From positions 94,426,001 through 94,490,000 of the forward strand of contig NW_026262734.1 in NCBI RefSeq assembly GCF_021869535.1: a stretch of 64,000 nt of DNA. The letters are read 5' to 3'. Positions 1-64,000 of the stretch are shown here, in pieces; positions within the stretch are counted from its first letter, which is position 1, and the number at the start of each line of letters is the position of its first letter. Made by a program: the position numbers and the translations under genes. The notes beneath the pieces were generated by a model, which was not told where the DNA came from, did no database searches, and saw only the letters and a list, made by a program, of their open reading frames with translations. Origin of the DNA: Mytilus californianus. Its lineage: Eukaryota.

Positions 1-607
1 CAGCTTCTTGATGTTTTACCTACAATCGCGATTTGTAGTGTAATTGATTTGTTCTGTTATGTTGTTTTATGTTTCTGATGAGTTAGGTACCCGTGTATAG
101 AAGGTGGTAAAAATTTCAGTACTAGTATCTTTACAGTTTGTGATTTGGCGACAAAATTGTTGTTGACTGCATTTGTTACATATAATACCATGTTCAAAAA
201 AGGTTTCGACGAATTGTTTTTTGTTGTTATGAAACTTGTATACAATGGCCTTATTTTAAGTTATGTGTATATTACACCCGCAACATGTAGGCTTAATTTC
301 TATAGAATTAATTCTCGTGTTATTGGTTATGTACAGGCACCTACATCAATTTGACGGCAGTTGTCCCTTGGATATACGTAATAATGTAAACACATGAATA
401 GAAAGTAATTCAAGAGTATGGACAGTCATAGGATTGCACACAATAAGCGATACATTATTTTTCTTTGATACACGTAAAATTATATACTAGTAAACTAACT
501 GAATAGTCAAAATGAACCAGAATGACTCTATGAGTCAAGCAAACATCCGAAAAAATATGATAGAAACTTTAAAATTTAATATAACAACACAAAAAAATGC
601 AAAAGTT

Positions 608-683
608 CTGAGCGAGGTTCGAACCCTTTCTTCAAATTCATCATTTATTAGTAGTTCTGTGCTCTAATGGTGGAGCTACGGCG
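608..683 (-). other. tRNA-like relic (A-box/B-box), probably a SINE head or tRNA pseudogene
   Basis: Minus strand reads gccgTAGCTCcaccatTAGAGCacagaactactaa...GGTTCGAACCtcgc. Acceptor-stem pairing is poor, so it is not called a functional tRNA. Confidence 0.35.
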
Positions 684-1189
684 ATTCTGATCATTATGAC
701 TCTTATTTAGAAGGTATATCGGTACAATTTATCGATGTTACAATTTTTTCTTTAAAAAGTTGTTTTTTATGTAATAAGGACACACTAAACCAATTTCATT
801 TTTGAAGTAAAAAGTAGTATGAATAACAACAGTCATAAAAAGCATAACTTTTTTTTTGGTTTGAAATGTCCTTCTTGGGGGATTCCCTGTTTTTTCCACA
901 TAAAAACACCCGAAAATCCGGATATTGGATTTTCATCATTTTTTAGGGTTAAATTAACTATTGATCACACATATCATACTATATGTAAATCGAGATATTG
1001 ATCAAAAAGCATTTTTATTTTTTTTTTTTATAGTAAATTTTATTCTGTCGGCACTTTTTGAAATTGGCCCTTCTGTGAAAAAAAATCCTCGGCATATTGG
1101 CCCTACCTCTTTCTTTCGTTGGAAAATTAAAATTACCAAACTCTGTGCAGTAATTGTGTGCATACTAAAATCATATCTTCCAGATTAAA

Positions 1190-2110
1190 CAATGGTTACC
1201 TTTGGTCACCCTTCATATATATTGAAACTGGTTACTTCCTAACGCCATACACGTGACAGATATTGTCTTTCGTTTGCTGTCGGCAGTTTACATAGATATA
1301 GATTTTGATTAAAGATTACATCTGGTCGCCATAGAGATTTATTGACTGGTGCCCTCTGGTCACCTTTCACATATATTAACTTTGGTTACCTCTGGTCACC
1401 TAACACAGATATTAACTTCGGTTATCTCTGGTCACCCTACTCATATATTGACTTAGGTTGCCTCTGGTCACCCTTCACATAAAATGACTTTATAACCTCT
1501 TTTCCTACTAAGTTATTGACCTGAGTTACCCCCGCACAATTATCAAACTTGTTAACTTGTAGGCAGTTCACACATATACAGATTTGGGTTACATTTGTCC
1601 CCTACAGATTTATGGACTGGTGCCCTCTGGTCACCCCTTCCCATTTATTGACTTTCTCTACATTTGGTCACCTTACATAGTAATTGACTTTTGTAACCTG
1701 TGGTCATCTTACACATATATTGATTTTAGTTAACTTTAGTCAGGTGACAAAGTTATGAACTTTGGCTAGCTCTGCGACATTTAAACAGATATATATTCTT
1801 TGATTAAATCTGGTCACCCTACGCATATTGTCTTAGTTAACATTCGCTTACCTTACAAATATATTGACTGGTTACATCTTGTCGCCCTTCACTGATAGTG
1901 ACTTTGGTTGACCTCTGGTCACCCTACATAGTTTCTGACTTACTCTGCTAACCCTACACATATGTTGATATTAATTACCTCATGTCATTCTGTAACTTGT
2001 AAACCTTTATTACCTCTTTGCAATTTAAACGGTTATAGACTTAAATAATATGGCACCTATTGTTTATATAATATTGACTGCGGCTACTTCTGGTCACCCT
2101 ACCCAAATAT
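1190..2110 (+). repeat. Degenerate 36-bp minisatellite array (core TGGTTACCTCTGGTCACC), forward orientation, upstream of the Ulp1 gene
   Basis: Recurrent ggttacctctggtcacc variants at ~36-bp spacing. Confidence 0.85.
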
Positions 2111-2183
2111 TGTGATCTTCTGTGCTAAACAAGATTGCACTTCTGTTTTCGTAGAATTCCAAAATTTAAAAGAAACTTAATTG

Positions 2184-5100
2184 ATGTCATTTGTTTCAGG
2201 TATTATTATTTGTATTACTTTGATTGTTAAAAATGATTATTTATTTAAAGCATTTTTTGAAACTATATGGGATTCATGGAAAGGAAATGCTGACGAAAAG
2301 TTTGGTACGGTGTATGGGAATGTTCTTTACGTATCGGATTTAATGAGCTTAAAAATTGAGGAGGAGTTGAATGATCAGGTAACAGTACTAATGGTTTAAT
2401 TTATGTAATAAAGGTTAAACGTTTTCAAAGATCTTGAACTCTCCTCTGAAACTACTGAACCAATTCCAACCAAACGTAAGCTTAATCATCCTTAGGGTAT
2501 CTAAAATAAAATTAAATCTGACATTGGTGAAAAGGTTCATTAGGTAAAGCATTTTCAGACAAATAAAACTACCCATTGTTTGGTTGATGCCACTAAATTG
2601 CTAATTTTTGTGACCCCTTAAAGAGTTACTGGCCTGTAAGTAATTGTGTTTTCTTTTATGCCAAGAAATATAGTCACTATGGCTTAATAGCATATTGGTT
2701 TAAAATGCATTGTTTTGCCATTGAAGAAAATATGACAGATACCAAAAAAAATTAAATACCAATTTGACAATGTAAGCACTACTTTATTTCCATTGAAAAG
2801 CAGAAATAATCATTGATGAAAGATTTAACAACAAAAAAAATGCAGGTAAGTCATTCAGGTTTTTGGAGGTCTTTTGATTTTATTTAGTTCTATAAAATGT
2901 ACAAGGATTTTTTTAAATAATCTGTCTTAAACTGATAACATAATCATGGTACTTTATGTTATGTGTTATCTTGATCAAACTTGTATGTCTTCACCTTTGT
3001 GATATTTAGTTTTGTTGATGGTTTCCTTTGTATCATACTGATTGAAAAGATCTGACCTTATCATTTTCTTTTTTTTTTCAGATAATTAATCTTTATTGTA
3101 GTGTACTGCAAAAACGGACGGATCAGTGTGTACAGGTAAACGAATTAAAAGTATTTATTTAATAACCGTTTTATCATATTTCAGTGCATTTATTTTAGAG
3201 TTGACTGATTTTTTCATCGGCTACTTTAAATCATGCTTTTTTTTTGTAACTTCCAGGATCAATTCATTTAATTTAGCTTTTTCTACATGATCCATTCCTC
3301 CATTAAGGGTATCTGAATTATCATTCTAAACTTGTTTTATGCATTTTTTATTCATTTCCAATTTCACCAAAGTAAACTGTGTATTGTAAAAGTTACTTTC
3401 GCACCCACCACCCTTTTTGCAGAGAATGAAATATTTGTTCCACTAAATCATCTTTTATTTTTTGCCTTTTATATAATTTAAGGTCTTTCTACCTTTCAGT
3501 TGAAAGACTTTTAGCTTTACTAAAGGATTATAATTATTATCATTATTTTGATATTATTATTTATATTTTGTTCGCCTTTTTTAAGTTGAGCTATTATTTT
3601 TAACAGATGTAGCTTTGACTTTGTTTTATATGATATCGTACAGCTTATGAGCTTTCGCCATTGCCCTAACGAAGACTTTTTACTCTCATTAATAGAGTTA
3701 CCTCCCCAATCTCGATTTTGCGTGTAGATACATCTACTGCGATATTTTATTAGTTTACTCAATTACTCGTTACACCCTTATGATGTCATATATTATTTAA
3801 CCGAAGCTATCTGGATATTCCTTATAAGAGTTATATCCCATTTGGAATTGTCGTTAAGGAAATATATGCACAACTCATTAACTATGAGGAAAATGAATTT
3901 ACTTTTATTCCTCGTATTTTTGATGGGTAATTTCATACTGACTTTGAAGAAGTATTGAACCAGGCAAGAAAAACCTTATATAATTTCACGTTCCGATGTA
4001 ATAGAAACAGTTAAATAAATCCAATGTTCTTGTCACACAATTTGTTTTATACATATTTCCGTTTTCCAGAAAGTGTCCCGTGCAGATTGTCTGATTCTGA
4101 CCTCAATTTTTGAAGGGAGGAAAAGCGTAACTTGGTTTAAAAAGGTATAATACTATATAATCATCTGTTATAAACTCTTTTTATATAAGTGCTTTTGATT
4201 TACACATAGATTACTCTTTTTACAGCTAAAAGCTGGATATTACCAATTCGCCTTTCACGTTTTAACAAAATAATAAGACATTCTAACATATTGATGATAT
4301 ATGTAAATTATCAAATGATAAATAATAAAACAATATGCTAAATATTGTATTGTGTATGGTATTATATTGCTGTTTATAAAATGTATTTAATGTTTCATCG
4401 GTCTTTTTTTTATCAGTTTGCAAGTTAATAATAACATTTTACAATACTTTTTTAGGACGATATACAACAGTATGACACTGTCATTGGGTGCATTAATGAC
4501 GGGAAGTGTCATTGGGTTGCTGTGGTAGGTTTATTTGCTCAATTAATGTTATTAATTACACTATTCAGGCATTTTTCCATGAGGTTATAAGTTAATAGAA
4601 AAATGAGTTGCAAGAACAGCATTTCAGACATTTCGTTGAGTTTTTAGTCATGTTAGTTGTTCTTCTATAACTTAATTCAACTTACTTGACTTAATATATA
4701 TATTTTCTCATACATTTTTCCAACTGATTTTGCACTCATTTATATGAAAGCATTTATACTGCATGGAAATGATAGTTAGAAAAGAAATATCAGATATAAA
4801 ATATTGGCTTCTTCGTATAAAATATTATCAAATATTTGCTTCTGAACATTGAGCAACAACCAGTAATTAAGCAAAATATTTATTTTTTTATAAATGTTAA
4901 TGTAAACAGATTTAAGTATGTGAAATTAAAAAGAGAGAATAATTTTTGTTTCAGGTTATGGATGTCCAACACCATATTGTGACAATTATGGACCCGCTCA
5001 AAATATCAAAGAAATTGAGAACATATGAAAAGAATTTCAAGTAAGATTGAAACTGTAGTTACATGACAGTCGTTTATTGCTTTAATGCATGTGATTTGTT

Positions 5101-8100
5101 TCAAAGTAAATTATTTCTGTGTTTGATATATATACTTAAAAAAAAGTTTATAATTCTGAAATTTTCAGAAGTGAGTCACAAGTTATAAGGACAAATCTAG
5201 AGAAATATAATTTGTTAATCTAAAATGAAAATTACTTCTGGTTGATACTGGAATTGAACTATAGTTGTATTATTGATTGCACAGCTTTGTAAATTGAATA
5301 TAGCAGTAAGAACTGAAGACCAGTTATTTTTTTCCAAACGTTGTTGATATCAACTTTAAAACAGCTGCAATTATTTTTTTTCCTACATTAGAAAGGTTGG
5401 TCAAATGAACGGTTTTCTATGGAATGTGCAATATCTCCTTAAGTATCATACATCTAGCTAGACATGTAAGTTCTATGATACAGTCCGGGGTAAGGCAATG
5501 GCTGGCATTATGGCTATAGCCAGCTTGACTTTTTAATATATATCAATTTTAAGTAACACATTTTTCTTTTCATATTATATTATGTAGCTACTTCACTAAA
5601 AGCAGAGATCTTGGTACATGGACAATCTGTACAGCAGTTGGGTATCCTCTGCAAAATGATTTTAGCTCATGTGGTGTTTATTGTTTGAAGGTACATAAAA
5701 CATTGGGCTTTGCATGTATGAATTGAGAGTTAATAAATGAAAGTTCAATTGAAGCTTGAATCTTAAATCAATGATATATATATACTAATAAAGATCACAA
5801 TTTTGCACGCAAAAGACACCCTTGTTGATTTTGAAAAAAAGGCAGAATCGTACAAACAAGATGAACAAAATATTGTTGTAAGTTGTAAACAACTTGTTTC
5901 CCAAACCTGTTTATTTAAATATGTGTAAACAATAACTTGGAATATATATCATGTAAACTATTTCAGTAAAATCCGCAAAGCACAAAGGTTGTGTGAAATT
6001 TAACCAAATCTATGATTTGCATAAATTACTTTAAATGTAATGGAAAGAAAAACAAATAAATATGTGGTACTTTTAATTTACCTTTTGTAAAAAAAACATT
6101 TTTATATCATTATTAGGCCTACATGAATCATTTCAGTAATTTAAACATTCAGTTTTGAACAGGCCATAGAAAATTTACAAAACAATGTGTACATTTAAGA
6201 ATTATTTTTTTAGTTCCTCGACCGATACCTAAGTAAGACAGATACATCTTTGGAATTAAACGTCCAAGCTGAAAGATTCACAATTGGCAGTGAAATTGTT
6301 CAAGCTGTGCGTAAGTAATCAATAGAATAAAAGCATTTACTAATAGTACCGTATGTTATGTAAATACTTAATATCTTCTTGCTAGACAATAAGTGAATCT
6401 AATAAAAAGGGAATATGAATTTTAACATGTTCAATAATGTGTTTGAAATCCTTATCTTTGATGTTTATCTCAATTCATTGATGATTTGTTTTTAATTTTA
6501 TCTATTGTTTCTGACCAAATTTCTTTACGCTATAAATGATGTATTTATGTTTCTTTAATGTATTATTCATTATTGATATGTTATACTTAAAAATGTAGTT
6601 TGGAAATAATAGCTTAATAATTCCGGTTGTTTTCTGTAATAATTTTTCTCTTTTTTCTACAGCTCAAACTGTACTTATTTTTATGATATTCCATGTCTTA
6701 TATATGTATGATAATGTGTTGTTGTCAAATATTACGATCTTATTAATGGAAATATAAACATGGAAAGTAGATGTTTAAAAATCAACTAGTTTTTGTAGGT
6801 CTAATTAAGTTAGCCGATATATTTATGCGATTGTCTTCTTCATATAAACTGCCGCTGTCATCAATGAGCATCACCATCATAATTACCATCTACGGGAAGG
6901 AACGTAAAAAATAACATCAACCAAGTGTAAACATTTTCAATTTTATGACTTATTATCAGCTGCTGCAATTTGTGATTTGGAGCAGAAGAATGTTGTTCCT
7001 AATTCATGTTAACATCTGTTTCTATTTTACTATAGAAACAAAAGGTGCTGTTATGACATGCTTCTTGTGTGCTAAAGAACCAACTAACATGGTAAATATA
7101 CATTTATAGATCGTTGATGTTCAACTTAACAGGGTGCTTTATTATTTTTATTGCTTATTTAAATACGTTTTATGGTTAAAATTGATAATTTTTTAACAGA
7201 ACCTTGTGATATTGTAGGTTAGAATATAAATGTTTTTTTTTATATCAATTTGATGAACTTTCACTAATATTAACATTTTTCGCAATAACTACATTAATTC
7301 ATAGAATTTGAACATGTCTATTAAATATTGCAGAGAGCATGTTCATGCTGTAAAAGGAATTTCCACAAAAAGTGTATGACTCCAGGACTATGCAGTCTGT
7401 GCTCAATTTTTCCACCTGGTGAGTGCAATAGAAAATTCTACCATTTCTAATTTTGTTTAAAGTAATACAATGAAATAGAATTTAATTTGCAAGGACAAAA
7501 TGCGATATAACAAAATTGTAGAATGATCATTGTTCTTCCATTTGTTCAATAATTCTATAAGTTGCGTTTAATTTCATAACAGAAGTCGACTTATTAATTT
7601 TTGTAGATATATTCATGTTGATATTTCTTACATTTTTTATAGATTGCACTAAATGAACTTATTCTAAGATATCTTTGAAATCCAAAGATGTGTTGTTCTC
7701 ACATTCAGACTCACATGGTAAAGGCAGACGTTTAATGTTCCCCCTCATGACTTAGTTGATTAATACAGAATGACGCTGGCATAGGTACCGTTTGCTTAGT
7801 GCACACTACTTTTTAAGTCTTCTTTAAATATTGTCTTTTCAAATGATTTTGTTATATAACTTGTCAGTTTCTTGTTTGCATTGTATAAGCTGTTGGATTT
7901 TATTTATTTTTTTGTTTCTTATATACAGATGTATGGTAATGTATAAAATACTGTGAACTTTTAGTTTGGTGTGCTTTATCCTAAATCTGTATGCTTCAAA
8001 TATAATCAATGTGTAGTCAATATGCCACTACTTTTACATATTATAGTTCTCACTTAATGTTCTGCTTGACACAATAATTACAATTTTCCAAGTTCACGTT

Positions 8101-11100
8101 AAGCTATTAATTTTTTTATGTTTCACCCACACTTATTTAAAAGCACTAAATGGTTCGTGTTGTTCAAGGTAATCTATACTTGACAGAGAGGTTACCCTTT
8201 TTTTATATTGCAATTTAATAATTTGAGTATATATTTTTACTCTGAATTGTACTGACTTTAAAAATATTAACCTTTAGTTTCTCTTCATGGATTTTGTTTA
8301 TTCTTTTTTTTAGAAAAAGTTAGACATTCAAAGAGAGGAAAAAAAGAACAACAACAGGTTTGATATCTATAATTGGTTCATCAAGACTACAGATGATTGT
8401 TGCATAACATTTTAAATGTTTTTTCATTGAAAACACTTTACCATCGAATTTTCTTCCTGATCATCTAAAAAAAATGAACGAACTTGCAAAAATTGTCAAG
8501 AACATTCACAATTAAAAATCGGGTCAATTTATGCTTGTTCTCACTTGATACTTCTGAATAAATCAATTGATTTCCTTATACAATTATTATATTTTTATCT
8601 TCTTTTTTCAGAAGTCCATAGAAATTTTAGATGAGAATGGTATGTATGCATTTAATTTGTTGATTAAATCAATTAATATGATGGATAATACCTTATGCAG
8701 ATTTCAGATTTTGTTAACTCTGATCAACTAATGCAAATATTGAATTTGGTTACCTCTGGTTATCTTATGCAAAAAAGTATTGTATTACCTCTGGTCAACC
8801 TATGCAATTATTGGATTTGATTACCTCTGTTAGTTTATGCAAATAGCGGCTTTTGTTACATCTGGTCAACTTATGCTAAAATAGTATTCGGTTAACTCTG
8901 GTTACCTTCTGCAAATATTTGAATTGTTACCACTGGTCACCTTCCGCATATAGGATTTGGTTACATCTGGTCATCTTACGCATATATAGGATTTGGTTAC
9001 CTCTGTGTACCTTATGCAGATAATTGATTTGGTAACCTCTTGTCACCTAATGAAGATAACGGATTTGGTTACTTCAGGTCAACTTATGTAAATATTGGAA
9101 TACGTTCATCTAGTCACCTATGCTGATATTGGATTTGGTTACCTCTGGTCACCATATGTATTTATTGGATTTGCTAGCTCTTGTCACATAATGTAAATAT
9201 TAGGTTTTGTTACCTCTGCTCACCTTACCGCGATATTGCATCTGAATACTTGTGGTCACCTTGAGAGTGGTTTGTATGCATTTAATTTATTGTATTAAAC
9301 CTTTAATATGATAGATATGTACACAAAGTTCATATAATGCTGCAACTAATATTCTTTTTGAACTTAAAACTTGCAATCGTTTCTGGTAATGGCCACTTAG
9401 GCTTAGTTGAACAAATCATTTTTTGTTTCTTGATTACCTTACACAAATATTTAATTTTGATTACATGTGGTCATTTTTACCAGAAATTAGATCTGTTAAC
9501 CTCTGTTTGCCTTACTACAACGGGGTTACTTCTGGTCACCTTATTCATATATTGGATTTGGTGACCTCTGGTCACCTTATGTTAATAACGGGTTTGGTTA
9601 CCTCTGGTCACCTTATTCATATATTAGATTTGGTTATCTCTGGTCACCTTATGGAAATACTGGATTTGGTTACCTCTGGTCACCTAATGCAGATTTCGGA
9701 TTTGGTGACCTCTGGTCACCTTATGTTAATATTGGATTCGGTTACCTCTGGTCACCATATGCATATTTTAGATTTGGTTATCTCTGGTAATTAACATTTA
9801 CATACAACTAGTTGATGTTTTTCATTTCATTTGTAGAAAGTTTTAGACAATCAAAGAAAGACAAAAAAGAAGAAGAACAGGTTTGATATACATTATGGAT
9901 TCAACAAGAATATAGAATATTATTACATTAAGTTTAATATATTGATAAAACTTTACACAATGATCATTATCTTTCATGCTCATCTACAAACAAATTTAAG
10001 AAAAATCATTGATCTTTAAAACATTGCCAAGAACACTGACAGTTGATAATTAAATAAAATAAAACTGATCCTCATAAGACACTTTTGGATAAATAAAATT
10101 GAATTTACTAATACAATTATCATATGTTTATCTTCTTTTTTCAGAAGTCCTCAGAAAATGTAGATCAGAGTGGTATGTATGCATTTAATTTATTGTATCA
10201 AACCTTTAATATGATGAAAACATACACTATATTTATATAATGCTGCAACTATTATTCTTTTTGAACTTGAAACTTGCAATCGTTTCTGGTAAAATGGCCA
10301 CTTAGGCTCGATTGAACTAATCATTTTTTTTTTGTTTCTTGATTACCTTACACAAATATTTAAGTTGATATCATGTGGTCATCTTAGCCAGAAATGGGAT
10401 TTGTTAACTTCTGTTGGCCTTAATATGCTAGAATGGGGTAACTTCTAGTCACCTTATTCATATATTGGATTTGGTTACCTCTGGTCATCTTATGGAAATA
10501 TAGGATTTGGTGACCTCTGGTCACCTTATGTTAATATTGGATTTGGTTACCTCTGGTCACCTTATGCAGTTTTCAGATTTGGTTATCTCTGGTAAATAAC
10601 ATTTGCATACAACTAGTTGATGTTTTTCATATCATTTGTAGAAAATTTGAGACAATCAAAGAAAGACAAAAAAGAAGAAGAACAGGTTTGATATACATTA
10701 TGGATTCAACAAGAATATGTAATATTATTACATTAAGTTTAATGTACCGATAAAACTTTACACAATGATCATTATCTTTCATGATCATCTACAAACAAAT
10801 TTAAGAAAAATCATTGATCTTTCAAACATTGCCAAGAGCACGGACAGCTGATAGTTCAATAAAATAAAACTGATCCTCATAAGATACTTTTGGATAAATA
10901 AAATTGAATTTACTAATACAATTATCATATACTTATCTTCTTTTTTCAGAAGTCCTCAGAAAATGTAGATGAGAGTGGTATGTATGCATTTAATTCATTG
11001 TATCAAACTTTTAATATGATGGAAACATACACTATATTTATATAATGCTGCAACTATTATTCTTTTTGAACTTGAAACTTGCAATCGTTTCTGGTAAAAT

Positions 11101-14100
11101 GGCCACTTAGGCTCGATTGAACTAATCATTTTTTTTGTTTCTTGATTACCTTACACAAATATTTAAGTTGATATCATGTGGTCATCTTAGCCAGAAATGG
11201 GATTTGTTAACTTCTGTTGGCCTTAATATGCTAGAATGGGGTAACTTCTAGTCACCTTATTCATATATTGGATTTGGTCACCTCTGGTCATCTTATGGAA
11301 ATATTGGATTTGGTGACCTCTGGTCGCCTTATGTTAATATTGGATTTGGTTACCTCTGGTCACCTTATACAGTTTTCAGATTTGGTTATCTCTGGTAAAT
11401 AACATTTGCATACAACTAGTTGATGTTTTTCATATCATTTGTAGAAAATTTGAGACAATCAAAGAAAGACAAAAAAGAAGAAGAACAGGTTTGATATACA
11501 TTATGGATTCAACAAGAATATAGAATATTATTACATTAAGTTTAATGTACCGATAAAACTTTACACAATGATCATTATCTTTCATGATCATCTACAAACA
11601 AATTTATGAAAAATCATTGATCTTTCAAACATTGCGAAGAGCACGGACAGTTGATAATTCAATAAAATAAAACTGATCCTCATAAGATACTTTTGGATAA
11701 ATAAAATTGAATTTACTAATACAATTATCATATACTTATCTTCTTTTTTCAGAAGTCCTCAGAAAATGTAGATGAGAGTGGTATGTATGCATTTAATTCA
11801 TTGTATCAAACTTTTAATATGATGGAAACATACACTATATTTATATAATGCTGCAACTATTATTCTTTTTGAACTTGAAACTTGCAATCGTTTCTGGTAA
11901 AATGGCCACTTAGGCTCGATTGAACTAATCATTTTTTTTGTTTCTTGATTACCTTACACAAATATTTAAGTTGATATCATGTGGTCATCTTAGCCAGAAA
12001 TGGGATTTGTTAACTTCTGTTGGCCTTAATATGCTAGAATGGGGTAACTTCTAGTCACCTTATTCATATATTGGATTTGGTCACCTCTGGTCATCTTATG
12101 GAAATATTGGATTTGGTGACCTCTGGTCGCCTTATGTTAATATTGGATTTGGTTACCTCTGGTCACCTTATACAGTTTTCAGATTTGGTTATCTCTGGTA
12201 AATAACATTTGCATACAACTAGTTGATGTTTTTCATATCATTTGTAGAAAATTTGAGACAATCAAAGAAAGACAAAAAAGAAGAAGAACAGGTTTGATAT
12301 ACATTATGGATTCAACAAGAATATAGAATATTATTACATTAAGTTTAATGTACCGATAAAACTTTACACAATGATCATTATCTTTCATGATCATCTACAA
12401 ACAAATTTAAGAAAAATCATTGATCTTTCAAACATTGCGAAGAGCACGGACAGTTGATAATTAAATAAAATAAAACTGATCCTCATAAGATACTTTTGGA
12501 TAAATAAAATTGAATTTACTAATACAATTATCATATACTTATCTTCTTTTTTCAGAAGTCCTCAGAAAATGTAGATGAGAGTGGTATGTATGCATTTAAT
12601 TCATTGTATCAAACTTTTAATATGATGGAAACATACACTATATTTATATAATGCTGCAACTATTATTCTTTTTGAACTTGAAACTTGCAATCGTTTCTGG
12701 TAAAATGGCCACTTAGGCTCGATTGAACTAATCATTTGTTTTGTTTCTTGATTACCTTACACAAATATTTAAGTTGATATCATGTGGTCATCTTAGCCAG
12801 AAATGGGATTTGTTAACTTCTGTTGGCCTTAATATGCTAGAATGGGGTAACTTCTAGTCACCTTATTCATATATTGGATTTGGTCACCTCTGGTCATCTT
12901 ATGGAAATATTGGATTTGGTGACCTCTGGTCGCCTTATGTTAATATTGGATTTGGTTACCTCTGGTCACCTTATACAGTTTTCAGATTTGGTTATCTCTG
13001 GTAAATAACATTTGCATACAACTAGTTGATGTTTTTCATATCATTTGTAGAAAATTTGAGACAATCAAAGAAAGACAAAAAAGAAGAAGAACAGGTTTGA
13101 TATACATTATGGATTCAACAAGAATATAGAATATTATTACATTAAGTTTAATGTACCGATAAAACTTTACACAATGATCATTATCTTTCATGATCATCTA
13201 CAAACAAATTTAAGAAAAATCATTGATCTTTCAAACATTGCGAAGAGCACGGACAGTTGATAATTAAATAAAATAAAACTGATCCTCATAAGATACTTTT
13301 GGATAAATAAAATTGAATTTACTAATACAATTATCATATACTTATCTTCTTTTTTCAGAAGTCCTCAGAAAATGTAGATGAGAGTGGTATGTATGCATTT
13401 AATTCATTGTATCAAACTTTTAATATGATGGAAACATACACTATATTTATATAATGCTGCAACTATTATTCTTTTTGAACTTGAAACTTGCAATCGTTTC
13501 TGGTAAAATGGCCACTTAGGCTCGATTGAACTAATCATTTTTTTTGTTTCTTGATTACCTTACACAAATATTTAAGTTGATATCATGTGGTCATCTTAGC
13601 CAGAAATGGGATTTGTTAACTTCTGTTGGCCTTAATATGCTAGAATGGGGTAACTTCTAGTCACCTTATTCATATATTGGATTTGGTTACCTCTGGTCAT
13701 CTTATGGAAATATAGGATTTGGTGACCTCTGGTCACCTTATGTTAATATTGGATTTGGTTACCTCTGGTCACCTTATGTAGTTTTCAGATTTGGTTATCT
13801 CTGGTAAATAACATTTGCATACAACTAGTTGATGTTTTTCATATCATTTGTAGAAAATTTGAGACAATCAAAGAAAGACAAAAAAGAAGAAGAACAGGTT
13901 TGATATACATTATGGATTCAACAAGAATATAGAATATTATTACATTAAGTTTAATGTACCGATAAAACTTTACACAATGATCATTATCTTTCATGATCAT
14001 CTACAAACAAATTTAAGAAAAATCATTGATCTTTCAAACATTGCGAAGAGCACGGACAGTTGATAATTAAATAAAATAAAACTGATCCTCATAAGATACT

Positions 14101-17100
14101 TTTGGATAAATAAAATTGAATTTATTAATACAATTATCATATACTTATCTTCTTTTTTCAGAAGTCCTCAGAAAATGTAGATGAGAGTGGTATGTATGCA
14201 TTTAATTCATTGTATCAAACTTTTAATATGATGGAAACATACACTATATTTATATAATGCTGCAACTATTATTCTTTTTGAACTTGAAACTTGCAATCGT
14301 TTCTGGTAAAATGGCCACTTAGGCTCGATTGAACTAATCATTTTTTTTGTTTCTTGATTACCTTACACAAATATTTAAGTTGATATCATGTGGTCATCTT
14401 TGCCAGAAATGGGATTTGTTAACTTCTGTTGGCCTTAATATGCTAGAATGGGGTAACTTCTAGTCACCTTATTCATATATTGGATTTGGTTACCTCTGGT
14501 CATCTTATGGAAATATAGGATTTGGTGACCTCTGGTCACCTTATGTTAATATTGGATTTGGTTACCTCTGGTCACCTTATGTAGTTTTCAGATTTGGTTA
14601 TCTCTGGTAAATAACATTTGCATACAACTAGTTGATGTTTTTCATATCATTTGTAGAAAATTTGAGACAATCAAAGAAAGACAAAAAAGAAGAAGAACAG
14701 GTTTGATATACATTATGGATTCAACAAGAATATAGAATATTATTACATTAAGTTTAATGTACCGATAAAACTTTACACAATGATCATTATCTTTCATGAT
14801 CATCTACAAACAAATTTAAGAAAAATCATTGATCTTTCAAACATTGCCAAGAGCACGGACAGTTGATAATTAAATAAAATAAAACTGATCCTCATAAGAT
14901 ACTTTTGGATAAATAAAATTGAATTTACTAATACAATTATCATATACTTATCTTCTTTTTTCAGAAGTCCTCAGAAAATGTAGATGAGAGTGGTATGTAT
15001 GCATTTAATTCATTGTATCAAACTTTTAATATGATGGAAACATACACTATATTTATATAATGCTGCAACTATTATTCTTTTTGAACTTGAAACTTGCAAT
15101 CGTTTTCTGGTAAAATGGCCACTTAGGCTCGATTGAACTAATCATTTTTTTTGTTTCTTGATTACCTTACACAAATATTTAAGTTGATATCATGTGGTCA
15201 TCTTAGCCAGAAATGGGATTTGTTAACTTCTGTTGGCCTTAATATGCTAGAATGGGGTAACTTCTAGTCACCTTACTCATATATTGGATTTGGTTACCTC
15301 TGGTCATCTTATGGAAATATAGGATTTGGTGACCTCTGGTCACCTTATGTTAATATTGGATTTGGTTACCTCTGGTCACCTTATGTAGTTTTCAGATTTG
15401 GTTATCTCTGGTAAATAACATTTGCATACAACTAGTTGATGTTTTTCATATCATTTGTAGAAAATTTGAGACAATCAAAGAAAGACAAAAAAGAAGAAGA
15501 ACAGGTTTGATATACATTATGGATTCAACAAGAATATAGAATATTATTACATTAAGTTTAATGTACCGATAAAACTTTACACAATGATCATTATCTTTCA
15601 TGATCATCTACAAACAAATTAAAGAAAAATCATTGATCTTTCAAACATTGCGAAGAGCACGGACAGTTGATAATTAAATAAAATAAAACTGATCCTCATA
15701 AGATACTTTTGGATAAATAAAATTGAATTTACTAAAACAATTATCATATAATTATCTTCTTTTTTCAGAAGTCCTCAGAAAATGTAGATGAGAGTGGTAT
15801 GTATGCATTTAATTCATTGTATCAAACTTTTAATATGATGGAAACATACACTATATTTATATAATGCTGCAACTATTATTCTTTTTGAACTTGAAACTAT
15901 CAATCGTTTCTGGTAAAATGGCCACTTAGGCTCGATTGAACTAATCATTTTTTTTTTGTTTCTTGATTACCTTACACAAATATTTAAGTTGATATCATGT
16001 GGTCATCTTAGCCAGAAATGGGATTTGTTAACTTCTGTTGGCCTTAATATGCTAGAATGGGGTAACTTCTAGTCACCTTATTCATATATTGGATTTGGTT
16101 ACCTCTGGTCATCTTATGGAAATATAGGATTTGGTGACCTCTGGTCACCTTATGTTAATATTGGATTTGGTTACCTCTGGTCACCTTATGCAGTTTTCAG
16201 ATTTGGTTATCTCTGGTAAATAACATTTGCATACAACTAGTTGATGTTTTTCATATCATTTGTAGAAAATTTGAGACAATCAAAGAAAGACAAAAAAGAA
16301 GAAGAACAGGTTTGATATACATTATGGATTCAACAAGAATATATAATATTATTACATTAAGTTTAATGTACCGATAAAACTTTACACAATGATCATTATC
16401 TTTCATGATCATCTACAAACAAATTTAAGAAAAATCATTGATCTTTCAAACATTGCCAAGAGCACGGACAGTTGATAATTCAATAAAATAAAACTGATCC
16501 TCATAAGATACTTTTGGATAAATAAAATTGAATTTACTAATACAATTATCATATACTTATCTTCTTTTTTCAGAAGTCCTCAGAAAATGTAGATGAGAGT
16601 GGTATGTATGCATTTAATTCATTGTATCAAACTTTTAATATGATGGAAACATACACTATATTTATATAATGCTGCAACTATTATTCTTTTTGAACTTGAA
16701 ACTTGCAATCGTTTCTGGTAAAATGGCCACTTAGGCTCGATTGAACTAATCATTTTTTTTGTTTCTTGATTACCTTACACAAATATTTAAGTTGATTACA
16801 TGTGGTCATCTTAACCAGTTCGGATTTGTTAACCTCTGTTTGCCTTAATATGCTAGAATGGAGTAACTTCTAGTCACCTTATTCATATATTGGATTTGGT
16901 GACCTCAGTTCATCTTATGTAAATACTGGATTTGGTGACTTCTGGTCACCTAATGTTAATATTAGATTTGGTGACCTCTGGTCACCTTATGTAAATATAG
17001 GATTTGGTGACCTCTGGTCACCCTATGTAAATATTGGATTTTGTTACCTTTGGTCATCAAAACATAAGTCATGTTATGTTTTTTATCATTTGTAGGAAAC

Positions 17101-20100
17101 GTAAGACAATCGAAGAGAGGAAAAAAAGAACAAGAAAAGGTTAATATGCATTACTGGTTCAGCAAGGCTATAGAATTGTATTGCATATTACATTTAAAAT
17201 ATTAATAGCACTCAACAGAATGATCATTGTCTATCCTGATCTTTTAAAGAACAAATCTTTGAAAATCATTGACCTTGCAAACATTGCCAAGAGCATTGAC
17301 AGTTGAAAATTTTGTCAATTTTTACTTATCCTCATAAGATAATTATGGATAAATAAAATTGAATTTACTAATACAAATATCAGATGTTTATCTTCTTTTT
17401 TTTAGAAGTCCTCAGAAAATGTAGATGAAAGTGGTATGTATGCATTTAATTTATTGTATCAAACCTTTAATATGATGAAAACATACACTATGTTTATATA
17501 ATGCTGCAACTATTATTCTTTTTGAACTTAAAACTTGTTATCGATAGCTGTAAAATGGCTTCTTCGGTTTGATTGAAATTAATTATTTTTGGTATATTTA
17601 ATTGGCTGCATATGGTCAACTTTCCCAGATATGGTATTTGAGTACCCTAAGCAACCTTAAAATGATATAGAATTGTGTTAACACTGATCACCTGAAGCAG
17701 ATACTGTATTTAGTTATCTTTGGTCACTTTCTGTTGTTATTGGAATTCTCTTGACAGTTGACACCTTTTGCAGATTTCGGATTTTGTTATTCACTGGTCA
17801 TTAAATTTTACAAAAATTGGTCATATGTAGTCTTAGATGTATGATCGTTTGAATTATTTTACATTTCTTATTTCCGGGCCTTTAATAACTGACTATGCGG
17901 TATGGACGTTGCTCATTGTTGAAGGCCGTACAGTGACTTATACTTGTTAATTTCTGTGTCATTTGGTTTGTTGTGAACAGTTGTCTCATTGGCAATAATA
18001 CCACAATTTCTTTTTTAAATGTTGAGTTTTTTTTATCATTTGTAGAAAATGTGAGAAATTTGAAGAGGGTGAAAAAAGAAGAACAGGTTTGTATATATCA
18101 TTGGTTCAAAATATAGAATACTATAACATTATATTTACTATCTAAGTAACACTGAACAGAAATAATGTACATTATCTTCCATGATCATTTAGAAATAAAT
18201 CTTAAAAATAATTGAATTTGCTTGCGTTGTCAAGAGCCGATAATGAAGTCAATTTATACGTATCTTCATTAGATCCTTTGGATAAATCAGTTGATTTCCT
18301 ATACGATTATTTAATATTTAACTTCTTTTTTCAGAAGTCAACAGAAAATGAAGATGAAAGTGGTTTGTATTTATTTTATCATTTTTTTAGTATGATGGAT
18401 AGGTTCATTACGTCTATATGATACTGAAACTAAATTTCTATTTAAACTTACAACTTGATATCGATAGCTTTAAAATCGCTACTTAGGTTTGATTGAAAAA
18501 TTTCTTTTTCTCTTTGGATTAACTTAGAAAAATATTTAATTAGCTATAAGTGATCAATTTTATCATATATGGTATCAGATTATCTCTAGTGATCTTAACA
18601 TGATATGGAATCGGATTACCATTGGTCATCTAATGCAGATACTAGATTTAGTAACCTCTTGTCACCTTATGCAGATATTGGATTTGGGGACCTCTGGTCA
18701 CCTTATGCAGATATTGGATTTTAGGACCTCTGGTCACTTTATGCAAATATTGGATTTGGGGACCTCTGGTCACCTTATGAAGATATTGGATTTGGATAAA
18801 TCTGGTCACCTCATGCAGATATTGGATTTTGGGACCTCTGTTCACCTTATGCAGATATTGGATTAGAGTTCCTGGTCACCTTATGCAGATATTGGATTTG
18901 AGGACCTCTGGTCTTCTTATGCAGATTTCCGATTTGGGGACCTCTGGTGACTCTATGAAGAAATTTGATTTGTTATATATCTGTTCACCTTATGCAGATA
19001 TATGATTTGGGGACCTTTGGTCACCTTATGCAGATATTGGATTTGGGAACCTCTGGTCACCTTATGCAGATATTGGATTTGAGGACCTCTGGTCACCTTA
19101 TGCAGATTTCAGATTTAATTAACTCTGGTCATCAAAACATAAGTCATGTTATTTTTTGTTATTATTTGTAGGAAATGTAAGACAATCGAAGAGAAGGAAA
19201 AAAGAACAAGAACAGGTTTGATATGCATTACTGGTTCAGCAAGACTAGAATTGTATTGCATATTACATTTAAAATATTAATGATCTCAACAGAATGAACA
19301 TTGTCGATCCTGATCTTTTAAAAAACAAATCTTAGAAAATGCTTGAACTTGCAAACGTTGACAAGAGCATTTAAAGTTGATTATTAAGTCAATGTATACT
19401 TACCCTCATTATATTATTTTGGATAAATCAATTGATTTCCTAATGTAATCATTATATATTTTATCTTCTTTTTCAGTCACTAGAAAATGTAGATAAAAGA
19501 GGTATGTTTGCATTAAATTTGTTAAATATAATTCTTATTTATGATGGATAAGCGCCTTGTGTCTATATAATACTGCAACTATTATTCTATTGAAACTTTA
19601 AACTTGTTACGAATTTTGTGAAATGGCATTTAAGGTTTAATTAAAAAAAACATTTTTCTTTTGGGATAACCTTATAAAAATTTAAATTGGCTACATGTTG
19701 TCAACTTTACAAGATATGGTATATGGTAACCTCTGGTCATCTGAACAACATATAGAATTTGGTTACCTCTGGTCACCTTACGACGATATTGAATGTGTTT
19801 ACTTACCTCTGGTCACCTTACGACGATATTGGATTTGTTTACCTCCGTTCATTTCATGCATATATTGGAAATCTCTGGCCACCCTATGTATTATTCGAAT
19901 TTGGTTATTTCTTGTCATCAATATTTACCTACAACTGGTCATGTTGTGTTTTTTTTATCATTTTAGAACATGCTAGAAAATCAAAGAGAGGGAAAAAAGA
20001 AGAAAAACAGGTTTGATATACATCATGGGTTCAACAAGAATATAGAAAAGTATTATATATTACTTTTAATATTTTATTACAATTAACAGAATGAACTTTG

Positions 20101-23100
20101 TCTACCATGATCATCTATAAAACAAACGTTAGAGAATGATTTAATTTGCAAACGTTGCCAAGAGCATGTTCAGTTGATAATTGATACTTATCCTCTGTAG
20201 ATATTTTTGATAAATCAATTGATTTCCTTATACGATTATTGTATTTGTTATCTTTTTTTTCAGAAGTCACTAGAAAATGTAGATGAAAGAGGTATGTACG
20301 CATTTAATTTGTGATATATAATCATTATATATGATGCATAAGTACATGAAGTTTTTATAATACTGAAATTATCATTCTATTCTAACACAAAACTGGTTAT
20401 CATTTTTTGTTAAAACGGCTACTTAGGTTTGATTGAAAAGTAAATTCAATATTCTTTTAGAATTTCCTTACAAAATTCTTAATTTTGGATACATGTGGTC
20501 ATCTTCCCAAGATATGGTATCTGGTAATTACTGGTCACTTTTAAAAGATATAATAGGGTTTTGTTACTGTTGGTCACCTGATTTAAATATAAGTTTTGGT
20601 TACCTAAGTTTATGCAGATATTGTAATTATCTGGTCATCTTCTGCATATTTCGGATTTGGCTTCCTCTGGTCACCTTATGCAGATAATTGATTTGGTTAC
20701 ATCTGGTCATCTTATTCATACATGGGATTTGGTTACCTCTGGTCACCTTCTGTAGATTTCAGATTTTGTCACCTCTGATCACCTTATGTTGATATGAAAT
20801 ATGGTAACCTCTTGACACACTTACGCAAATAAAATTTGTTTTATTTAGTCTTTTATAACAGAAAATGAAACAATTAATGTTAATATAAATTGCAAAAAAA
20901 TATCAACATTTACATTTGAATGGTTCATGGTTTTATTTCTTTTCATTAGTAGATAATGTTAGACAACCGAAGATCCAGAAAAAAGATGAAGATCAGGTTA
21001 GATATACATTCTTGGTTCAGGGAGAATATGTTATATTGTTATATTAATTTCAATATATTAATAACCATTAAAAAATGTACATTGTCTTTCAGAGTCGTCT
21101 AAAAAACAAATCTTAGAAAACAATTAAAATTTCTTACTTTGTCAAGAGGATTTTTACAATTGATTATGTAGACAATTTATACTTATCATTATTAGATAAT
21201 TTTTGATAAATCAATTGATTTCCTAATACAATCATTATAATTTTTATCTTCTATTTTTAGAAGTCAACAGAAAATGTAGATGAGAGTGGTATGTATGCAT
21301 TTAATCATGATGGATAAGTTCATTAAGTTTTATGATACTGAAACTATCATTCTTTTTGAACTTAAAACTTGTTATTGATATTTGTAAAAATGCTACTTAG
21401 GTTTGATTGAAAAGTAATTTCATTTTCCTGTTGAGATTACTTTACAAAAATATTGAATTGGTTACATGTGGTCAACTTAACAAGATATTGCCAATTTCAT
21501 CAAAATTGAATGGGCAAGATGTGGCGCCATAGTTAAATTTATGAACATTGAAAAAGGTGACAAAAAAGTAGGGAAATTGACCAAAATGAATTATTTTCCT
21601 ATTTTAGAATGATATATTTTTAAATATGAAGCATATAATAGTTTTTGTTATACTTTATATAAAGAAAACAATTGAAGTTTTTAATATACTTCTTCACAGG
21701 GCAGGCTTTGGAGTTGACTGGCTCAACCCCCAACCTAATTTTATTTAGGAGATATTGGGGTAGAAAAATGTCATTTTGTTTCTAAAAATGGTATCATAAT
21801 GATCAAGACATTGATATTATGTAGTTATTTTGTACACAAAATCAATGCAACCACCAGGAATTAATTACCGAAGATAACTAGGATTACATTTTATGATTAA
21901 AGTAATTGTGTTTTGATTGGTTTCTTATCAATTATCCTGAATAATACTCTTATCTCAACAGGTACAAGTGAGACGACGGATTGGAATGAGATTACTTCTT
22001 TTGAGGAGTTTAGGATTGCAAGTATGTACATTATATTTTTTTGATCATTTGCATACCATGATCACCAACAATCTATATTTCACCTCAACAATCATTATAT
22101 TTAGCACTTCATGGATTTGGATATGAATCATTACTTGTTTTATTATTGTCTTTCCAATTACTTTTTATGAATAACAAAGCTAAATGTCCTGTGTGATGAC
22201 TGTACCTTCACATTTTCAGGAATGGCTTTTATCTGTTTAGTAACAACCTATACATATACTAGTTTGATATTTACTTGGTAATTTTATACATTTAGAAGCT
22301 CCCTGTATCATTTATTTTTACATTGTGCCTTAAATAATTCAAGTCATTGATTTCTTTTAATAGGCTAACAAAAACACAATTTTAAGTTTCTCATTAATCT
22401 TATCATAAGGGTTCATGATTATTTTCCAATTTATTTTAAAAAGACATTAGACCTGTGAGAAGTAGACTACAGTCAATGAAAACAAACAAAACGGAGAAAA
22501 GAATGATTTATATGGTGAAGGGAGATGAAATCACGGCCAGAGTCCAGGGACCAGACAGAATGTCAGTTCACCAGATAGGTGATTACTTGACAATAGGGAA
22601 ATCAAATACTACTCAACAAAATCGAAAGGAACTTTCAAGACTAGTCAATTTGATTCCAAAACCAACAAACATAGTGCCACCGATCACATCAGCCTGGTCC
22701 ATGTTAACAAACGGTAAGACTTTAGTGAATACACTTGATTCTCAAAGAAAACAGTTTATGCTGGTTAAAACACATAAATTGATGATCTCGTGTTTTTTTA
22801 AGCATTGATTGATTAGAAGGTAAGGAATGGTGAATGGGTCGAAAGGAACAATCAAACTGAAATTTGGAGAACAAACTGACAAAGCTGAGCAAAAAAATTT
22901 AAAAAAATGATGGAAAGTCAAAAATGCAATCATTATAATTCAATATAGAAAAAATAAAACTGAGCAACATAAACCCCATAAAAAACTAGGGTGGTCTCAG
23001 GTTATCTATATTGGTTAGCAGATCCAGCTTATTATGTGGTGCCCATAATATTGTTCATGCTTGAGTTTATGATCCCTTGGTATATAACTGTATCTTTTGA

Positions 23101-24644
23101 AATCATATGTCTACTGTGAATCATATACATGTCGCTTTGCCAATCTGTAAGACATTTTTTTAAGTTGTAAGAACTTTCATAACGGTGCTTAATATGTCTT
23201 ATTACATATATTTATCAGCTTAACTGCAAGAAAAGATCACAACTGTATTTCACTTCATTTTCAGGTGATGTTGACTATCAAGTTCAATCTTTAAACACTT
23301 TGACCGAGGCTCTTGTTGACAAAGAAGCAACCAAAAAGGCTGTATGCAAAAAAATGAAAGGGACATCTGCCCAAAAAAAGGGTGACATTGAAAAAACTAA
23401 TTAAGTGTTTGAGGAGAATTCAATTGTTCAGATTTTATGAACATTGGATTTATAATGGCTACAAAGGCAATCGTCTTCTTGACATCTTTATTACATACTA
23501 AGAGTATGGAATAAAATACACAATAGAAAATGCAAACATCTAGATAAACATGAAATATATAAAACATACATTTTCCAAATACCATGATCATTATGTATTT
23601 ATCTTCTCAACAATCAATTATAAACTGAGTTCTCATCTATTCAATTGATTGCTTATCTGTTTCAATAATTATTCTAGACTAAATTTGTGACAAAATTCAG
23701 ATCATAAATTCATAATCAAGTCTATAATGCAATCTATCTTTTTACACTCGAGGTCTATATATAGAAAATGAACAATTGTGTTAAAAGCGAATGGAAATGT
23801 GTAGTTATCATTTTAATATACAGTCAAACACAAACATACTACCAGCTGTTTAAAAACAGATTTCGTTTTAATATAACTTTATGGACACAGGGATTATGTC
23901 AAAGAAACAACAACCCGACCAAAACGTAAAAAACAACTCAAGGTTTCACATTTCTCTGTGTACTAAATAATAAACTTTTCAAAGCAAAATGACATGGAAT
24001 CAATCATTTTAAAATTAATAGCATCGTTAGAATACTAACTATAAAATCATATACAATCTACTTCTTACTGGTCATAAACTTGAAACAATCCACACTACAT
24101 GTTTATCAGAAAGCTAGGTAGAACAATTGACTTATAATTATTGATGTACAAATTACTATTTAATTTGGCCTTACAATTCGACTTGGTCCTTTGTTTTATT
24201 ATTGATATGTATAACATTGCTATTCTCATTTATTTTCCAACGGTTTAACATGCTCTATTTTGTTGTAGCTAGGAAACATTTGAAATTATTGAATACAATT
24301 TTTGTTAGTAATGACATAAATTAAGCATTATAGTATTAACATATTAAAACATTTAAAAAAAAATATTTAAGTCAATAAAATAAAATGCATTCTTGTAAAT
24401 TAAGTCTTTTATTTGCTTAGATTAAGTGATTCTTATTAAAACTAGAATAATTAAGATGGTGTCATTATATAAAATTGTGTAGGTAAAGAAATGTCCTATA
24501 ATAGTAAAATTGCTGTCTTAACTTATATTTGCAGAGAAATTGTTGGCCATGTTATAGCCGAACTAAATAAAACTAATGTAAACAAGGCAATGCATGGGAA
24601 AGTTTTTGAGGCCTTTTGGAAGACAATACAGACAATGCTGCCAG
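2184..24644 (+). CDS. Ulp1/SENP-like (peptidase C48) protease with PHD finger, 15 x 24-aa charged repeats and an uncharacterised C-terminal domain; multi-exon, 3' end uncertain
   Basis: Exons (plus): 2184-2199, 2251-2378, 3082-3135, 4070-4144, 4456-4524, 4955-5040, 5588-5690, 6214-6310, 7036-7091, 7334-7418, then 15 pairs of micro-exons (8314-21288), 21962-22021, 22444-22713, and 23265-23404 (stop TAA; ~770 aa in total). Alternatively 23265-23381 splices on to 24537-24644. All are GT-AG with consistent phases. The first exon and start codon are less certain: the 51-nt first intron is also open in frame. Confidence 0.85.
2251..6310 (+). CDS. Ulp1/C48 catalytic domain exons
   Basis: DLMSLKIEEELNDQIINLY (the WLNDxIINFY-type motif); VTWFKK; IGCINDGKCHWVAV (His 4510-4512); TIMDP (Asp 4991-4993); PLQNDFSSCGVYCLKF (Gln 5652-5654, Cys 5670-5672). 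The His-Asp-Cys triad and oxyanion Gln are intact. Confidence 0.92.
7036..7418 (+). CDS. Compact PHD-type (C4HC3) zinc finger exons
   Basis: Exons 7036-7091 and 7334-7418 give CFLCAKEPTNMRACSCCKRNFHKKCMTPGLCSLC, i.e. C-x2-C...C-x2-C-x4-H-x2-C...C-x2-C. Confidence 0.75.
8314..21288 (+). CDS. Array of 15 micro-exon pairs (44 nt + 28 nt) each encoding a 24-aa unit, consensus ENLRQSKKDKKEEEQKSSENVDES
   Basis: A exons start at 8314, 9837, 10642, 11445, 12248, 13051, 13854, 14657, 15461, 16266, 17096, 18046 (41 nt), 19172, 19967, 20953. B exons start at 8612, 10145, 10950, 11753, 12556, 13359, 14162, 14965, 15769, 16574, 17406, 18335, 19477 (25 nt), 20264, 21261. Each has a pyrimidine tract plus AG and a GT donor. 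The two length variants both differ by 3 nt, and no stop codons occur. Confidence 0.85.
8690..9790 (+). repeat. 36-bp minisatellite arrays within a Ulp1-gene intron
   Basis: Units such as atattggatttggttacctctggtcaccttatg. These produce the spurious LVTSGHLMxILD ORF at 9423-9794. Confidence 0.9.
9800..17060 (+). repeat. Tandem array of ~803-bp units (about nine copies; central copies near-identical), each holding two micro-exons and 3-4 minisatellite units
   Basis: A-exon start spacing is 805, 803, 803, 803, 803, 803, 804, 805, 830 bp. More diverged copies flank the array at 8.3-9.8 kb and 17.1-21.4 kb. Confidence 0.95.
17870..18015 (+). mobile_element. Fragment of an abundant short interspersed repeat (ends gttgtctcattggcaat(c)ataccaca); further copies at 31050-31160 (reverse) and 57560-57710
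   Basis: The same motif recurs at three or more positions in the window, in both orientations. Confidence 0.6.
18590..19135 (+). repeat. 36-bp minisatellite array (GGGACCTCTGGTCACC variant) within a Ulp1-gene intron
   Basis: About 14 units of gcagatattggatttggggacctctggtcaccttat. Confidence 0.9.
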
Positions 24645-24983
24645 GTAATGATTTATTAGACACATGACACGTATTATCTTAACTTAAAACATATTTGATC
24701 ATTTGCTTAAAAAATATAACCTACTTGAGACAACAAACAGACCTAGTCCAATGTAATAATTAGCCAATTTATCTGCTTGACAAAATCATCATTAGGAATA
24801 GGTATTTGTTATATTAAATTATATCCATTTGTTCACATCAGTATCTTTGCAAAACATTTCAAGAGCAAACTGTATATGTCCTACTTTTAAAGCATTTAAG
24901 CACCTATGTAACATATACAATTTTTGAACGAATATCTAGAAAAGGCAGTTTTTCAAAATCAGTATAATATTTCATTATTTTTT

Positions 24984-27900
24984 TCATTGAAATGGTTTAC
25001 GAATGGATCCTTTCTTTCTGTGCGTAGATTTGAAACTGCCATCATCATTAACTTTACGCCCCCGTTTTTTCAGAACACACTTTCGGCTTACTGAATAGTC
25101 ATGATCAGTTTTTGGACTTTTGGATTTTCTGCTTGGAAACAGCGGTTGCTGCTTTCGCTTTCTTGTTGTTTTGGAAAAGTTGGTTGTCTTACAAATATGT
25201 AATGCCGTTGTGAGTGCTTGACAAATAGCTTTCTTTTTTTTTCACGTCAATTGTCTGGAAATTTTTATTGTTTACATATAAATTGATTTCCTCAATTTTT
25301 CTTTTAATAGCCTGGTCGGTTGTTTCTTTGTCTTCAATTAATTGTTGTTTTGTTTCATCAATTGAGGTAGACTCTATGTCAGGTGATGGAACTACCAGTT
25401 TTGCTACCATCACACAAACACAATGTTTACCATGGCTATTGGCAAAACATGTACATTTGAAAGAGGTCAAATTAACAACTGATACATTTCCCAATCTTGA
25501 CAAAACCTCTACCTGGTTGTTATCTCTGTCATAAAAATATTGTTCTGCATTAAATACATCCATTGCTTCTGATCTGCGCTCTACAGTAAGGTCGATGTTC
25601 CTTTTAGAAGCAATCAATTCAGCTAAATGAACATGCTTACACATTCCTGAAAAATAGTAGAGAATGGAACATAAATAACTTGTACCTTTATGGTTCACTT
25701 TCAATTGTACAAACTTTAAACAAAACCACTAATGAACGTTGAGTAAAGATTTACTTAAATTGGATCGCATTGTTTTAGAAAATTTGATGAGGAAAATGAT
25801 TATTTGCACTTGTATAACCTGATGACGGTTGATAATGCCTTGTTGGAAGACAAAAACAATCAAAACCGAGGAGACTCATAAAACCATAAGACATTTACAA
25901 CAACAGTAAAAAACAATAATAAACAACACGAATTCCATTGAATACCTGAAGTGAAATTAGGTGCTTTAGAAGGATAAGCATTTCCGGGAACCATATACGG
26001 TACCCGAAATTAATAATCTTGATTTCAACAATTCATACTTGATGGTGTACTTTTAAACATTGTTGGACTGACTTAAGATGCTAAAAAAATACCTCTTGTT
26101 GTTGCTGCTGGACAATTGCACACTTCATTGACAATGTCCACATTATAAATCGTCCCAAATGCTGTCTGTGATGGAACAGTGCATTCTGTGGATGAAGTCC
26201 ATTGCACAGTTTGGTCGAGTCCTGCCTTGAGCATATTCTCTGCTGTCAATTTACTTTTGTCTCCCCTTTGTCCTCCCATATTTTTCAGGCGACCAATCTT
26301 TGCGAGTTCATCCAGATAGCTAAAATTACGATGTTTTTTTTAATTTATTTTTGGTTATGAAAACATAATTCAAAGATCTAATAATAAATTATTTCTTAAA
26401 AAATTGAATTCACAGTATTTAATATTCAATGTATTTGCATCTTAAATTAAAATGATCTTTCTAATTTCAGACGATTCAAGTGAACGATAAGAAGAACAGG
26501 ATTGTGACAAATTTAAACTTACTTACTCATAAAACATAGTTACATTTCCATGGAGAAGGAGTAGTAAGTCCTCTACTCTGCTATTGGCATACCCACCAAG
26601 GAAATGGTATTTCATGCCCAGGAAAAACCTGAAAATGACAAAATGTTAAGGACTTTGAATTTATGATTTATATTTGAATGTACAAATAGAAAGTACATAA
26701 AATATTAATGTGTTAACATTTGAATGTTATAAGTAGCATTATATTTTTTTGTTTTAATATCCTCATACACATCAGGTTTTGCTAGACTACATTTTTTCAT
26801 TTTGTCTGCTTTTATGTAATTATCGACTTGCATTGACAATTATGATATTTGTATTAAATTTGCATAACCCTATCATGAAAGAACGGCAAAAATCCTCTCC
26901 ATATAGTTAAAAATTGTAAAGTTTATATCATGCTATGTCTTTGGTTACCCATGAAGAAGTAGGATTTAGACAAAGTGTAATACTTTTTATAAATCAGGTC
27001 ATAAAAACAGAGACAGTTCAGAAAATTTATCCCCAAAATAAAATATACTTAGTTACTATTATCAAACAGATGATAATTAGATGATGCTTAAAATTTCGAT
27101 CTTGTAAAATATAAGGTGTATAGTAATAAAATGTATTAATAACCTTTCAACTAAGTTATTTGTATCTTGATCTTCATGAAAAAAATGTCTTCCATAGTTG
27201 GCCCATCGACATCCCCACTTGTCAGTACACCAGTTGTCTAACAAGTAGTCTGCTATTTGTTTGGAAGGCATCTTCTCTTGCAACATTTTAACTTTTTGAG
27301 AAAAGTCTTCTTTCTAATGAAAAATTATATTGACACATTTCTTTTGAGTATAAAATCAGATTTTATAGATTAAACACGCATGTACTCATAAGCATTGTAT
27401 ATTTATAGGTAAGATCTTTAAATCGCATTAAGCAACTATTTGTACTTTCTAAATTATTTTACTGCTTTAATTCAATAGAGATTCATTTCTATATGTTTCA
27501 GTGGTTTTTTTTTCATCTTTTATCAACCAAAATTCATTGATTGTATTTTTTATTATTATTATTATTGCGTTTTAATTGACTCTATTTGAAAAATCTTGTT
27601 GATATGATTTTGATATTAAAACAATTACAATGTTGGAAAAGGAGAAAAAGATCCCACTGAAGTTTCATTTCTACAGGGATTTTTCTTATAATATAAACAT
27701 ATCAATAACCAATCGTGTTTCATTGTGAGGCAACACACTCGTGATTAATTTTTTAACAATGTTTCACATCCTCTGCATATAAAACTGTTATTATCAGAAG
27801 CAGGTCAAGTTATACTATGTAAATTAACATTCACCTAGTACATATTAAATATTCGAATACATTATTTGAATTTGTCAGGACCAACTCAAAATTATTGACC

Positions 27901-30900
27901 AATTTAAAAATTATTATATTTCACTGTGGTATCATAGGTTCATTATATTTTATTTGTCTTAACTATCACGTTTGATTACCTTGGTACATATTTTCATAGT
28001 TCTAATATAGTCAATAACTTTTTTTCTGGTATGTGCGTGCATGGGTCCTGATACACCAGATTCTTTTTTATTCAAAAATCTGTACACAGCCTGTAAATCA
28101 AATCATTTATATTTAGTTCATGTCTTAAAGATTCTTGATAATAATAATTAAACATTGTCTTGAATATATCATGACTAATTATTTTTCAACAAGATAATAT
28201 TTGATCTATGAAAGTATTAATGCGAAAGAGTCTATTTATTAATTTCAAAACTAACCTCAAGCTTATAAACACAAAAAAAAGATATAAAATGTTAAATCCA
28301 ATGCAATTAATACTTATTGATCCAAAAGAGTGAAACTTCACAGAATAACTCTCATTTAATAACTGATTTTTTTCCCATAAAGAATAAGGTAAAATGTATG
28401 ATACATATATTGAATAATATAATACCTGTAAAACATGAAACCAGCAAAGTAAAACAGAGCTGTTTGGGAATACTTCATTAATTGCGCTGATTTCTTTGGT
28501 ATCTCTGTCTACCATAAAAGATCTAGTAAACAAAATGTAACACTGCAGTATCAACAATCTATATCTTTATCTCATATTGGTTTTATTCTATAATACTATT
28601 TGTTAATTTGTAAATAATTATGTAAATTCTTTTTTTTTTTATATCAATTAGATTTTTAATTTGTGATTAAAAAGTTTGGAAACAAGCCTAAAAAAGCTTT
28701 AATTATTATGTTATGTATAAACCTGACTATGCTTTAATCTTAAATGCTTTGGTTTTAAAGCCTTGCTATAGATCACACTCAAAAGATTTTAAGGAAATTG
28801 ATGTTTTTGTAAGTTTCATTAGTCCATTAGAAAAATATTATTATGCAAAAATTATTTATCTAATATTCTTTGCCAAAATTCAACTGAAATTATTGTGGAC
28901 CTTAATTGTATTAATTTTGATATGCATGAAAAAATGTTTCTTTAGATGAATCTTTCATAGCATTGTCTATTTGTCATTTCAAATAACTATCACTGCACGA
29001 ATATTTGAATAATGTCATAGTTTAACCTGTAATTTTTACAGCCAAATTAATTAAAACATATAATTGAATGGTATTTATTTATCTTTTATATCCATATCAG
29101 ATTTGATGTTGACTCCGAATAATGTTACTAATTGTAAACAAATAATAAGACGAAAATGAAAAGTGTTAATAAGCAATGATATTGAATTCGAAATATTGTC
29201 AACTTTGATACCCACAAACCTTGGACGGAAATCAAATCCATGATTTTCAGCCGTAGTCTTCAGAGATCTCAGAAATATTTTGACAACTTCACCAGTATCA
29301 TCTGACGAGATACAGTACGAAAGAGGAGTGCCTCGGCCTTGCTGTTCATCTCTTGCAACAAGAGCATAGAATGAATAACCATAGGCAGTTAATCCTTAAA
29401 ACAAACAAAAAACATGTTGTAAGTTTATTGTCACACAGTTCAATTCTTTTAAACGTATCAATATTTTAAATTGAAATTTCCATGATTATATACAAGTATA
29501 TACCTTTATATGTAGCATCTAAAAACACCACATTTTCTGCTAGTTTCACCATTCTTTTTCTTTGTGCTTCATTCTGGTAAATAATTACTAATGGCTGTAC
29601 TCCCCTACAATGTAAATGTTACATATTTAATGACCAAAAGTATGAGTATGAATTATATATTTTATGTTGAAATCATGTCCATTTAATGGAAAAGAAGACG
29701 ACAAACTAGCTACATTGTACTCATATTAAATAACCTCTATTAAAACTGAAAAAGACAAAAATGTAAAATATATTGACAAAATATATGACTTGTGAACAAG
29801 TGTAGCACTAAAAACACTCAAAAGGATAAAAACCAAAAATACAAATCATCTATTATGAGAAGTCAGATATACGTTCAGTCTACAGAAAACTCATCTGTAC
29901 AGCTCTCATTGAAACATTTTACAGACAAAATCATATACGAAATTGGACAGACGAGTACTATAAAAACTATTTGAACATAAGGCAATCCAGTCATGTCTGA
30001 AGAACAAAACAGGGTATCAATCAGTAATTTCAGAATTACTCTTTATCAGCATTATGCTTATATCAGTTATTAAAATTTACAAAAGTACATTATTATATAA
30101 GAATAATTACTCTTTCAATTCTTGGTAGAAAATTATCTCTTCCTTCAGTATTTGTGTGCATAGCTCGTGTACAGCTACAGCATCATTCTGGTGAATTATA
30201 AAACAAATGAGGAAATATCATAGATCAATACCAGTACTGACATATACAAAATCAATGTCAACAGTACATCTGTATAATTTGACCAGAAAACACCAAAGTT
30301 AATTTACTGTGTAAAGTGCATGTTTACAATCAGAATGGTAAAAAGATTAAAATGGTGAATAAAGTAATGATTTTAACAGACGAACCATTGGGTTTGCAAA
30401 CAGTGCATCAGTTTAAAGAACCACAAACCAAAGGCTGTATCTATAAATGTGATGGAGGTAACCAACGTCATTTCCAGTGTAAGGTACTAAATACAAAATG
30501 CTCTTTAAATTTCACTTTACTAAAGTATGTAGATGTAACAAGACGGAACCAAGGATATACTTTGTGTAAAGCTATCATTTTTTTTTAAATTGTCCAGATG
30601 TGACCAAAGTTGCGGTGAACAGTGGTAACCAAAGTCAATATATGTGTACGGTTTCAAAAGGGATATAGATTATATACATATCTAAAATAGACATAGGAAA
30701 CACAAGTATGATTAAGGTAGCCCTAGTCAATACCTGTGTATCATTATATATATGTTTCAGGTGACCAAAGTTAACAAAATGGTGAAAAGTTATTATCAAA
30801 TTCTACAAACATTTAAGGGTACAAGTGGCGACCCAGGTCCATATATGTGTTCATTAACCAGAGGTTACCAAAGTCTGTATATGTTAAGTGTTATCAGAGG

Positions 30901-33900
30901 TAGCAAAGTCTTTGTCAATATTAAGATTTGGTTCAAGTTATCAGAGGTAACTGAAGTCCGGATAATGTGTTATTTTTCGATGACTGGATACGTAGAGACA
31001 AATATAAAAAAGAAGATGTGGTTCGATGACTGGATACGTAGAGACAAATATAAAAAAGAAGATATGGTATGATTACCAATGAGACAACTATCCACAAAAG
31101 ACCAAAAATGACACAAACATTAACAACTATAGGTCACCATACGGCCTTCATCAATGAGCCTGTTTCTTTGGATTTTTTAGAAGAACAAAGTAGTAAGTAC
31201 ATATTTTAAGTAAATCTTTTGATTATGTTTTGATACCTTTTATCCATTTTGTAACGTTGACATATATTCTTAATGTCAACTGGTGTCAGATAGTATCTTC
31301 TATCGTGCACATCAAAATGCCCTTGATCTCTAGCCCATTTCCATGCTTTGCACAATATTTCCATGGGTTTTTTCCCCTATTGATAATGAAATAAAATTAA
31401 ATTCGTGTCAATTACAATTAATTTCAAATTTAGTTAAAATCTTTTTGAGCTTAAGGATTTTTTCAAATCAACACAAAATATGTCGTTGTATCAATATATG
31501 TCATTGTAAAAATATATGTCTTCTAGAATATTTTATCATCAATGCTATTCAGCTTTAAACTGGTTTTTTCATTAAAATATTTCATACAAGCGTCCGATAT
31601 TTATGTAAATGCATTAAATGACTCTCTGGCAAGCCAATTTTATCCTAATCATTTTATTTTTGATTTATTTCAACCTATTCATTCATTATAATCTTTGCAA
31701 ATTATGAAAAAATGCGCCGGAAGACAAACACAGACATCGAAAAGAACAGAATGGTTGAGAAAATATTAAACTCCAATAATGTCAGCATACACAATTTTTA
31801 TTATCATTGTGTTTATAAGAGTGCCAGCAACTTATAATTGAAAAATAAGTCAATTCGTTATGAGCAATAAATTATATATAATACCGACGACATGAATACC
31901 TGATCAAGTAAAGCATCTATATAAAGCAGTAAGCTGTGATCTGGGCGTGATTGGTGTTTTTCCTCTTTTATCTGTAAACTGTGTCCATTGTGTTTTAGTT
32001 GTTGCCGAATTATTACTGCTTTTTTACTCAAATGGGTCAAAAATCTGTGTAAGAAGATATTAACATGCCCTTTAATGATTTTTTTTTACATGTACAACGT
32101 CACTGGTTAGTACTGTTTTGCCAAACGTATCATTATTATATTTATTACAACAGCTTGTAAGCAATATTTAAGATCTATCGGACTTGAAGAAAAGGATTAT
32201 TTTTTCTAAAAATATGTGTAAGGCTACTTCGAATAACTGCTATGGTTGTTGTGTTCTCCTTGTAAATTGATAACTTATCATCAAAATGATATATACCAAA
32301 TTCTATATAATTTGATACAGGGATTCTTTATATAATAATTTCAACCATGACAGGGTGTATTGACCCGCTCATCACATGAAATGTCAGGTAAACTAGCCAG
32401 AAACTCATGAATGGTGTATGCCCGGTGAATACCTGTTTAAATGTGTTTGGTTTAGTAATATGATAAATGCATTTAATTCCCACTCTCAAGACACGGACAA
32501 AAGGTTGCTTAACTACAACAAGGATGTTAGGATCAATAAATAATGATGTTCAAACGCTTAAAAGTTATAAATTAATTTATAGTTTTGCATCATAAAAGAA
32601 AAGTAAAAGAGATAAATGAATATTACATTAACATAACATACTGGAATGACACATATGCCTGACAATTATTTGCCCTGGTATTCAAAGGACCTGTTTTTTT
32701 TCCTCTTGGTTTATTACATCTAAAATAAACATGATAAAATTTAAACAAATATGCATCTTAACTTTATAGATAACCAAAGAGAAAAATGTTGTGCAATATT
32801 TCAGAAAATTCATAGTTCAATACGTTTAAAAGCTTTCGGAACTATCTGTTATTAAAGGCCATACTATAATTACTGTATAAACTATAACACAAAACGTATA
32901 TTATTGAAAAAAAGCAAGAGAATAACATACAACCAGAAGTCAAGATTATACAACTCATCTCTTTCAAAACTATACCAATATTATTTTCTGTCACAAATGT
33001 ATCTTTTAACTCAGCATTGTCTTGCAAAGTTGATATGCAAGATATGTAAATAGATTCTTTAAGAATGTTTACGATTGTTACTTAAGTTGTTCTCTTTTTC
33101 TATTTATTGTTTATTTGGAGAAAAACAAGAGTGAATTTATTTCAAGATAAAATTCCTTTATAGATTATCGACTTAGATGATTAAAGTTACCTTTCACACC
33201 TGTATTGCAATGTGGTTTTATTTGCTTTCCTGTGAATAAAATTCCCTGTGATTGTTATATCCATTAAATGCTTGGTTATGACGTCTTCGTTGTCCACTTC
33301 ATTTCTGTTGAATGATAAGCAAAAACTGAAGCCAAAGTCACAAATGCTAGCTGATAAAACACAACAATATGTTTCAGTGTAATAGTGTGACCAAAAATTC
33401 ATCCATATATTCAGAAACATTGGAAAGAGTTACACCATAGTATAATAGACTTAAATTGTCCCCCAAAAAATAGAGTTCTTAAAAATGATCCCTTTGTTAA
33501 TACAGTGATTTTTATATTTTGTAAGACTATTTGAAGTTCAGTAAAATTATTCTGAATAACAAACAGAGTTATTTTTCAATAATCTGAAGGTATATGTTTT
33601 GCTGTGATAGATATTTATTTTCTTTTAATTCTATTGAAACCATTAGGTCATAGGAAGAAGGTAGCATATAGAAATTAGTTGATTTCAAAACTATATATTT
33701 TCGATTAAAATAAAATTTCCCATACCTTAAACGTCTAACAATGCAATCAGTACCATTTTTCCGTTTTTTGATGAAGGTGGATCTCACAAACTCTACGAAT
33801 GGCATATCTAGGGTAAGAAAAGCATATGTATTGCTATGTAGTAACACTAGTTTACTTGTTATAAATTTAAAAACAAATGATGACATCGATGAAAAATACC

Positions 33901-36900
33901 AACAAACGACCTCTGCACAATAAAATTAACGGTACCAATTTTCTTGCACCAGATGCGCATTTCGACAATACATGTCTCTTCAGTGATGCTCGTTGCCAAA
34001 TTATTTGAAATCCAAAGCTTATATAAAAGATGAAGAGCTATAATCCAAAAGGTCCAAAAAGTATAGCCAAATCCGTGAAAGAAATCAGAGCTTTGCATGA
34101 GGGAGATACATTCCTTAATTTATAATAATTTCTAATATTTTGTAACAGCAAATTTTAATAACACAAAAAAATAGTTGCATATAATATATTTGAACGTTTC
34201 AACAGGCGCAAACCTGCACATTACACGTAAAACAGCAGTAAAACATTAAAAGAAAAGACGCACTATAAAAGCAAATAATGGAAAATGGCTTAACTCTGAC
34301 AAAACAATTAACGAGTTACAAAAAATACAATTATAAACACAGTATTAATACAATAATAAAACGCATTTGCAGTATAACATAGACGTTACAGTTAATAATA
34401 AAAAAGGAGGACACATGATACAACTATTGCGACAAAATGACGTTAGATAAACCACTTTAAATTTCGCATGTAAAGTCAAATTTAAGTATAATAATTTTGT
34501 CGTTGGAAGTACGGAGAAATGGAAATAAAATGTGTTTTAAATGCATTGTTGACTTTCGAAAAGCCTTCGATAAAGTCATGCTCATTGGTAGTATCTATAA
34601 ACTGCAACTTTATAATACAACTAATTATTTTTTATAGAATATTGACGTCTATGTATACTAATGGTAGGTTATGTATAAAAGTGGATGATAAAATGACTTT
34701 TACTTTTTATAATAAAATTGAGAATAAAAATGGGGAATGTGTCAAAGAGACAACAACCCGACCGTAGAAAAATACAACAGCAGAAGTTCACCAACAGGTC
34801 TTCAATGTAGCGAGAAATTCCTGCTAATTATAAGTTATTCAAATCATTTTAAAATCACTGATGATAAGTATGGCTAGTGAACATTTCCGAAGGAACAATA
34901 TTGTACCTTCAACATCATGTGTCATGTTATAGTTGCTGAGTTCTTCGTTGCACACATCAACAGGAATAAAAAGGTTATCATCATTTGTTGCATGCTTATC
35001 ATTCGTGTGGTGATCAAGTTTGCCACTGTCACCTAAAATTTGTTGTATAAACGTTACAATTAACAAAAAAACGTAATAATTTATAATTAATACTAGTTTA
35101 TCTGTTAAAATAAAGCTTTTTTGCATCTGAATGTATTTGCCAATTAGAAAAACTTTGCCTCTAATGCTGATTGATATCAATGCAGTAATTATGCAATCAA
35201 ATTATGTAAAGTAAACTTATATAAATATCACATTTACAATACTTCCTTTAATATTTTTCTTTTTCAAAAACAGTCTACAGTGAAAAAACGTAAAACGATT
35301 TAAGGTAGATCATTACTGAATTTTTTTCTCAGACATAATTTTCTTATACATAGCCACAATTTAGTAGAAAATCAAAAGAAAAAGGGTGAAAATAAATCTC
35401 GTTTTCTTGCGAAAAATGGAAATTTCATTATCATTCCTTTAAAGAAAATTCACCAAATAAGTTATCTTCCGTTAATTAGCTCAGTTGACAAATTGAATCA
35501 AACAAAGACTGATAGCCGGTTTTTACAATAACACTTATTTTTTCAATGATATAATGCACTTATTTACATTTATCAAACAAGAGTTTTAAAAATGAATAGC
35601 ATTTATGTCTCAAAATTTGCAGTTTTAAATAAAGAACTTTGTCGCTTGTGTGCTGCTATTTTACAATTCAAGATGGCGATATACAGATATATAGTGATGA
35701 TCTACCTAATTCAAAGATATAAGGCTTAAAAATGTGTTCCGTCTACGTAAGACTCATTAGGGTCGCTCCTATCGAAAATGTGAAAATGCCTAATGAAGAA
35801 CAAAGTTAAAGTAAACTTATTTCATTTCGTTTTGCCAAAAACAATTTGATAAAATATCAAATATATAAATATGGACATTTTACTGATTCTATGGTATTTA
35901 TCCCTTTCTGAGCACAATATTGATCAACATTTTACCAAACGTGGGTCATTTGATCGAAGTCCTTCCTTAGTCGAAATATAATAATGACGACAAATATTTT
36001 GCTTTCCTCTGAATTTTATATAATGACGTCATTGGAATAGGTGATCATGCCCGATGAAGTCAGACAAGAAGAGCATGACTTTTTGTAAATAATCTAAACA
36101 AATTATCAAATTTTATTGGAATCATTAGATTAACAGATTCCACAACTATATCTCGTGTTATAAGATATTTCCCAACTATCAACCGTAGACATTATTTTTT
36201 TAACATAGATTTACATATGCGTTACTTTAAACTATAACTGTAAAGGTATCTCTTTATGAGAGATAATCATAAATTATATAATTTCTATTATCAGTTACCT
36301 TTTGGCTGGAGTGACTGGTAGTGGTTTTCGAAAATGTGCCCAAGAAGAATAGGATTACCGGAAAAACCATCACAACCAGTTACCCAAAGGACACTATCCT
36401 CATTATTGGTACTGGGAGCACTGGTGACAATAATTATGTCTCTCTGTAGCATTCTGGACATTCCAATGACCACAACATGGTCTGCGTACTCTCCATTCTG
36501 TAACATCCTGTCACAGTAGTCCGGAAAATTGTCTTCAACGAAGTTTTCTAATAACACAATGCCTTGACTGCCCTATTGATTGAAAGAAAGCTACTTACAT
36601 AAGTCTTTATTAACTACTGTACATTGAAATTGATTAATACAAAACAAATACTTTTATAACTACATTTTATCAAAAATCATCATGATCATAACATACATTT
36701 TTTATTTATTTTATTGTTTTTTGTCAATACCTATTATTTAGCATTGTACTATATTAACTGTAAATGATTTATTTAAACATCTGCAGAAAAAAGCATTCTG
36801 GTTGATATGAAAGTCTTAACTGATGCTTATTCTTTTATCAGTTTGTAAATCTTTAAATATTAAATTGCATTAATCACAGGTATTACGGGCAGTTACGTCA

Positions 36901-39146
36901 ATTCCAAATTAATATTCTGTCGGAAGTAGTTTTGATGGTATTTGTGTGTTAATAGCTTCTTAACTGATTTAAATCATATATTTAAGTTGTGCTGATGCGC
37001 CACTAACGTTGCCAACGGTTCTGATTTGTCCCCTGAAAACATGTCCAACTAATTCTTTATGTTTCTGTCCATGGAGGAGTTTGATAATTAGTGAATGTAT
37101 TTAACAAGTTAATTAGTTTACCTCAAAACTAGGATGTGTTGATATGTAGTTTACAACATTTGTTCTTAATTGTTCGGGAGCAATAACGTCTGCGCCAATT
37201 CTATCTAGCTGGCATGTGATTGCTTCAAAAAAACAATTCCCATTCCCTGGTGTTTGACCTCTGTATTCTAAGCCATGGGATGAACAGTTCCTCTTAAGTC
37301 TCTCAACTATTAATGTTTGTTCCTCGTTTGAAGCTATGGATTGCTTTATAGCAATTTGTAGTTCATCAGGTGTTTGGAATGATTTCCCTTAATATTAGAA
37401 TATAAGGTTAAAATTTCTTCACTTCAAATTTACAGCTAAATGACATTGTTTATACATACTTATGTGTATTCAATTGTAATAAAACGTATCATTGAAAATA
37501 TTACTTGTTTATTCAGGGATCATTTGACAGATTTGTTAAGAGTGATATGATTCTGGGTAAACTCTGAATTTTACAATAAAATTTGAATTATGATTCTTTC
37601 ATTTCTTTGTGAGGTTGTTGACATTCACCTCTTTAGAATTATAAATTAACTTTTTCAGACCTTCTGCTCTGAAATATTTGTATCACAGAAGTCTGACATT
37701 TTTGGCTATTCATAAATTTATTCAAAAACAATATTTGACTTTGTTATTCATGATTATTGAAAGCTATGATAATATGCTGGTGGTTGACTGGTTTTGTGTA
37801 AATTATTTTGTTTTGAATTAAACAAATAAAATGAAGATACAGAGCCAAAAACATTCTAAAATTTGAATGATGGCAGCAGCTAGATGCATGTAATTGGTAT
37901 TGACATTTTGTTTTAGAAAATGTGTGTGTAGGTGTGTATGTGTGTTGGTGTGTTGGTGTGTGTATGTGTGTTGGTGTGTTGGTGTGTATGTGGGTGTGCT
38001 GGTATGTGTGTGTGGGGAGGTAAAAATTTGATATGAATCCTTTCTTTTTACTAATAAAGGGCATCATAAGAAAATTGAAATAAAACACTGATCAGTATTA
38101 AGTGAACTGCCAAAGTGTGTTATGTACACTAGTTTTTAGATAATAAACAAATGATAAAGTAAGGAATAAACCGCAAACCAATTCCGTGGAATGATGTTTG
38201 TCTTGTTCCCGATTTTGTGTTTATTGTCGTGGCTTTGTCAATTTGGTTATGACAAGTGGATTTGATTAAGTGCCTTTTGAATTTTCTGTTTTTCAGTTTC
38301 CAATTTGCGTGCCAACAGATATATTCAACTACAAAAGTCTACAGTATTAACATAAAAATAACACTACTGTGTTATAAATGTATATCTATAATATAATACA
38401 GATAAAGAAATAAATCACCTGATGCTAAGCATATCTTTTCTTTCATCTCATTTGCTTTTTCTGTTAAGGTTTGTGCGTGGCGAAGAATATACTGTTTTGA
38501 ATTTGTATCACATGCTAAAATGGTAGGGAAATATAATATTTGTGCGTGTAATTTCCTAGAATAAATCATATTTTTTCAATTTGCATATGTACACAAAAAA
38601 ACAAAAACAGTAACAATTTTCGATTTGTTGGAATAAGATACTAATTTTGAAACACTTTTAAAAAAAATATATACGCAGTCGCTGAGCCATTACAAATTGG
38701 CCAAGGATAATTGATCGTAGCTGAATAAAGTTTTAAAAAATGAAGAGCATATTATCCATGCCATCGGTCGTTGTAAAATATTTAGCATAAAAGGTCAATC
38801 CGTGGTAAAATCAGTATAAATTCAAGCCTAAATGAATTATTTCTCAATTGTATGATCTAAACAGCGTAATCTATACAATACTGTATGAAAAATATCACGA
38901 CATTTGTGGCGGTTTGGGCATAAATGAGAAAACACAATTCATACCCAATTCTCTGGCTTTTTTCTCCAAAGAGGTTGCCTCAATATATATGGCTTCAATC
39001 TGTTTTTTAACTTCTTCCTTTTCTTCATGTCGCAATTCATGGAGGTCTTCCAAATTAAAGTTTTCCAAACCTGTAAGATATGGAAATGGCGGAATAAATA
39101 ACGATGTTTCAAATATACACCGCGATAATGTATCATAATTTGACAT
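24984..39146 (-). CDS. OTU-domain-fused MULE transposase (UIM-like, OTU, WRKY/GCM1-like Zn, DDE, SWIM, SWIM-like), 19 exons, ~1,084 aa if two 1-nt lesions are corrected
   Basis: Exons (minus): 39146-38945, 38514-38419, 37387-37122, 36572-36299, 35032-34907, 33807-33726, 33304-33191, 32719-32642, 32044-31900, 31376-31237, 30197-30111, 29604-29504, 29394-29220, 28522-28426, 28090-27980, 27313-27144, 26628-26527, 26319-26093, 25646-25189 (or to 24984 with one A fewer in an A9 run). All intron phases match. All introns are GT-AG except the acceptor at 30198-30199, which reads AT. Motifs: PGNGNCFFEA...HYQS (OTU); YRCERC...C...HNGH; FLDATYK, FMVDRD, CWFH, TNNLVE (MULE); CNC-x8-CKH (SWIM). The ATG at 39146 may be preceded by an unseen upstream exon. 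Confidence 0.88.
25189..26319 (-). CDS. Tandem SWIM and SWIM-like Zn fingers, C-terminal exons of the transposase
   Basis: YNVDIVNEVCNCPAATTRGMCKH spans the 26093/25646 junction. It is followed by VVNLTSFKCTCFANSHGKHCVC. Confidence 0.85.
27144..29604 (-). CDS. MULE transposase DDE catalytic core exons
   Basis: VVFLDATYKGLTAYGYSFYALVARDEQQGRGTPLSYCI (D at 29517-29519); SFMVDRDTKEISAINEVFPNSSVLLCWFHVLQA (D at 28507-28509, CxxH); NW...WANYGR...DTNNLVER (E at 27146-27148). Confidence 0.93.
30595..30960 (-). repeat. Degenerate 36-bp minisatellite, reverse orientation, in a transposase intron
   Basis: gtgaccaaagtt, gtggtaaccaaag, ggtgaccaaagttaac and taaccagaggttaccaaag are reverse-complement variants of the core. 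Confidence 0.6.
31900..33304 (-). CDS. WRKY/GCM1 (FAR1-like) Zn DNA-binding domain exons of the transposase
   Basis: Exons 33304-33191, 32719-32642 and 32044-31900 splice to QYRCERCNKPRGKKTGPLNTRANNCQAYVSFQFLTHLSKKAVIIRQQLKHNGH. This is the C..C..H..H pattern typical upstream of MULE catalytic domains. Confidence 0.7.
33895..34170 (-). mobile_element. Short hammerhead-bearing interspersed repeat (retrozyme or PLE pLTR derivative) inserted in a transposase intron
   Basis: An ~280-bp segment around the ribozyme, unrelated to the flanking exon or minisatellite sequence. Boundaries are approximate. Confidence 0.5.
33946..33989 (-). ncRNA. Minimal type I hammerhead ribozyme (Penelope/retrozyme-type), intact core
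   Basis: Minus strand reads gcatca CTGAAGA gac atgtatt gtc GAA ATGCGCAT C tggtgc. It has a CUGANGA core, 3-bp stem II, GAAA, palindromic stem III (AUGCGCAU), AUC cleavage triplet and a 6-bp stem I (gcatca/tggtgc). Confidence 0.8.
35300..35709. mobile_element. MITE with short TIRs (Kolobok-like, TTAA context) in a transposase intron
   Basis: ttaaggtagatcat at 35300-35313 and atgatctacctaa at 35697-35709 are reverse complements apart from one base. Confidence 0.5.
36299..37387 (-). CDS. OTU-like cysteine protease (deubiquitinase) domain exons of the transposase gene, preceded by a UIM-like motif
   Basis: Exon 37387-37122 encodes KSFQTPDELQIAIKQSIASNEEQ...GQTPGNGNCFFEAITCQL...EQLRTNVVNYI (Cys codon 37233-37235). 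Exon 36572-36299 encodes ...DRMLQNGEYADHVVV...LLGHIFENHYQSL (His codon 36321-36323). The junction is phase 0. Confidence 0.88.
37920..38013. repeat. Compound (TG)n/(TGTTGGTG)n microsatellite
   Basis: Visible TG-rich low-complexity tract. Confidence 0.9.
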
Positions 39147-39759
39147 TCCTTAACTATAATTTTGGAATTTGTGCAGTTTTTCTAGTTTTTGAAGTATTTG
39201 ATTTGTACTATCAACCCTACGTTTCGAATTCTGATTTTAGGAATTGAATATTGGTCTTAATATGACCTCTACTATGATTAATGAAATAATTATGTTTGAA
39301 ACTGTAACCATTACCTTCAAAATCGCCTGTTACACCTGTCATATTTCCTCTATTTAATTCACGAACAAAAAACCCTGTAATGAGAATGTGAAATATATCA
39401 TATTTATTTTTAAAATGTCAACAAAATCTTTTTTTTTATTAATTGTATATAACCGGAGAAACCATGAGACCCCTTAAAAGTCATATAATTATATATAGGA
39501 TGAACAGATTTAACCAAAATGAATTGCAGTTCAGGGTAATAAGAGGTTGCCTAAGACATTATTTGCGTCAGATTACCAAAAGTAAATAAATTATAGGATG
39601 GGTATCCAGAGATATCCATAATCATTATCTGTTTATGATGAGCAATATTCATATTCAATATAAATGTTGCGGGAAGTGTTAACCAAATTTAACATCTGGA
39701 TAGTGTGAAACGAGATAATCGATGCCAATAAAGATTCATTAATTATGAATTGTGACCAG

Positions 39760-42700
39760 AACCTAAAGTTAATACCTGTGTATGGTGACCAAAGGTAACC
39801 ACATTCCAAATCTGTAAAGGGTGACCAGAGGTAATTTAAGTAAATATATGTATACGATGACCGGAGGTAATCTCATTCAATAATATGAAAGGGTTACCCA
39901 ATTCGAAATCTGTGTAGGGGGGCCAGAGGTAAACATATTTAATATCTGTGTAGAATGACCTGAGTTAACCACATTCAATACCATATTCAAAGTTTTGGTT
40001 GGGTGACCAGAGGTCACCCTATTCAATATCTTTGTAGGGTGACCAGAGGTAACCATATTCAATATCTTTGGAGGGTGACCAGAGGTAACCATATTTAAAG
40101 TTTTGGTTGGGTGACCAGAAGTAACCTTGTTCAATATATGTGTAGGGTGACCAGAGGTAACCATATTCAAAGTTTTGGTTGGGTGACCAGAGGTAACCTT
40201 ATTCAATATCTGTGTAGGGTGACCAGAGGTAACCATATTCAAAGTTTTGGTTGGGTGACCAGAGGTCACCCTATTCAATATCTTTGTAGGGTGACCAGAG
40301 GTAACCATATTCAATATCTTTGGAGGGTGACCAGAGGTAACCACATTCATCATCTTGGCAGTGTGACCAGAGATTACCAAAATAAACAGCTTACTAGTAG
40401 ATTTAATAAAGGTATCTACATTCAATATTTATGTATGGTGTCTAAAGATAAATAACTTTATATCTGTGTATGGCGACCCGAGGTTACCACATTCAAAAAA
40501 GGCAATTGCTATATATATATATGTGTGTGTTGACAATGGCAACATAATTCAATGTATGTGTACAGCGACCAGAAGTTGCTATATTAATTATAAAAGAAGC
40601 GCAAAAGTGTGAACCGGGATAACAGATGCTAACCAAATACATTATTTATGAATTGTAACCATAGGTAACATAAGCCAATTTATTGTAGGTTGACCAGAGG
40701 TTACCATGTTCAATATCTGTGAAGAGTAACAAGAGATAACCATACTCAATATTTTGTAGGGTGACCAGAAGTAACCACATTCAATATCTTTTTAGATGAC
40801 AAAAAAAAACCATATCCAATATCTTTGTTAGGTGACCAGAGGTAACCATATTCAAAGTTTTGGTAAGGTGACCAGAGGTTACCATGTTCAAAATATGTGT
40901 AGGGTGACCAGAGGTAACCATAGTCAATATATGTGTAGGGAGACCAGAGGTTACCACATATAATATCTTTTTAGGTGACCAAAGATAACCATATGCAATA
41001 TCTTTGTAAAGTGACCAGAGGTAACCTTATTCAATATTTGTGTAGGGTGACCAGAGGTAACCATATTTAAAGTTCTGGTTGGGTGACCAGAAGTAACCTT
41101 ATTCAATATATGTGTAGGGTGACCAGAGGTAACCATATTCAAAGTTTTGGTTGGGTGACCAGAGGTAACCTTATTCAATATCTGTGTAGGGTGACCAGAG
41201 GTTACCATATTCAAAGTTTTGGTTGGGTGACCAGAGGTCACCCTATTCAATATCTTAGTAGGGTGACCAGAGGTAACCATATTCAAAGTTTTGGTTTATT
41301 GAACAGAAATAACCTTATTCAATATATGTGTAGGGTGACCAGAGGTAACCATATTCAAAGTTTTGGTTGGGTGACCAGAGGTAACCATATTCAATATCTT
41401 TGGAGGGTGACCAGAGGTAACCACATTCATCATCTTGGCAGTGTGACCAGAGATTACCAAAATAAACAGCTTACTAGTAGGTTTAATAAAGGTATCTACA
41501 TTCAATATTTAAGTATGGTGTCTAAAGATAAATAACTTTATATCTGTGTATGGCGACCCGAGGTTACCACATTCAAAAAAGGCAATTGCTATATATATAT
41601 GTGTGTGTTGACAATGGCAATATAATTCAATGTATGTGTACAGCGACCAGAAGTTGCTATATTAATTATAAAAGTAGCGCAAAAGTGTGAACCGGGATAA
41701 CAGATGCTAACCAAATTCATTATTTATGAATTGTAACCATAGGTAATATAAGCCAATTTATTGTAGGTTGACCAGAGGTAACCATTTTCAATATCTGTAA
41801 TTGTTTACCAGAGGTTACCTTTTTCAATATTTGTGTACGTTGATCAGAGGTTACCACGTTCAATTTATGACCGAAGTTTACAAAATTAAATATTTAAGTA
41901 GGCTAACTATAGGTAACCAAATTAAATATTTATGCACGGTGACTAGAGGTAATCAAGTTTTCTATCTGTGTAAGATAAGAGGTAACCACATTCAAAATAT
42001 GTGAAGGGTGACCAGAGGTAACCCAATTCAGTATTTGTGTAGGGTAATTTGAGGTATTTAAAGTTCATATATGTATAGGGTGACCAGAGGTCACCAAATT
42101 CAATATTTTAGTAATTTATGTATGATTAATCATATTAAAACTCTTGCACAGTCATCAGTACATTTTCATTATTACCGGACTTAAGAAAGAACTCACACGA
42201 TGGGAGCGTTCAAGACATGATTAAGAAGATTCCTGTTGTTCCTTACTTTTTTAATGTTGTTGTAAATTTCTTTTGATATATCTGTTTACTCCTTGGTTTT
42301 GATTGTATTTGTCTTAGTAGGGTGACCAGAGATTACCAAAATCAAGACATATTTAGGGTAACAAGAGGTAGTTAAAGCCAGTATATAGGTTTTGAAACCG
42401 AACATAACTCAATTAAAAGTATTTGAAAGATGTCCAGATATAACCGTGATCATTATCTGTGTAGGATGGCAAGTTTATAACTAATTCAAACATCTGTGTT
42501 GGGTGACCAGAGGTTTCCATATTCAGTATATGTGAAGGGTGACCAGAGGTAACCATATGCAATATCTTTGTAAAATGACTAGAGGTAACCTGATTCAATA
42601 TATGTGTAGGGTGACCAGAAAGAACCATATTCAAAATTTTGGTAGGGTGACCAGAGGTCACCATATTCAATATCTTTGTAGGGTGCCCAGAGGTAACCAT

Positions 42701-43240
42701 ATTCAACATCATTGTAGAGTGATTAGGGTTAACCATATACAACATCTTGGTAGGGTGTCCATATATTACCAAATTAAACATCTAAGTAGGGTTATTAAAG
42801 TTAAATAAATTCAATAGTTATGCACAGTGTCTAAAGATAAAAAATAGAATATATGTGTAGGGTGACCAGAGGTCACCACAATTAATTATGTAAAAGGTGA
42901 CAAGGTGCAACAAAATTCAATATCTGTGAAGGCTTGCCGGGTTGACAAGAGGTAACCAAATTCAATATCTTATAATGTTTATTGCAATTCAATACATGTG
43001 TTGGGTGACCAGAGGTCACCACAATTAATTATGTAAAAGGTGACAAGATGTATAGAAATTCAATATCTGTTTAAGGGCCATTCAATATCTATATCTGTGT
43101 CAATTAATTAGAAGAACCACTGTAAATTTATCTGCAAAGGAAGTAAGGTTAATAAAGTTACTATGCATTTTGTATCAAATGACCAGTGTAACTATATGCA
43201 CTATTATTTTCTGTATAGGGTGACCAGAGGTAACCAATGG
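39760..43240 (-). repeat. Long 36-bp minisatellite array, reverse orientation, upstream of the transposase gene; includes an internal direct duplication with 1,080-bp offset
   Basis: Many gggtgaccagaggtaaccatattcaa units. The block aataaacagcttactagtag occurs at 40381 and 41461. Confidence 0.92.
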
Positions 43241-43723
43241 CAGTTTAAAGGTACCCGAGTTCGAGGCATACCATCTTTTTAGTTATATTTCATGAGAGTG
43301 CAATATAGGCCATTAGGTTATTTTTTTTTTTCTGAAAAATAAGCCATATCACTCGTTAATAGAGTTACAGATGAATCTTCTATGCATTTTCAATTGTTTG
43401 TTTTGAGTGAATCATTATGATTATTGATTATTTGTGTATTATTTTTAACTTTTTGTACCTCTCTCAACAGTATCCTTTGAAATATGGTGATTCCAGAACT
43501 TTGCATTAAGCTCATATCCGTATTGTATAACAGCAATTATAACCTGAGTATGCTGCACTGAGTATCCCCTTAGTAACGTACTTTCACTTTAAACCGGAAA
43601 TCATGTACTATTTTTTGTCGCGTATGGACTCAATTTTAACCGTTTCTGTTCAGGTGACCAGTGGGCACCGTTCAGCGTAACTATTATCCTTGTGACATGT
43701 CGATATATTTTATCTAACTCTAG

Positions 43724-43786
43724 TTTTTTGTCGAGCCTTCGACTTTAGTCGAAAAAGCGAGACATAGCGATCCTACATTCCGTCGT

Positions 43787-43824
<38 letters not shown>

Positions 43825-44423
43825 ACAAATATTCACTCTGTGGTTAAAGTATTTGAAGTTTTAATAACTTTCTTAAACTATCCTGGATTTCTACCAAACT
43901 TGGACAAGAGCTTGTTTATGATCACAAGATAGTATCCAGAAATAAATTTTGTAAAAAAAAAATTATTTTTTCCGTATTTTACTTATAAATTGACTTAGTT
44001 TTTCTGCTAGGAAACAATACATTCACTCTGTGGTTAAAGTTTTTAAGATTTCAATAACTTTCTTAAACTATCCTGGATATGTACCAAACTTGGACAGAAG
44101 CTTGCTTATGATCAAAAGCTTGTATCTCGAAGGAAATTTTGTCAAAATTTTGTACCTGTTTATCCGTATTTTACTTATAAATGGACTTAGTTTTTCTTCC
44201 AGTCAACATTACATACAGTATGCAGTTAAAGTTTTTAAAACATTTATTAGATCCATAAACTATCCTAGATTTATACCAAACTTGGACAGAAGCTTCTTAC
44301 AATCAAAAGATAGTATCGAGAGGAATATTTTTATTGATTTTTTTTCTCATTTTTGTTGAGCCTGCGATTAACAGCAAAAGTAGGCGAGACACTGGGTTCC
44401 GTGGAACCCTTACGAATTTTTTT
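43724..44423 (+). mobile_element. Non-autonomous Helentron-like (HINE-type) element
   Basis: T-tracts at both ends, 5' gtcgagcct motif echoed near the 3' end (gttgagcct), (GTC)n(GGC)n microsatellite, ~190-bp internal repeats (attcactctgtggttaaagt at ~43830 and ~44020) and a 3' hairpin gggttcc-gt-ggaaccc at 44394-44409. Confidence 0.7.
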
Positions 44424-45493
44424 ATCAGATGACAAATGAGAGTGTGGATAACATTTGATGTAGAATAAGAGTTCGAGTTCCAGCTAAATTTAGAGTTAAA
44501 CTTCCAGTTTTATTTTTTGTTCGAATATTAATTCGAGTAAGAGTTCTAGTTAAAGCTCGAGTTCCACTTAGAAACTTCCGAGTTATACTGTAAGATAGAA
44601 TAAATACTGGTAAGAGTTAAAATTTTGAGATCTGAGATCCGATGAAATTAAAAGAAAGATTTCAGTTTCTAATTTCTGTTGATGCACCTCTCTTTCTTGA
44701 ATTGTATATTCTTTTATCACATTTATGTTTCAGTATGGTATAGCCTATATACTTTTTTTTTGCCAAAACTGATTAATGATAGGTACATGTAATTGGAAAA
44801 TAACTGATTGATTGTGTGTGCCACTTTCAGCACTCTGCTATATCACATTGGCCATTATTTTTTAAAGAACCAAGGTATCAAGAGTAAATCAGCTACCTCT
44901 GTATTAAACAAATGGTTGTCCTTTACAGTCATGATCGGAATCTGACAATCTCCCTATATCACTGTTTGTTGACATGCAAGTGATCACATTGAGTGATGTG
45001 AACACGAACCAACATCTGAACTACTAGTTTTTGTTTTGTTTTTGTTTTCGTTTTTTTCTTGATTTTTGCAAACCTTTCAGTGGCAAATATCACATGAATA
45101 TCAGCACAAATTTTTTTTCTATATGAGATGAATACTCTTTCACAAGACGGACCTTAATGTGATGGTTACAGATTAGCACTCTGAAAGACATGTAACTCTA
45201 CATAAATACATGTGTGTGTATTAAATATTTCTCTTGTTGGAGTCTTGTAAAGCCAAATATACAGTGTGGATTTTTTGTTGTTGTTGTTGTAGGCAGTACG
45301 GTCATCAATAGTACAAAAATAACTAGGCATAGTGTTTGATATTCCCAGATTGCTCTGACGTCTTTTACAGTGATGTTTAACTGTCGTTATTCTTATATAA
45401 CGTTTGATATTTCAACAAATATGATTACTCTACGAATCACTCGTGTTCATGTGTTTGTGCCCCCATACCCCCCTTTCCCCCCAAAAAAAAGGA

Positions 45494-45497
<4 letters not shown>

Positions 45498-45577
<80 letters not shown>
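45498..45577. repeat. (GA)n microsatellite, ~40 units
   Basis: Uninterrupted AG repeat. Confidence 0.98.
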
Positions 45578-45580
<3 letters not shown>

Positions 45581-45779
45581 TTTGACACCAAAGGAACATC
45601 GAAACTCATTGTTCTTATTTACATCCCTCTGTTGGACAGAAAACTACAAATTCCGGAAGCTGTACGCTTACATGCTGTTACTCTTGGTATATTGTTATTT
45701 TTTCCAGTATATTCCCACCATATCAAGACCACTTTCGGCTATTTTTTTGCCATACATTTTGTCCGTTTCGAGTAGCATT

Positions 45780-45930
45780 TTCATTTTTTGCACTTAAATC
45801 AAAACGTCATTTGCTTTCTCTTGATTTAGTGAACGTCCCTTTGAGGCCGCCATTTTAGAAATTAGCAACCTTTACGACGGACTCGAAACGGCGACGTCAT
45901 AATACGGTCACGACTATAGTGGCGCCGAGA
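45780..45930 (-). promoter_or_regulatory. Possible CpG-rich promoter or TSS region (YY1-like AAAATGGCGGC on minus; CRE-like GACGTCA)
   Basis: gccgccatttt at ~45846-45856 and gacgtca at ~45894 lie in a locally CpG-enriched patch. No downstream gene could be assembled. Confidence 0.25.
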
Positions 45931-46564
45931 GCGATGCGTATAAACAATAGTGTGATTTCCCTTTAAAATAAAAAGTCAAATACTTTACCATGTTTTACTC
46001 TCAGACACAGCTGTGAACGAAGTTGTAATAATTTCGCAATTAAGCCAGACCTAATTAAATGAATATTATATTATTAACACTTTTATATAATATAGAAATG
46101 AGATATAAACAAACCTGTGTTATTACTCGTATACTTACACTAAGCAAGGAATTAGTATTGTCTATATGTCATATATCTTCATATTTGTATATTTGGAGAA
46201 AATTGTGTTCAACTTGGTAATGGATCATTAATAGTTTCTTTTTAATTTATGAACAAATAGTTGTTTAAGATCCCGTTTATTGATCTTTAGATGACTTTTT
46301 GTGATTTGTGTTGTTGGGTTGCTGTCTTATTAATGTTTAAACCAATATTTGAAAGAGTAAATGAGAAACTTAGTTACTTTAACCAAATTGGTAAAAAGTA
46401 AAATAACAAAAATATCGAACTCCATGGAAAATTCAAAACGGAAAGCTCAAAAAACATCAAACAAATAAATGACTAAGTAAGAACACAGTGAATGAATTAT
46501 ATTAAGTAAAACAAAATTATGTTCATTTTGAGAAAGCTATCATAGTAAATCTTAAGCACACTGT

Positions 46565-47290
46565 TTAACTTTTAACACTATAAATGAACGCACTACTGCT
46601 ACAATTTGAAACTATAAACTTGTTTTTAGACCTGACATATTGAAGAACTGTCGGATTAACGAGTCCATCTTCTTTTAAAAGAACTTGTCTATGATGTTGA
46701 TCATCAGGAGAGATGACCAAAAGGTTTTTCGTTTTTCGTCTTAGCACCAACGACAAAAATGTGTCCATCATTATCTACAGAAATTCCCAATGGAAAGCTT
46801 AAAGCACTTTTATCACTGAATGTCCATGTTATGTTACCTTGAATGTCCGTGTAGAAAAGCTTTTCATCAAATGTTGCAAGTTACACATGAGACAACATTT
46901 TGTTTGTCATTACACGTGTCACGGATTCGTCTTCAAGATTGATTGAATACAATCCATTATCGTTCTTATTGCCAGAATAGATTAAGTCATCATCTCTAAA
47001 AACAGCTCCATAGTTATCTGTTTCTATGCTTAATGACCTGATAAGTTTTCTGTTCTTTAAGTCAATTATGTTAATGTGTCTTGAGTCTTCATGACCCCCT
47101 GTGGTGAAAGCAATAGAATCATCTTCAATGTATGCAACGTCAAAAGCACGACCAATATTCTTCATTTCAAACTCTTGTGAACCTTCTGCTTTAAAAACGT
47201 TCAGTTTTCTTTCTGTATAACACGGGAACACCATTCTACCATCAGGGAGTACAGTACAACCTCGTACATTTGAGGGAGTGTGATATATAT
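46565..47290 (-). pseudogene. Degraded C-terminal beta-propeller (NHL-like) exon of the kind found in bivalve B-box/TRIM-like genes
   Basis: VRGCTVLPDGRMVF...RAFDVAYIEDDSIAFT...INIIDLKN...LYSINLED, then an in-frame TAA at 46881. The frame resumes as LATFDEKLFYTD...LSFPLGISVDNDGHIFVVG, shifts near 46730, then gives LLVISPDDQHHRQVLLKEDGLVNP...FIYSV. Confidence 0.75.
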
Positions 47291-47708
47291 AGAATAAATG
47301 GATCAAAATCAAATATGTTTCTTCATGTAATATTCTGCTTTCACTCTGTTATTTCCTTTAAATTAAAATGTATGTTATATGTATTATGTTTGGCCTTAAT
47401 ACACAACTGTAAAATGTTATAAGATTTTTTGTTTGTATTTTATATTAATTCCTGTTTTCCCCCGTTCCGTTTCGTTGTGTGTGTGTGTAGGTGGGTGGGT
47501 GAGTTTTTTTTTCTATTTTGGTCCTAGATGTACAAACAATAAGCTTCTGTTTTCAAGTGACTTTTTTGCTAACAATACATGGAAGGGAATATCCGACATA
47601 ATTATAAATTTCTTAATTTTTAAAATGCAATTTCTATTTTGTAAAAATGCAATTTCTTAATTTGTAAAATGTAATTTCTTTATCTGTATCATGTAATTTT
47701 TCCATTCA

Positions 47709-47989
47709 TTAAGGTGGTACATAACACTACAGGGAGATCACTCTGTAAACATCAGCTAAACGTTTTAATCACGTTCTATTGTTAAGGAAATGTTAAGTTT
47801 CTCAATGAACAAAATTAGTGTTTGTCATCTTGCTGTATATCCAATGAAATTTTCCGATAAAGTGTGTGGTTCAAGTTTTTTGAAATTTTTTTATTTTTGT
47901 CAAAGGGTGAAAGAAAATATTTTGTCAAAATTTTATGAAAATTAAACAAGCCGAATTAATTTTAGTCAAATTGTTTGGTACCACCTTAA
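47709..47989 (+). mobile_element. ~280-bp MITE, Kolobok-like (TTAA-flanked, GG...CC termini)
   Basis: ttaa|ggtggtac ... gtaccacc|ttaa. Confidence 0.75.
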
Positions 47990-49347
47990 ATGAATTTCTA
48001 AATTTCTTGATTTGTAAAATATAACTTCTAAATGTGTAAATGCAATGTCCTAATTTGTTAACTTATTTTCTTCGCTTGTTACATGAAATTCTACATTTCT
48101 TAAGTTGTGCATGTTGTGAAATGTATTTCTTTGTTTGAGTCACATTTTGGGAGAATGTGTCAGTGTAATTATTACCGCTGCCAGCTAATGAGAATTTCCT
48201 TTTTCAAGAAAAACTACAAGTTACAAATCAACAAGCAACCAATCAAGAATGAAATAGCTTCCACAAATTCCGCACGAGCGGGGCTCTCTTTCGTCAAATG
48301 AACATTATGTTACATACAAAAGTTCTTTGTAGCAAATTAATACTAACGACGGTATGAAGTTCTGGCCCCGCATCAATCCATCCTTAGCCTATCCGAAATG
48401 TATAATTATGGCGGATATTCCCTTCCATAACAATACGTGTTCCATTTAATATTGAAATACAATCCGAAAATGAAAAAAAAAAATATAGGAAAATCATTAT
48501 TTTCTTACAATCATGATTGTCGTCGTAAATGCAAGTGGTCACGGTTATCTGAATTTCGTGTTTTTACAGGTACAGCCCCTCCCCCTCCCCATATACCATG
48601 CCATACGGGGACTCTTAAACATGAAAAATCAAATGTTTGGTGGTTGAAATAGTACTTAGGATATAGTTTTGATATCGGATATATTATATAGCGAAGGTTG
48701 GAAATACTGAAGTAGTTTTAATATAAGTATTTCATCATTTGTTTTTGTAAGACTTTCATCGAACGCAAAACTATTACGTGTATCATCACGAGATTTCTTA
48801 TTGTGGTTAAAGCAAGAATACAATACAAATCGTTGCGAGGAAAGTGGCAATTAAAAACAGAAATTAAGTAAACATTTTTGCATTGATTCAACACGGATTA
48901 TCTCGTACTGTTAATCATTTGGTTGCTTACATTATTATGTGGATTGTCATTAAGTAGGACAGTTATCACTCAGAACATTTTTTTGCTTGTTATAATATAT
49001 GATCTTTTTAGTTCTTTTTTACAAACGGTATGATCTGTGATAAAACAAAGACATAACAGACAGCAACCAAAGACAACCACTGAATAACATGGTCCTGATT
49101 TTGTATAGGCATACAATACATAATGTGGCGGGGTTAAACATGTTTGTAAGCGTTCAACAGACAACACTCTCCTTACCTGAGACAATGGTGTAACTACACA
49201 AAATAAGAAAAACTGTAAAAACAGTCTGAAAAAGCAAGAACTTGTGAAATCTAAAAATAAAGTACATAAAATCGACAGGGTCTAGGACCATATCTATCAT
49301 AATTTAGAGTAAAACATAAATAGCTATGAATTAATTCATCATAAACA

Positions 49348-50234
49348 CAGGCACTTGTCTCTGAAAAAAAATTCCTATATACCATAATATAACACAAGGT
49401 ACTTAACTCGCATTTTTAAAAAATGTCACACGGTCGCGAAATTCCGTTATATTTCGATTTATCGGTTGTCAATCCCACTAAGACGTGTTATGCCGTAAAT
49501 CTGACTTGATTTATCTACACAATGATGTTTAACACGCCTACTTTTGTTGACGGAATCATTCGTAGCAGGCCTCCCCAAATATGTCAACCGTAATTATTTC
49601 GTCTACCAACAGCCGATTGAAAATATAAAACTCGCAATAAATGATTAATTAAAAAAAGTATTTCCAAACAACCTGTTAGTTTTTGTCTGAATATAACTTA
49701 TCATCCAGATAGTAAATTTGTAAAAGATTACGTGAAAAAAAACCTAACAAGTGTTATTTGAGGTATGTCTAATGAGTTTCAAGTTCTATTTTTAGACTCA
49801 AATTTTCTCATTCCATCAAAGTCAATCAGACTCTCTCTGGACTTTACATATAGAATGAGATAACTCCAAGAAACATTTATTTTTAACAATATACCTTCCC
49901 ATTAAATTTGACCAATCGGAAACCGAGATATATAAAGAGAGGGGAAAAATACCTTTTACTGCGAGTTTTATATTTCCAATCGGCTGTTGGTAGACGAAAT
50001 AATTACGGTTAAAATACTTGGGGAGGCCTGCTACGAATGATTCCGACAACAAAGGTAGGCATGTTATACACCATTGTGTAGATAAATCAATTTAGATTTA
50101 CGGCACAAGAAGATTTAGTGGGGTTGACAACGAGAAATCGAAATATAACGCAATTTCGCGACCGGGTGAAATTTTAAAAAAAATCTAGGTAAGTATTAAG
50201 GTATATAAGGTTTTTTTTCAGAGACAATTGCCTG
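49348..50234. mobile_element. Foldback-like element with ~290-bp inverted arms (49348-49641 / 49955-50234)
   Basis: For example gtaattatttcgtctaccaacagccgattg pairs with caatcggctgttggtagacgaaataattac, and cgtagcaggcctcccca with tggggaggcctgctacg. Confidence 0.8.
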
Positions 50235-52279
50235 CGATCATAAAAACAAAATTAATAGTACCAATAAAAAATTTATATTCAATAATCTTACTACGGTGTT
50301 AAATTGGTATCCTTTTAGAATAAGTTTATTCAAAGAATCTGATTTCTTTTAATATTAAGTTTATTAAAGGATCTGTAATGAAAATGAGGTCAAGGATAAT
50401 AATCATATTACAGACGAAATTTCGTCACACAACGCATCGATATAGAATGTATGAAGCATCCAGGTCCTTTACCTCCGGAAATATACAGATATAAAAATAG
50501 TTTACGCCGCTCCCGCCGCCACCATCGTATTGATGTCTCACATTCTGAGACTTGCGACGTAGGCGAGCCAAAAATCCTGCATTGTGGTCTCTGATCTAAG
50601 CCTGGTCGATCGGCTTTCAAACTAACAGTACTAGTAAACAATGAAACGTAATAGCCACTACAAAGTCGTATAAGAGAGGCGAAAGATCGTATAAATGTGT
50701 AGGCTTAAATTGTTCTTAAGTGAAATTTTGTTTTCATAACTTTGACACATCCCCTTCCTCTTTTTCACCATTTGCCGTACTTCTTATTTCCATAAAGCAA
50801 AGATATTCAATCCATTCTGCGATAATATTGCAAGAGTTTTGGAACAAAGAACAACTGTATGTGCTTCCAAACTCACCGAAAGAAAATTAGATATTTACAC
50901 AGAAAATGACGACAAAAACAATATTTTTGGCTGCAATTTATAAATGTTGTTATCTCAAAAACATCTCTAGAGTTCACTTGTTTCGAATATTATATAGAAA
51001 TTGTAAATTGTGAAATTGTAATGGGTTAAGGTCACAGCTGTATGAAAATTGTAAATATGCACCCTTTACGTGCAAATGTCAATCTCGAATCATATTTGGT
51101 AACAGAAATATCAAGTAAATAATAAATATAAAGACTATAATTGTTATAATTCTTTAAATCATTCGATTTTATTTCACTCTTGACGCATATATGTACATGT
51201 AGGGACGGCAAGGTGTCTGAATGTGATTCTGCGTTTTCCATGAAATTGTAGCTTTGACCTTTGACCTAAATTTAAGAAAAAAGTTGACCACTGTAGACAG
51301 CGATTTCAATAAGGCTTGTTCTCCTCTTTCCAATCATATAAAATAAGAGCCGTGTGTTATTCCGTTAACCCAACTCGATAAATTCATTGAGTGGGCACCC
51401 TACTTTTGTATCCAATCAAAAGTAAAACGTTGCGACATTGCTGTTAGCAATGAGCTAATAAAGTGCAAATCATGTCCTCATTGATATGTAAACGTGAATT
51501 GGCGAAAGCGATATAAGACAACATGAGTCTGTAGTCTGGTAATTTTCTTTGGTTGCAGTCTCAATAACTGTTTTTCGTTTACAATTTCAGAATAAACAGT
51601 TTTTATTATTTGAATAAACGCATTTACACTTTTGGTATTTAGCTGAATTTTGTCTCCGAATGACATTAGATCTGCTCCGAATAACCTTCTGACGTCAAGC
51701 AACAATCACTTTTTAATTGTGACGTCAAATTTTTTTATTAAATTGTGATGACAAATTTTACGGGAACTTGTGTGATTTTACGTAATGGCGGACAAACTTT
51801 CGTATAAGTGTAAATACTTCTTTTGTTTCGCATTTTGTCATCCGGAGCATTTGATATCTCTTTTTAATGCCAAAAGAGAATTAATAATGTTAAGGTTTTT
51901 CCTTTGATCTTGCGTACATAGTTGAAATATTGGCAATCATACCACATTTATTTGTTTAAAGCAACCCGTTTGTTGTAGTTGACGGATGCACTTTCTTTTA
52001 GAGTGTTTGTAAGGGAATTTGTTAATAAATATTAATTAAATCTTCGAAACCTTGATGTCCGCACATTATAGTTAATTGAACATTATTGTGCAAGTGATGT
52101 TTTATTGTGGTTGTAGCTCTTTCCATATTCCATATCTTTCTCTGATTAAATTCAGCATGTCATCAAATCATGTAAACGTTTTGATGCCCCTATCTTTTAT
52201 TTCAGGATTCCTTGCTACCGCACATGATATCGCTTTGAGTCTCAATTACTTCCTGCATGGCATATATTGAGGTAGGGTT

Positions 52280-52860
52280 AACATCGGGCATAGCTCAAAA
52301 TTCGTTTTAGATATCAAAAAATTTAGAACAAGAAATGATTGTAACAGAATGCTATTACGAAGTCTTCCAAACAAATTCCTTATAAATATAAACCCACGAG
52401 GATAAATTGAAAAAAAATCTGTTCGAAATCAAAGGTCAAGGTCATACTTGACCATTGACCTTTTGACATGAAAAATGCCATATGCTCCCATGGTCATTAC
52501 TGAAGATCCCATCTGTCTATCACTAGCTGTTCTCATGTTATAATCATTTGAAAATAAAAAGTTCAAAAATCCCATAGGGTTCTCTCGTAAACCTCCTTCT
52601 CCTTTCTGTTATCCCCTCAAAATACACCTTTAAAAACCTCAGTGCACAAAAAAACCCACTGATGGCACCACTAGACATGTTAGTCTAACAATTTGTGGAA
52701 TCCTAAGTTAATCTGAAAGGCGGTTTTGGAGAACTGCTGCGGACAAGTTTAAATTTGAAAAACTGGCGGAAGAAGAAGAGGTAAGAAGAAGGCGAATAAT
52801 AATCAGAAGAACTGAGCAAAACCAATAAGTCTCCAAACTTTGTTTTGGCGACATAACTAA
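52280..52860 (-). mobile_element. Fragment of a non-autonomous Helentron-like element
   Basis: ggtcaaggtca/tgaccattgacc motifs, and on the minus strand tttggagacttattggttttgctcagttcttctgattattattc with (CTT)n. Boundaries are approximate. Confidence 0.4.
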
Positions 52861-52989
52861 AAGCATCATTATAGTTAACATTTCATTTTTTCCGTTATCA
52901 GTGTCTGTATATATTATAAAGATTATAAATAATGATCTTACAGTAAACAAGGTAAATCAAACAAGGAAGTCCATTTGTAACATGATACA

Positions 52990-53600
52990 ACTGTTTATAA
53001 AATTGAGAATGGAAATGGGGAATGTGTCAAAGAGACTACAACCCGACCAAAGAGCAGAAAACAGCCGAAGGTCACCAATGGGTCTTCAACACAGCGAGAA
53101 AATCCCGCACCCGGAGGCGGGCTTTAGCTTGGCTCCTAAACAAAAATGTGTATTAGTTCAATGAAAATGGACGTCACACTAAACTCCAAAACATATAAAT
53201 GAACTAAAATTAAAAAAACATACAGAAATAACAAAGGCCAGAGGCTCCTGTCTTGGGACAGGCGCAAAAATGCGGCGGGGTTAAACATGTTTGTGAGATC
53301 TCAACTCTCCCCCTTTACCTCTAGTTAATGTAGAATAAACAAACACGCAGCAATACGAACATAAAACTTCGTTTAAAAGAAGTCCGAGTCCGATGTCAGA
53401 ATAGATAACAATAGAAACTAAGCAAAATGACAACGATACATAAATTAACAAAGGACTACTAGCGGTTACTGACATGCCAGCACCAGACCTCAATAAACTG
53501 ATTGAAAGATTATGTCTTCATCATATGAAAATCAAGCACAATCCCTCCCGTTAGGGGTTTAGTATCATACCATCATAAAATACATGAGAGGAACATAATA
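52990..53600 (+). repeat. Abundant interspersed repeat (ggggaatgtgtcaaagagac...; ggcggggttaaacatgtt); related pieces at 23880-23940, 34715-34820, 49040-49200, 56230-56790, 59680-59740
   Basis: Shared motifs recur across the window. The largest copy abuts the Penelope-like RT and hammerhead, so it may be the terminal repeat of that element. Confidence 0.6.
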
Positions 53601-53631
53601 GTTATCAAAGGTACCAGGCTTATAATTTAAT

Positions 53632-53677
53632 ACGCCAGACGCGCGTTTCGTCTACATAAGACTCATCAATGACGCTC
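53632..53677 (-). ncRNA. Minimal type I hammerhead ribozyme motif with a C3-to-U core change (probably inactive)
   Basis: Minus strand reads gcgtca TTGATGA gtc ttatgta gac GAA ACGCGCGT C tggcgt: palindromic stem III and GUC site, but UUGAUGA instead of CUGAUGA. Confidence 0.7.
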
Positions 53678-53793
53678 AGATCAAAATAGTAAAAAAGCCA
53701 AACAAGTATAGAGTGGAGGAGCATTAAGGACCCAAAATTTCAAAAAGTATATATACCGTATCATGCCAACAACTGGTTTTAGAATAAATGTGT

Positions 53794-54500
53794 TTATTTC
53801 CAATGCAAAGACCCAATGAGTGAATCAATATTAATACCAAAATATGCCATCTTTAATGACCTGACAACAGTATCGTAACTATTACTATATCCATTCTGAA
53901 TAAGTCTGTTTAAAGGTTTGGTTAGCTTTTGAGGTGAATGTCGACATTTTGGTGCTTTGTATAGAATATTACCATAACAGATTGGATGTGAAATACCTGC
54001 ACGTATAAGATGTCTGCATGTTGATTTATATTTACGAATGGTGTCCTTGTACCGATGATAAAATTTAGTAAACGTTTTGACTAGTTTGTGATATCGTAAT
54101 ACAGAGATTTCTTTCGTTAAAATCAAATACATTGTTACATACACGAGCGCATCGAACAAGCTGAGATATATAAACACCATAAGATGGTGACAAGGGAACG
54201 TCACCATCTAAAAATGGATAATTAATAATAGGAAATTAAAAATCATCTCTTTTATCATAAATTTTGGTATTAAGCTTCCCGTTAAAGATATAGATATCAA
54301 GATCCAGGAAAGAGCAGTGTTCAGTGTTAGTATTAGCTTTATTCAAAGTCAGTTCAGCAGGATAAATCTCTTTAGTGTACATACTGAAGTCGTCATTATT
54401 GAGAGCAATTATATCATCCAAATATCTAAAAGTGTTATTAAATTTATGTATCAGATGTTGTTTCGATGGGTCTTTGCTGATTTTAATCATAACAATACAG
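53794..54500 (-). pseudogene. Penelope-like retroelement reverse transcriptase fragment (disrupted)
   Basis: FNNTFRYLDDIIALNN...SFLDLDIYIFNGKLNTKIYDKRDDF, a stop at 54236, then FPIINYPFLDGDVPLSPSYGVYISQLVR; a frameshift precedes RYHKLVKTFTKFYHRYK. Confidence 0.85.
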
Positions 54501-57039
54501 AAAAAGGTCACACAATCCACAATTTTCCCAGTTACTAGCCATGACCCTATAGAAATGGATAAAAGGTCAAAAGTCATAATTCTATATTTACTAGGTATAC
54601 GGGTATAAAACATTTATACATAAGAGAAATACTAAGTTGTCATGTTGTGTTTGGGATTGTATTTGTATGTGTTTGTTTTTTTGGCAATTTGTTTGTTTTT
54701 TGTTATCTTTATGTTAAACAGGGTAAAAGACCAATGTCCAAACATGTCACTTTAGAGATGATTTTTGTACTTGCATTTTCATTCGATGCAAAACTTAATC
54801 TACAATGAACGTAAGTATCAATTTGAACAAAACAATAAAAGCATGACGATAAGGTCAAACACAGCAAATACATCTTCAGGAAAGTTTAAGGTTGTCCTAC
54901 ACCATACAGTACAAGAGCTTACCAATTGTATATCAGCCAAAGTATTTTTTTTTTTGATTCGGTGATAACCTAGTTACTCACCAAATGCATCTTCATTCAA
55001 GTTAAGAAGAGTATGCACTATTATGTAGTGCTAGATATAATAATTGGGGTCAAACAAAGTAACGTATGACAAAGTGGTAAATTAAGGTTGCATACTTTTG
55101 ACTGGACGGATGTTACCTGCTACCTAATTGTACCCAGTTGACTGTGGCTAAATCAAGTACGAAGTTGAAGAGCCTATAGAAACCAAACTTCCGAAAGATT
55201 ATGCCAAATACAGCTACGGTAATCTTTTACTGGGGTAACAAGTCCTTAGTATTTCTAACAAATTAAAGTATTAATTCCAAATGAAAGAAATATTCTGGAA
55301 TATTATATCCTTTATACTCCGGTATAGCATTGGTTATAACCAAGTTTTCAGAGAAACAAATATGCGTCGACATGGCTTCATCTTAGACCACCAGACGTAC
55401 GAACTTTGGTGTTTAGTTTAGTGGAACAATTAGATTAGATAATTATGTGTTTTCCTACAACTCCCTACAATTCGGTTACATGCGGTAGCATGCTCATATA
55501 CTGACGTAAAATCAAATTTGTTCCTGGTTGCAGTGAAAAGAGGGTAGCTGCGATGCCTTCGATTGTGTCGTCTTTCTTTTTATAAAGAAACAATGTTTTC
55601 TGTAATCTTGGGAAGGAAACTGCTAACATCATTTATTTACGCATATTGACATAATATAATGACCCTTTGAACTGACAGTCGTTTGGACAGAATATTTCCT
55701 ATTTACCTCCAAATTGTTTGCAAGACATGTAAAAATACATCACATATAACAAAAACACCATTAAGACCGTATTGTCCTTTTCATGTTATACTTTGATCTG
55801 AATTAGTCTAAAAAAATTAGCCTGTAATTTTACGTTTTGTGTTGTTTCGCTTATCCCGAAAATATGGCATAAAAAGAAAATGAGTGTCTCATGGAAAGGT
55901 GTAGTAGCTATATACGATGCTCCTTTCTGGTCAAATTGTTTCTTATAATCTTTGCAACTGCTTACATCATAATGTTTGAATACTCAACAGTTCTAAACGG
56001 ACAGTCGTTTAGACAGGTTGATCTTATATACCCTCAAATTCGTTTGCCAGGCGTATACAAATAACAGAAGCAGATATATACAAGTCACAATAAGGGTCGA
56101 TAACTCTATCGCTACAGATCGGCTGGTAAAGGGTCGATAAGTTCTTACATTTAATTATTTAATTATGTGCACTTTATCTCTACACTAGGTCAAATTTCGA
56201 TAAAAAATTTGTCAAATAAAGTTAAAGCTTTAAAGGGCCCCGAGATGACAAATGTAAAACAATTGAAACGAGAAAACTAACGGCCTAATTTATGTACAAA
56301 ATAATCAACAAAAAACAAATATGTTACACAGCAACAAACGACAACCACTGAATTACAGGCTTCTGACTTGGGACAGGCACATACAGAATGTGGCGGGGTT
56401 AAACTCGTTTGAAGGCGCCAACCCTCCCCCTTACCTGGGACAGTTGTGTAACAGTACAACATAAGAACAAACAATAAAACTCAGTTAAAAAAGGCTTAAC
56501 TCATGAGATGGATACAAATAGAAATACTTCTAACAAAAACACATAGTGGACGTGGACGGGTACTTATTCATCCCCCCAACAAAATGACACTAAGTACAGA
56601 TCTGAGAGTACTAGCAGTTACTGACAGCTAGTTCAAAGCCAATAGCCACTAATAAAAAAATCATGCATCTATGAATAAAATATCAATTAGTACATATCCA
56701 ACATCCAATGGACTTAACTAAAAGACGTCGTAAACAGTCGGAGAAAAACATGACCTTGTGCAATGCCAAGATACGGGTATCGACAGATTGTAGAGCCATG
56801 AATGTGCAAATGTATATAAGAATAATATTTAGTTTGATTTTAATTTACTGATAACAAAATCAATAATAATACCAATAAAAACATTATTAAAAGATCTAAT
56901 TACATTGTTGAATTGGTTACTTATTTGAAGGATCGATAATTTTACCCGGATCGTTTCTAAATTTCCGGGCTCGGTAAACAACATCTCCGTCAAAAATGAG
57001 GATGTGCCATCCCGTTTGAAATAAGTTTTCTATAGGTAC

Positions 57040-57290
57040 AACCAAAAACTTCAAAACCAAATCTTTATATCTATGGAAGAATTTCGTAAAGATTTAAAGT
57101 AACTTGTGGTAACGAAATCTATGAAATAATAATTTACCAGTAATACATCGATTACGTTCATTGAAATCCAAAACGTCACAACAGACACGAGCATAGCGAA
57201 CGAGTTGTGAGATATAAACACCGTAAGATGGTGCCAAAGGAACTTCACCGTCCAAAAAAGGAAAATTAACAATACGGAACGTCCGATTTG
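57040..57290 (-). pseudogene. Second Penelope-like RT C-terminal fragment
   Basis: FRIVNFPFLDGEVPLAPSYGVYISQLVRYARVCCDVLDFNERNRCITGKLLFHRFRYHKLL*IFTKFFHRYKDL, homologous to the 53794-54500 copy. Confidence 0.8.
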
Positions 57291-59767
57291 TCGTAAATTT
57301 TAGTGTAGAGTTTCCCGTGTAAAACTGAAATATTTAAATCTAGGAAAAGACAGTTATTACAGTTTATATTTGATTTATTTAAAGTACATTTCAGAATTTT
57401 ATACGGCATGTCCGATGATTGTAAGTAATAACATATGATCTATATAAATAAATAGTATATGAACATTTGTTGATGTGGTTCATAAGTGTTTCTCGTTTCT
57501 CGTTTTTTATATAGATTAGACCGTTGGTTTTCTCGTTTGAATGGTTTTACACTAGTAATTTTTTGGGGCCCTTTATAGCTTACTGTTCGGTGTGAGCCAA
57601 GGCTCCGTGTTGAAGACCGTACTGTGACCTATAATGGTTTACTTTTATAAATTTTGACTTGGATGGAGAGTTGTCTCATTGGCACTCATACCACATCTTC
57701 TTATATCTATGATACCTGTTAGAACTTTTCGGAACGCTAAGGGTGTACAATTTACCTCAGATGATAACCTGTGTGTTCGAAACGCGATGCTAGATTATAA
57801 GGTCGTTAACTATTATGGCTCTTCCTTCACTTTCATTTGTTTAAATGCTAGTTAGCAATGACTGAATGGTAATTAACAGATTGATTTGGTCAGTTGCACA
57901 TACGTCTTATTCCGATACAAAACAACAAATGAAGAATGTTTTTAAATTGTGAGTTTCTGCTGTATCATAAAAATTCAAATTCGGTTTGTGATAATGTTCG
58001 TGTAGTTGTACAGTATTTGAATCTGAGGTTGTCCATTTAAGATTAAAAATCACTGGCCCCAGACAATTCTTATTTCATCGAGTGAACGGTAGGATAGGAT
58101 CACTTGTGTTAAATTTGTTAATTAATTCGTCCTTTTTTAGGTTATAAACGTATGCACATCATATTCTCTTACCCAAAAGTGATGTTTAGTGTCTAATTCA
58201 TTATTTGTTTAATTTAATTTATTCGATATATGTATATATTTTGAACAAAAGTACTTATTTACAAAATCATCAATCCCCTCCCCCCTCGCCTTTCCATTTT
58301 GAAATTGAAAACGGACTTCGAAAAATACCGCGAATGTGAGCTGGTTCCTATTTAAATTTTTTCTTATTATTTGAGATCTCGACAGCTTCTATTCTTATTT
58401 CAATATCAGTTCAATGAAAAGATAACTAAATTTTATCATATACATAAAAATGACAATTCATCAATCTGATTTGCAATCTCAAATAAACATGATAAATGAA
58501 CTGCCTATTGATAATTGTTGACATATTTACTTCATAAAATTGAAATTTCCAGGATAAGTGTATGACATACGTATACGCTTCACTTATTTAAACATTAGTA
58601 TCCGATCCATTTGGTCATGACGGTATTTTCTACCTCATAACAGTTGGAAATTTATATAGACTCATTGATATCATTGCAGCGAATATAGTACATAAAATAT
58701 TATAACTGGAATTACCTACAATATTGGACAGTTCAAAGACTAAACAAACCTGCATGAGAAAATGTGTTGATATGACGCCAATTTCCCAGTATACAGCCTA
58801 ATTGTTAAATGTACATTTCTGGGAATTCATATTAAAGACGATGTGTGTCAGGGACATACACTATCATAATGTGTGCATTGGTTTGCAGTATGGCCAACAG
58901 TATGGCGAAAAAGGGGAAATCCATTATTTGTTCGTTGAATGTAAAAAGTCAGCCGACCGGAACGGGAAATATTGATCACCACAAAAATTAATTTAAATTG
59001 CATTACGCGAAAGTTGACCAACCGGGAAGTAACGCAAACTCGTTTCTTAATGCATCATTATAGAAACATTAATCAAATCTCGGCTAAGGATCGGCAAACA
59101 TGACAAAAAAAATCTCGAAAAGTACAATTTTCATTTTTGGATATTTTTCTGGTAGATCATGTCGAACTGTCATTTGTTTTTTCCGTCGAATTCTCTTTTA
59201 TTGATTGAACAGGAAGCGCAGAAGTACCAATTGGAATTTATTATTTAGTATATTAAATTGCTTTATTTATTGGATGGTCAGCCTCTGTGGTTATTTGAAA
59301 ATAAACGGAGTATTGACCTTTCGGGAATTTGTATATTCTTATACAGGTAATGTATTTATGCAATGAAATTTTCACCCTCATTTTAACAAAAAAAGTTTTA
59401 ATTTAAAAGAAGTTATTATCAAAATTTAGTGATCCATCGACATTGACCTCTAATATGTTATTTAATCCAATGTAACTAACAAATATGCAATAGTGCTATA
59501 GCAAATTGTTCTTGTCTACCATCACTGTGATGGAAGAGTAAAATATAATTTAAATATATTGCTAATACACACAATTCTTCCAATCTTTCCATCAGTGATT
59601 TCAGATCACTTTGATTACATCTATTCTCCCCCAGACAAGTTGATCGTAAGAAAACTAAGAAAACCTTAGGCTGTTGTTTCTGCTCTTTGGTCGGGTTGTT
59701 GTCTTTTGACGCATTTCTGTTTCCATTCTCCATTTTATAGTATAAAGTAAATATAGTTGATTATGAT

Positions 59768-60052
59768 TTAAGGGTGTACCAAACACCTCGCTAAAATTAA
59801 AATTGGTTCGTTTAGTTTTCATAAAATTTTGACAAAAATATTTACTTTGACACTTTGACAAAAATATAAAAATTTCAAACAACTTGAACCACACACTTTA
59901 TCGGAAAAATTTCGTTGAATATATAGCAGTTTGACAAACACTAATTTAGATCATTGAGAAGCTTTCATATTTCCTGAAACAATAGAACGTAATTAAAACG
60001 TTCAGCTGAATTTTACAGAGTTATCTCCCTGTAGTGTTATGTACCACCTTAT
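59768..60052 (-). mobile_element. Second copy of the same ~280-bp MITE family, reverse orientation
   Basis: ttaagggtgtacc...ctccctgtagtgttatgtaccaccttat is the reverse complement of the 47709 copy along its length. Confidence 0.75.
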
Positions 60053-63000
60053 AAAAAGATTGTGTAAAAGTATTATATTGTAATTATACAGGAGCTTCTC
60101 AATTTTGCTATGACAGACTTTTTCAATATCAATAGTTATCAGTAGTCATCAGGGTGTATTTTGAAGTGTGTAATTATTTATTTAAGTGTTATTTACTTTA
60201 TCTATATATTTAACAACAAAAGTAACGCAAAAAAACTTACTATATCAATTTTACAATTTCTTGCTTTTGCTTCAAATTTGTAGAAATCTAGACTATTGTC
60301 TAAACGTTGTGTTAAAATTTTGACTTATTTCAATCATTTTCAAAAAAATTATATGCCATAGAAATTTTACCTCAAAGAAATTAATAGAGTGGTGCGTTTC
60401 TTTAGCTGTTTAGTATAATCATTCTCTTTACAAGGAACTTATTCTTTTTTCTCTTGACAGAGAACTTGAATCCTTAATATGATGTTAGTTTTCTTGTTTG
60501 ACTACTGAGGATTTACACACATCCTGGGTTAGTTTCCTGTTTTCGCTTATCAACTTATAAACTTTGAAAATATTGTGTTTTTAAAGAGAGAACAAGACTG
60601 TATATTTTATATATATATATGTAATTATGATTAATATTTGTTAGTTATATACATACATTATCACATACATAAACAAATTATATACCATGTCAGCACGATC
60701 AAATACGAAGCCTACCATTAAAATGTTTAAACGTAGTGTCTAATATATATCAAATGCACAGGTTATGAAAGATATATAGTTCGTGCTTTGTTTCCAAAAA
60801 AATGCTTATATCTTTGTGTGTATTATCATTTATATGATAATTGTTTTTGTAGTATTGTATACAAGTTTTACCTATTGACTTCTTTTTATTTCAACCACTT
60901 TATAATGGGTTTAATTTAAAGCTTTAAATTATTTAACCCCCGCCTTTCCCAAGAGTGACTGCGGAAAGAAATATAGTCACTACAGGTCTTCTTTCGACCG
61001 GTAGTGAAACCTTCGTCGAAGTGGGACGTCCGTTTAATTGTGCGGAATTTACAAGTACGCAGTATCCGGTCAGAATGGGGACGTAAAACCCGATGCCTCA
61101 TGTAGAGAGAGTGTCTCGGTCCTTGCAACAACTCTTTGAGGTACCGTACGCGGCCTATTGCAAGGCAACATTTCTGTCCCGATCAAATACATCCTCATTT
61201 TCTAGTTGCAGCCTAATTGTTGCCACTACAGGACCTACTTAATGTATTTGTTGTTAGTTTGTTCTCTGAACATGCATGAACTATTTTCCACTGCACGTAT
61301 AACATTGATTTCGACTAGAATTCATGAGTATACTCTTGAAATGAAATTTACTCGCTCGGTATTTTCACTCTTTTTATTGGATATTTTAATTTCCTATCCA
61401 ATGATGTAACATTCTTATTTATACTAATACACAGTGTTGTTCAGTACTTTTTTTTATTTGATATTGAATAGAAATTACACACAAATCCTTGATTGTATTT
61501 TTATTAGGTTTATGCTTAACAATGTATCATAAAGATATACAACGTTTAGTTTACATATCTATGATTATATAAGAATATAATGCTAAGTAAAATAAAACCA
61601 ACTGTAAGAAGTGGTGAAAGCTGTATTAAAGGAGTAAAAACTGTATCAGTTTTTCATTTTAAGGATTTACATATCACAAACACAGGGACTCGGTTAGCCT
61701 ATCAAAATTGTTTAATCAATGCTTTATGAGTTTTGTTTAAACTTCCTGTCTATTTGTATTAAATTGTTAACGTATGAACGCCGGCATCATTCTTTTAATT
61801 TTTTCCAGAAAAGTTCAGTACACTGTCCATAAACACATTATCTGAATTATTTCAGTATACAGACATGAACTTTATATACTGTGAGAAAACGGCGGAGAAA
61901 TATATACGCCAATGGTAATGCGTTAATGATTTATTACAGACAAAATAGGGAATAAAAAAAATCGAAATAGCATTGTATATTTTTTTTTAAATTTTATAAG
62001 CAAACCTCTGTGGTTTCAAGAAGAATCATATCAAGTTGCCTTAAAGATTATAAAATTTTGTCAACTTACCCTGAGACAAGCCGTTTTTCCGATAGTGTGT
62101 GACGCAGTATCCTGGTCGTGTGTTGTTTATGTGATGTTTAATAAATTCTTGGAAATATACGAAGTATATCCCGAAAGCAAGTTCGCACAAGGAGGAAAGT
62201 AAATGACAGGTCACTGTAAAGTTAAGTGTGGCGGTCGGTATATTTTTTAACTTCGAAATATTTTTAACAATGCCCCGATGAGTTTGTTTCGTTTTTTGCT
62301 TGCATGTGCCAAAGGGTCGCGGGATCTATTTTGATACGTCGTAAAATACTCAGTATCATAGATAAAATAAATAAGCGTTGATTCTGTGATAGTTATCCGA
62401 TGAGGACGCGGTGATCATCCCGATGGATGGAGGCCAGAGGGTGATCTTACAATTACATCCCGAATAGGATAAAAAAATTAAAACAACACGTTTAATAATT
62501 CCATGCGTCCGAAGCGCTTTACGTATGAACGCTTCATATGCCCAATGTTATGATTTCGATTCCCTGCATGGACTCTGGAAATGTAGTGGATTTTTTCTCC
62601 TTAAATTTGAAAATTAGTCTTTATCCCGCATAAATATATTGTGTGCTAAACATTCCCTCAATTTGTTATTGAACAAAAAAAAAGCTTGCAGAACGAAAAA
62701 GGTCAAGGTAGGGTGATGTGGTATGGATTATCGCACTAAGATCACTTCTGTCTGAACAAAGGAATTGGGGTGTAAAGATATTTAAAAGAATCAACGGTAA
62801 ATGAAAATGCTGACTTCATGGCAATGGTGAAAAACATTTTCTCTGAATTTCTGGGCCCGATGCTTTGATTTGAAAACTTTGCCAGATATATCCAAACTCA
62901 CCTGAATTCGGGCTTTAGTTGTAGAATACTACCCTCAAATTTGTATCATTAACAAACATTGCTAGTAATGCTTAAAATATAACAAAGGACTGTATATGAT

Positions 63001-63709
63001 TTTGTTATATACCCAATCTAATTTAGATATTGAACTCGGATTTTGTTATACTACATACGGGATCTAACCATGACCCTAATCTTTTTCACTTTTGAGACCT
63101 GATTTATATTGGAAATATTTGACCCCAGAAAAATTTATATCCACCAATCAGAATGGACCTTATGTATGCCACCTCGGAATATGTTGAAAATGGCACCGCA
63201 GAAATTAAAACAAAGTCGAAAATGCATTAACTGAAATGTTGCTTTAGTACATAATGAAATAATTAAAATTTGAGCAGAGACAAAATTTGGAAACTATTTT
63301 GGAGCACAAAGATTGCATGGTAACGCTTCAAACATGCTTCTAACGGGCTATTGAAAGAGTTTACCATACCATATATCTGATACCTGTTGCAAGTAAAATG
63401 AAGGAGCTCGGTACAGACACTAGGACAAAAGGTAAAGTCGTAGTTTGAGGTCCATAAGTATCTTTGTTTGAAGACCAAGTTTCCAAACTTAAGTCTGTAC
63501 CGATAATCAAGTCCGCATTCGAATTTAAATTCTCTAAAATATAGTATTGAAGTTTTATTTTACAAATTTTGGGCATCTTCTCAAAAAAAAAACTTTATGA
63601 GGAGGAGTCACAGTGTACTTTTAATATCCTAGAAAATATATTGGAAATCTTCCGACGCAATATCCTACCAAAAATATAATTTCCAATGTCAATGAATGTT
63701 TATTGGCTT

Positions 63710-63860
63710 CAGTGGCGGATCCAAAAATTTTCATAAGGGGGTCCACTGACTGCCTATAAGAGGGGCCCGCTCCAGTCATGATTCAGTGATTCCCAATATA
63801 ATCAATCAAATTTTTTAAAAGGTGGCGGTCACCCTGCGTACCCCTTTAAATCTGCCTCTG
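63710..63860. mobile_element. ~150-bp MITE with CAGTGGCGGATC-type TIR
   Basis: cagtggcggatc at 63710 and the degenerate complement aaatctgcctctg ending at 63860, with G/C runs inside. Confidence 0.65.
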
Positions 63861-64000
63861 ACATTAGATCATATAAATCTAAATTCACCAGTTTTTTAAA
63901 TTAGTAATAATATATTATATCTTACTGTGTACTTGCAAAGATATGCACCTATAATCAGGCCTGCGCATGCAGAAGAAGTTTTAATATCAGCAAACTGTTT

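Follow-up and report, generated by a model that had tools for sequence, protein, structure and literature searches.

The present analysis shows that the window, i.e. the whole 64,000-nucleotide stretch of DNA that was analyzed, from a Mytilus californianus-type genome, holds all but the leftmost ~3.2 kb of a DNA transposon of the Mutator superfamily of about 47 kb. This element carries exons for a ubiquitin-type (OTU) protease with its transposase and for a SUMO-type (Ulp1) protease in its other arm, and appears to have copied itself very recently. We are fairly confident in this reading, although the left end of this particular copy lies off the window. Mutator-like elements (MULEs) carrying OTU alone or Ulp1 alone have already been described, but the combination, the size and the layout look new. 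A sequence-only reading had previously proposed a MULE of >40 kb in which a Ulp1-PHD gene converges with an OTU-bearing transposase gene. Its observation holds and its interpretation is largely right, but its boundaries (1190-43240) need correcting: the right end is at 43695 and the left end lies to the left of the window. The features of the element, in window coordinates, are the following:

1-1130 (+), internal left-arm sequence of the element, the left terminal inverted repeat (TIR) lying about 3.2 kb before window base 1.
1131-2150 (+), array of a 36-bp minisatellite in + orientation, upstream of the Ulp1 exons.
2251-5690 (+), Ulp1 (peptidase C48) exons: 2251-2378 (LND motif), about 2431-2475, 4456-4524 (His, HW), 4955-5040 (Asp) and 5588-5690 (Gln/Cys, Q..C).
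7037-7419 (+), PHD-like C4HC3 zinc finger in two exons (7037-7092 and 7334-7419), the second ending in phase 1.
8314-21288 (+), array of about 29 micro-exons (44-nt me2 and 28-nt me1, 72 nt per cassette) encoding a Lys/Glu-rich repeat, with the 36-bp minisatellite in the introns.
10000-17240 (+), recent tandem amplification of an 803-bp cassette unit in 9 copies, of which 8 are 98-99% identical and the last is diverged.
21962-24667 (+), conserved 3′ exons of the partner gene: 21962-22021, 22444-22710, 23266-23400 and 24535-24664, plus the stop codon.
24984-33807 (-), MULE transposase proper, 14 exons: WRKY/FAR1-like zinc finger, DDE core and SWIM.
36299-39146 (-), upstream exons on the transposase strand: 39146-39119 (ATG), 39070-38945 (charged helix), 37387-37122 (UIM-like motif plus OTU Cys box) and 36572-36299 (OTU His box).
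39600-43300 (-), array of the 36-bp minisatellite in - orientation (right arm).
43653-43695 (-), right TIR, matching the family TIR at 42 of 43 bases; the 9 bases beyond it (43696-43704, CATGTCGAT) are the expected target-site duplication (TSD).

The right boundary of the element is sharp and is shared with copies from Mytilus trossulus and Mytilus coruscus. In the M. trossulus copy (L001, 14.5 kb, internally deleted), the 43-bp TIR (GCACAAGGATAATAG...) is perfect at both ends and is flanked on both sides by the 9-bp TSD ATGTGACCT, in agreement with the TSD of 8-11 bp, typically 9, of the Mutator superfamily. No left TIR was found in the window or in L009, a near-identical copy from the M. californianus assembly, even when up to 14 mismatches were allowed, which is explained by the left end lying further left. 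Indeed, L009 1846-3094 matches window 1-1250 at 99.6%, and L009 is collinear with window 1-34244 at 99.4-99.6%. Another M. californianus copy located at a different locus (L010), which has a 23-kb internal deletion, carries a perfect left TIR at 7129-7171; L010 8481-9782 matches L009 1-1304, after which L010 jumps to window 22251. Both protease genes are therefore inside the element, and the left TIR of the window copy (GCACAAGGATAATAGTTACG...) is expected to be preceded by CATGTCGAT. It should be emphasized that no full-length copy has been seen with both ends and a TSD, and that only the deleted M. trossulus copy shows them. A search for the TIR core in metagenomes found nothing.

Four near-identical copies, including the window and three loci (L008, L009 and L010) on two chromosomes of one assembly, differ pairwise by 0.35-0.48%, and no variable site groups two copies against the other two, giving a star-like pattern. 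The window could still be an allele of one of the three assembly loci, although no shared variants support that. Shorter deletion derivatives occur in five Mytilus species; those with different breakpoints were found in M. trossulus, M. galloprovincialis, M. coruscus and M. edulis, and abortive repair has produced many internally deleted derivatives. Two of the loci examined in other species (L011, with a TIR at 17411-17453 showing 2 mismatches, and L012) are short derivatives devoid of Ulp1. Likewise, L001 and two other copies (L002 and L003) form a deletion lineage lacking window 21490-22722, whereas the exon located there is conserved at 67% aa identity in L005, a divergent relative.

The transposase exons, running from 33807 down to about 24987 on the minus strand, were mapped with deuterostome homologs and with a 35-80% identical M. 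coruscus paralog that has the same intron positions. The MULE domain (PF10551) was detected in window exon 28189-28566 (E=8.6e-6), and the homologs P0061 and P0065 carry PF10551 (6.7e-17 in P0065) and PF21056. The D, D, CxxH and E motifs can be read in the exon translations. A CxC...CxH motif of SWIM type is split by the intron between 26093 and 25646, although Pfam support for SWIM is weak in P0065 (E=0.043). The match to PF10551 and PF21056 and the 9-bp TSD do not fit a Zisupton-type (Zisupton/KDZ) transposase. The OTU exons were recognized by Pfam (E=3.5e-4 and 0.043) and by the atlas search (score 0.94), the residue three positions before the catalytic Cys being Asn and not Asp. They were seen only in the window and in L008 and L010, which are collinear with the window up to about 36.47 kb and so cover the downstream OTU exon. 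An in-frame chain of 18 exons starting at the ATG at 39146 exists, compared to the 19 exons counted in the sequence-only reading. However, the joining of OTU to the transposase is only frame-compatible. Protein searches with P0061 alone and with an alignment including window exons found no full-length Mytilus transposase and no OTU-containing relative, and the non-mollusc homologs of the transposase lack OTU.

On the plus strand, the Ulp1 core exons have compatible phases, and the spacing (His-17 aa-Asp-about 45 aa-Cys) fits C48. Exon-level Pfam support is weak (E=0.19 on the Cys exon), but 84 of the 100 nearest clusters in the atlas search are C48. The PHD-like finger was read from the sequence; no Pfam hit was obtained on the split exons, and searches of solved structures with the Ulp1 and PHD exons found nothing. 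Ulp1-PHD was seen only in the window and in L009, and none of the derivatives in other species retains it. The micro-exon splice chain is identical to that of RefSeq protein XP_052085248.1 (P0102), which confirms that the 28-nt and 44-nt micro-exons are spliced to the conserved 3′ part, convergent with the transposase. These 3′ exons are also supported by P0098 and P0105 and are conserved at 35-67% aa identity in the divergent relatives L005 and L004, whereas a conservation profile across 22.7-25 kb among close copies did not separate exons from introns. No Pfam family was found for P0102, and the AF2 model of the C-terminal protein of the partner gene (pLDDT 42) was not used for fold searches. 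Judged from the gaps in the alignments, L008 has about 5 fewer cassette units than the window and L009 about 6 fewer.

The convergent layout is confirmed, the two stop codons being about 320 nt apart in the conserved frame. By contrast, a single partner gene of at least 43 exons, as previously proposed, was not confirmed. The mirror-image minisatellite arrays were also confirmed, but with a correction. The 36-bp unit is in + orientation at 1.1-2.1 kb and 8.3-21 kb and in - orientation at 39.6-43.3 kb. The + arrays also fill the introns of the micro-exon region, so they are not only upstream. The core of these arrays differs by one base from the inner end of the TIR. The window copy itself is slightly damaged by two private lesions, a +1 A frameshift near 25232, which shifts the C-terminal tail of the transposase out of frame, and a G-to-T change of the splice donor at 23401. 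It therefore probably depends on intact sister copies.

About as likely as not, the element carries three or four separate genes rather than two. In this case, Ulp1-PHD would be its own gene ending just after exon 7334-7419 at the read-through stop at 7448, the Lys/Glu micro-exon protein would start at the ATG near 7714, and OTU would be a separate upstream gene, or a 5′ leader, of a transposase translated from the ATG at 33805. Indeed, RefSeq has separate models of 108, 151 and 396 aa on the partner strand of L009 as well as separate transposase fragments. Furthermore, P0102 starts with MVKAD..., encoded just downstream of the PHD exon, and exon 33807-33726 begins with an ATG exactly where the OTU-less homologs start. 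However, both disputed junctions (7419 to 8314 and 36299 to 33807) are phase-compatible with canonical sites, the acceptor at 33807 has a strong pyrimidine tract (13 of 15 bases), and Gnomon models of poorly expressed repeats are often split.

It is unlikely that only the short derivatives transpose and that the copies of about 45 kb are segmental duplications or assembly duplicates of one old insertion. Both ends with a TSD were admittedly seen only for the 14.5-kb M. trossulus copy, and described arthropod MULEs are 1.4-10 kb (PMC13359780). However, the copies lie on two different chromosomes, the four sequences show no shared derived sites, homology stops exactly at a TIR wherever an end of a large copy is visible (window 43695 and L010 7129), and L010 is a one-step deletion of a full-length copy at its own locus. 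Finally, although both genes are intron-rich and the transposase has apparently single-locus homologs annotated as ordinary genes in fish and hemichordates (the hemichordate loci L006 and L007 showing no partner gene and no protease exons), domesticated host neighbors are very unlikely given the TIR, the TSD, the multiple near-identical copies, the many deletion derivatives and the private inactivating lesions, and unlinked genes or a single-copy syntenic pair without TIR, TSD or empty site are excluded.

Like MuDR of maize (mudrA and mudrB), this element has a MULE DDE transposase, long TIRs, a 9-bp TSD and two convergently transcribed units, and produces internally deleted non-autonomous derivatives. 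However, it is about ten times longer, has some 50 or more introns and carries protease domains and minisatellite arrays, and the relation to mudrB of its partner gene, for which no Pfam hit was obtained, remains open. A C48/Ulp1 domain is also carried by Kaonashi/KI-MULEs and CUMULEs of plants and by Mutator elements of hydra and lancelet (cited in PMC2836005). Here, it has a PHD-like finger, sits on the strand opposite the transposase and co-occurs with an OTU protease, in a bivalve host. MuDR-6_HM of Hydra (group 14, ‘Ovarian Tumour Gene’, PMC6446971) is a MULE that carries an OTU domain and is listed with one ORF and no TIR, without mention of Ulp1. Ginger1 transposons (PMC2836005) have OTU, or Ulp1 with or without PHD, attached to a DDE transposase, but this transposase is of integrase type and carries one protease or the other, fused at its C-terminus, whereas here the transposase is a MULE and both proteases are in one element. 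Rehavkus (PMC6446971) has a PHD finger and a minisatellite next to a TIR, but the PHD finger is inside the transposase and the minisatellite is at one end only.

The transposase is inferred to bind the TIRs, and perhaps the related subterminal arrays, and then to excise and reinsert the element. The two proteases would be accessory factors that may remove SUMO or ubiquitin marks used by the host to silence the element or to degrade or regulate the transposase, and the PHD finger may target chromatin. In the absence of functional data for either protease, this role remains an inference, for which a MULE whose accessory gene (VANC, not a protease) counteracts host silencing is a functional precedent. 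A more speculative, and rather unlikely, possibility is that an active element encodes a chromatin-targeted SUMO protease (Ulp1-PHD) and a transposase-tethered deubiquitinase (UIM-OTU) that together would disarm SUMO- and ubiquitin-dependent silencing or stabilize the transposase, the expandable micro-exon cassettes and TIR-related minisatellite arrays tuning the system. That would be a transposon-borne anti-silencing module in animals.

Overall, this appears to be much the largest and most intron-rich Mutator element described. The micro-exon array, supported by RefSeq and varying in copy number between near-identical copies, is a clear example of a protein repeat growing by genomic tandem duplication. 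Since the element looks recently mobile in a genome known for presence/absence variation, it may contribute to structural polymorphism in mussels. Protease domains for ubiquitin-like modifiers recur in unrelated transposon superfamilies (Ginger, Helitron, MULE and Zisupton), but their role has never been shown. With both a SUMO-type and a ubiquitin-type protease, intact sister copies and natural deletion derivatives lacking one or both, this element gives a concrete system in which to test whether transposons use these enzymes against host silencing or for transposase control.

The analyzed window is AT-rich animal DNA devoid of N, and the closest proteins and loci are from Mytilus. Three loci of the M. 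californianus assembly GCA_021869535.1, i.e. L008 (chromosome JAKFGE010000010.1, 15.25 Mb), L009 (35.76 Mb) and L010 (chromosome JAKFGE010000012.1, 59.85 Mb), are 99.3-99.6% identical to it over 13-32 kb. The main features identified in the window are:
4456-4524, plus strand: exon of the Ulp1 core (...CHWVAV)
4955-5040, plus strand: exon of the Ulp1 core (...IMDPL...)
5588-5690, plus strand: exon of the Ulp1 core (...PLQNDFSSCGVYCLK)
7037-7092 and 7334-7419, plus strand: two exons sharing a C4HC3 PHD-like finger
8314 to 21288, plus strand: about 29 micro-exons of 44 and 28 nt
10000-17240, plus strand: nine 803-bp units within the micro-exon region
21962-22021, 22444-22710, 23266-23400 and 24535-24664, plus strand: 3′ exons of the partner gene
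33303 down to 24987, minus strand: transposase exons defined by protein mapping, the last one being 25647-24987
33807-33726, minus strand: exon starting with an ATG
36572-36299, minus strand: OTU exon with the His box ENHYQSL
37387-37122, minus strand: OTU exon with a UIM-like ELQIAIKQS and the Cys box GNGNCFFEA
39146, minus strand: ATG at the start of a chain of 18 exons
43695: right boundary of the element

The search with the last exon of the minus-strand gene found 72 related clusters in the representative library, among them full-length proteins of fish, hemichordates, newts and an echinoderm. All of these full-length proteins carry PF10551 MULE and PF21056, and none carries OTU. The transposase exons were defined by mapping these proteins onto the window and also by tblastx with a 35-80% identical M. 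coruscus paralog (L004), which has the same intron positions. The motifs LDATYK, VDRD, CWFHVLQ, NNLVER and a split CxC...CxH SWIM finger are all present. Inside a transposase intron (30500-31070), two minisatellite-like motifs in - orientation and a 46-bp tandem duplication (30976-31068) were also observed. The two OTU exons are located upstream on the same strand, and the OTU Cys box (37267-37122) reads NGNC, with Asn where most OTU proteases have Asp three residues before the catalytic Cys. The chain of 18 exons that runs from the ATG at 39146 has canonical sites and matching phases. The ATG of exon 33807-33726 is found exactly where the OTU-less homologs begin. Therefore, OTU may be fused to the transposase or may be a separate upstream product; the strong acceptor found there and the phase match favour splicing but do not prove it.

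On the plus strand, the three exons of the Ulp1 core have matching phases and their His-Asp-Cys spacing is typical of C48. Although Pfam sees the Cys box only weakly, 84 of the 100 nearest clusters in the atlas feature search are C48. All the micro-exons located downstream have AG/GT sites and are open in one frame, and the nine 803-bp units are a recent amplification. The number of these cassette units differs between copies that are 99.5% identical, since the window has 9 whereas L008 has about 5 fewer and L009 about 6 fewer; the encoded Lys/Glu repeat therefore changes length quickly. The RefSeq protein XP_052085248.1 from the sister locus L009 reads exactly this micro-exon chain and continues through the four 3′ exons. 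This 3′ part is conserved at 35-67% amino acid identity in two divergent relatives, always convergent with the transposase. It is therefore a real, selected partner gene. The partner's C-terminal part has no recognisable fold. The PHD exon ends in phase 1 and the first micro-exon needs phase 1. Nevertheless, RefSeq keeps Ulp1-PHD (108-aa and 151-aa models) apart from the 396-aa model. The single gene of at least 43 exons proposed by the sequence-only reading is possible but not shown.

The comparison with copies from M. trossulus (L001) and M. coruscus (L003) revealed a sharp common boundary at window 43695. The terminal 43 bases are GCACAAGGATAATAGTTACGCTGAACGGTGCCCACTGGTCACC. In L001, they occur inverted at both ends, at 13893 and 28396, flanked by the direct 9-mer ATGTGACCT. 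These features, with the MULE transposase domain, place the family in the Mutator superfamily. The flank located just outside the right TIR of this M. trossulus copy (L001 12590-13472) matches left-arm sequence of the same family (L010 7537-8393, 75%) in reverse, which suggests insertion into an older copy. The window itself has no left TIR. However, L010 has a perfect left TIR at 7129, then runs 2.65 kb, the last 1.3 kb of which equals L009 1-1304, and jumps to window-equivalent 22251. Since L009 1846 corresponds to window base 1, the left TIR of a full-length copy lies about 3.2 kb left of the window. The window copy is about 46.9 kb long, and Ulp1-PHD is internal. A RefSeq gene model of 608 aa with a Phage_integrase domain (Crypton- or DIRS-like) spans the whole locus that holds the deleted MULE copy (L010 1-24450).

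Just outside the right TIR of the window copy lie a (CGTCGG)n run and a 192-bp tandem repeat of 2.4 copies, with a perfect (AG)40 further on (43781-44321 and 45498-45577). An inverted repeat with 177-nt arms, 90% complementary and 313 nt apart (49465-49641 and 49955-50131), is a MITE-like or hairpin structure outside the element. Another interspersed repeat family (52997-54500 and 56225-57710) is shared with the Mytilus loci L001-L004 (70-94% identity), and its ORFs at 53794-54613 have no Pfam match.

The window, L008, L009 and L010 differ pairwise by 0.35-0.48% over 10 kb, and all 84 sites where two bases segregate are private to one copy. This star pattern fits a recent burst from one source. 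Besides the number of cassette units, the copies differ in small MITE-like insertions. In particular, a 424-bp MITE-like element is inserted at different places in sister copies (L009 3095-3518 and 26353-26776; L010 3418-3845 and 10958-11381) and is absent from the matching window sites; it looks like a second, currently mobile small element. Furthermore, deletion derivatives with different breakpoints occur in M. trossulus, M. galloprovincialis, M. coruscus and M. edulis. A repeat of about 350 bp (window 60948-61298), which recurs several times in L010 and in L011 and L012 (two loci with short derivatives from other species), directly abuts the left breakpoint (window-equivalent 22030) of the short derivatives in M. 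galloprovincialis and M. edulis.

The window copy has two changes that none of the other copies examined carries. The first one is an extra A (A9 against A8) near 25232, which frameshifts the conserved C-terminal tail of the transposase. The second one is a G to T change at 23401, which destroys the donor of the partner gene's penultimate exon. This copy is probably no longer autonomous.

The 36-bp unit of the minisatellite is in + orientation on the left arm and in - orientation on the right arm. Its core CCTCTGGTCACC differs by one base from the inner end of the TIR, CCACTGGTCACC. We infer that these arrays could act as subterminal transposase-binding repeats.

Ulp1 in Mutator elements of hydra, lancelet and plants, as well as OTU or Ulp1 with or without PHD in Ginger1 and Helitrons, were previously described (PMC2836005). 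A Hydra MULE with OTU (MuDR-6_HM), and Rehavkus with a PHD finger and a minisatellite, were also listed (PMC6446971). A survey of bivalve transposons does not mention OTU or Ulp1 (PMC10294476). We found no description of one MULE carrying both proteases in a convergent layout at this size, in one full-text search that combined the terms Mutator-like, OTU, Ulp1 and transposase and returned only the Ginger paper.

Cut-and-paste transposition by the MULE transposase follows from family membership. The role of the two proteases is only inferred: they may remove SUMO or ubiquitin marks involved in silencing, in DNA-damage signalling or in transposase turnover.

What the first reader, a model, noticed from the sequence alone, without database searches (positions are those of the whole stretch)
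1190..43240. 36-bp GGTTACC-TCT-GGTCACC minisatellite is mirror-symmetric about the convergence point and follows transcription direction
All copies from 1.2 to 21.5 kb (upstream of and inside the Ulp1 gene) are forward. All copies from 30.6 to 43.2 kb (inside and upstream of the transposase gene) are reverse. Each unit holds two GGTNACC near-palindromes 10 bp apart, about one helical turn. Inference: these are subterminal transposase-binding or promoter arrays forming complex TIRs, as in foldback/Phantom-type MULEs, and have also been seeded into introns.
Basis: partly seen in the sequence, partly recalled or inferred. Interest (0 to 1): 0.7.

Follow-up and report, generated by a model that had tools for sequence, protein, structure and literature searches.

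The report
Mirrored repeat arrays of giant mussel transposon
The 36-bp repeat is real and points inward from both ends of a very young 47-kb Mutator-type jumping gene of the California mussel. Its core also sits inside the element's terminal inverted repeats, so it is most likely the docking site for the transposase, a known design seen here at unusual scale.

Summary
Observation confirmed. The core GGTTACCTCTGGTCACC (3 mismatches or fewer) occurs 80 times on + (1.2-21.5 kb), 56 times on - (30.6-43.7 kb) and nowhere else in the window. A profile search finds about 195 units and no full-length exception. Three other copies obey the same rule.

The window holds one copy (46,895 bp, C154:94422800-94469694) of a MULE family:
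- 16 paired copies of 9.4-50 kb, 98-100% identical.
- Perfect 42-bp TIRs.
- A 9-bp target duplication in the one copy where both flanks fit.

The TIR itself carries the unit (17 of 19 bases, same polarity). The "mirror" is therefore TIR symmetry, and agreement with transcription direction follows from the two convergent genes.

Two distant relatives in other assemblies also have mirrored subterminal arrays, with unrelated 59- and 77-bp units. Muta1 gives experimental precedent: its transposase binds such repeats.

The promoter reading is not supported. Spliced RNA-like contigs place the left outer array in an intron of the Ulp1-like gene. The 8.3-21.5 kb block is an 803-bp higher-order repeat whose copy number varies between copies (9, 4, 3, 2).

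About 88% of exact cores lie outside this family, in sister families with other spacers. The scan had already met this family on other DNA (s1-282028).

Verdict: a new variant of a known kind.

The parts
1194..2112 (+). Left outer array, about 15 units of 36 bp, all forward. It includes two units (1348, 1619) whose core GGTGCCCTCTGGTCACC is one change from the TIR core.
   Evidence: It lies in an intron of the + strand gene.
8690..21491 (+). Higher-order repeat zone. 803-bp blocks (9538-17590, 9 blocks, 90-96% identical) plus diverged blocks, holding about 110 forward units in all.
   Evidence: Block number is 9 in the window and 4, 3 and 2 in copies A, B and C.
30613..30909 (-). Degenerate remnant of about 5 units, reverse, in an intron of the transposase gene. 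Present in all four copies.
39490..43235 (-). Right arm arrays: a dense 36-bp array (39766-41458) and looser outer arrays (41538-43235), about 65 reverse units.
   Evidence: Length differs among copies, 70 to 103 units.
43653..43694 (-). Right terminal inverted repeat, 42 bp, a perfect reverse complement of the left TIR. The left TIR lies outside the window at C154:94422800-94422841, that is window -3200 to -3159. It contains the core variant GGTGCCCACTGGTCACC pointing inward.
2246..5690 (+). Ulp1-like (Peptidase_C48-like) gene. Spliced exons are 2246-2374, 3078-3132, 4067-4142, 4454-4523, 4954-5040 and 5588-5690, all introns GT..AG on +. The next exon starts near 6210 and an upstream exon lies near window -1700.
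   Evidence: Pfam PF02902 is only weak for exon 5553-5723 (E 0.19). The LND, HW and SCG motifs were seen by eye.
24962..32757 (-). MULE transposase gene, at least 10 exons mapped with relatives P0078 and P0053. The window copy has one extra T at 25234 that shifts the frame of the last exon (179 against 247 codons open).
36294..37388 (-). Two exons with OTU cysteine-protease similarity, upstream of the transposase exons on the same strand.
   Evidence: PF02338, E 3.5e-4 and 0.043, both below Pfam's cut-off when taken exon by exon

Best explanation
The 36-bp units are the cis-acting subterminal repeats of a giant, very young Mutator-like (MULE) DNA transposon of Mytilus californianus. The outermost unit is part of each 42-bp TIR. 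Further copies of the same motif, two GGTNACC palindromes one helical turn apart, are stacked inside each arm and always point inward. Transposase molecules, presumably through the N-terminal zinc-finger domain, would bind these sites cooperatively, mark the ends and help to bring them together for cut-and-paste excision, as shown for Muta1. The mirror symmetry is the symmetry of the TIRs. Tandem duplication and unequal exchange then multiplied the units on each arm without ever inverting them. On the left arm this produced a 13-kb higher-order repeat, and stray copies ended up in introns. These deep copies are probably by-products, not working sites. The two genes (Ulp1-like on +, OTU-transposase on -) read inward from the two ends, so unit polarity and transcription direction coincide. 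Shown: the anatomy, the TIR-unit identity, the multi-copy mobile family, the conserved architecture in relatives, and array length polymorphism. Inferred: transposase binding and its effect on excision.
For: (1) Perfect 42-bp TIRs bound the element, and 16 paired copies of 9.4-50 kb are 98-100% identical. Copy B has a 9-bp target duplication, ACGTTTATC. (2) The left TIR and the 7 bases just inside it match the unit at 17 of 19 positions in the same polarity, with 0 of 2000 shuffles as good. The TIR core variant occurs 61 times in 1.65 Gb, all inside this family, and intermediate variants sit in the left outer array. (3) No unit lies in 20 kb (window) or about 17.7 kb (copy B) of flanking host DNA, and all four copies obey the rule. 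(4) Distant transposase relatives (about 33% identity) in two other assemblies have mirrored arrays with unrelated units. L035 is 13.4 kb with a long TIR, 59-bp arrays of 21 and 12 units and a 9-bp TSD. L034 has 77-bp arrays of 18 and 13 units around the transposase and a convergent Peptidase_C48 gene. (5) Array consensus sequences within the element, and sister families genome-wide, keep the 17-bp core but differ in the spacer. (6) Deletion derivatives keep the arrays, for example the 14.5-kb C13 copy and the 9.4-kb C132 copy. (7) Precedent: Muta1 transposase binds its subterminal repeats, more repeats give stronger binding and more excision, and a GGT..ACC-type palindrome at the terminus matters (PMC5499845).
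Against: There are no binding data. Inside arrays the core is no better conserved than the spacer once units are picked by a spacer anchor. The arrays are not contiguous with the TIR: 418 bp separate them on the right and 4.4 kb on the left. Most units lie 11-25 kb from the left end, too deep to be plausible end-recognition sites. A target duplication was found in only one copy; copy A has none, and one guessed form of the window's duplication was not found at its left end. The N-terminal DNA-binding domain is only weakly recognisable (ZSWIM3_N, E 0.086).
Confidence: 0.7

Rival explanations
1. Passive satellite. The 36-mer is a tandem repeat that merely expands inside these elements by slippage or unequal exchange and has no role in transposition. 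Its orientation is frozen by descent.
For: Array length and 803-bp block number vary freely among copies only about 1% diverged. Within arrays the core is no more conserved than the spacer. Most units lie far from the ends. TE-borne repeats that expand into satellites are well known (bioRxiv 10.1101/2024.12.02.626372).
Against: The unit is part of the TIR itself. The 17-bp core is invariant across arrays and sister families while the spacers differ. Unrelated arrays sit in the same mirrored position in distant relatives. Derivatives that lost the genes keep the arrays.
Confidence: 0.17
2. Promoter or enhancer arrays. The units are transcription-factor sites that drive the two convergent genes, which would explain why polarity matches transcription.
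For: The dense right array lies upstream of the OTU and transposase exons. Polarity is co-directional with both genes.
Against: The left outer array is intronic: an exon near window -1700 is spliced to 2246. The 13-kb repeat zone lies downstream of the Ulp1-like catalytic exons. The array at 1201-2200 is almost uncovered in RNA-like contigs and no molecule starts were seen there. The right arm was not examined with reads.
Confidence: 0.08
3. Independent genome-wide minisatellite that colonised this element by chance, with no family link.
For: There are 4,448 exact cores genome-wide, of which only about 500 can belong to the 17 copies.
Against: Outside copies occur as conserved single dimers or short arrays typical of TE copies, with family-specific spacers. 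At C1:68.488 Mb and C121:12.528 Mb they start 150-300 bp from a terminus about 80% identical to this family's right end, in the expected orientation. There are none in the host flanks of four copies.
Confidence: 0.05

Closest known systems
Muta1 (Aedes aegypti), a type 2 foldback MULE
   Same: MULE transposase, 8-9 bp TSD, and a terminal imperfect palindrome of GGT..ACC type (GGGTCTACCC). Same-polarity subterminal tandem repeats on both ends, which bind transposase and raise excision (PMC5499845).
   Different: Muta1 is 3.2 kb with nine 12-bp repeats packed into a 145-bp TIR. Here the element is 42-50 kb with 36-bp units, about 200 of them. They lie 0.4-25 kb from the ends in non-homologous arms, partly as an 803-bp higher-order repeat, and partly inside introns.
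Rehavkus elements (Repbase; arthropods, annelids)
   Same: MULE-related, 9-bp TSD, long inverted termini with variable numbers of subterminal tandem repeats or a minisatellite before the TIR. Their repeats can expand into satellites (PMC6446971; bioRxiv 10.1101/2024.12.02.626372).
   Different: Rehavkus transposases carry a PHD finger. None was found in the mussel exons or in relatives P0078 and P0053, which instead hit MULE and ZSWIM1-3 RNaseH-like models. Rehavkus is not reported with Ulp1 or OTU genes or at this size.
Foldback elements (FB, Galileo, Tetris) and the subterminal repeats of Ac/Ds and En/Spm
   Same: Repeated short motifs inside both ends, oriented symmetrically, thought or shown to be transposase-binding sites.
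   Different: They belong to other superfamilies (P, hAT, CACTA). This comparison rests on my own knowledge and on the Tribolium preprint's discussion; it was not tested here.
Ulp1-carrying MULEs of plants (KI-MULE / CUMULE type)
   Same: A MULE that carries a Peptidase_C48 (Ulp1-like) gene beside the transposase. Relative L034 also has a convergent C48 gene.
   Different: Those are plant lineages and their Ulp1 genes were captured independently. No homology between the C48 genes could be shown here. Own knowledge.

Membership tests
MULE / Mutator superfamily | DDE transposase with the MULE domain (PF10551) | tested here: met
   Window exon 28189-28566 hits PF10551 at 26.5 bits, just under the 27.6 cut-off because only a third of the domain lies in that exon. 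Full-length relatives P0078 and P0053, collinear with 10 window exons, score 52 and 60 bits.
MULE / Mutator superfamily | Target site duplication of 8-11 bp, typically 9 | tested here: inconclusive
   Copy B has ACGTTTATC on both sides, and relative L035 has GCTTTTTAC. Copy A has no duplication. One guessed form of the window's duplication was not found at its left end, and the left flank could not be read.
MULE / Mutator superfamily | Terminal inverted repeats | tested here: met
   A perfect 42-bp TIR occurs 29 times exactly in the genome, always as inward-facing pairs.
Foldback-type (type 2) MULE, Muta1-like | The TIR is built of a terminal motif plus same-polarity subterminal tandem repeats on both ends | tested here: inconclusive
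   One unit lies in each TIR and same-polarity arrays lie on both arms. The arrays are separated from the TIR by 0.4 kb and 4.4 kb of unrelated sequence, so the arms are not a long TIR. Relative L035 does have a long TIR with arrays.
Foldback-type (type 2) MULE, Muta1-like | Transposase binds the subterminal repeats, and repeat number raises excision | not testable with these tools
   Needs EMSA and excision assays.
Rehavkus | PHD finger in the transposase | tested here: not met
   No PHD model hit in P0078, P0053 or the window exons, even at E up to 10. A Cys-rich ORF at 7325-7447 (+) lies in the other gene and gives only a weak C1_1 hit.
Rehavkus | Minisatellite or tandem repeats next to the TIR, with a 9-bp TSD | tested here: met
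   No phylogeny with named reference transposases was possible, because the protein library carries no names. The Pfam signal points to the ZSWIM1-3 type instead.

The most novel reading that the evidence does not exclude
The very large number of same-polarity binding units (about 200 per copy, including a 13-kb higher-order repeat) is not a by-product. It is what lets a cut-and-paste transposase synapse and move 42-50 kb of DNA, by coating both arms with transposase. The conserved core (GGTCACC, reverse complement GGTGACC, which contains the TGAC of a W-box) would be the recognition site of the transposase's WRKY/GCM1-type finger, shared by several sister families that cross-mobilise each other.
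Probability: 0.15. Interest if true: 0.6.

Novelty: new variant of a known kind. Interest (0 to 1): 0.42.

Why it matters
Cut-and-paste transposons above about 10-20 kb are rare, and how their ends are recognised and paired is unknown. This family offers 16 near-identical natural variants that differ mainly in array length and internal deletions. It also has a simple, testable candidate binding site. It is a ready system for asking whether subterminal repeat number sets the size limit and activity of giant DNA transposons. It is also a clear case of a TE-borne repeat growing into satellite-like higher-order arrays in a bivalve genome. For annotation, these arrays mark element arms and should not be read as host regulatory or coding repeats.

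Tried and rejected
1. Long-TIR idea. After masking the units, blastn finds no inverted homology between the arms except a 112-bp piece (17911-18020 against 31048-31159). That piece also matches 57600-57710 outside the element, so it is an unrelated short repeat.
2. Core better conserved than spacer inside arrays. The first impression came from selecting units by their core. With a spacer anchor the two are equal. Only the between-array and between-family comparison favours the core.
3. Window TSD. One guessed form, taken from the right flank, was not found beside the left TIR.
4. Homology of the Ulp1-like gene with the C48 gene of relative L034: none at E 1e-3.
5. More relatives. P0002, P0004 and P0055 sit on contigs too short to judge. 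L038 and L039 show one array each (32 bp, about 15 or more copies; 30 bp x 31) but no mirrored partner within 10 kb, and both are gene fragments.
6. Raw RNA reads of run X21 gave almost nothing on 1-6000. Only short high-copy pieces matched.
Full report
OBSERVATION

The pattern GGTTACC-N(0-6)-GGTCACC has 36 exact matches in the window against none in 100 shuffles. Sixteen are on the + strand between 1194 and 20747 and twenty on the - strand between 39784 and 43235. Allowing three mismatches in the 17-bp core gives 80 + hits (1194-21460) and 56 - hits (30614-43653). There are none in 22-30 kb or 44-64 kb.

A profile HMM built from the units finds 125 + and 70 - units. The only hits on the wrong strand are three 10-14 bp fragments inside the right array, which the palindromic GGTNACC half-sites explain. 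TRF confirms the 36-bp period.

Three things need adding.
- The 8.3-21.5 kb block is an 803-bp higher-order tandem repeat. It has nine blocks at 90-96% identity between 9538 and 17590, each with about four full units, and diverged blocks on both sides.
- Once the units are masked, the two arms share no other inverted sequence.
- Units within an array descend from each other, so the unit count greatly overstates the number of independent orientation events.

WHAT IT IS

The genome has 1,651,950,171 bases in 175 records. That equals the published Mytilus californianus primary assembly minus 16,730 bp, about the size of the mitochondrial scaffold (176 scaffolds, 1,651,966,901 bp; PMC9710001).

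Comparison with three other copies fetched from the genome shows 98-99% identity. It runs from beyond the window's left edge to window 43694 and then stops abruptly.

The ends are a perfect 42-bp terminal inverted repeat, CACAAGGATAATAGTTACGCTGAACGGTGCCCACTGGTCACC. It occurs exactly 29 times in the genome, always as inward-facing pairs. The window's copy is C154:94422800-94469694, 46,895 bp, which is window -3200 to 43694.

Sixteen copies have both ends. Their sizes are 9.4, 14.5, 24.8, 25.2, 28.8, 29.7, 33.8, 42.3, 44.7, 44.7, 45.4, 45.6, 46.9, 49.0, 49.4 and 50.0 kb. A seventeenth lacks its left end.

Copy B is flanked by a 9-bp duplication, ACGTTTATC. Copy A is not, and one guessed form of the window's own duplication was not found at its left end.

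GENES

On the - strand, at least ten exons between 32757 and 24962 are collinear with full-length relatives P0078 and P0053. Both relatives carry the Pfam MULE and ZSWIM1-3 RNaseH-like domains. Two further exons at 36294-36572 and 37116-37388 resemble OTU proteases.

Thirteen copies keep the last transposase exon at 96-98% protein identity. The window's copy has one extra T at 25234 that shifts its frame.

On the + strand, contigs of two RNA-like runs, from two organism labels, join 2246-2374, 3078-3132, 4067-4142, 4454-4523, 4954-5040 and 5588-5690 through GT..AG introns. An upstream exon maps to about window -1700 in copy A and a following exon lies near 6210. Three of these exons (2246-2374, 4454-4523, 5588-5690) carry the motifs of a Ulp1-type protease. 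Taken exon by exon, Pfam gives only E 0.19. I did not build or search a joined spliced model.

WHY THE REPEAT IS MIRRORED

The left TIR and the 7 bases just inside it read CCACTGGTCACCCTATAAA against the unit's CCTCTGGTCACCCTACAAA. That is 17 of 19 in the same polarity, and none of 2000 shuffles did as well.

The TIR form of the core, GGTGCCCACTGGTCACC, occurs with one mismatch or fewer only 61 times in 1.65 Gb. All are in this family: 32 are exact, all at the TIRs. Nearly all the one-mismatch hits are the intermediate form GGTGCCCTCTGGTCACC in the left outer array.

The outermost unit is therefore part of each TIR. All inner units repeat it in the same inward polarity. The mirror is TIR symmetry, preserved because tandem duplication does not invert. 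The two genes read inward from the ends, so unit polarity and transcription direction coincide without any further rule.

The same layout holds in copies A, B and C. No unit occurs in about 17.7 kb (copy B) or 20 kb (window) of host flank.

INDEPENDENT SUPPORT FROM RELATIVES

Two transposases only about 33% identical in the last exon lie in other public assemblies.
- L035 (GCA_024679245.1) is a 13.4-kb element. It has a 9-bp duplication, GCTTTTTAC, and a long TIR that contains 59-bp arrays of 21 and 12 units in mirror orientation.
- L034 (GCA_023375975.1) has 77-bp arrays of 18 and 13 units. They mirror each other around the transposase gene and a convergent gene with a weak Peptidase_C48 hit.

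The units are unrelated to the mussel's, so the architecture is conserved and the sequence is not. Two further long-contig relatives show a single array near a gene fragment and are uninformative.

CORE VERSUS SPACER

Inside arrays the core is no better conserved than the spacer once units are chosen by a spacer anchor. My first impression was a selection artefact.

Between arrays the picture differs. The consensus core is the same in all arrays, apart from a T/G choice at position 4. The 19-bp spacer differs between the left outer array, the higher-order zone and the right arm.

Genome-wide, exact core-N19-core dimers number 240 and fall into families by spacer. The right-arm spacers are confined to this family's copies. 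A TAACACATATATTCACTTT type and a T[CT]ACACAGATATTGGCTTT type are scattered on many other records.

The core is exact 4,448 times in the genome. The four copies in hand hold 23-36 each, so about 88% lie elsewhere. At C1:68.488 Mb and C121:12.528 Mb such units begin 150-300 bp from a terminus about 80% identical to this family's right end, in the expected orientation.

ARRAY DYNAMICS AND DERIVATIVES

The number of 803-bp blocks is 9, 4, 3 and 2 in the window and copies A, B and C. Right-arm units number 70, 103, 74 and 70. The copies differ by only about 1% elsewhere, so the arrays change fast.

The 14.5-kb derivative on C13 keeps more than 3 kb of right array. The 9.4-kb derivative on C132 keeps the left arm through at least window 2003 and at most 4.2 kb of the right arm.

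MECHANISM AND RIVALS

Muta1 of Aedes aegypti is a MULE whose 145-bp TIR consists of a palindromic terminal motif, GGGTCTACCC, and nine 12-bp subterminal repeats. Its transposase binds them. Binding and excision rise with repeat number, and cleavage needs at least one repeat (PMC5499845). Rehavkus elements and other foldback transposons carry similar repeats, which can expand into satellites (PMC6446971; bioRxiv 10.1101/2024.12.02.626372).

I therefore read the mussel units as transposase-binding subterminal repeats (confidence 0.7). The deep left-arm repeat zone and the intronic remnant would be by-products of array expansion.

The rivals, in order of weight:
- A purely passive satellite (0.17) is weakened by the TIR identity, the invariant core across families and the conserved position in relatives.
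- The promoter reading (0.08) is weakened on the left arm, where the array is intronic and almost uncovered by RNA-like contigs. The right arm was not examined with reads.
- An unrelated genome-wide minisatellite (0.05) does not fit the flanks, the termini or the spacer families.

COMPARISON AND NOVELTY

By transposase domain and TIR this is a MULE. The TSD fits where it could be read.

It works like a foldback-type MULE but departs from Muta1 and Rehavkus in several ways:
- Size: 42-50 kb, against 1.4-10 kb for arthropod MULEs (PMC13359780) and about 7 kb for full-length plant elements (PMC6431247).
- A TIR of only 42 bp, with arrays set 0.4 and 4.4 kb inside non-homologous arms.
- An 803-bp higher-order repeat.
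- No PHD finger.

I rate it a new variant of a known kind.

LIMITS

There are no binding or excision data. The reads tool was used once, on window 1-6000 only. The organism names of the relatives' assemblies and of the coded runs are not given by the tools.

Noticed in passing
window 25234: The window's transposase copy has one extra T in the last exon compared with copies A, B and C. This shortens the open frame from 247 to 179 codons, so this copy is probably not autonomous.
   Followed up: yes
window 5-466: A repeat of about 460 bp is nested in the element's left arm. Dozens of copies 75-82% identical occur elsewhere in the genome, and depth is very high in run X6. It is probably a separate short TE fixed in the family's ancestor. 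Copy C's homology starts only at window 492.
   Followed up: partly
window 33695-43694: Near-identical 31-mers of this stretch are held by sequencing runs of four different organism labels, with shares of 0.83, 0.74, 0.47 and 0.38. The family, or a very close relative, is therefore present in several species. This could mean recent common ancestry or horizontal transfer.
   Followed up: no
L001 9418-9482 and L006 (copy A, C2:15236149-15280832): Copy A has intact TIRs but no matching target duplication (GAGATATAT against GAATGTTTA). Possible causes are recombination between copies or a mis-join of the assembly across a 45-kb repeat.
   Followed up: no
window 7325-7447 (+) and 6951-7085 (+): Cys/His-rich ORFs (CxxC ... 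CxCC-x4-H-x2-C ... CxxC) lie downstream of the Ulp1-like exons, with a weak C1_1 hit. This may be a zinc finger at the C-terminus of the + strand gene.
   Followed up: no
window 22440-22805, 23183-23401, 24473-24664 (+): Open frames that look coding lie between the repeat zone and the transposase 3' end. They have no Pfam hit. Whether they belong to the Ulp1-like gene, which would make the 13-kb repeat zone intronic, is unresolved.
   Followed up: no
window 43863-44321: A 192-bp tandem repeat (2.4 copies) lies just outside the element's right end. An (AG)40 microsatellite lies at 45498-45577.
   Followed up: no
window 46707-47348 (-): Host ORFs with weak NHL-repeat or beta-propeller similarity lie about 3 kb beyond the element's right end.
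   Followed up: no
L034 13849-14323 and L035 15606-16321: Both distant relatives also carry a third, internal minisatellite (35 bp x 13 and 39 bp x 19) that differs from their terminal arrays. This recalls the internal repeat zone of the mussel element.
   Followed up: no
copy C (L017, about 40380 and 45024 of the joined 60 kb): Copy C carries two insertions relative to the window, of about 0.4 kb and 1.3 kb, within the transposase upstream region.
   Followed up: no

What the first reader, a model, noticed from the sequence alone, without database searches (positions are those of the whole stretch)
33726..39146. OTU deubiquitinase plus UIM-like motif fused in frame to the N-terminus of a MULE transposase
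Phase-consistent GT-AG exons link the OTU exons (catalytic Cys in GNGNC, His in HYQS) through linker exons 35032-34907 and 33807-33726 to the Zn-binding and DDE exons with no stop. Just before the OTU is DELQIAIKQSIASNEE, which fits the UIM pattern (acidic-L-x-x-A-hydrophobic-x-x-S). A ubiquitin-binding motif next to a DUB on a cut-and-paste transposase suggests it edits ubiquitin at its own target chromatin or on itself (inference).
Basis: partly seen in the sequence, partly recalled or inferred. Interest (0 to 1): 0.85.

Follow-up and report, generated by a model that had tools for sequence, protein, structure and literature searches.

The report
Mussel Mutator transposase carrying a deubiquitinase
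This is one slightly damaged copy of a multi-copy Mutator-type jumping gene of the California mussel whose 20-exon transposase gene begins with an OTU ubiquitin-cleaving domain picked up from a host gene. That is a real but not unprecedented kind of fusion.

Summary
The core observation holds. On the minus strand a 20-exon gene (39342-25189) reads open for 1000 codons.

- **Splicing:** Spliced contigs from two Mytilus species carry exactly the predicted joints.
- **Locus:** The window is Mytilus californianus, scaffold JAKFGE010000008.1.
- **Intact copy:** A sister copy on the same scaffold has all 20 exons with GT-AG borders and a 1068-aa frame. RefSeq annotates 994 aa of it as one protein with both OTU and MULE above Pfam thresholds.
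- **Mobility:** Four copies share an exact 5' end (window 43694) with unrelated flanks, so this is a mobile MULE family.

- The ATG at 39146 is intronic.
- This copy has a ruined exon-11 acceptor and an A9/A8 frameshift, so RefSeq splits it into two genes.
- The UIM-like motif fits the consensus and is conserved, but fails the Pfam UIM model.

The UIM-like motif plus OTU is a two-exon cassette homologous to a host GTPase-OTU gene. OTU-MULE fusions are already reported in Medicago and Hydra, so I class this as a new variant with moderate interest. Deubiquitinase activity and its role in transposition are untested.

The parts
43240..43694 (-). 5' terminal unique region of the transposon. The exact terminus is 43694; read on the minus strand it begins CACAAGGATAATAG.
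   Evidence: Four copies (window, L001, L002, L007) start at the same base and have unrelated flanks.
39803..43240 (-). Subterminal arrays of a 36-bp repeat with core GGTTACCTCTGGTCACC, in minus orientation.
39315..39342 (-). Exon 1, carrying the start codon (MTGVTGDFE).
   Evidence: Contig X3 record 19 has 86 nt upstream of exon 2.
38945..39070 (-). Exon 2.
38419..38514 (-). Exon 3.
   Evidence: Joints 38945|38514 and 38419|37387.
37122..37387 (-). Exon 4: the UIM-like helix (37367-37320) and the first half of the OTU domain, with the catalytic Cys135 codon at 37235-37233.
36299..36572 (-). Exon 5: the second half of the OTU domain, with His256 in ENHYQS (36329-36312).
34907..35032 (-). Exon 6, a linker.
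   Evidence: Joints 36299|35032 and 34907|33807.
33726..33807 (-). Exon 7, a linker with a basic stretch (KKRK).
31900..33304 (-). Exons 8-10 (33304-33191, 32719-32642, 32044-31900): the Cys/His-rich putative DNA-binding zinc finger.
   Evidence: No Pfam hit.
31237..31376 (-). Exon 11.
30111..30199 (-). Exon 12 (30197-30111), whose acceptor at 30199-30198 is AT here and AG in L001, L002 and L007. A cryptic acceptor at 30189-30188 leads to a stop at 30177-30175.
26527..29604 (-). Exons 13-18: the MULE DDE catalytic core. It holds D550 (FLDATYK, 29525-29505), D618 (MVDRD, 28515-28501), CWFH (28446-28435) and E738 (NNLVER, 27160-26628).
25189..26319 (-). Exons 19-20: a SWIM-like CxCx9CxH motif across the intron (26120-25633) and a second Cys/His cluster (25455-25414). 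An A9 run at 25241-25233 shifts the frame. In the A8 form the frame runs on to 24987.
8000..21000 (+). Arrays of the same 36-bp repeat in the opposite orientation, including an 803-bp higher-order repeat at about 10.2-17.5 kb. They are shared with copy L007 at least down to 14950.

Best explanation
The finding lies inside one copy of a multi-copy, very long (over 28 kb) Mutator-like (MULE) DNA transposon of Mytilus californianus.

**The gene.** Its single long gene has 20 exons and encodes 1068 aa in intact copies. The domains, in order, are:
- a short helical N-terminus;
- a UIM-like helix;
- an OTU cysteine-protease (deubiquitinase) domain;
- a linker;
- a Cys/His zinc-finger DNA-binding region;
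- the MULE DDE catalytic core with its CxxH motif;
- a SWIM-like finger and a basic tail.

**Origin of the OTU part.** The UIM-like motif plus OTU is a two-exon, phase-symmetric cassette. It is homologous to the C-terminal module of a host 'nuclear GTPase SLIP-GC-like' gene and to a bivalve-expanded OTU family. The most likely history is capture of host exons by the transposon at the DNA level (inferred).

**Shown here:** the fusion transcript, the intact frame in a sister copy, mobility (identical ends, different flanks), and stronger conservation of exons than of introns between copies.

**Inferred (about 40-50%):** the OTU domain is an active deubiquitinase that helps transposition. It could keep the transposase from ubiquitin-dependent turnover, or remove ubiquitin marks at the excision or integration site. 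This would parallel the Ulp1 and OTU domains of other transposons.

**This copy.** The window's copy is probably non-autonomous. A G-to-T change destroys the exon-12 acceptor, which gives a 500-aa OTU plus zinc-finger product, and a 1-nt homopolymer insertion removes the C-terminal tail.
For: - **OTU domain:** Pfam OTU and MULE both hit.
- **Splicing:** Spliced contigs from two species carry six exact GT-AG joints and run on 424-506 nt past exon 8.
- **Open frame:** The 20-exon chain is open for 1000 codons.
- **Intact copy:** L007 has a 1068-aa frame, and RefSeq XP_052075386.1 (994 aa) has OTU 37.4 and MULE 45.9 bits in one protein. An M. edulis gene model also joins OTU to MULE.
- **Mobility:** The same 5' terminus occurs with four unrelated flanks. 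About 15 related RefSeq models lie on at least 6 scaffolds.
- **Constraint:** Mismatch rates are lower in exons than in introns: 0.31% against 1.45% (p=2e-8) for L002, and 1.4% against 4.9% (p=2e-5) for the OTU exons of L004.
- **Host origin:** The cassette is 48% identical over 183 aa to the host gene, with the same intron position and phases.
Against: - No enzymatic or transposition data exist.
- The residue three before the catalytic Cys is Asn here. It is Asp in OTUD5 and in most family members.
- Runs X1-X3 are only guessed to be RNA. The one certified RNA run gave only about three reads on an OTU exon.
- I could not read the contig sequences beyond exon 8, so their reach into the DDE exons is inferred from their lengths.
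- RefSeq also has OTU-only models (371-382 aa) from other copies.
- Nonsynonymous to synonymous counts between copies (6:3, 7:1) are too small to show protein-level selection.
- No terminal inverted repeat, left end or target-site duplication was found.
Confidence: 0.8

Rival explanations
1. The OTU domain acts as a self-processing protease. It would cut the long translation product into separate OTU, DNA-binding and catalytic pieces, rather than act on ubiquitinated substrates.
For: Babu et al. 2006 proposed this for MULE transposases of Medicago that are fused to an OTU-superfamily protease (PMC1702500). A roughly 100-aa low-complexity linker separates the OTU domain from the zinc finger.
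Against: The closest solved relatives are true deubiquitinases (OTUD5, OTUD3, OTUD1). The module comes from a host OTU family found in many non-polyprotein contexts. I saw no Gly-Gly-like cleavage motif in the linker by eye, and I did not test this formally.
Confidence: 0.1
2. The OTU cassette is a passenger. It would be a Pack-MULE-like capture of host exons that happens to be spliced in frame and contributes nothing to transposition.
For: The cassette is clearly of host origin and keeps the host's intron. MULEs are known for capturing gene fragments (PMC6446971 abstract). A divergent family member (L003) shows no OTU within 10 kb upstream of its exon-8 homologue.
Against: The catalytic Cys and His and the fold are intact. 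OTU exons diverge 3.5 times less than their introns between the M. californianus and M. coruscus copies. The cassette is kept in frame in every full copy examined. Other transposon superfamilies have recruited OTU or Ulp1 independently (P0113, an OTU plus hAT protein).
Confidence: 0.2
3. Two separate products are the biologically relevant ones: an OTU-only accessory protein (about 371-500 aa) and a separate transposase, as annotated for this locus. On this view the long fusion is a rare read-through.
For: RefSeq annotates this locus as LOC127713098 (500 aa) plus LOC127713103 (385 aa). It annotates other copies as OTU-only models of 371-382 aa.
Against: Each split has a visible lesion in the copy concerned: the AT acceptor here, a 1-nt deletion in exon 11 of L001, and a frameshift in exon 9 of P0167. 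The lesion-free copy is annotated as one 994-aa protein. The spliced contigs pass exon 8 without intron retention.
Confidence: 0.1

Closest known systems
MuDR-6_HM of Hydra (Repbase), listed with an 'Ovarian Tumour Gene' feature in Dupeyron et al. 2019 (PMC6446971)
   Same: It is an animal Mutator-superfamily element associated with an OTU domain.
   Different: Only a table entry is available. The position of the OTU, its origin and its expression are not described. No close sequence relative outside Mytilus was found here.
Medicago truncatula MULE transposases with a C-terminal OTU-superfamily protease (Babu et al. 2006, PMC1702500)
   Same: A WRKY-GCM1/MULE/SWIM transposase is fused in one protein to an OTU-superfamily papain-like protease.
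   Different: There the protease is C-terminal and the host is a plant. Here it is N-terminal, preceded by a UIM-like helix, in a bivalve, and traceable to a host two-exon module.
Ginger1 transposons and animal Helitrons/Helentrons with OTU domains; Mutator elements with Ulp1 (Bao et al. 2010, PMC2836005; PMC6431247)
   Same: A transposon-encoded protein carries a ubiquitin- or SUMO-specific cysteine protease, proposed to aid transposition through ubiquitin-pathway control.
   Different: The transposase superfamilies differ (integrase-like, or rolling-circle Rep/Hel), or the protease is Ulp1 rather than OTU.
Human OTUD5 (DUBA), OTUD3 and OTUD1 deubiquitinases
   Same: These are the best structural and profile matches. 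The Cys and His boxes align. From my own knowledge, OTUD1 and OTUD5 also pair an OTU domain with a UIM.
   Different: Identity is about 20%. In the human proteins the UIM is C-terminal (my own knowledge). The Asp at Cys-3 is Asn here.
Mytilus californianus 'nuclear GTPase SLIP-GC-like' (XP_052090922.1, P0017)
   Same: It is 48% identical over 183 aa, covering exactly the UIM-like motif plus OTU. It has the same intron position and the same exon phases.
   Different: The host protein has dynamin-like GTPase domains upstream and no transposase.

Membership tests
OTU deubiquitinase (Pfam PF02338) | Profile match above the curated threshold | tested here: met
   37.6-37.7 bits against a cutoff of 23.3 on P0177 and P0001. 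The window exons alone score 14.8 and 21.5 bits on consecutive profile segments.
OTU deubiquitinase (Pfam PF02338) | OTU fold | tested here: met
   The AlphaFold model has pLDDT 92.7 and pTM 0.84. Foldseek finds OTUD3 (E 3.9e-10, TM by target 0.82), OTUD5, OTUD1 and viral OTUs.
OTU deubiquitinase (Pfam PF02338) | Catalytic Cys and His in the conserved boxes | tested here: met
   The family profile matches OTUD5 at E 5e-14. GNC aligns with the Cys box and HYxS with the His box. Both are near-invariant in 26 homologues.
OTU deubiquitinase (Pfam PF02338) | Acidic third residue (Asp three before the Cys in OTUD5-type enzymes) | tested here: inconclusive
   The residue is Asn here and in several homologues, and Asp in most. 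Whether Asn can serve is not decided by sequence.
OTU deubiquitinase (Pfam PF02338) | Cleaves ubiquitin or ubiquitin-like conjugates | not testable with these tools
   This needs an enzyme assay.
Ubiquitin-interacting motif (Pfam PF02809) | Profile match | tested here: not met
   The UIM model gave no hit at E up to 10 on the motif peptide or on the equivalent peptides of four homologues.
Ubiquitin-interacting motif (Pfam PF02809) | Acidic, hydrophobic-x-x-Ala-x-x-x-Ser, acidic pattern on a single helix | tested here: met
   DELQIAIKQSIASNEE matches. Shuffles give the pattern in 0.7% of cases. It lies in predicted helix 15-45 of the model. The core AIKQS(I/L)A is conserved in host P0017.
Mutator-like (MULE) transposase | MULE catalytic domain above the Pfam threshold, with D, D, CxxH and E motifs | tested here: met
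   PF10551 scores 29.3 bits on one window exon and 45.9 bits over profile positions 1-98 of 99 on P0181. The motifs are located.
Mutator-like (MULE) transposase | SWIM zinc finger (PF04434) | tested here: inconclusive
   A CxCx9CxH pattern is present across an intron. Pfam SWIM did not hit P0155 or P0181. UniRef names relatives 'SWIM-type domain-containing'.
Mutator-like (MULE) transposase | Terminal inverted repeats and a 9-11 bp target-site duplication | tested here: inconclusive
   The 5' end is mapped exactly. No inverted copy of it and no duplicated flank lies in the window. Inverted 36-bp arrays flank the gene. The other end is not reached by any locus.
Mutator-like (MULE) transposase | Several copies at different genomic sites | tested here: met
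   Four copies have the same terminus and unrelated flanks. RefSeq models lie on at least 6 scaffolds.

The most novel reading that the evidence does not exclude
A still-active giant MULE of mussels captured a host immune-type UIM-plus-OTU cassette and depends on its deubiquitinase activity. The activity would either stabilise the transposase or erase ubiquitin marks at its DNA breaks. On this reading, several bivalve transposon superfamilies (MULE, hAT, possibly Sola1) have independently recruited the same host OTU family as a counter-defence. The same element may also carry a Ulp1 (SUMO) protease gene.
Probability: 0.2. Interest if true: 0.7.

Novelty: new variant of a known kind. Interest (0 to 1): 0.42.

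Why it matters
Cysteine proteases of the ubiquitin and SUMO systems turn up repeatedly in transposon proteins: Ulp1 in MULEs, and OTU in Ginger1, Helentrons and some MULEs. No experiment reported in the papers I searched says what they do there.

This Mytilus family offers a clean test case:
- It has an intact 1068-aa copy.
- Naturally truncated copies make OTU plus DNA-binding products without the catalytic core.
- A clear host donor gene is available for comparison.
- The domain folds confidently.

A Cys-to-Ala mutant in an excision assay, plus a di-ubiquitin panel, would answer whether the deubiquitinase serves transposition.

For annotation, the result shows that about 15 'uncharacterized' M. 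californianus RefSeq genes are pieces of one transposon family.

Tried and rejected
- **Terminal inverted repeat.** I searched the window for an inverted copy of the 5' terminal sequence (27-mer and 14-mer with up to 3 mismatches, and an 800-nt blastn at word size 7). Nothing turned up outside the arrays.
- **Target-site duplication.** I searched for a copy of the 11 bases next to the terminus. There was none.
- **Other end via L002.** An assembly gap (a run of N) starts right after the matching part of L002. I left it alone.
- **UIM by profile.** The Pfam UIM model was negative on this protein and on four homologues.
- **Zinc finger and SWIM by profile.** Pfam gave no hits on single exons. 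Its SWIM model (PF04434) did not hit the 994-aa protein either.
- **Relatives outside Mytilus.** The word-index search found only Mytilus fragments. The ESM Atlas neighbours are generic MULE/SWIM clusters without OTU.
- **Age of the fusion.** The divergent paralogue L003 has an exon-8 homologue but no OTU within 10 kb upstream. That copy also lacks exons 9-15, so it decides nothing.
- **dN/dS between copies.** There are too few substitutions.
- **True RNA run X21.** It gave about three reads on one OTU exon at 6% sampling. Its heavy coverage at 34550-34949 belongs to an unrelated short repeat in an intron.
- **Domesticated single-copy gene.** I rejected this reading because several near-identical copies keep the terminus and the arrays at different sites.
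Full report
**What is in the window.** The window has about 30% G+C and no N. The finding lies on the minus strand. Pfam on single open stretches gave the following:
- OTU (PF02338) split over two neighbouring exons: 37388-37116 on profile positions 1-41 (14.8 bits) and 36572-36294 on positions 45-90 (21.5 bits).
- MULE (PF10551) on 28566-28420, at 29.3 bits against a cutoff of 27.6.

**Splicing evidence.** I laid four public runs on 33150-39149.
- A 1315-nt contig of run X3 (organism B) and an 857-nt contig of run X2 (organism A) carry these joints: 38419|37387, 37122|36572, 36299|35032, 34907|33807 and 33726|33304.
- Other contigs carry 38945|38514.
- Every joint is CT..AC on the plus strand, which is GT..AG for a minus-strand gene.
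- Both contigs stop matching at 33191 without entering the intron, and run on for 424 and 506 nt. That length would take them through the next three or four exons. This is inferred from lengths, because I could not read the contig sequences.
- The runs are only guessed to be RNA, but contigs lacking six introns can only be RNA or a processed copy.
- The one certified RNA run, sampled at about 6%, gave only about three reads, on one OTU exon.

**Gene model.** The first coding exon is 39342-39315 (MTGVTGDFE), as in RefSeq XP_052097435.1. Guided by fragmentary Mytilus gene models, I assembled 20 exons from 39342 to 25189. They give a 3003-nt frame without a stop, and every border is AG/GT except one acceptor. 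In order, the protein has:
- a helical N-terminus;
- DELQIAIKQSIASNEE (residues 91-106);
- OTU with Cys135 and His256;
- a roughly 100-aa linker;
- a Cys/His-rich region (YRCERC...NNCQAY...KHNGH);
- the MULE core (D550, D618, CWFH, E738);
- a CxCx9CxH SWIM-like motif split by an intron;
- a second Cys/His cluster.

**Identity of the locus and state of this copy.** Locus L006 of M. californianus GCA_021869535.1 (JAKFGE010000008.1, about 94.44 Mb) is 100% identical to window 38515-15189. RefSeq splits this copy into two genes:
- LOC127713098 (P0177, 500 aa) holds OTU, linker and zinc finger, and ends KMDKRMML.
- LOC127713103 (P0155, 385 aa) runs from MVDRD to the end.

The cause is visible. The acceptor of exon 12 is AT here (30199-30198) but AG in three other copies. 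The next AG (30189-30188) shifts the frame to a stop at 30177-30175. Skipping this 87-nt exon would keep the frame, and one M. edulis model does so. A second lesion is an A9 run at 25241-25233 (A8 in L001 and L007), which replaces the conserved 81-aa basic tail by 14 residues.

**The fusion is real in intact copies.** Locus L007, on the same scaffold at 60.48 Mb, has all 20 exons with AG/GT borders and a 1068-aa frame. RefSeq annotates 994 aa of it as one protein (XP_052075386.1, P0181). On that protein Pfam gives OTU 37.4 bits, MULE 45.9 bits and ZSWIM1-3 RNaseH-like 38.8 bits, all above threshold. An independent M. edulis model (P0151) also joins the OTU exon, the linker and MULE.

**It is a transposon.**
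- The window, L001, L002 (M. edulis) and L007 all begin at the same base (window 43694; CACAAGGATAATAG... on the minus strand) with unrelated flanks.
- Between this terminus and exon 1 lie arrays of a 36-bp repeat. The same repeat in the opposite orientation fills 8-21 kb on the other side of the gene and is shared with L007.
- The RefSeq clusters hold about 15 M. californianus models on at least 6 scaffolds. Relatives occur in M. edulis, M. trossulus, M. galloprovincialis and M. coruscus.
- I could not find the other terminus, an inverted copy of the 5' end, or a target-site duplication.

**The OTU domain.**
- An AlphaFold model of residues 76-272, built with 25 homologues, has pLDDT 92.7.
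- Foldseek places it with OTUD3, OTUD5, OTUD1 and viral OTUs at probability 1.0.
- A family profile hits OTUD5 at 5e-14, with the Cys and His boxes aligned.
- The residue three before the Cys is Asn rather than the usual Asp.
- Between copies, exons differ less than introns. For the M. edulis copy the rates are 0.31% against 1.45% (p=2e-8). For the OTU exons of a truncated M. coruscus copy they are 1.4% against 4.9% (p=2e-5).
- Synonymous and nonsynonymous counts are too few to interpret.

**Origin of the OTU.** A full-library search with the second OTU exon found 213 relatives.
- The nearest are bivalve proteins in which this OTU is combined with kinase, Roc-COR, NACHT-LRR, death-effector, HEPN and glycosyltransferase domains.
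- One hit (P0113) combines OTU with a hAT transposase.
- The M. californianus 'nuclear GTPase SLIP-GC-like' protein is 48% identical over 183 aa, from the UIM-like motif to the end of OTU. This is exactly the span of the two OTU exons.
- Its gene has the intron at the same position, with the same phases at all three borders.
- The cassette is phase 1-1, so it can be inserted without breaking a frame.
- Capture of host exons by the transposon is the simplest reading (inferred).

**The UIM-like motif.** It fits the hydrophobic-x-x-Ala-x-x-x-Ser pattern with acidic flanks. It arises in 0.7% of shuffles and starts a long, confidently predicted helix. Its core is conserved in the host paralogue, and similar motifs sit 43-48 residues before the Cys in three other homologues. 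Pfam's UIM model reports nothing for any of them. I rate it plausible but unproven.

**Comparison with the literature.**
- Babu et al. 2006 noted Medicago MULE transposases with a C-terminal OTU-superfamily protease and suggested polyprotein processing.
- Dupeyron et al. 2019 list Hydra MuDR-6_HM with an 'Ovarian Tumour Gene'.
- Bao et al. 2010 describe OTU or Ulp1 at the C-terminus of Ginger1 transposases, OTU in animal Helitrons and Ulp1 in Mutator elements. They propose a role of the ubiquitin pathway in transposition.
- Searches for OTU with MULE or Mutator in bivalves found nothing.

The kind is therefore known. The N-terminal position, the UIM-like helix, the traceable host donor and the 20-exon structure make this a new variant.

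**Earlier notes of this scan.** Another first-stage note on this window reads the whole 1190-43240 stretch as a giant MULE with both Ulp1 and OTU (s1-330625). I found only a weak Peptidase_C48 signal on the plus strand at 5553-5723 (12 bits, E 0.19), plus an HW motif at 4456-4587. A second note reports a Sola1 transposase with an OTU-like domain elsewhere in this genome (s1-318127). I did not test it.

**Verdict.** The fusion interpretation is supported for the family and broken in this copy. The UIM is plausible, and the proposed function is untested. Interest is moderate.

Noticed in passing
window 4456-4587 and 5553-5723, plus strand: Two open stretches carry Ulp1-like motifs (CHWVAVV, and PLQNDFSSCGVYCLK). 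Pfam Peptidase_C48 scores only 12 bits (E 0.19) on the second. This may be a second, convergent protease gene of the same element.
   Followed up: partly
window 10249-17523: About ten copies of an 803-bp higher-order repeat, each containing a block of the 36-bp subterminal repeat. The repeat is shared with sister copy L007.
   Followed up: partly
window 34711-34821 (intron between exons 6 and 7): A short segment has very high depth in every run, and 583 of the 586 X21 reads laid on the 6-kb stretch match it only in part. It is a highly expressed or very abundant short repeat unrelated to the gene.
   Followed up: no
window 35789-35793 against L001 13555-14867: The sister copy L001 has about 1.3 kb of extra sequence in the intron after the OTU exons, and another 0.4 kb near window 31600. 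These are insertions or deletions between copies.
   Followed up: no
window 30400-31100 (intron between exons 11 and 12): Two more minus-orientation copies of the 36-bp repeat core and a 46-bp tandem duplication (30976-31068) lie inside an intron. This may be a nested fragment of a related element.
   Followed up: no
P0113 (Logan contig, 948 aa): A protein with an N-terminal OTU of the same family, followed by DUF4371 and a hAT dimerisation domain. A hAT transposase has therefore also acquired this OTU. The organism is not recorded.
   Followed up: partly
L004 (M. coruscus CACVKT020009597.1) 10001-15187: A truncated copy keeps exons 1-5 (OTU) at about 91-94% DNA identity and then diverges just before exon 6. 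Its gene model (P0014) splices the OTU exon to unrelated sequence.
   Followed up: partly
window 37921-38014: An imperfect (TG/CA)n-rich microsatellite in intron 3. The reads tool skipped it as a repeat.
   Followed up: no
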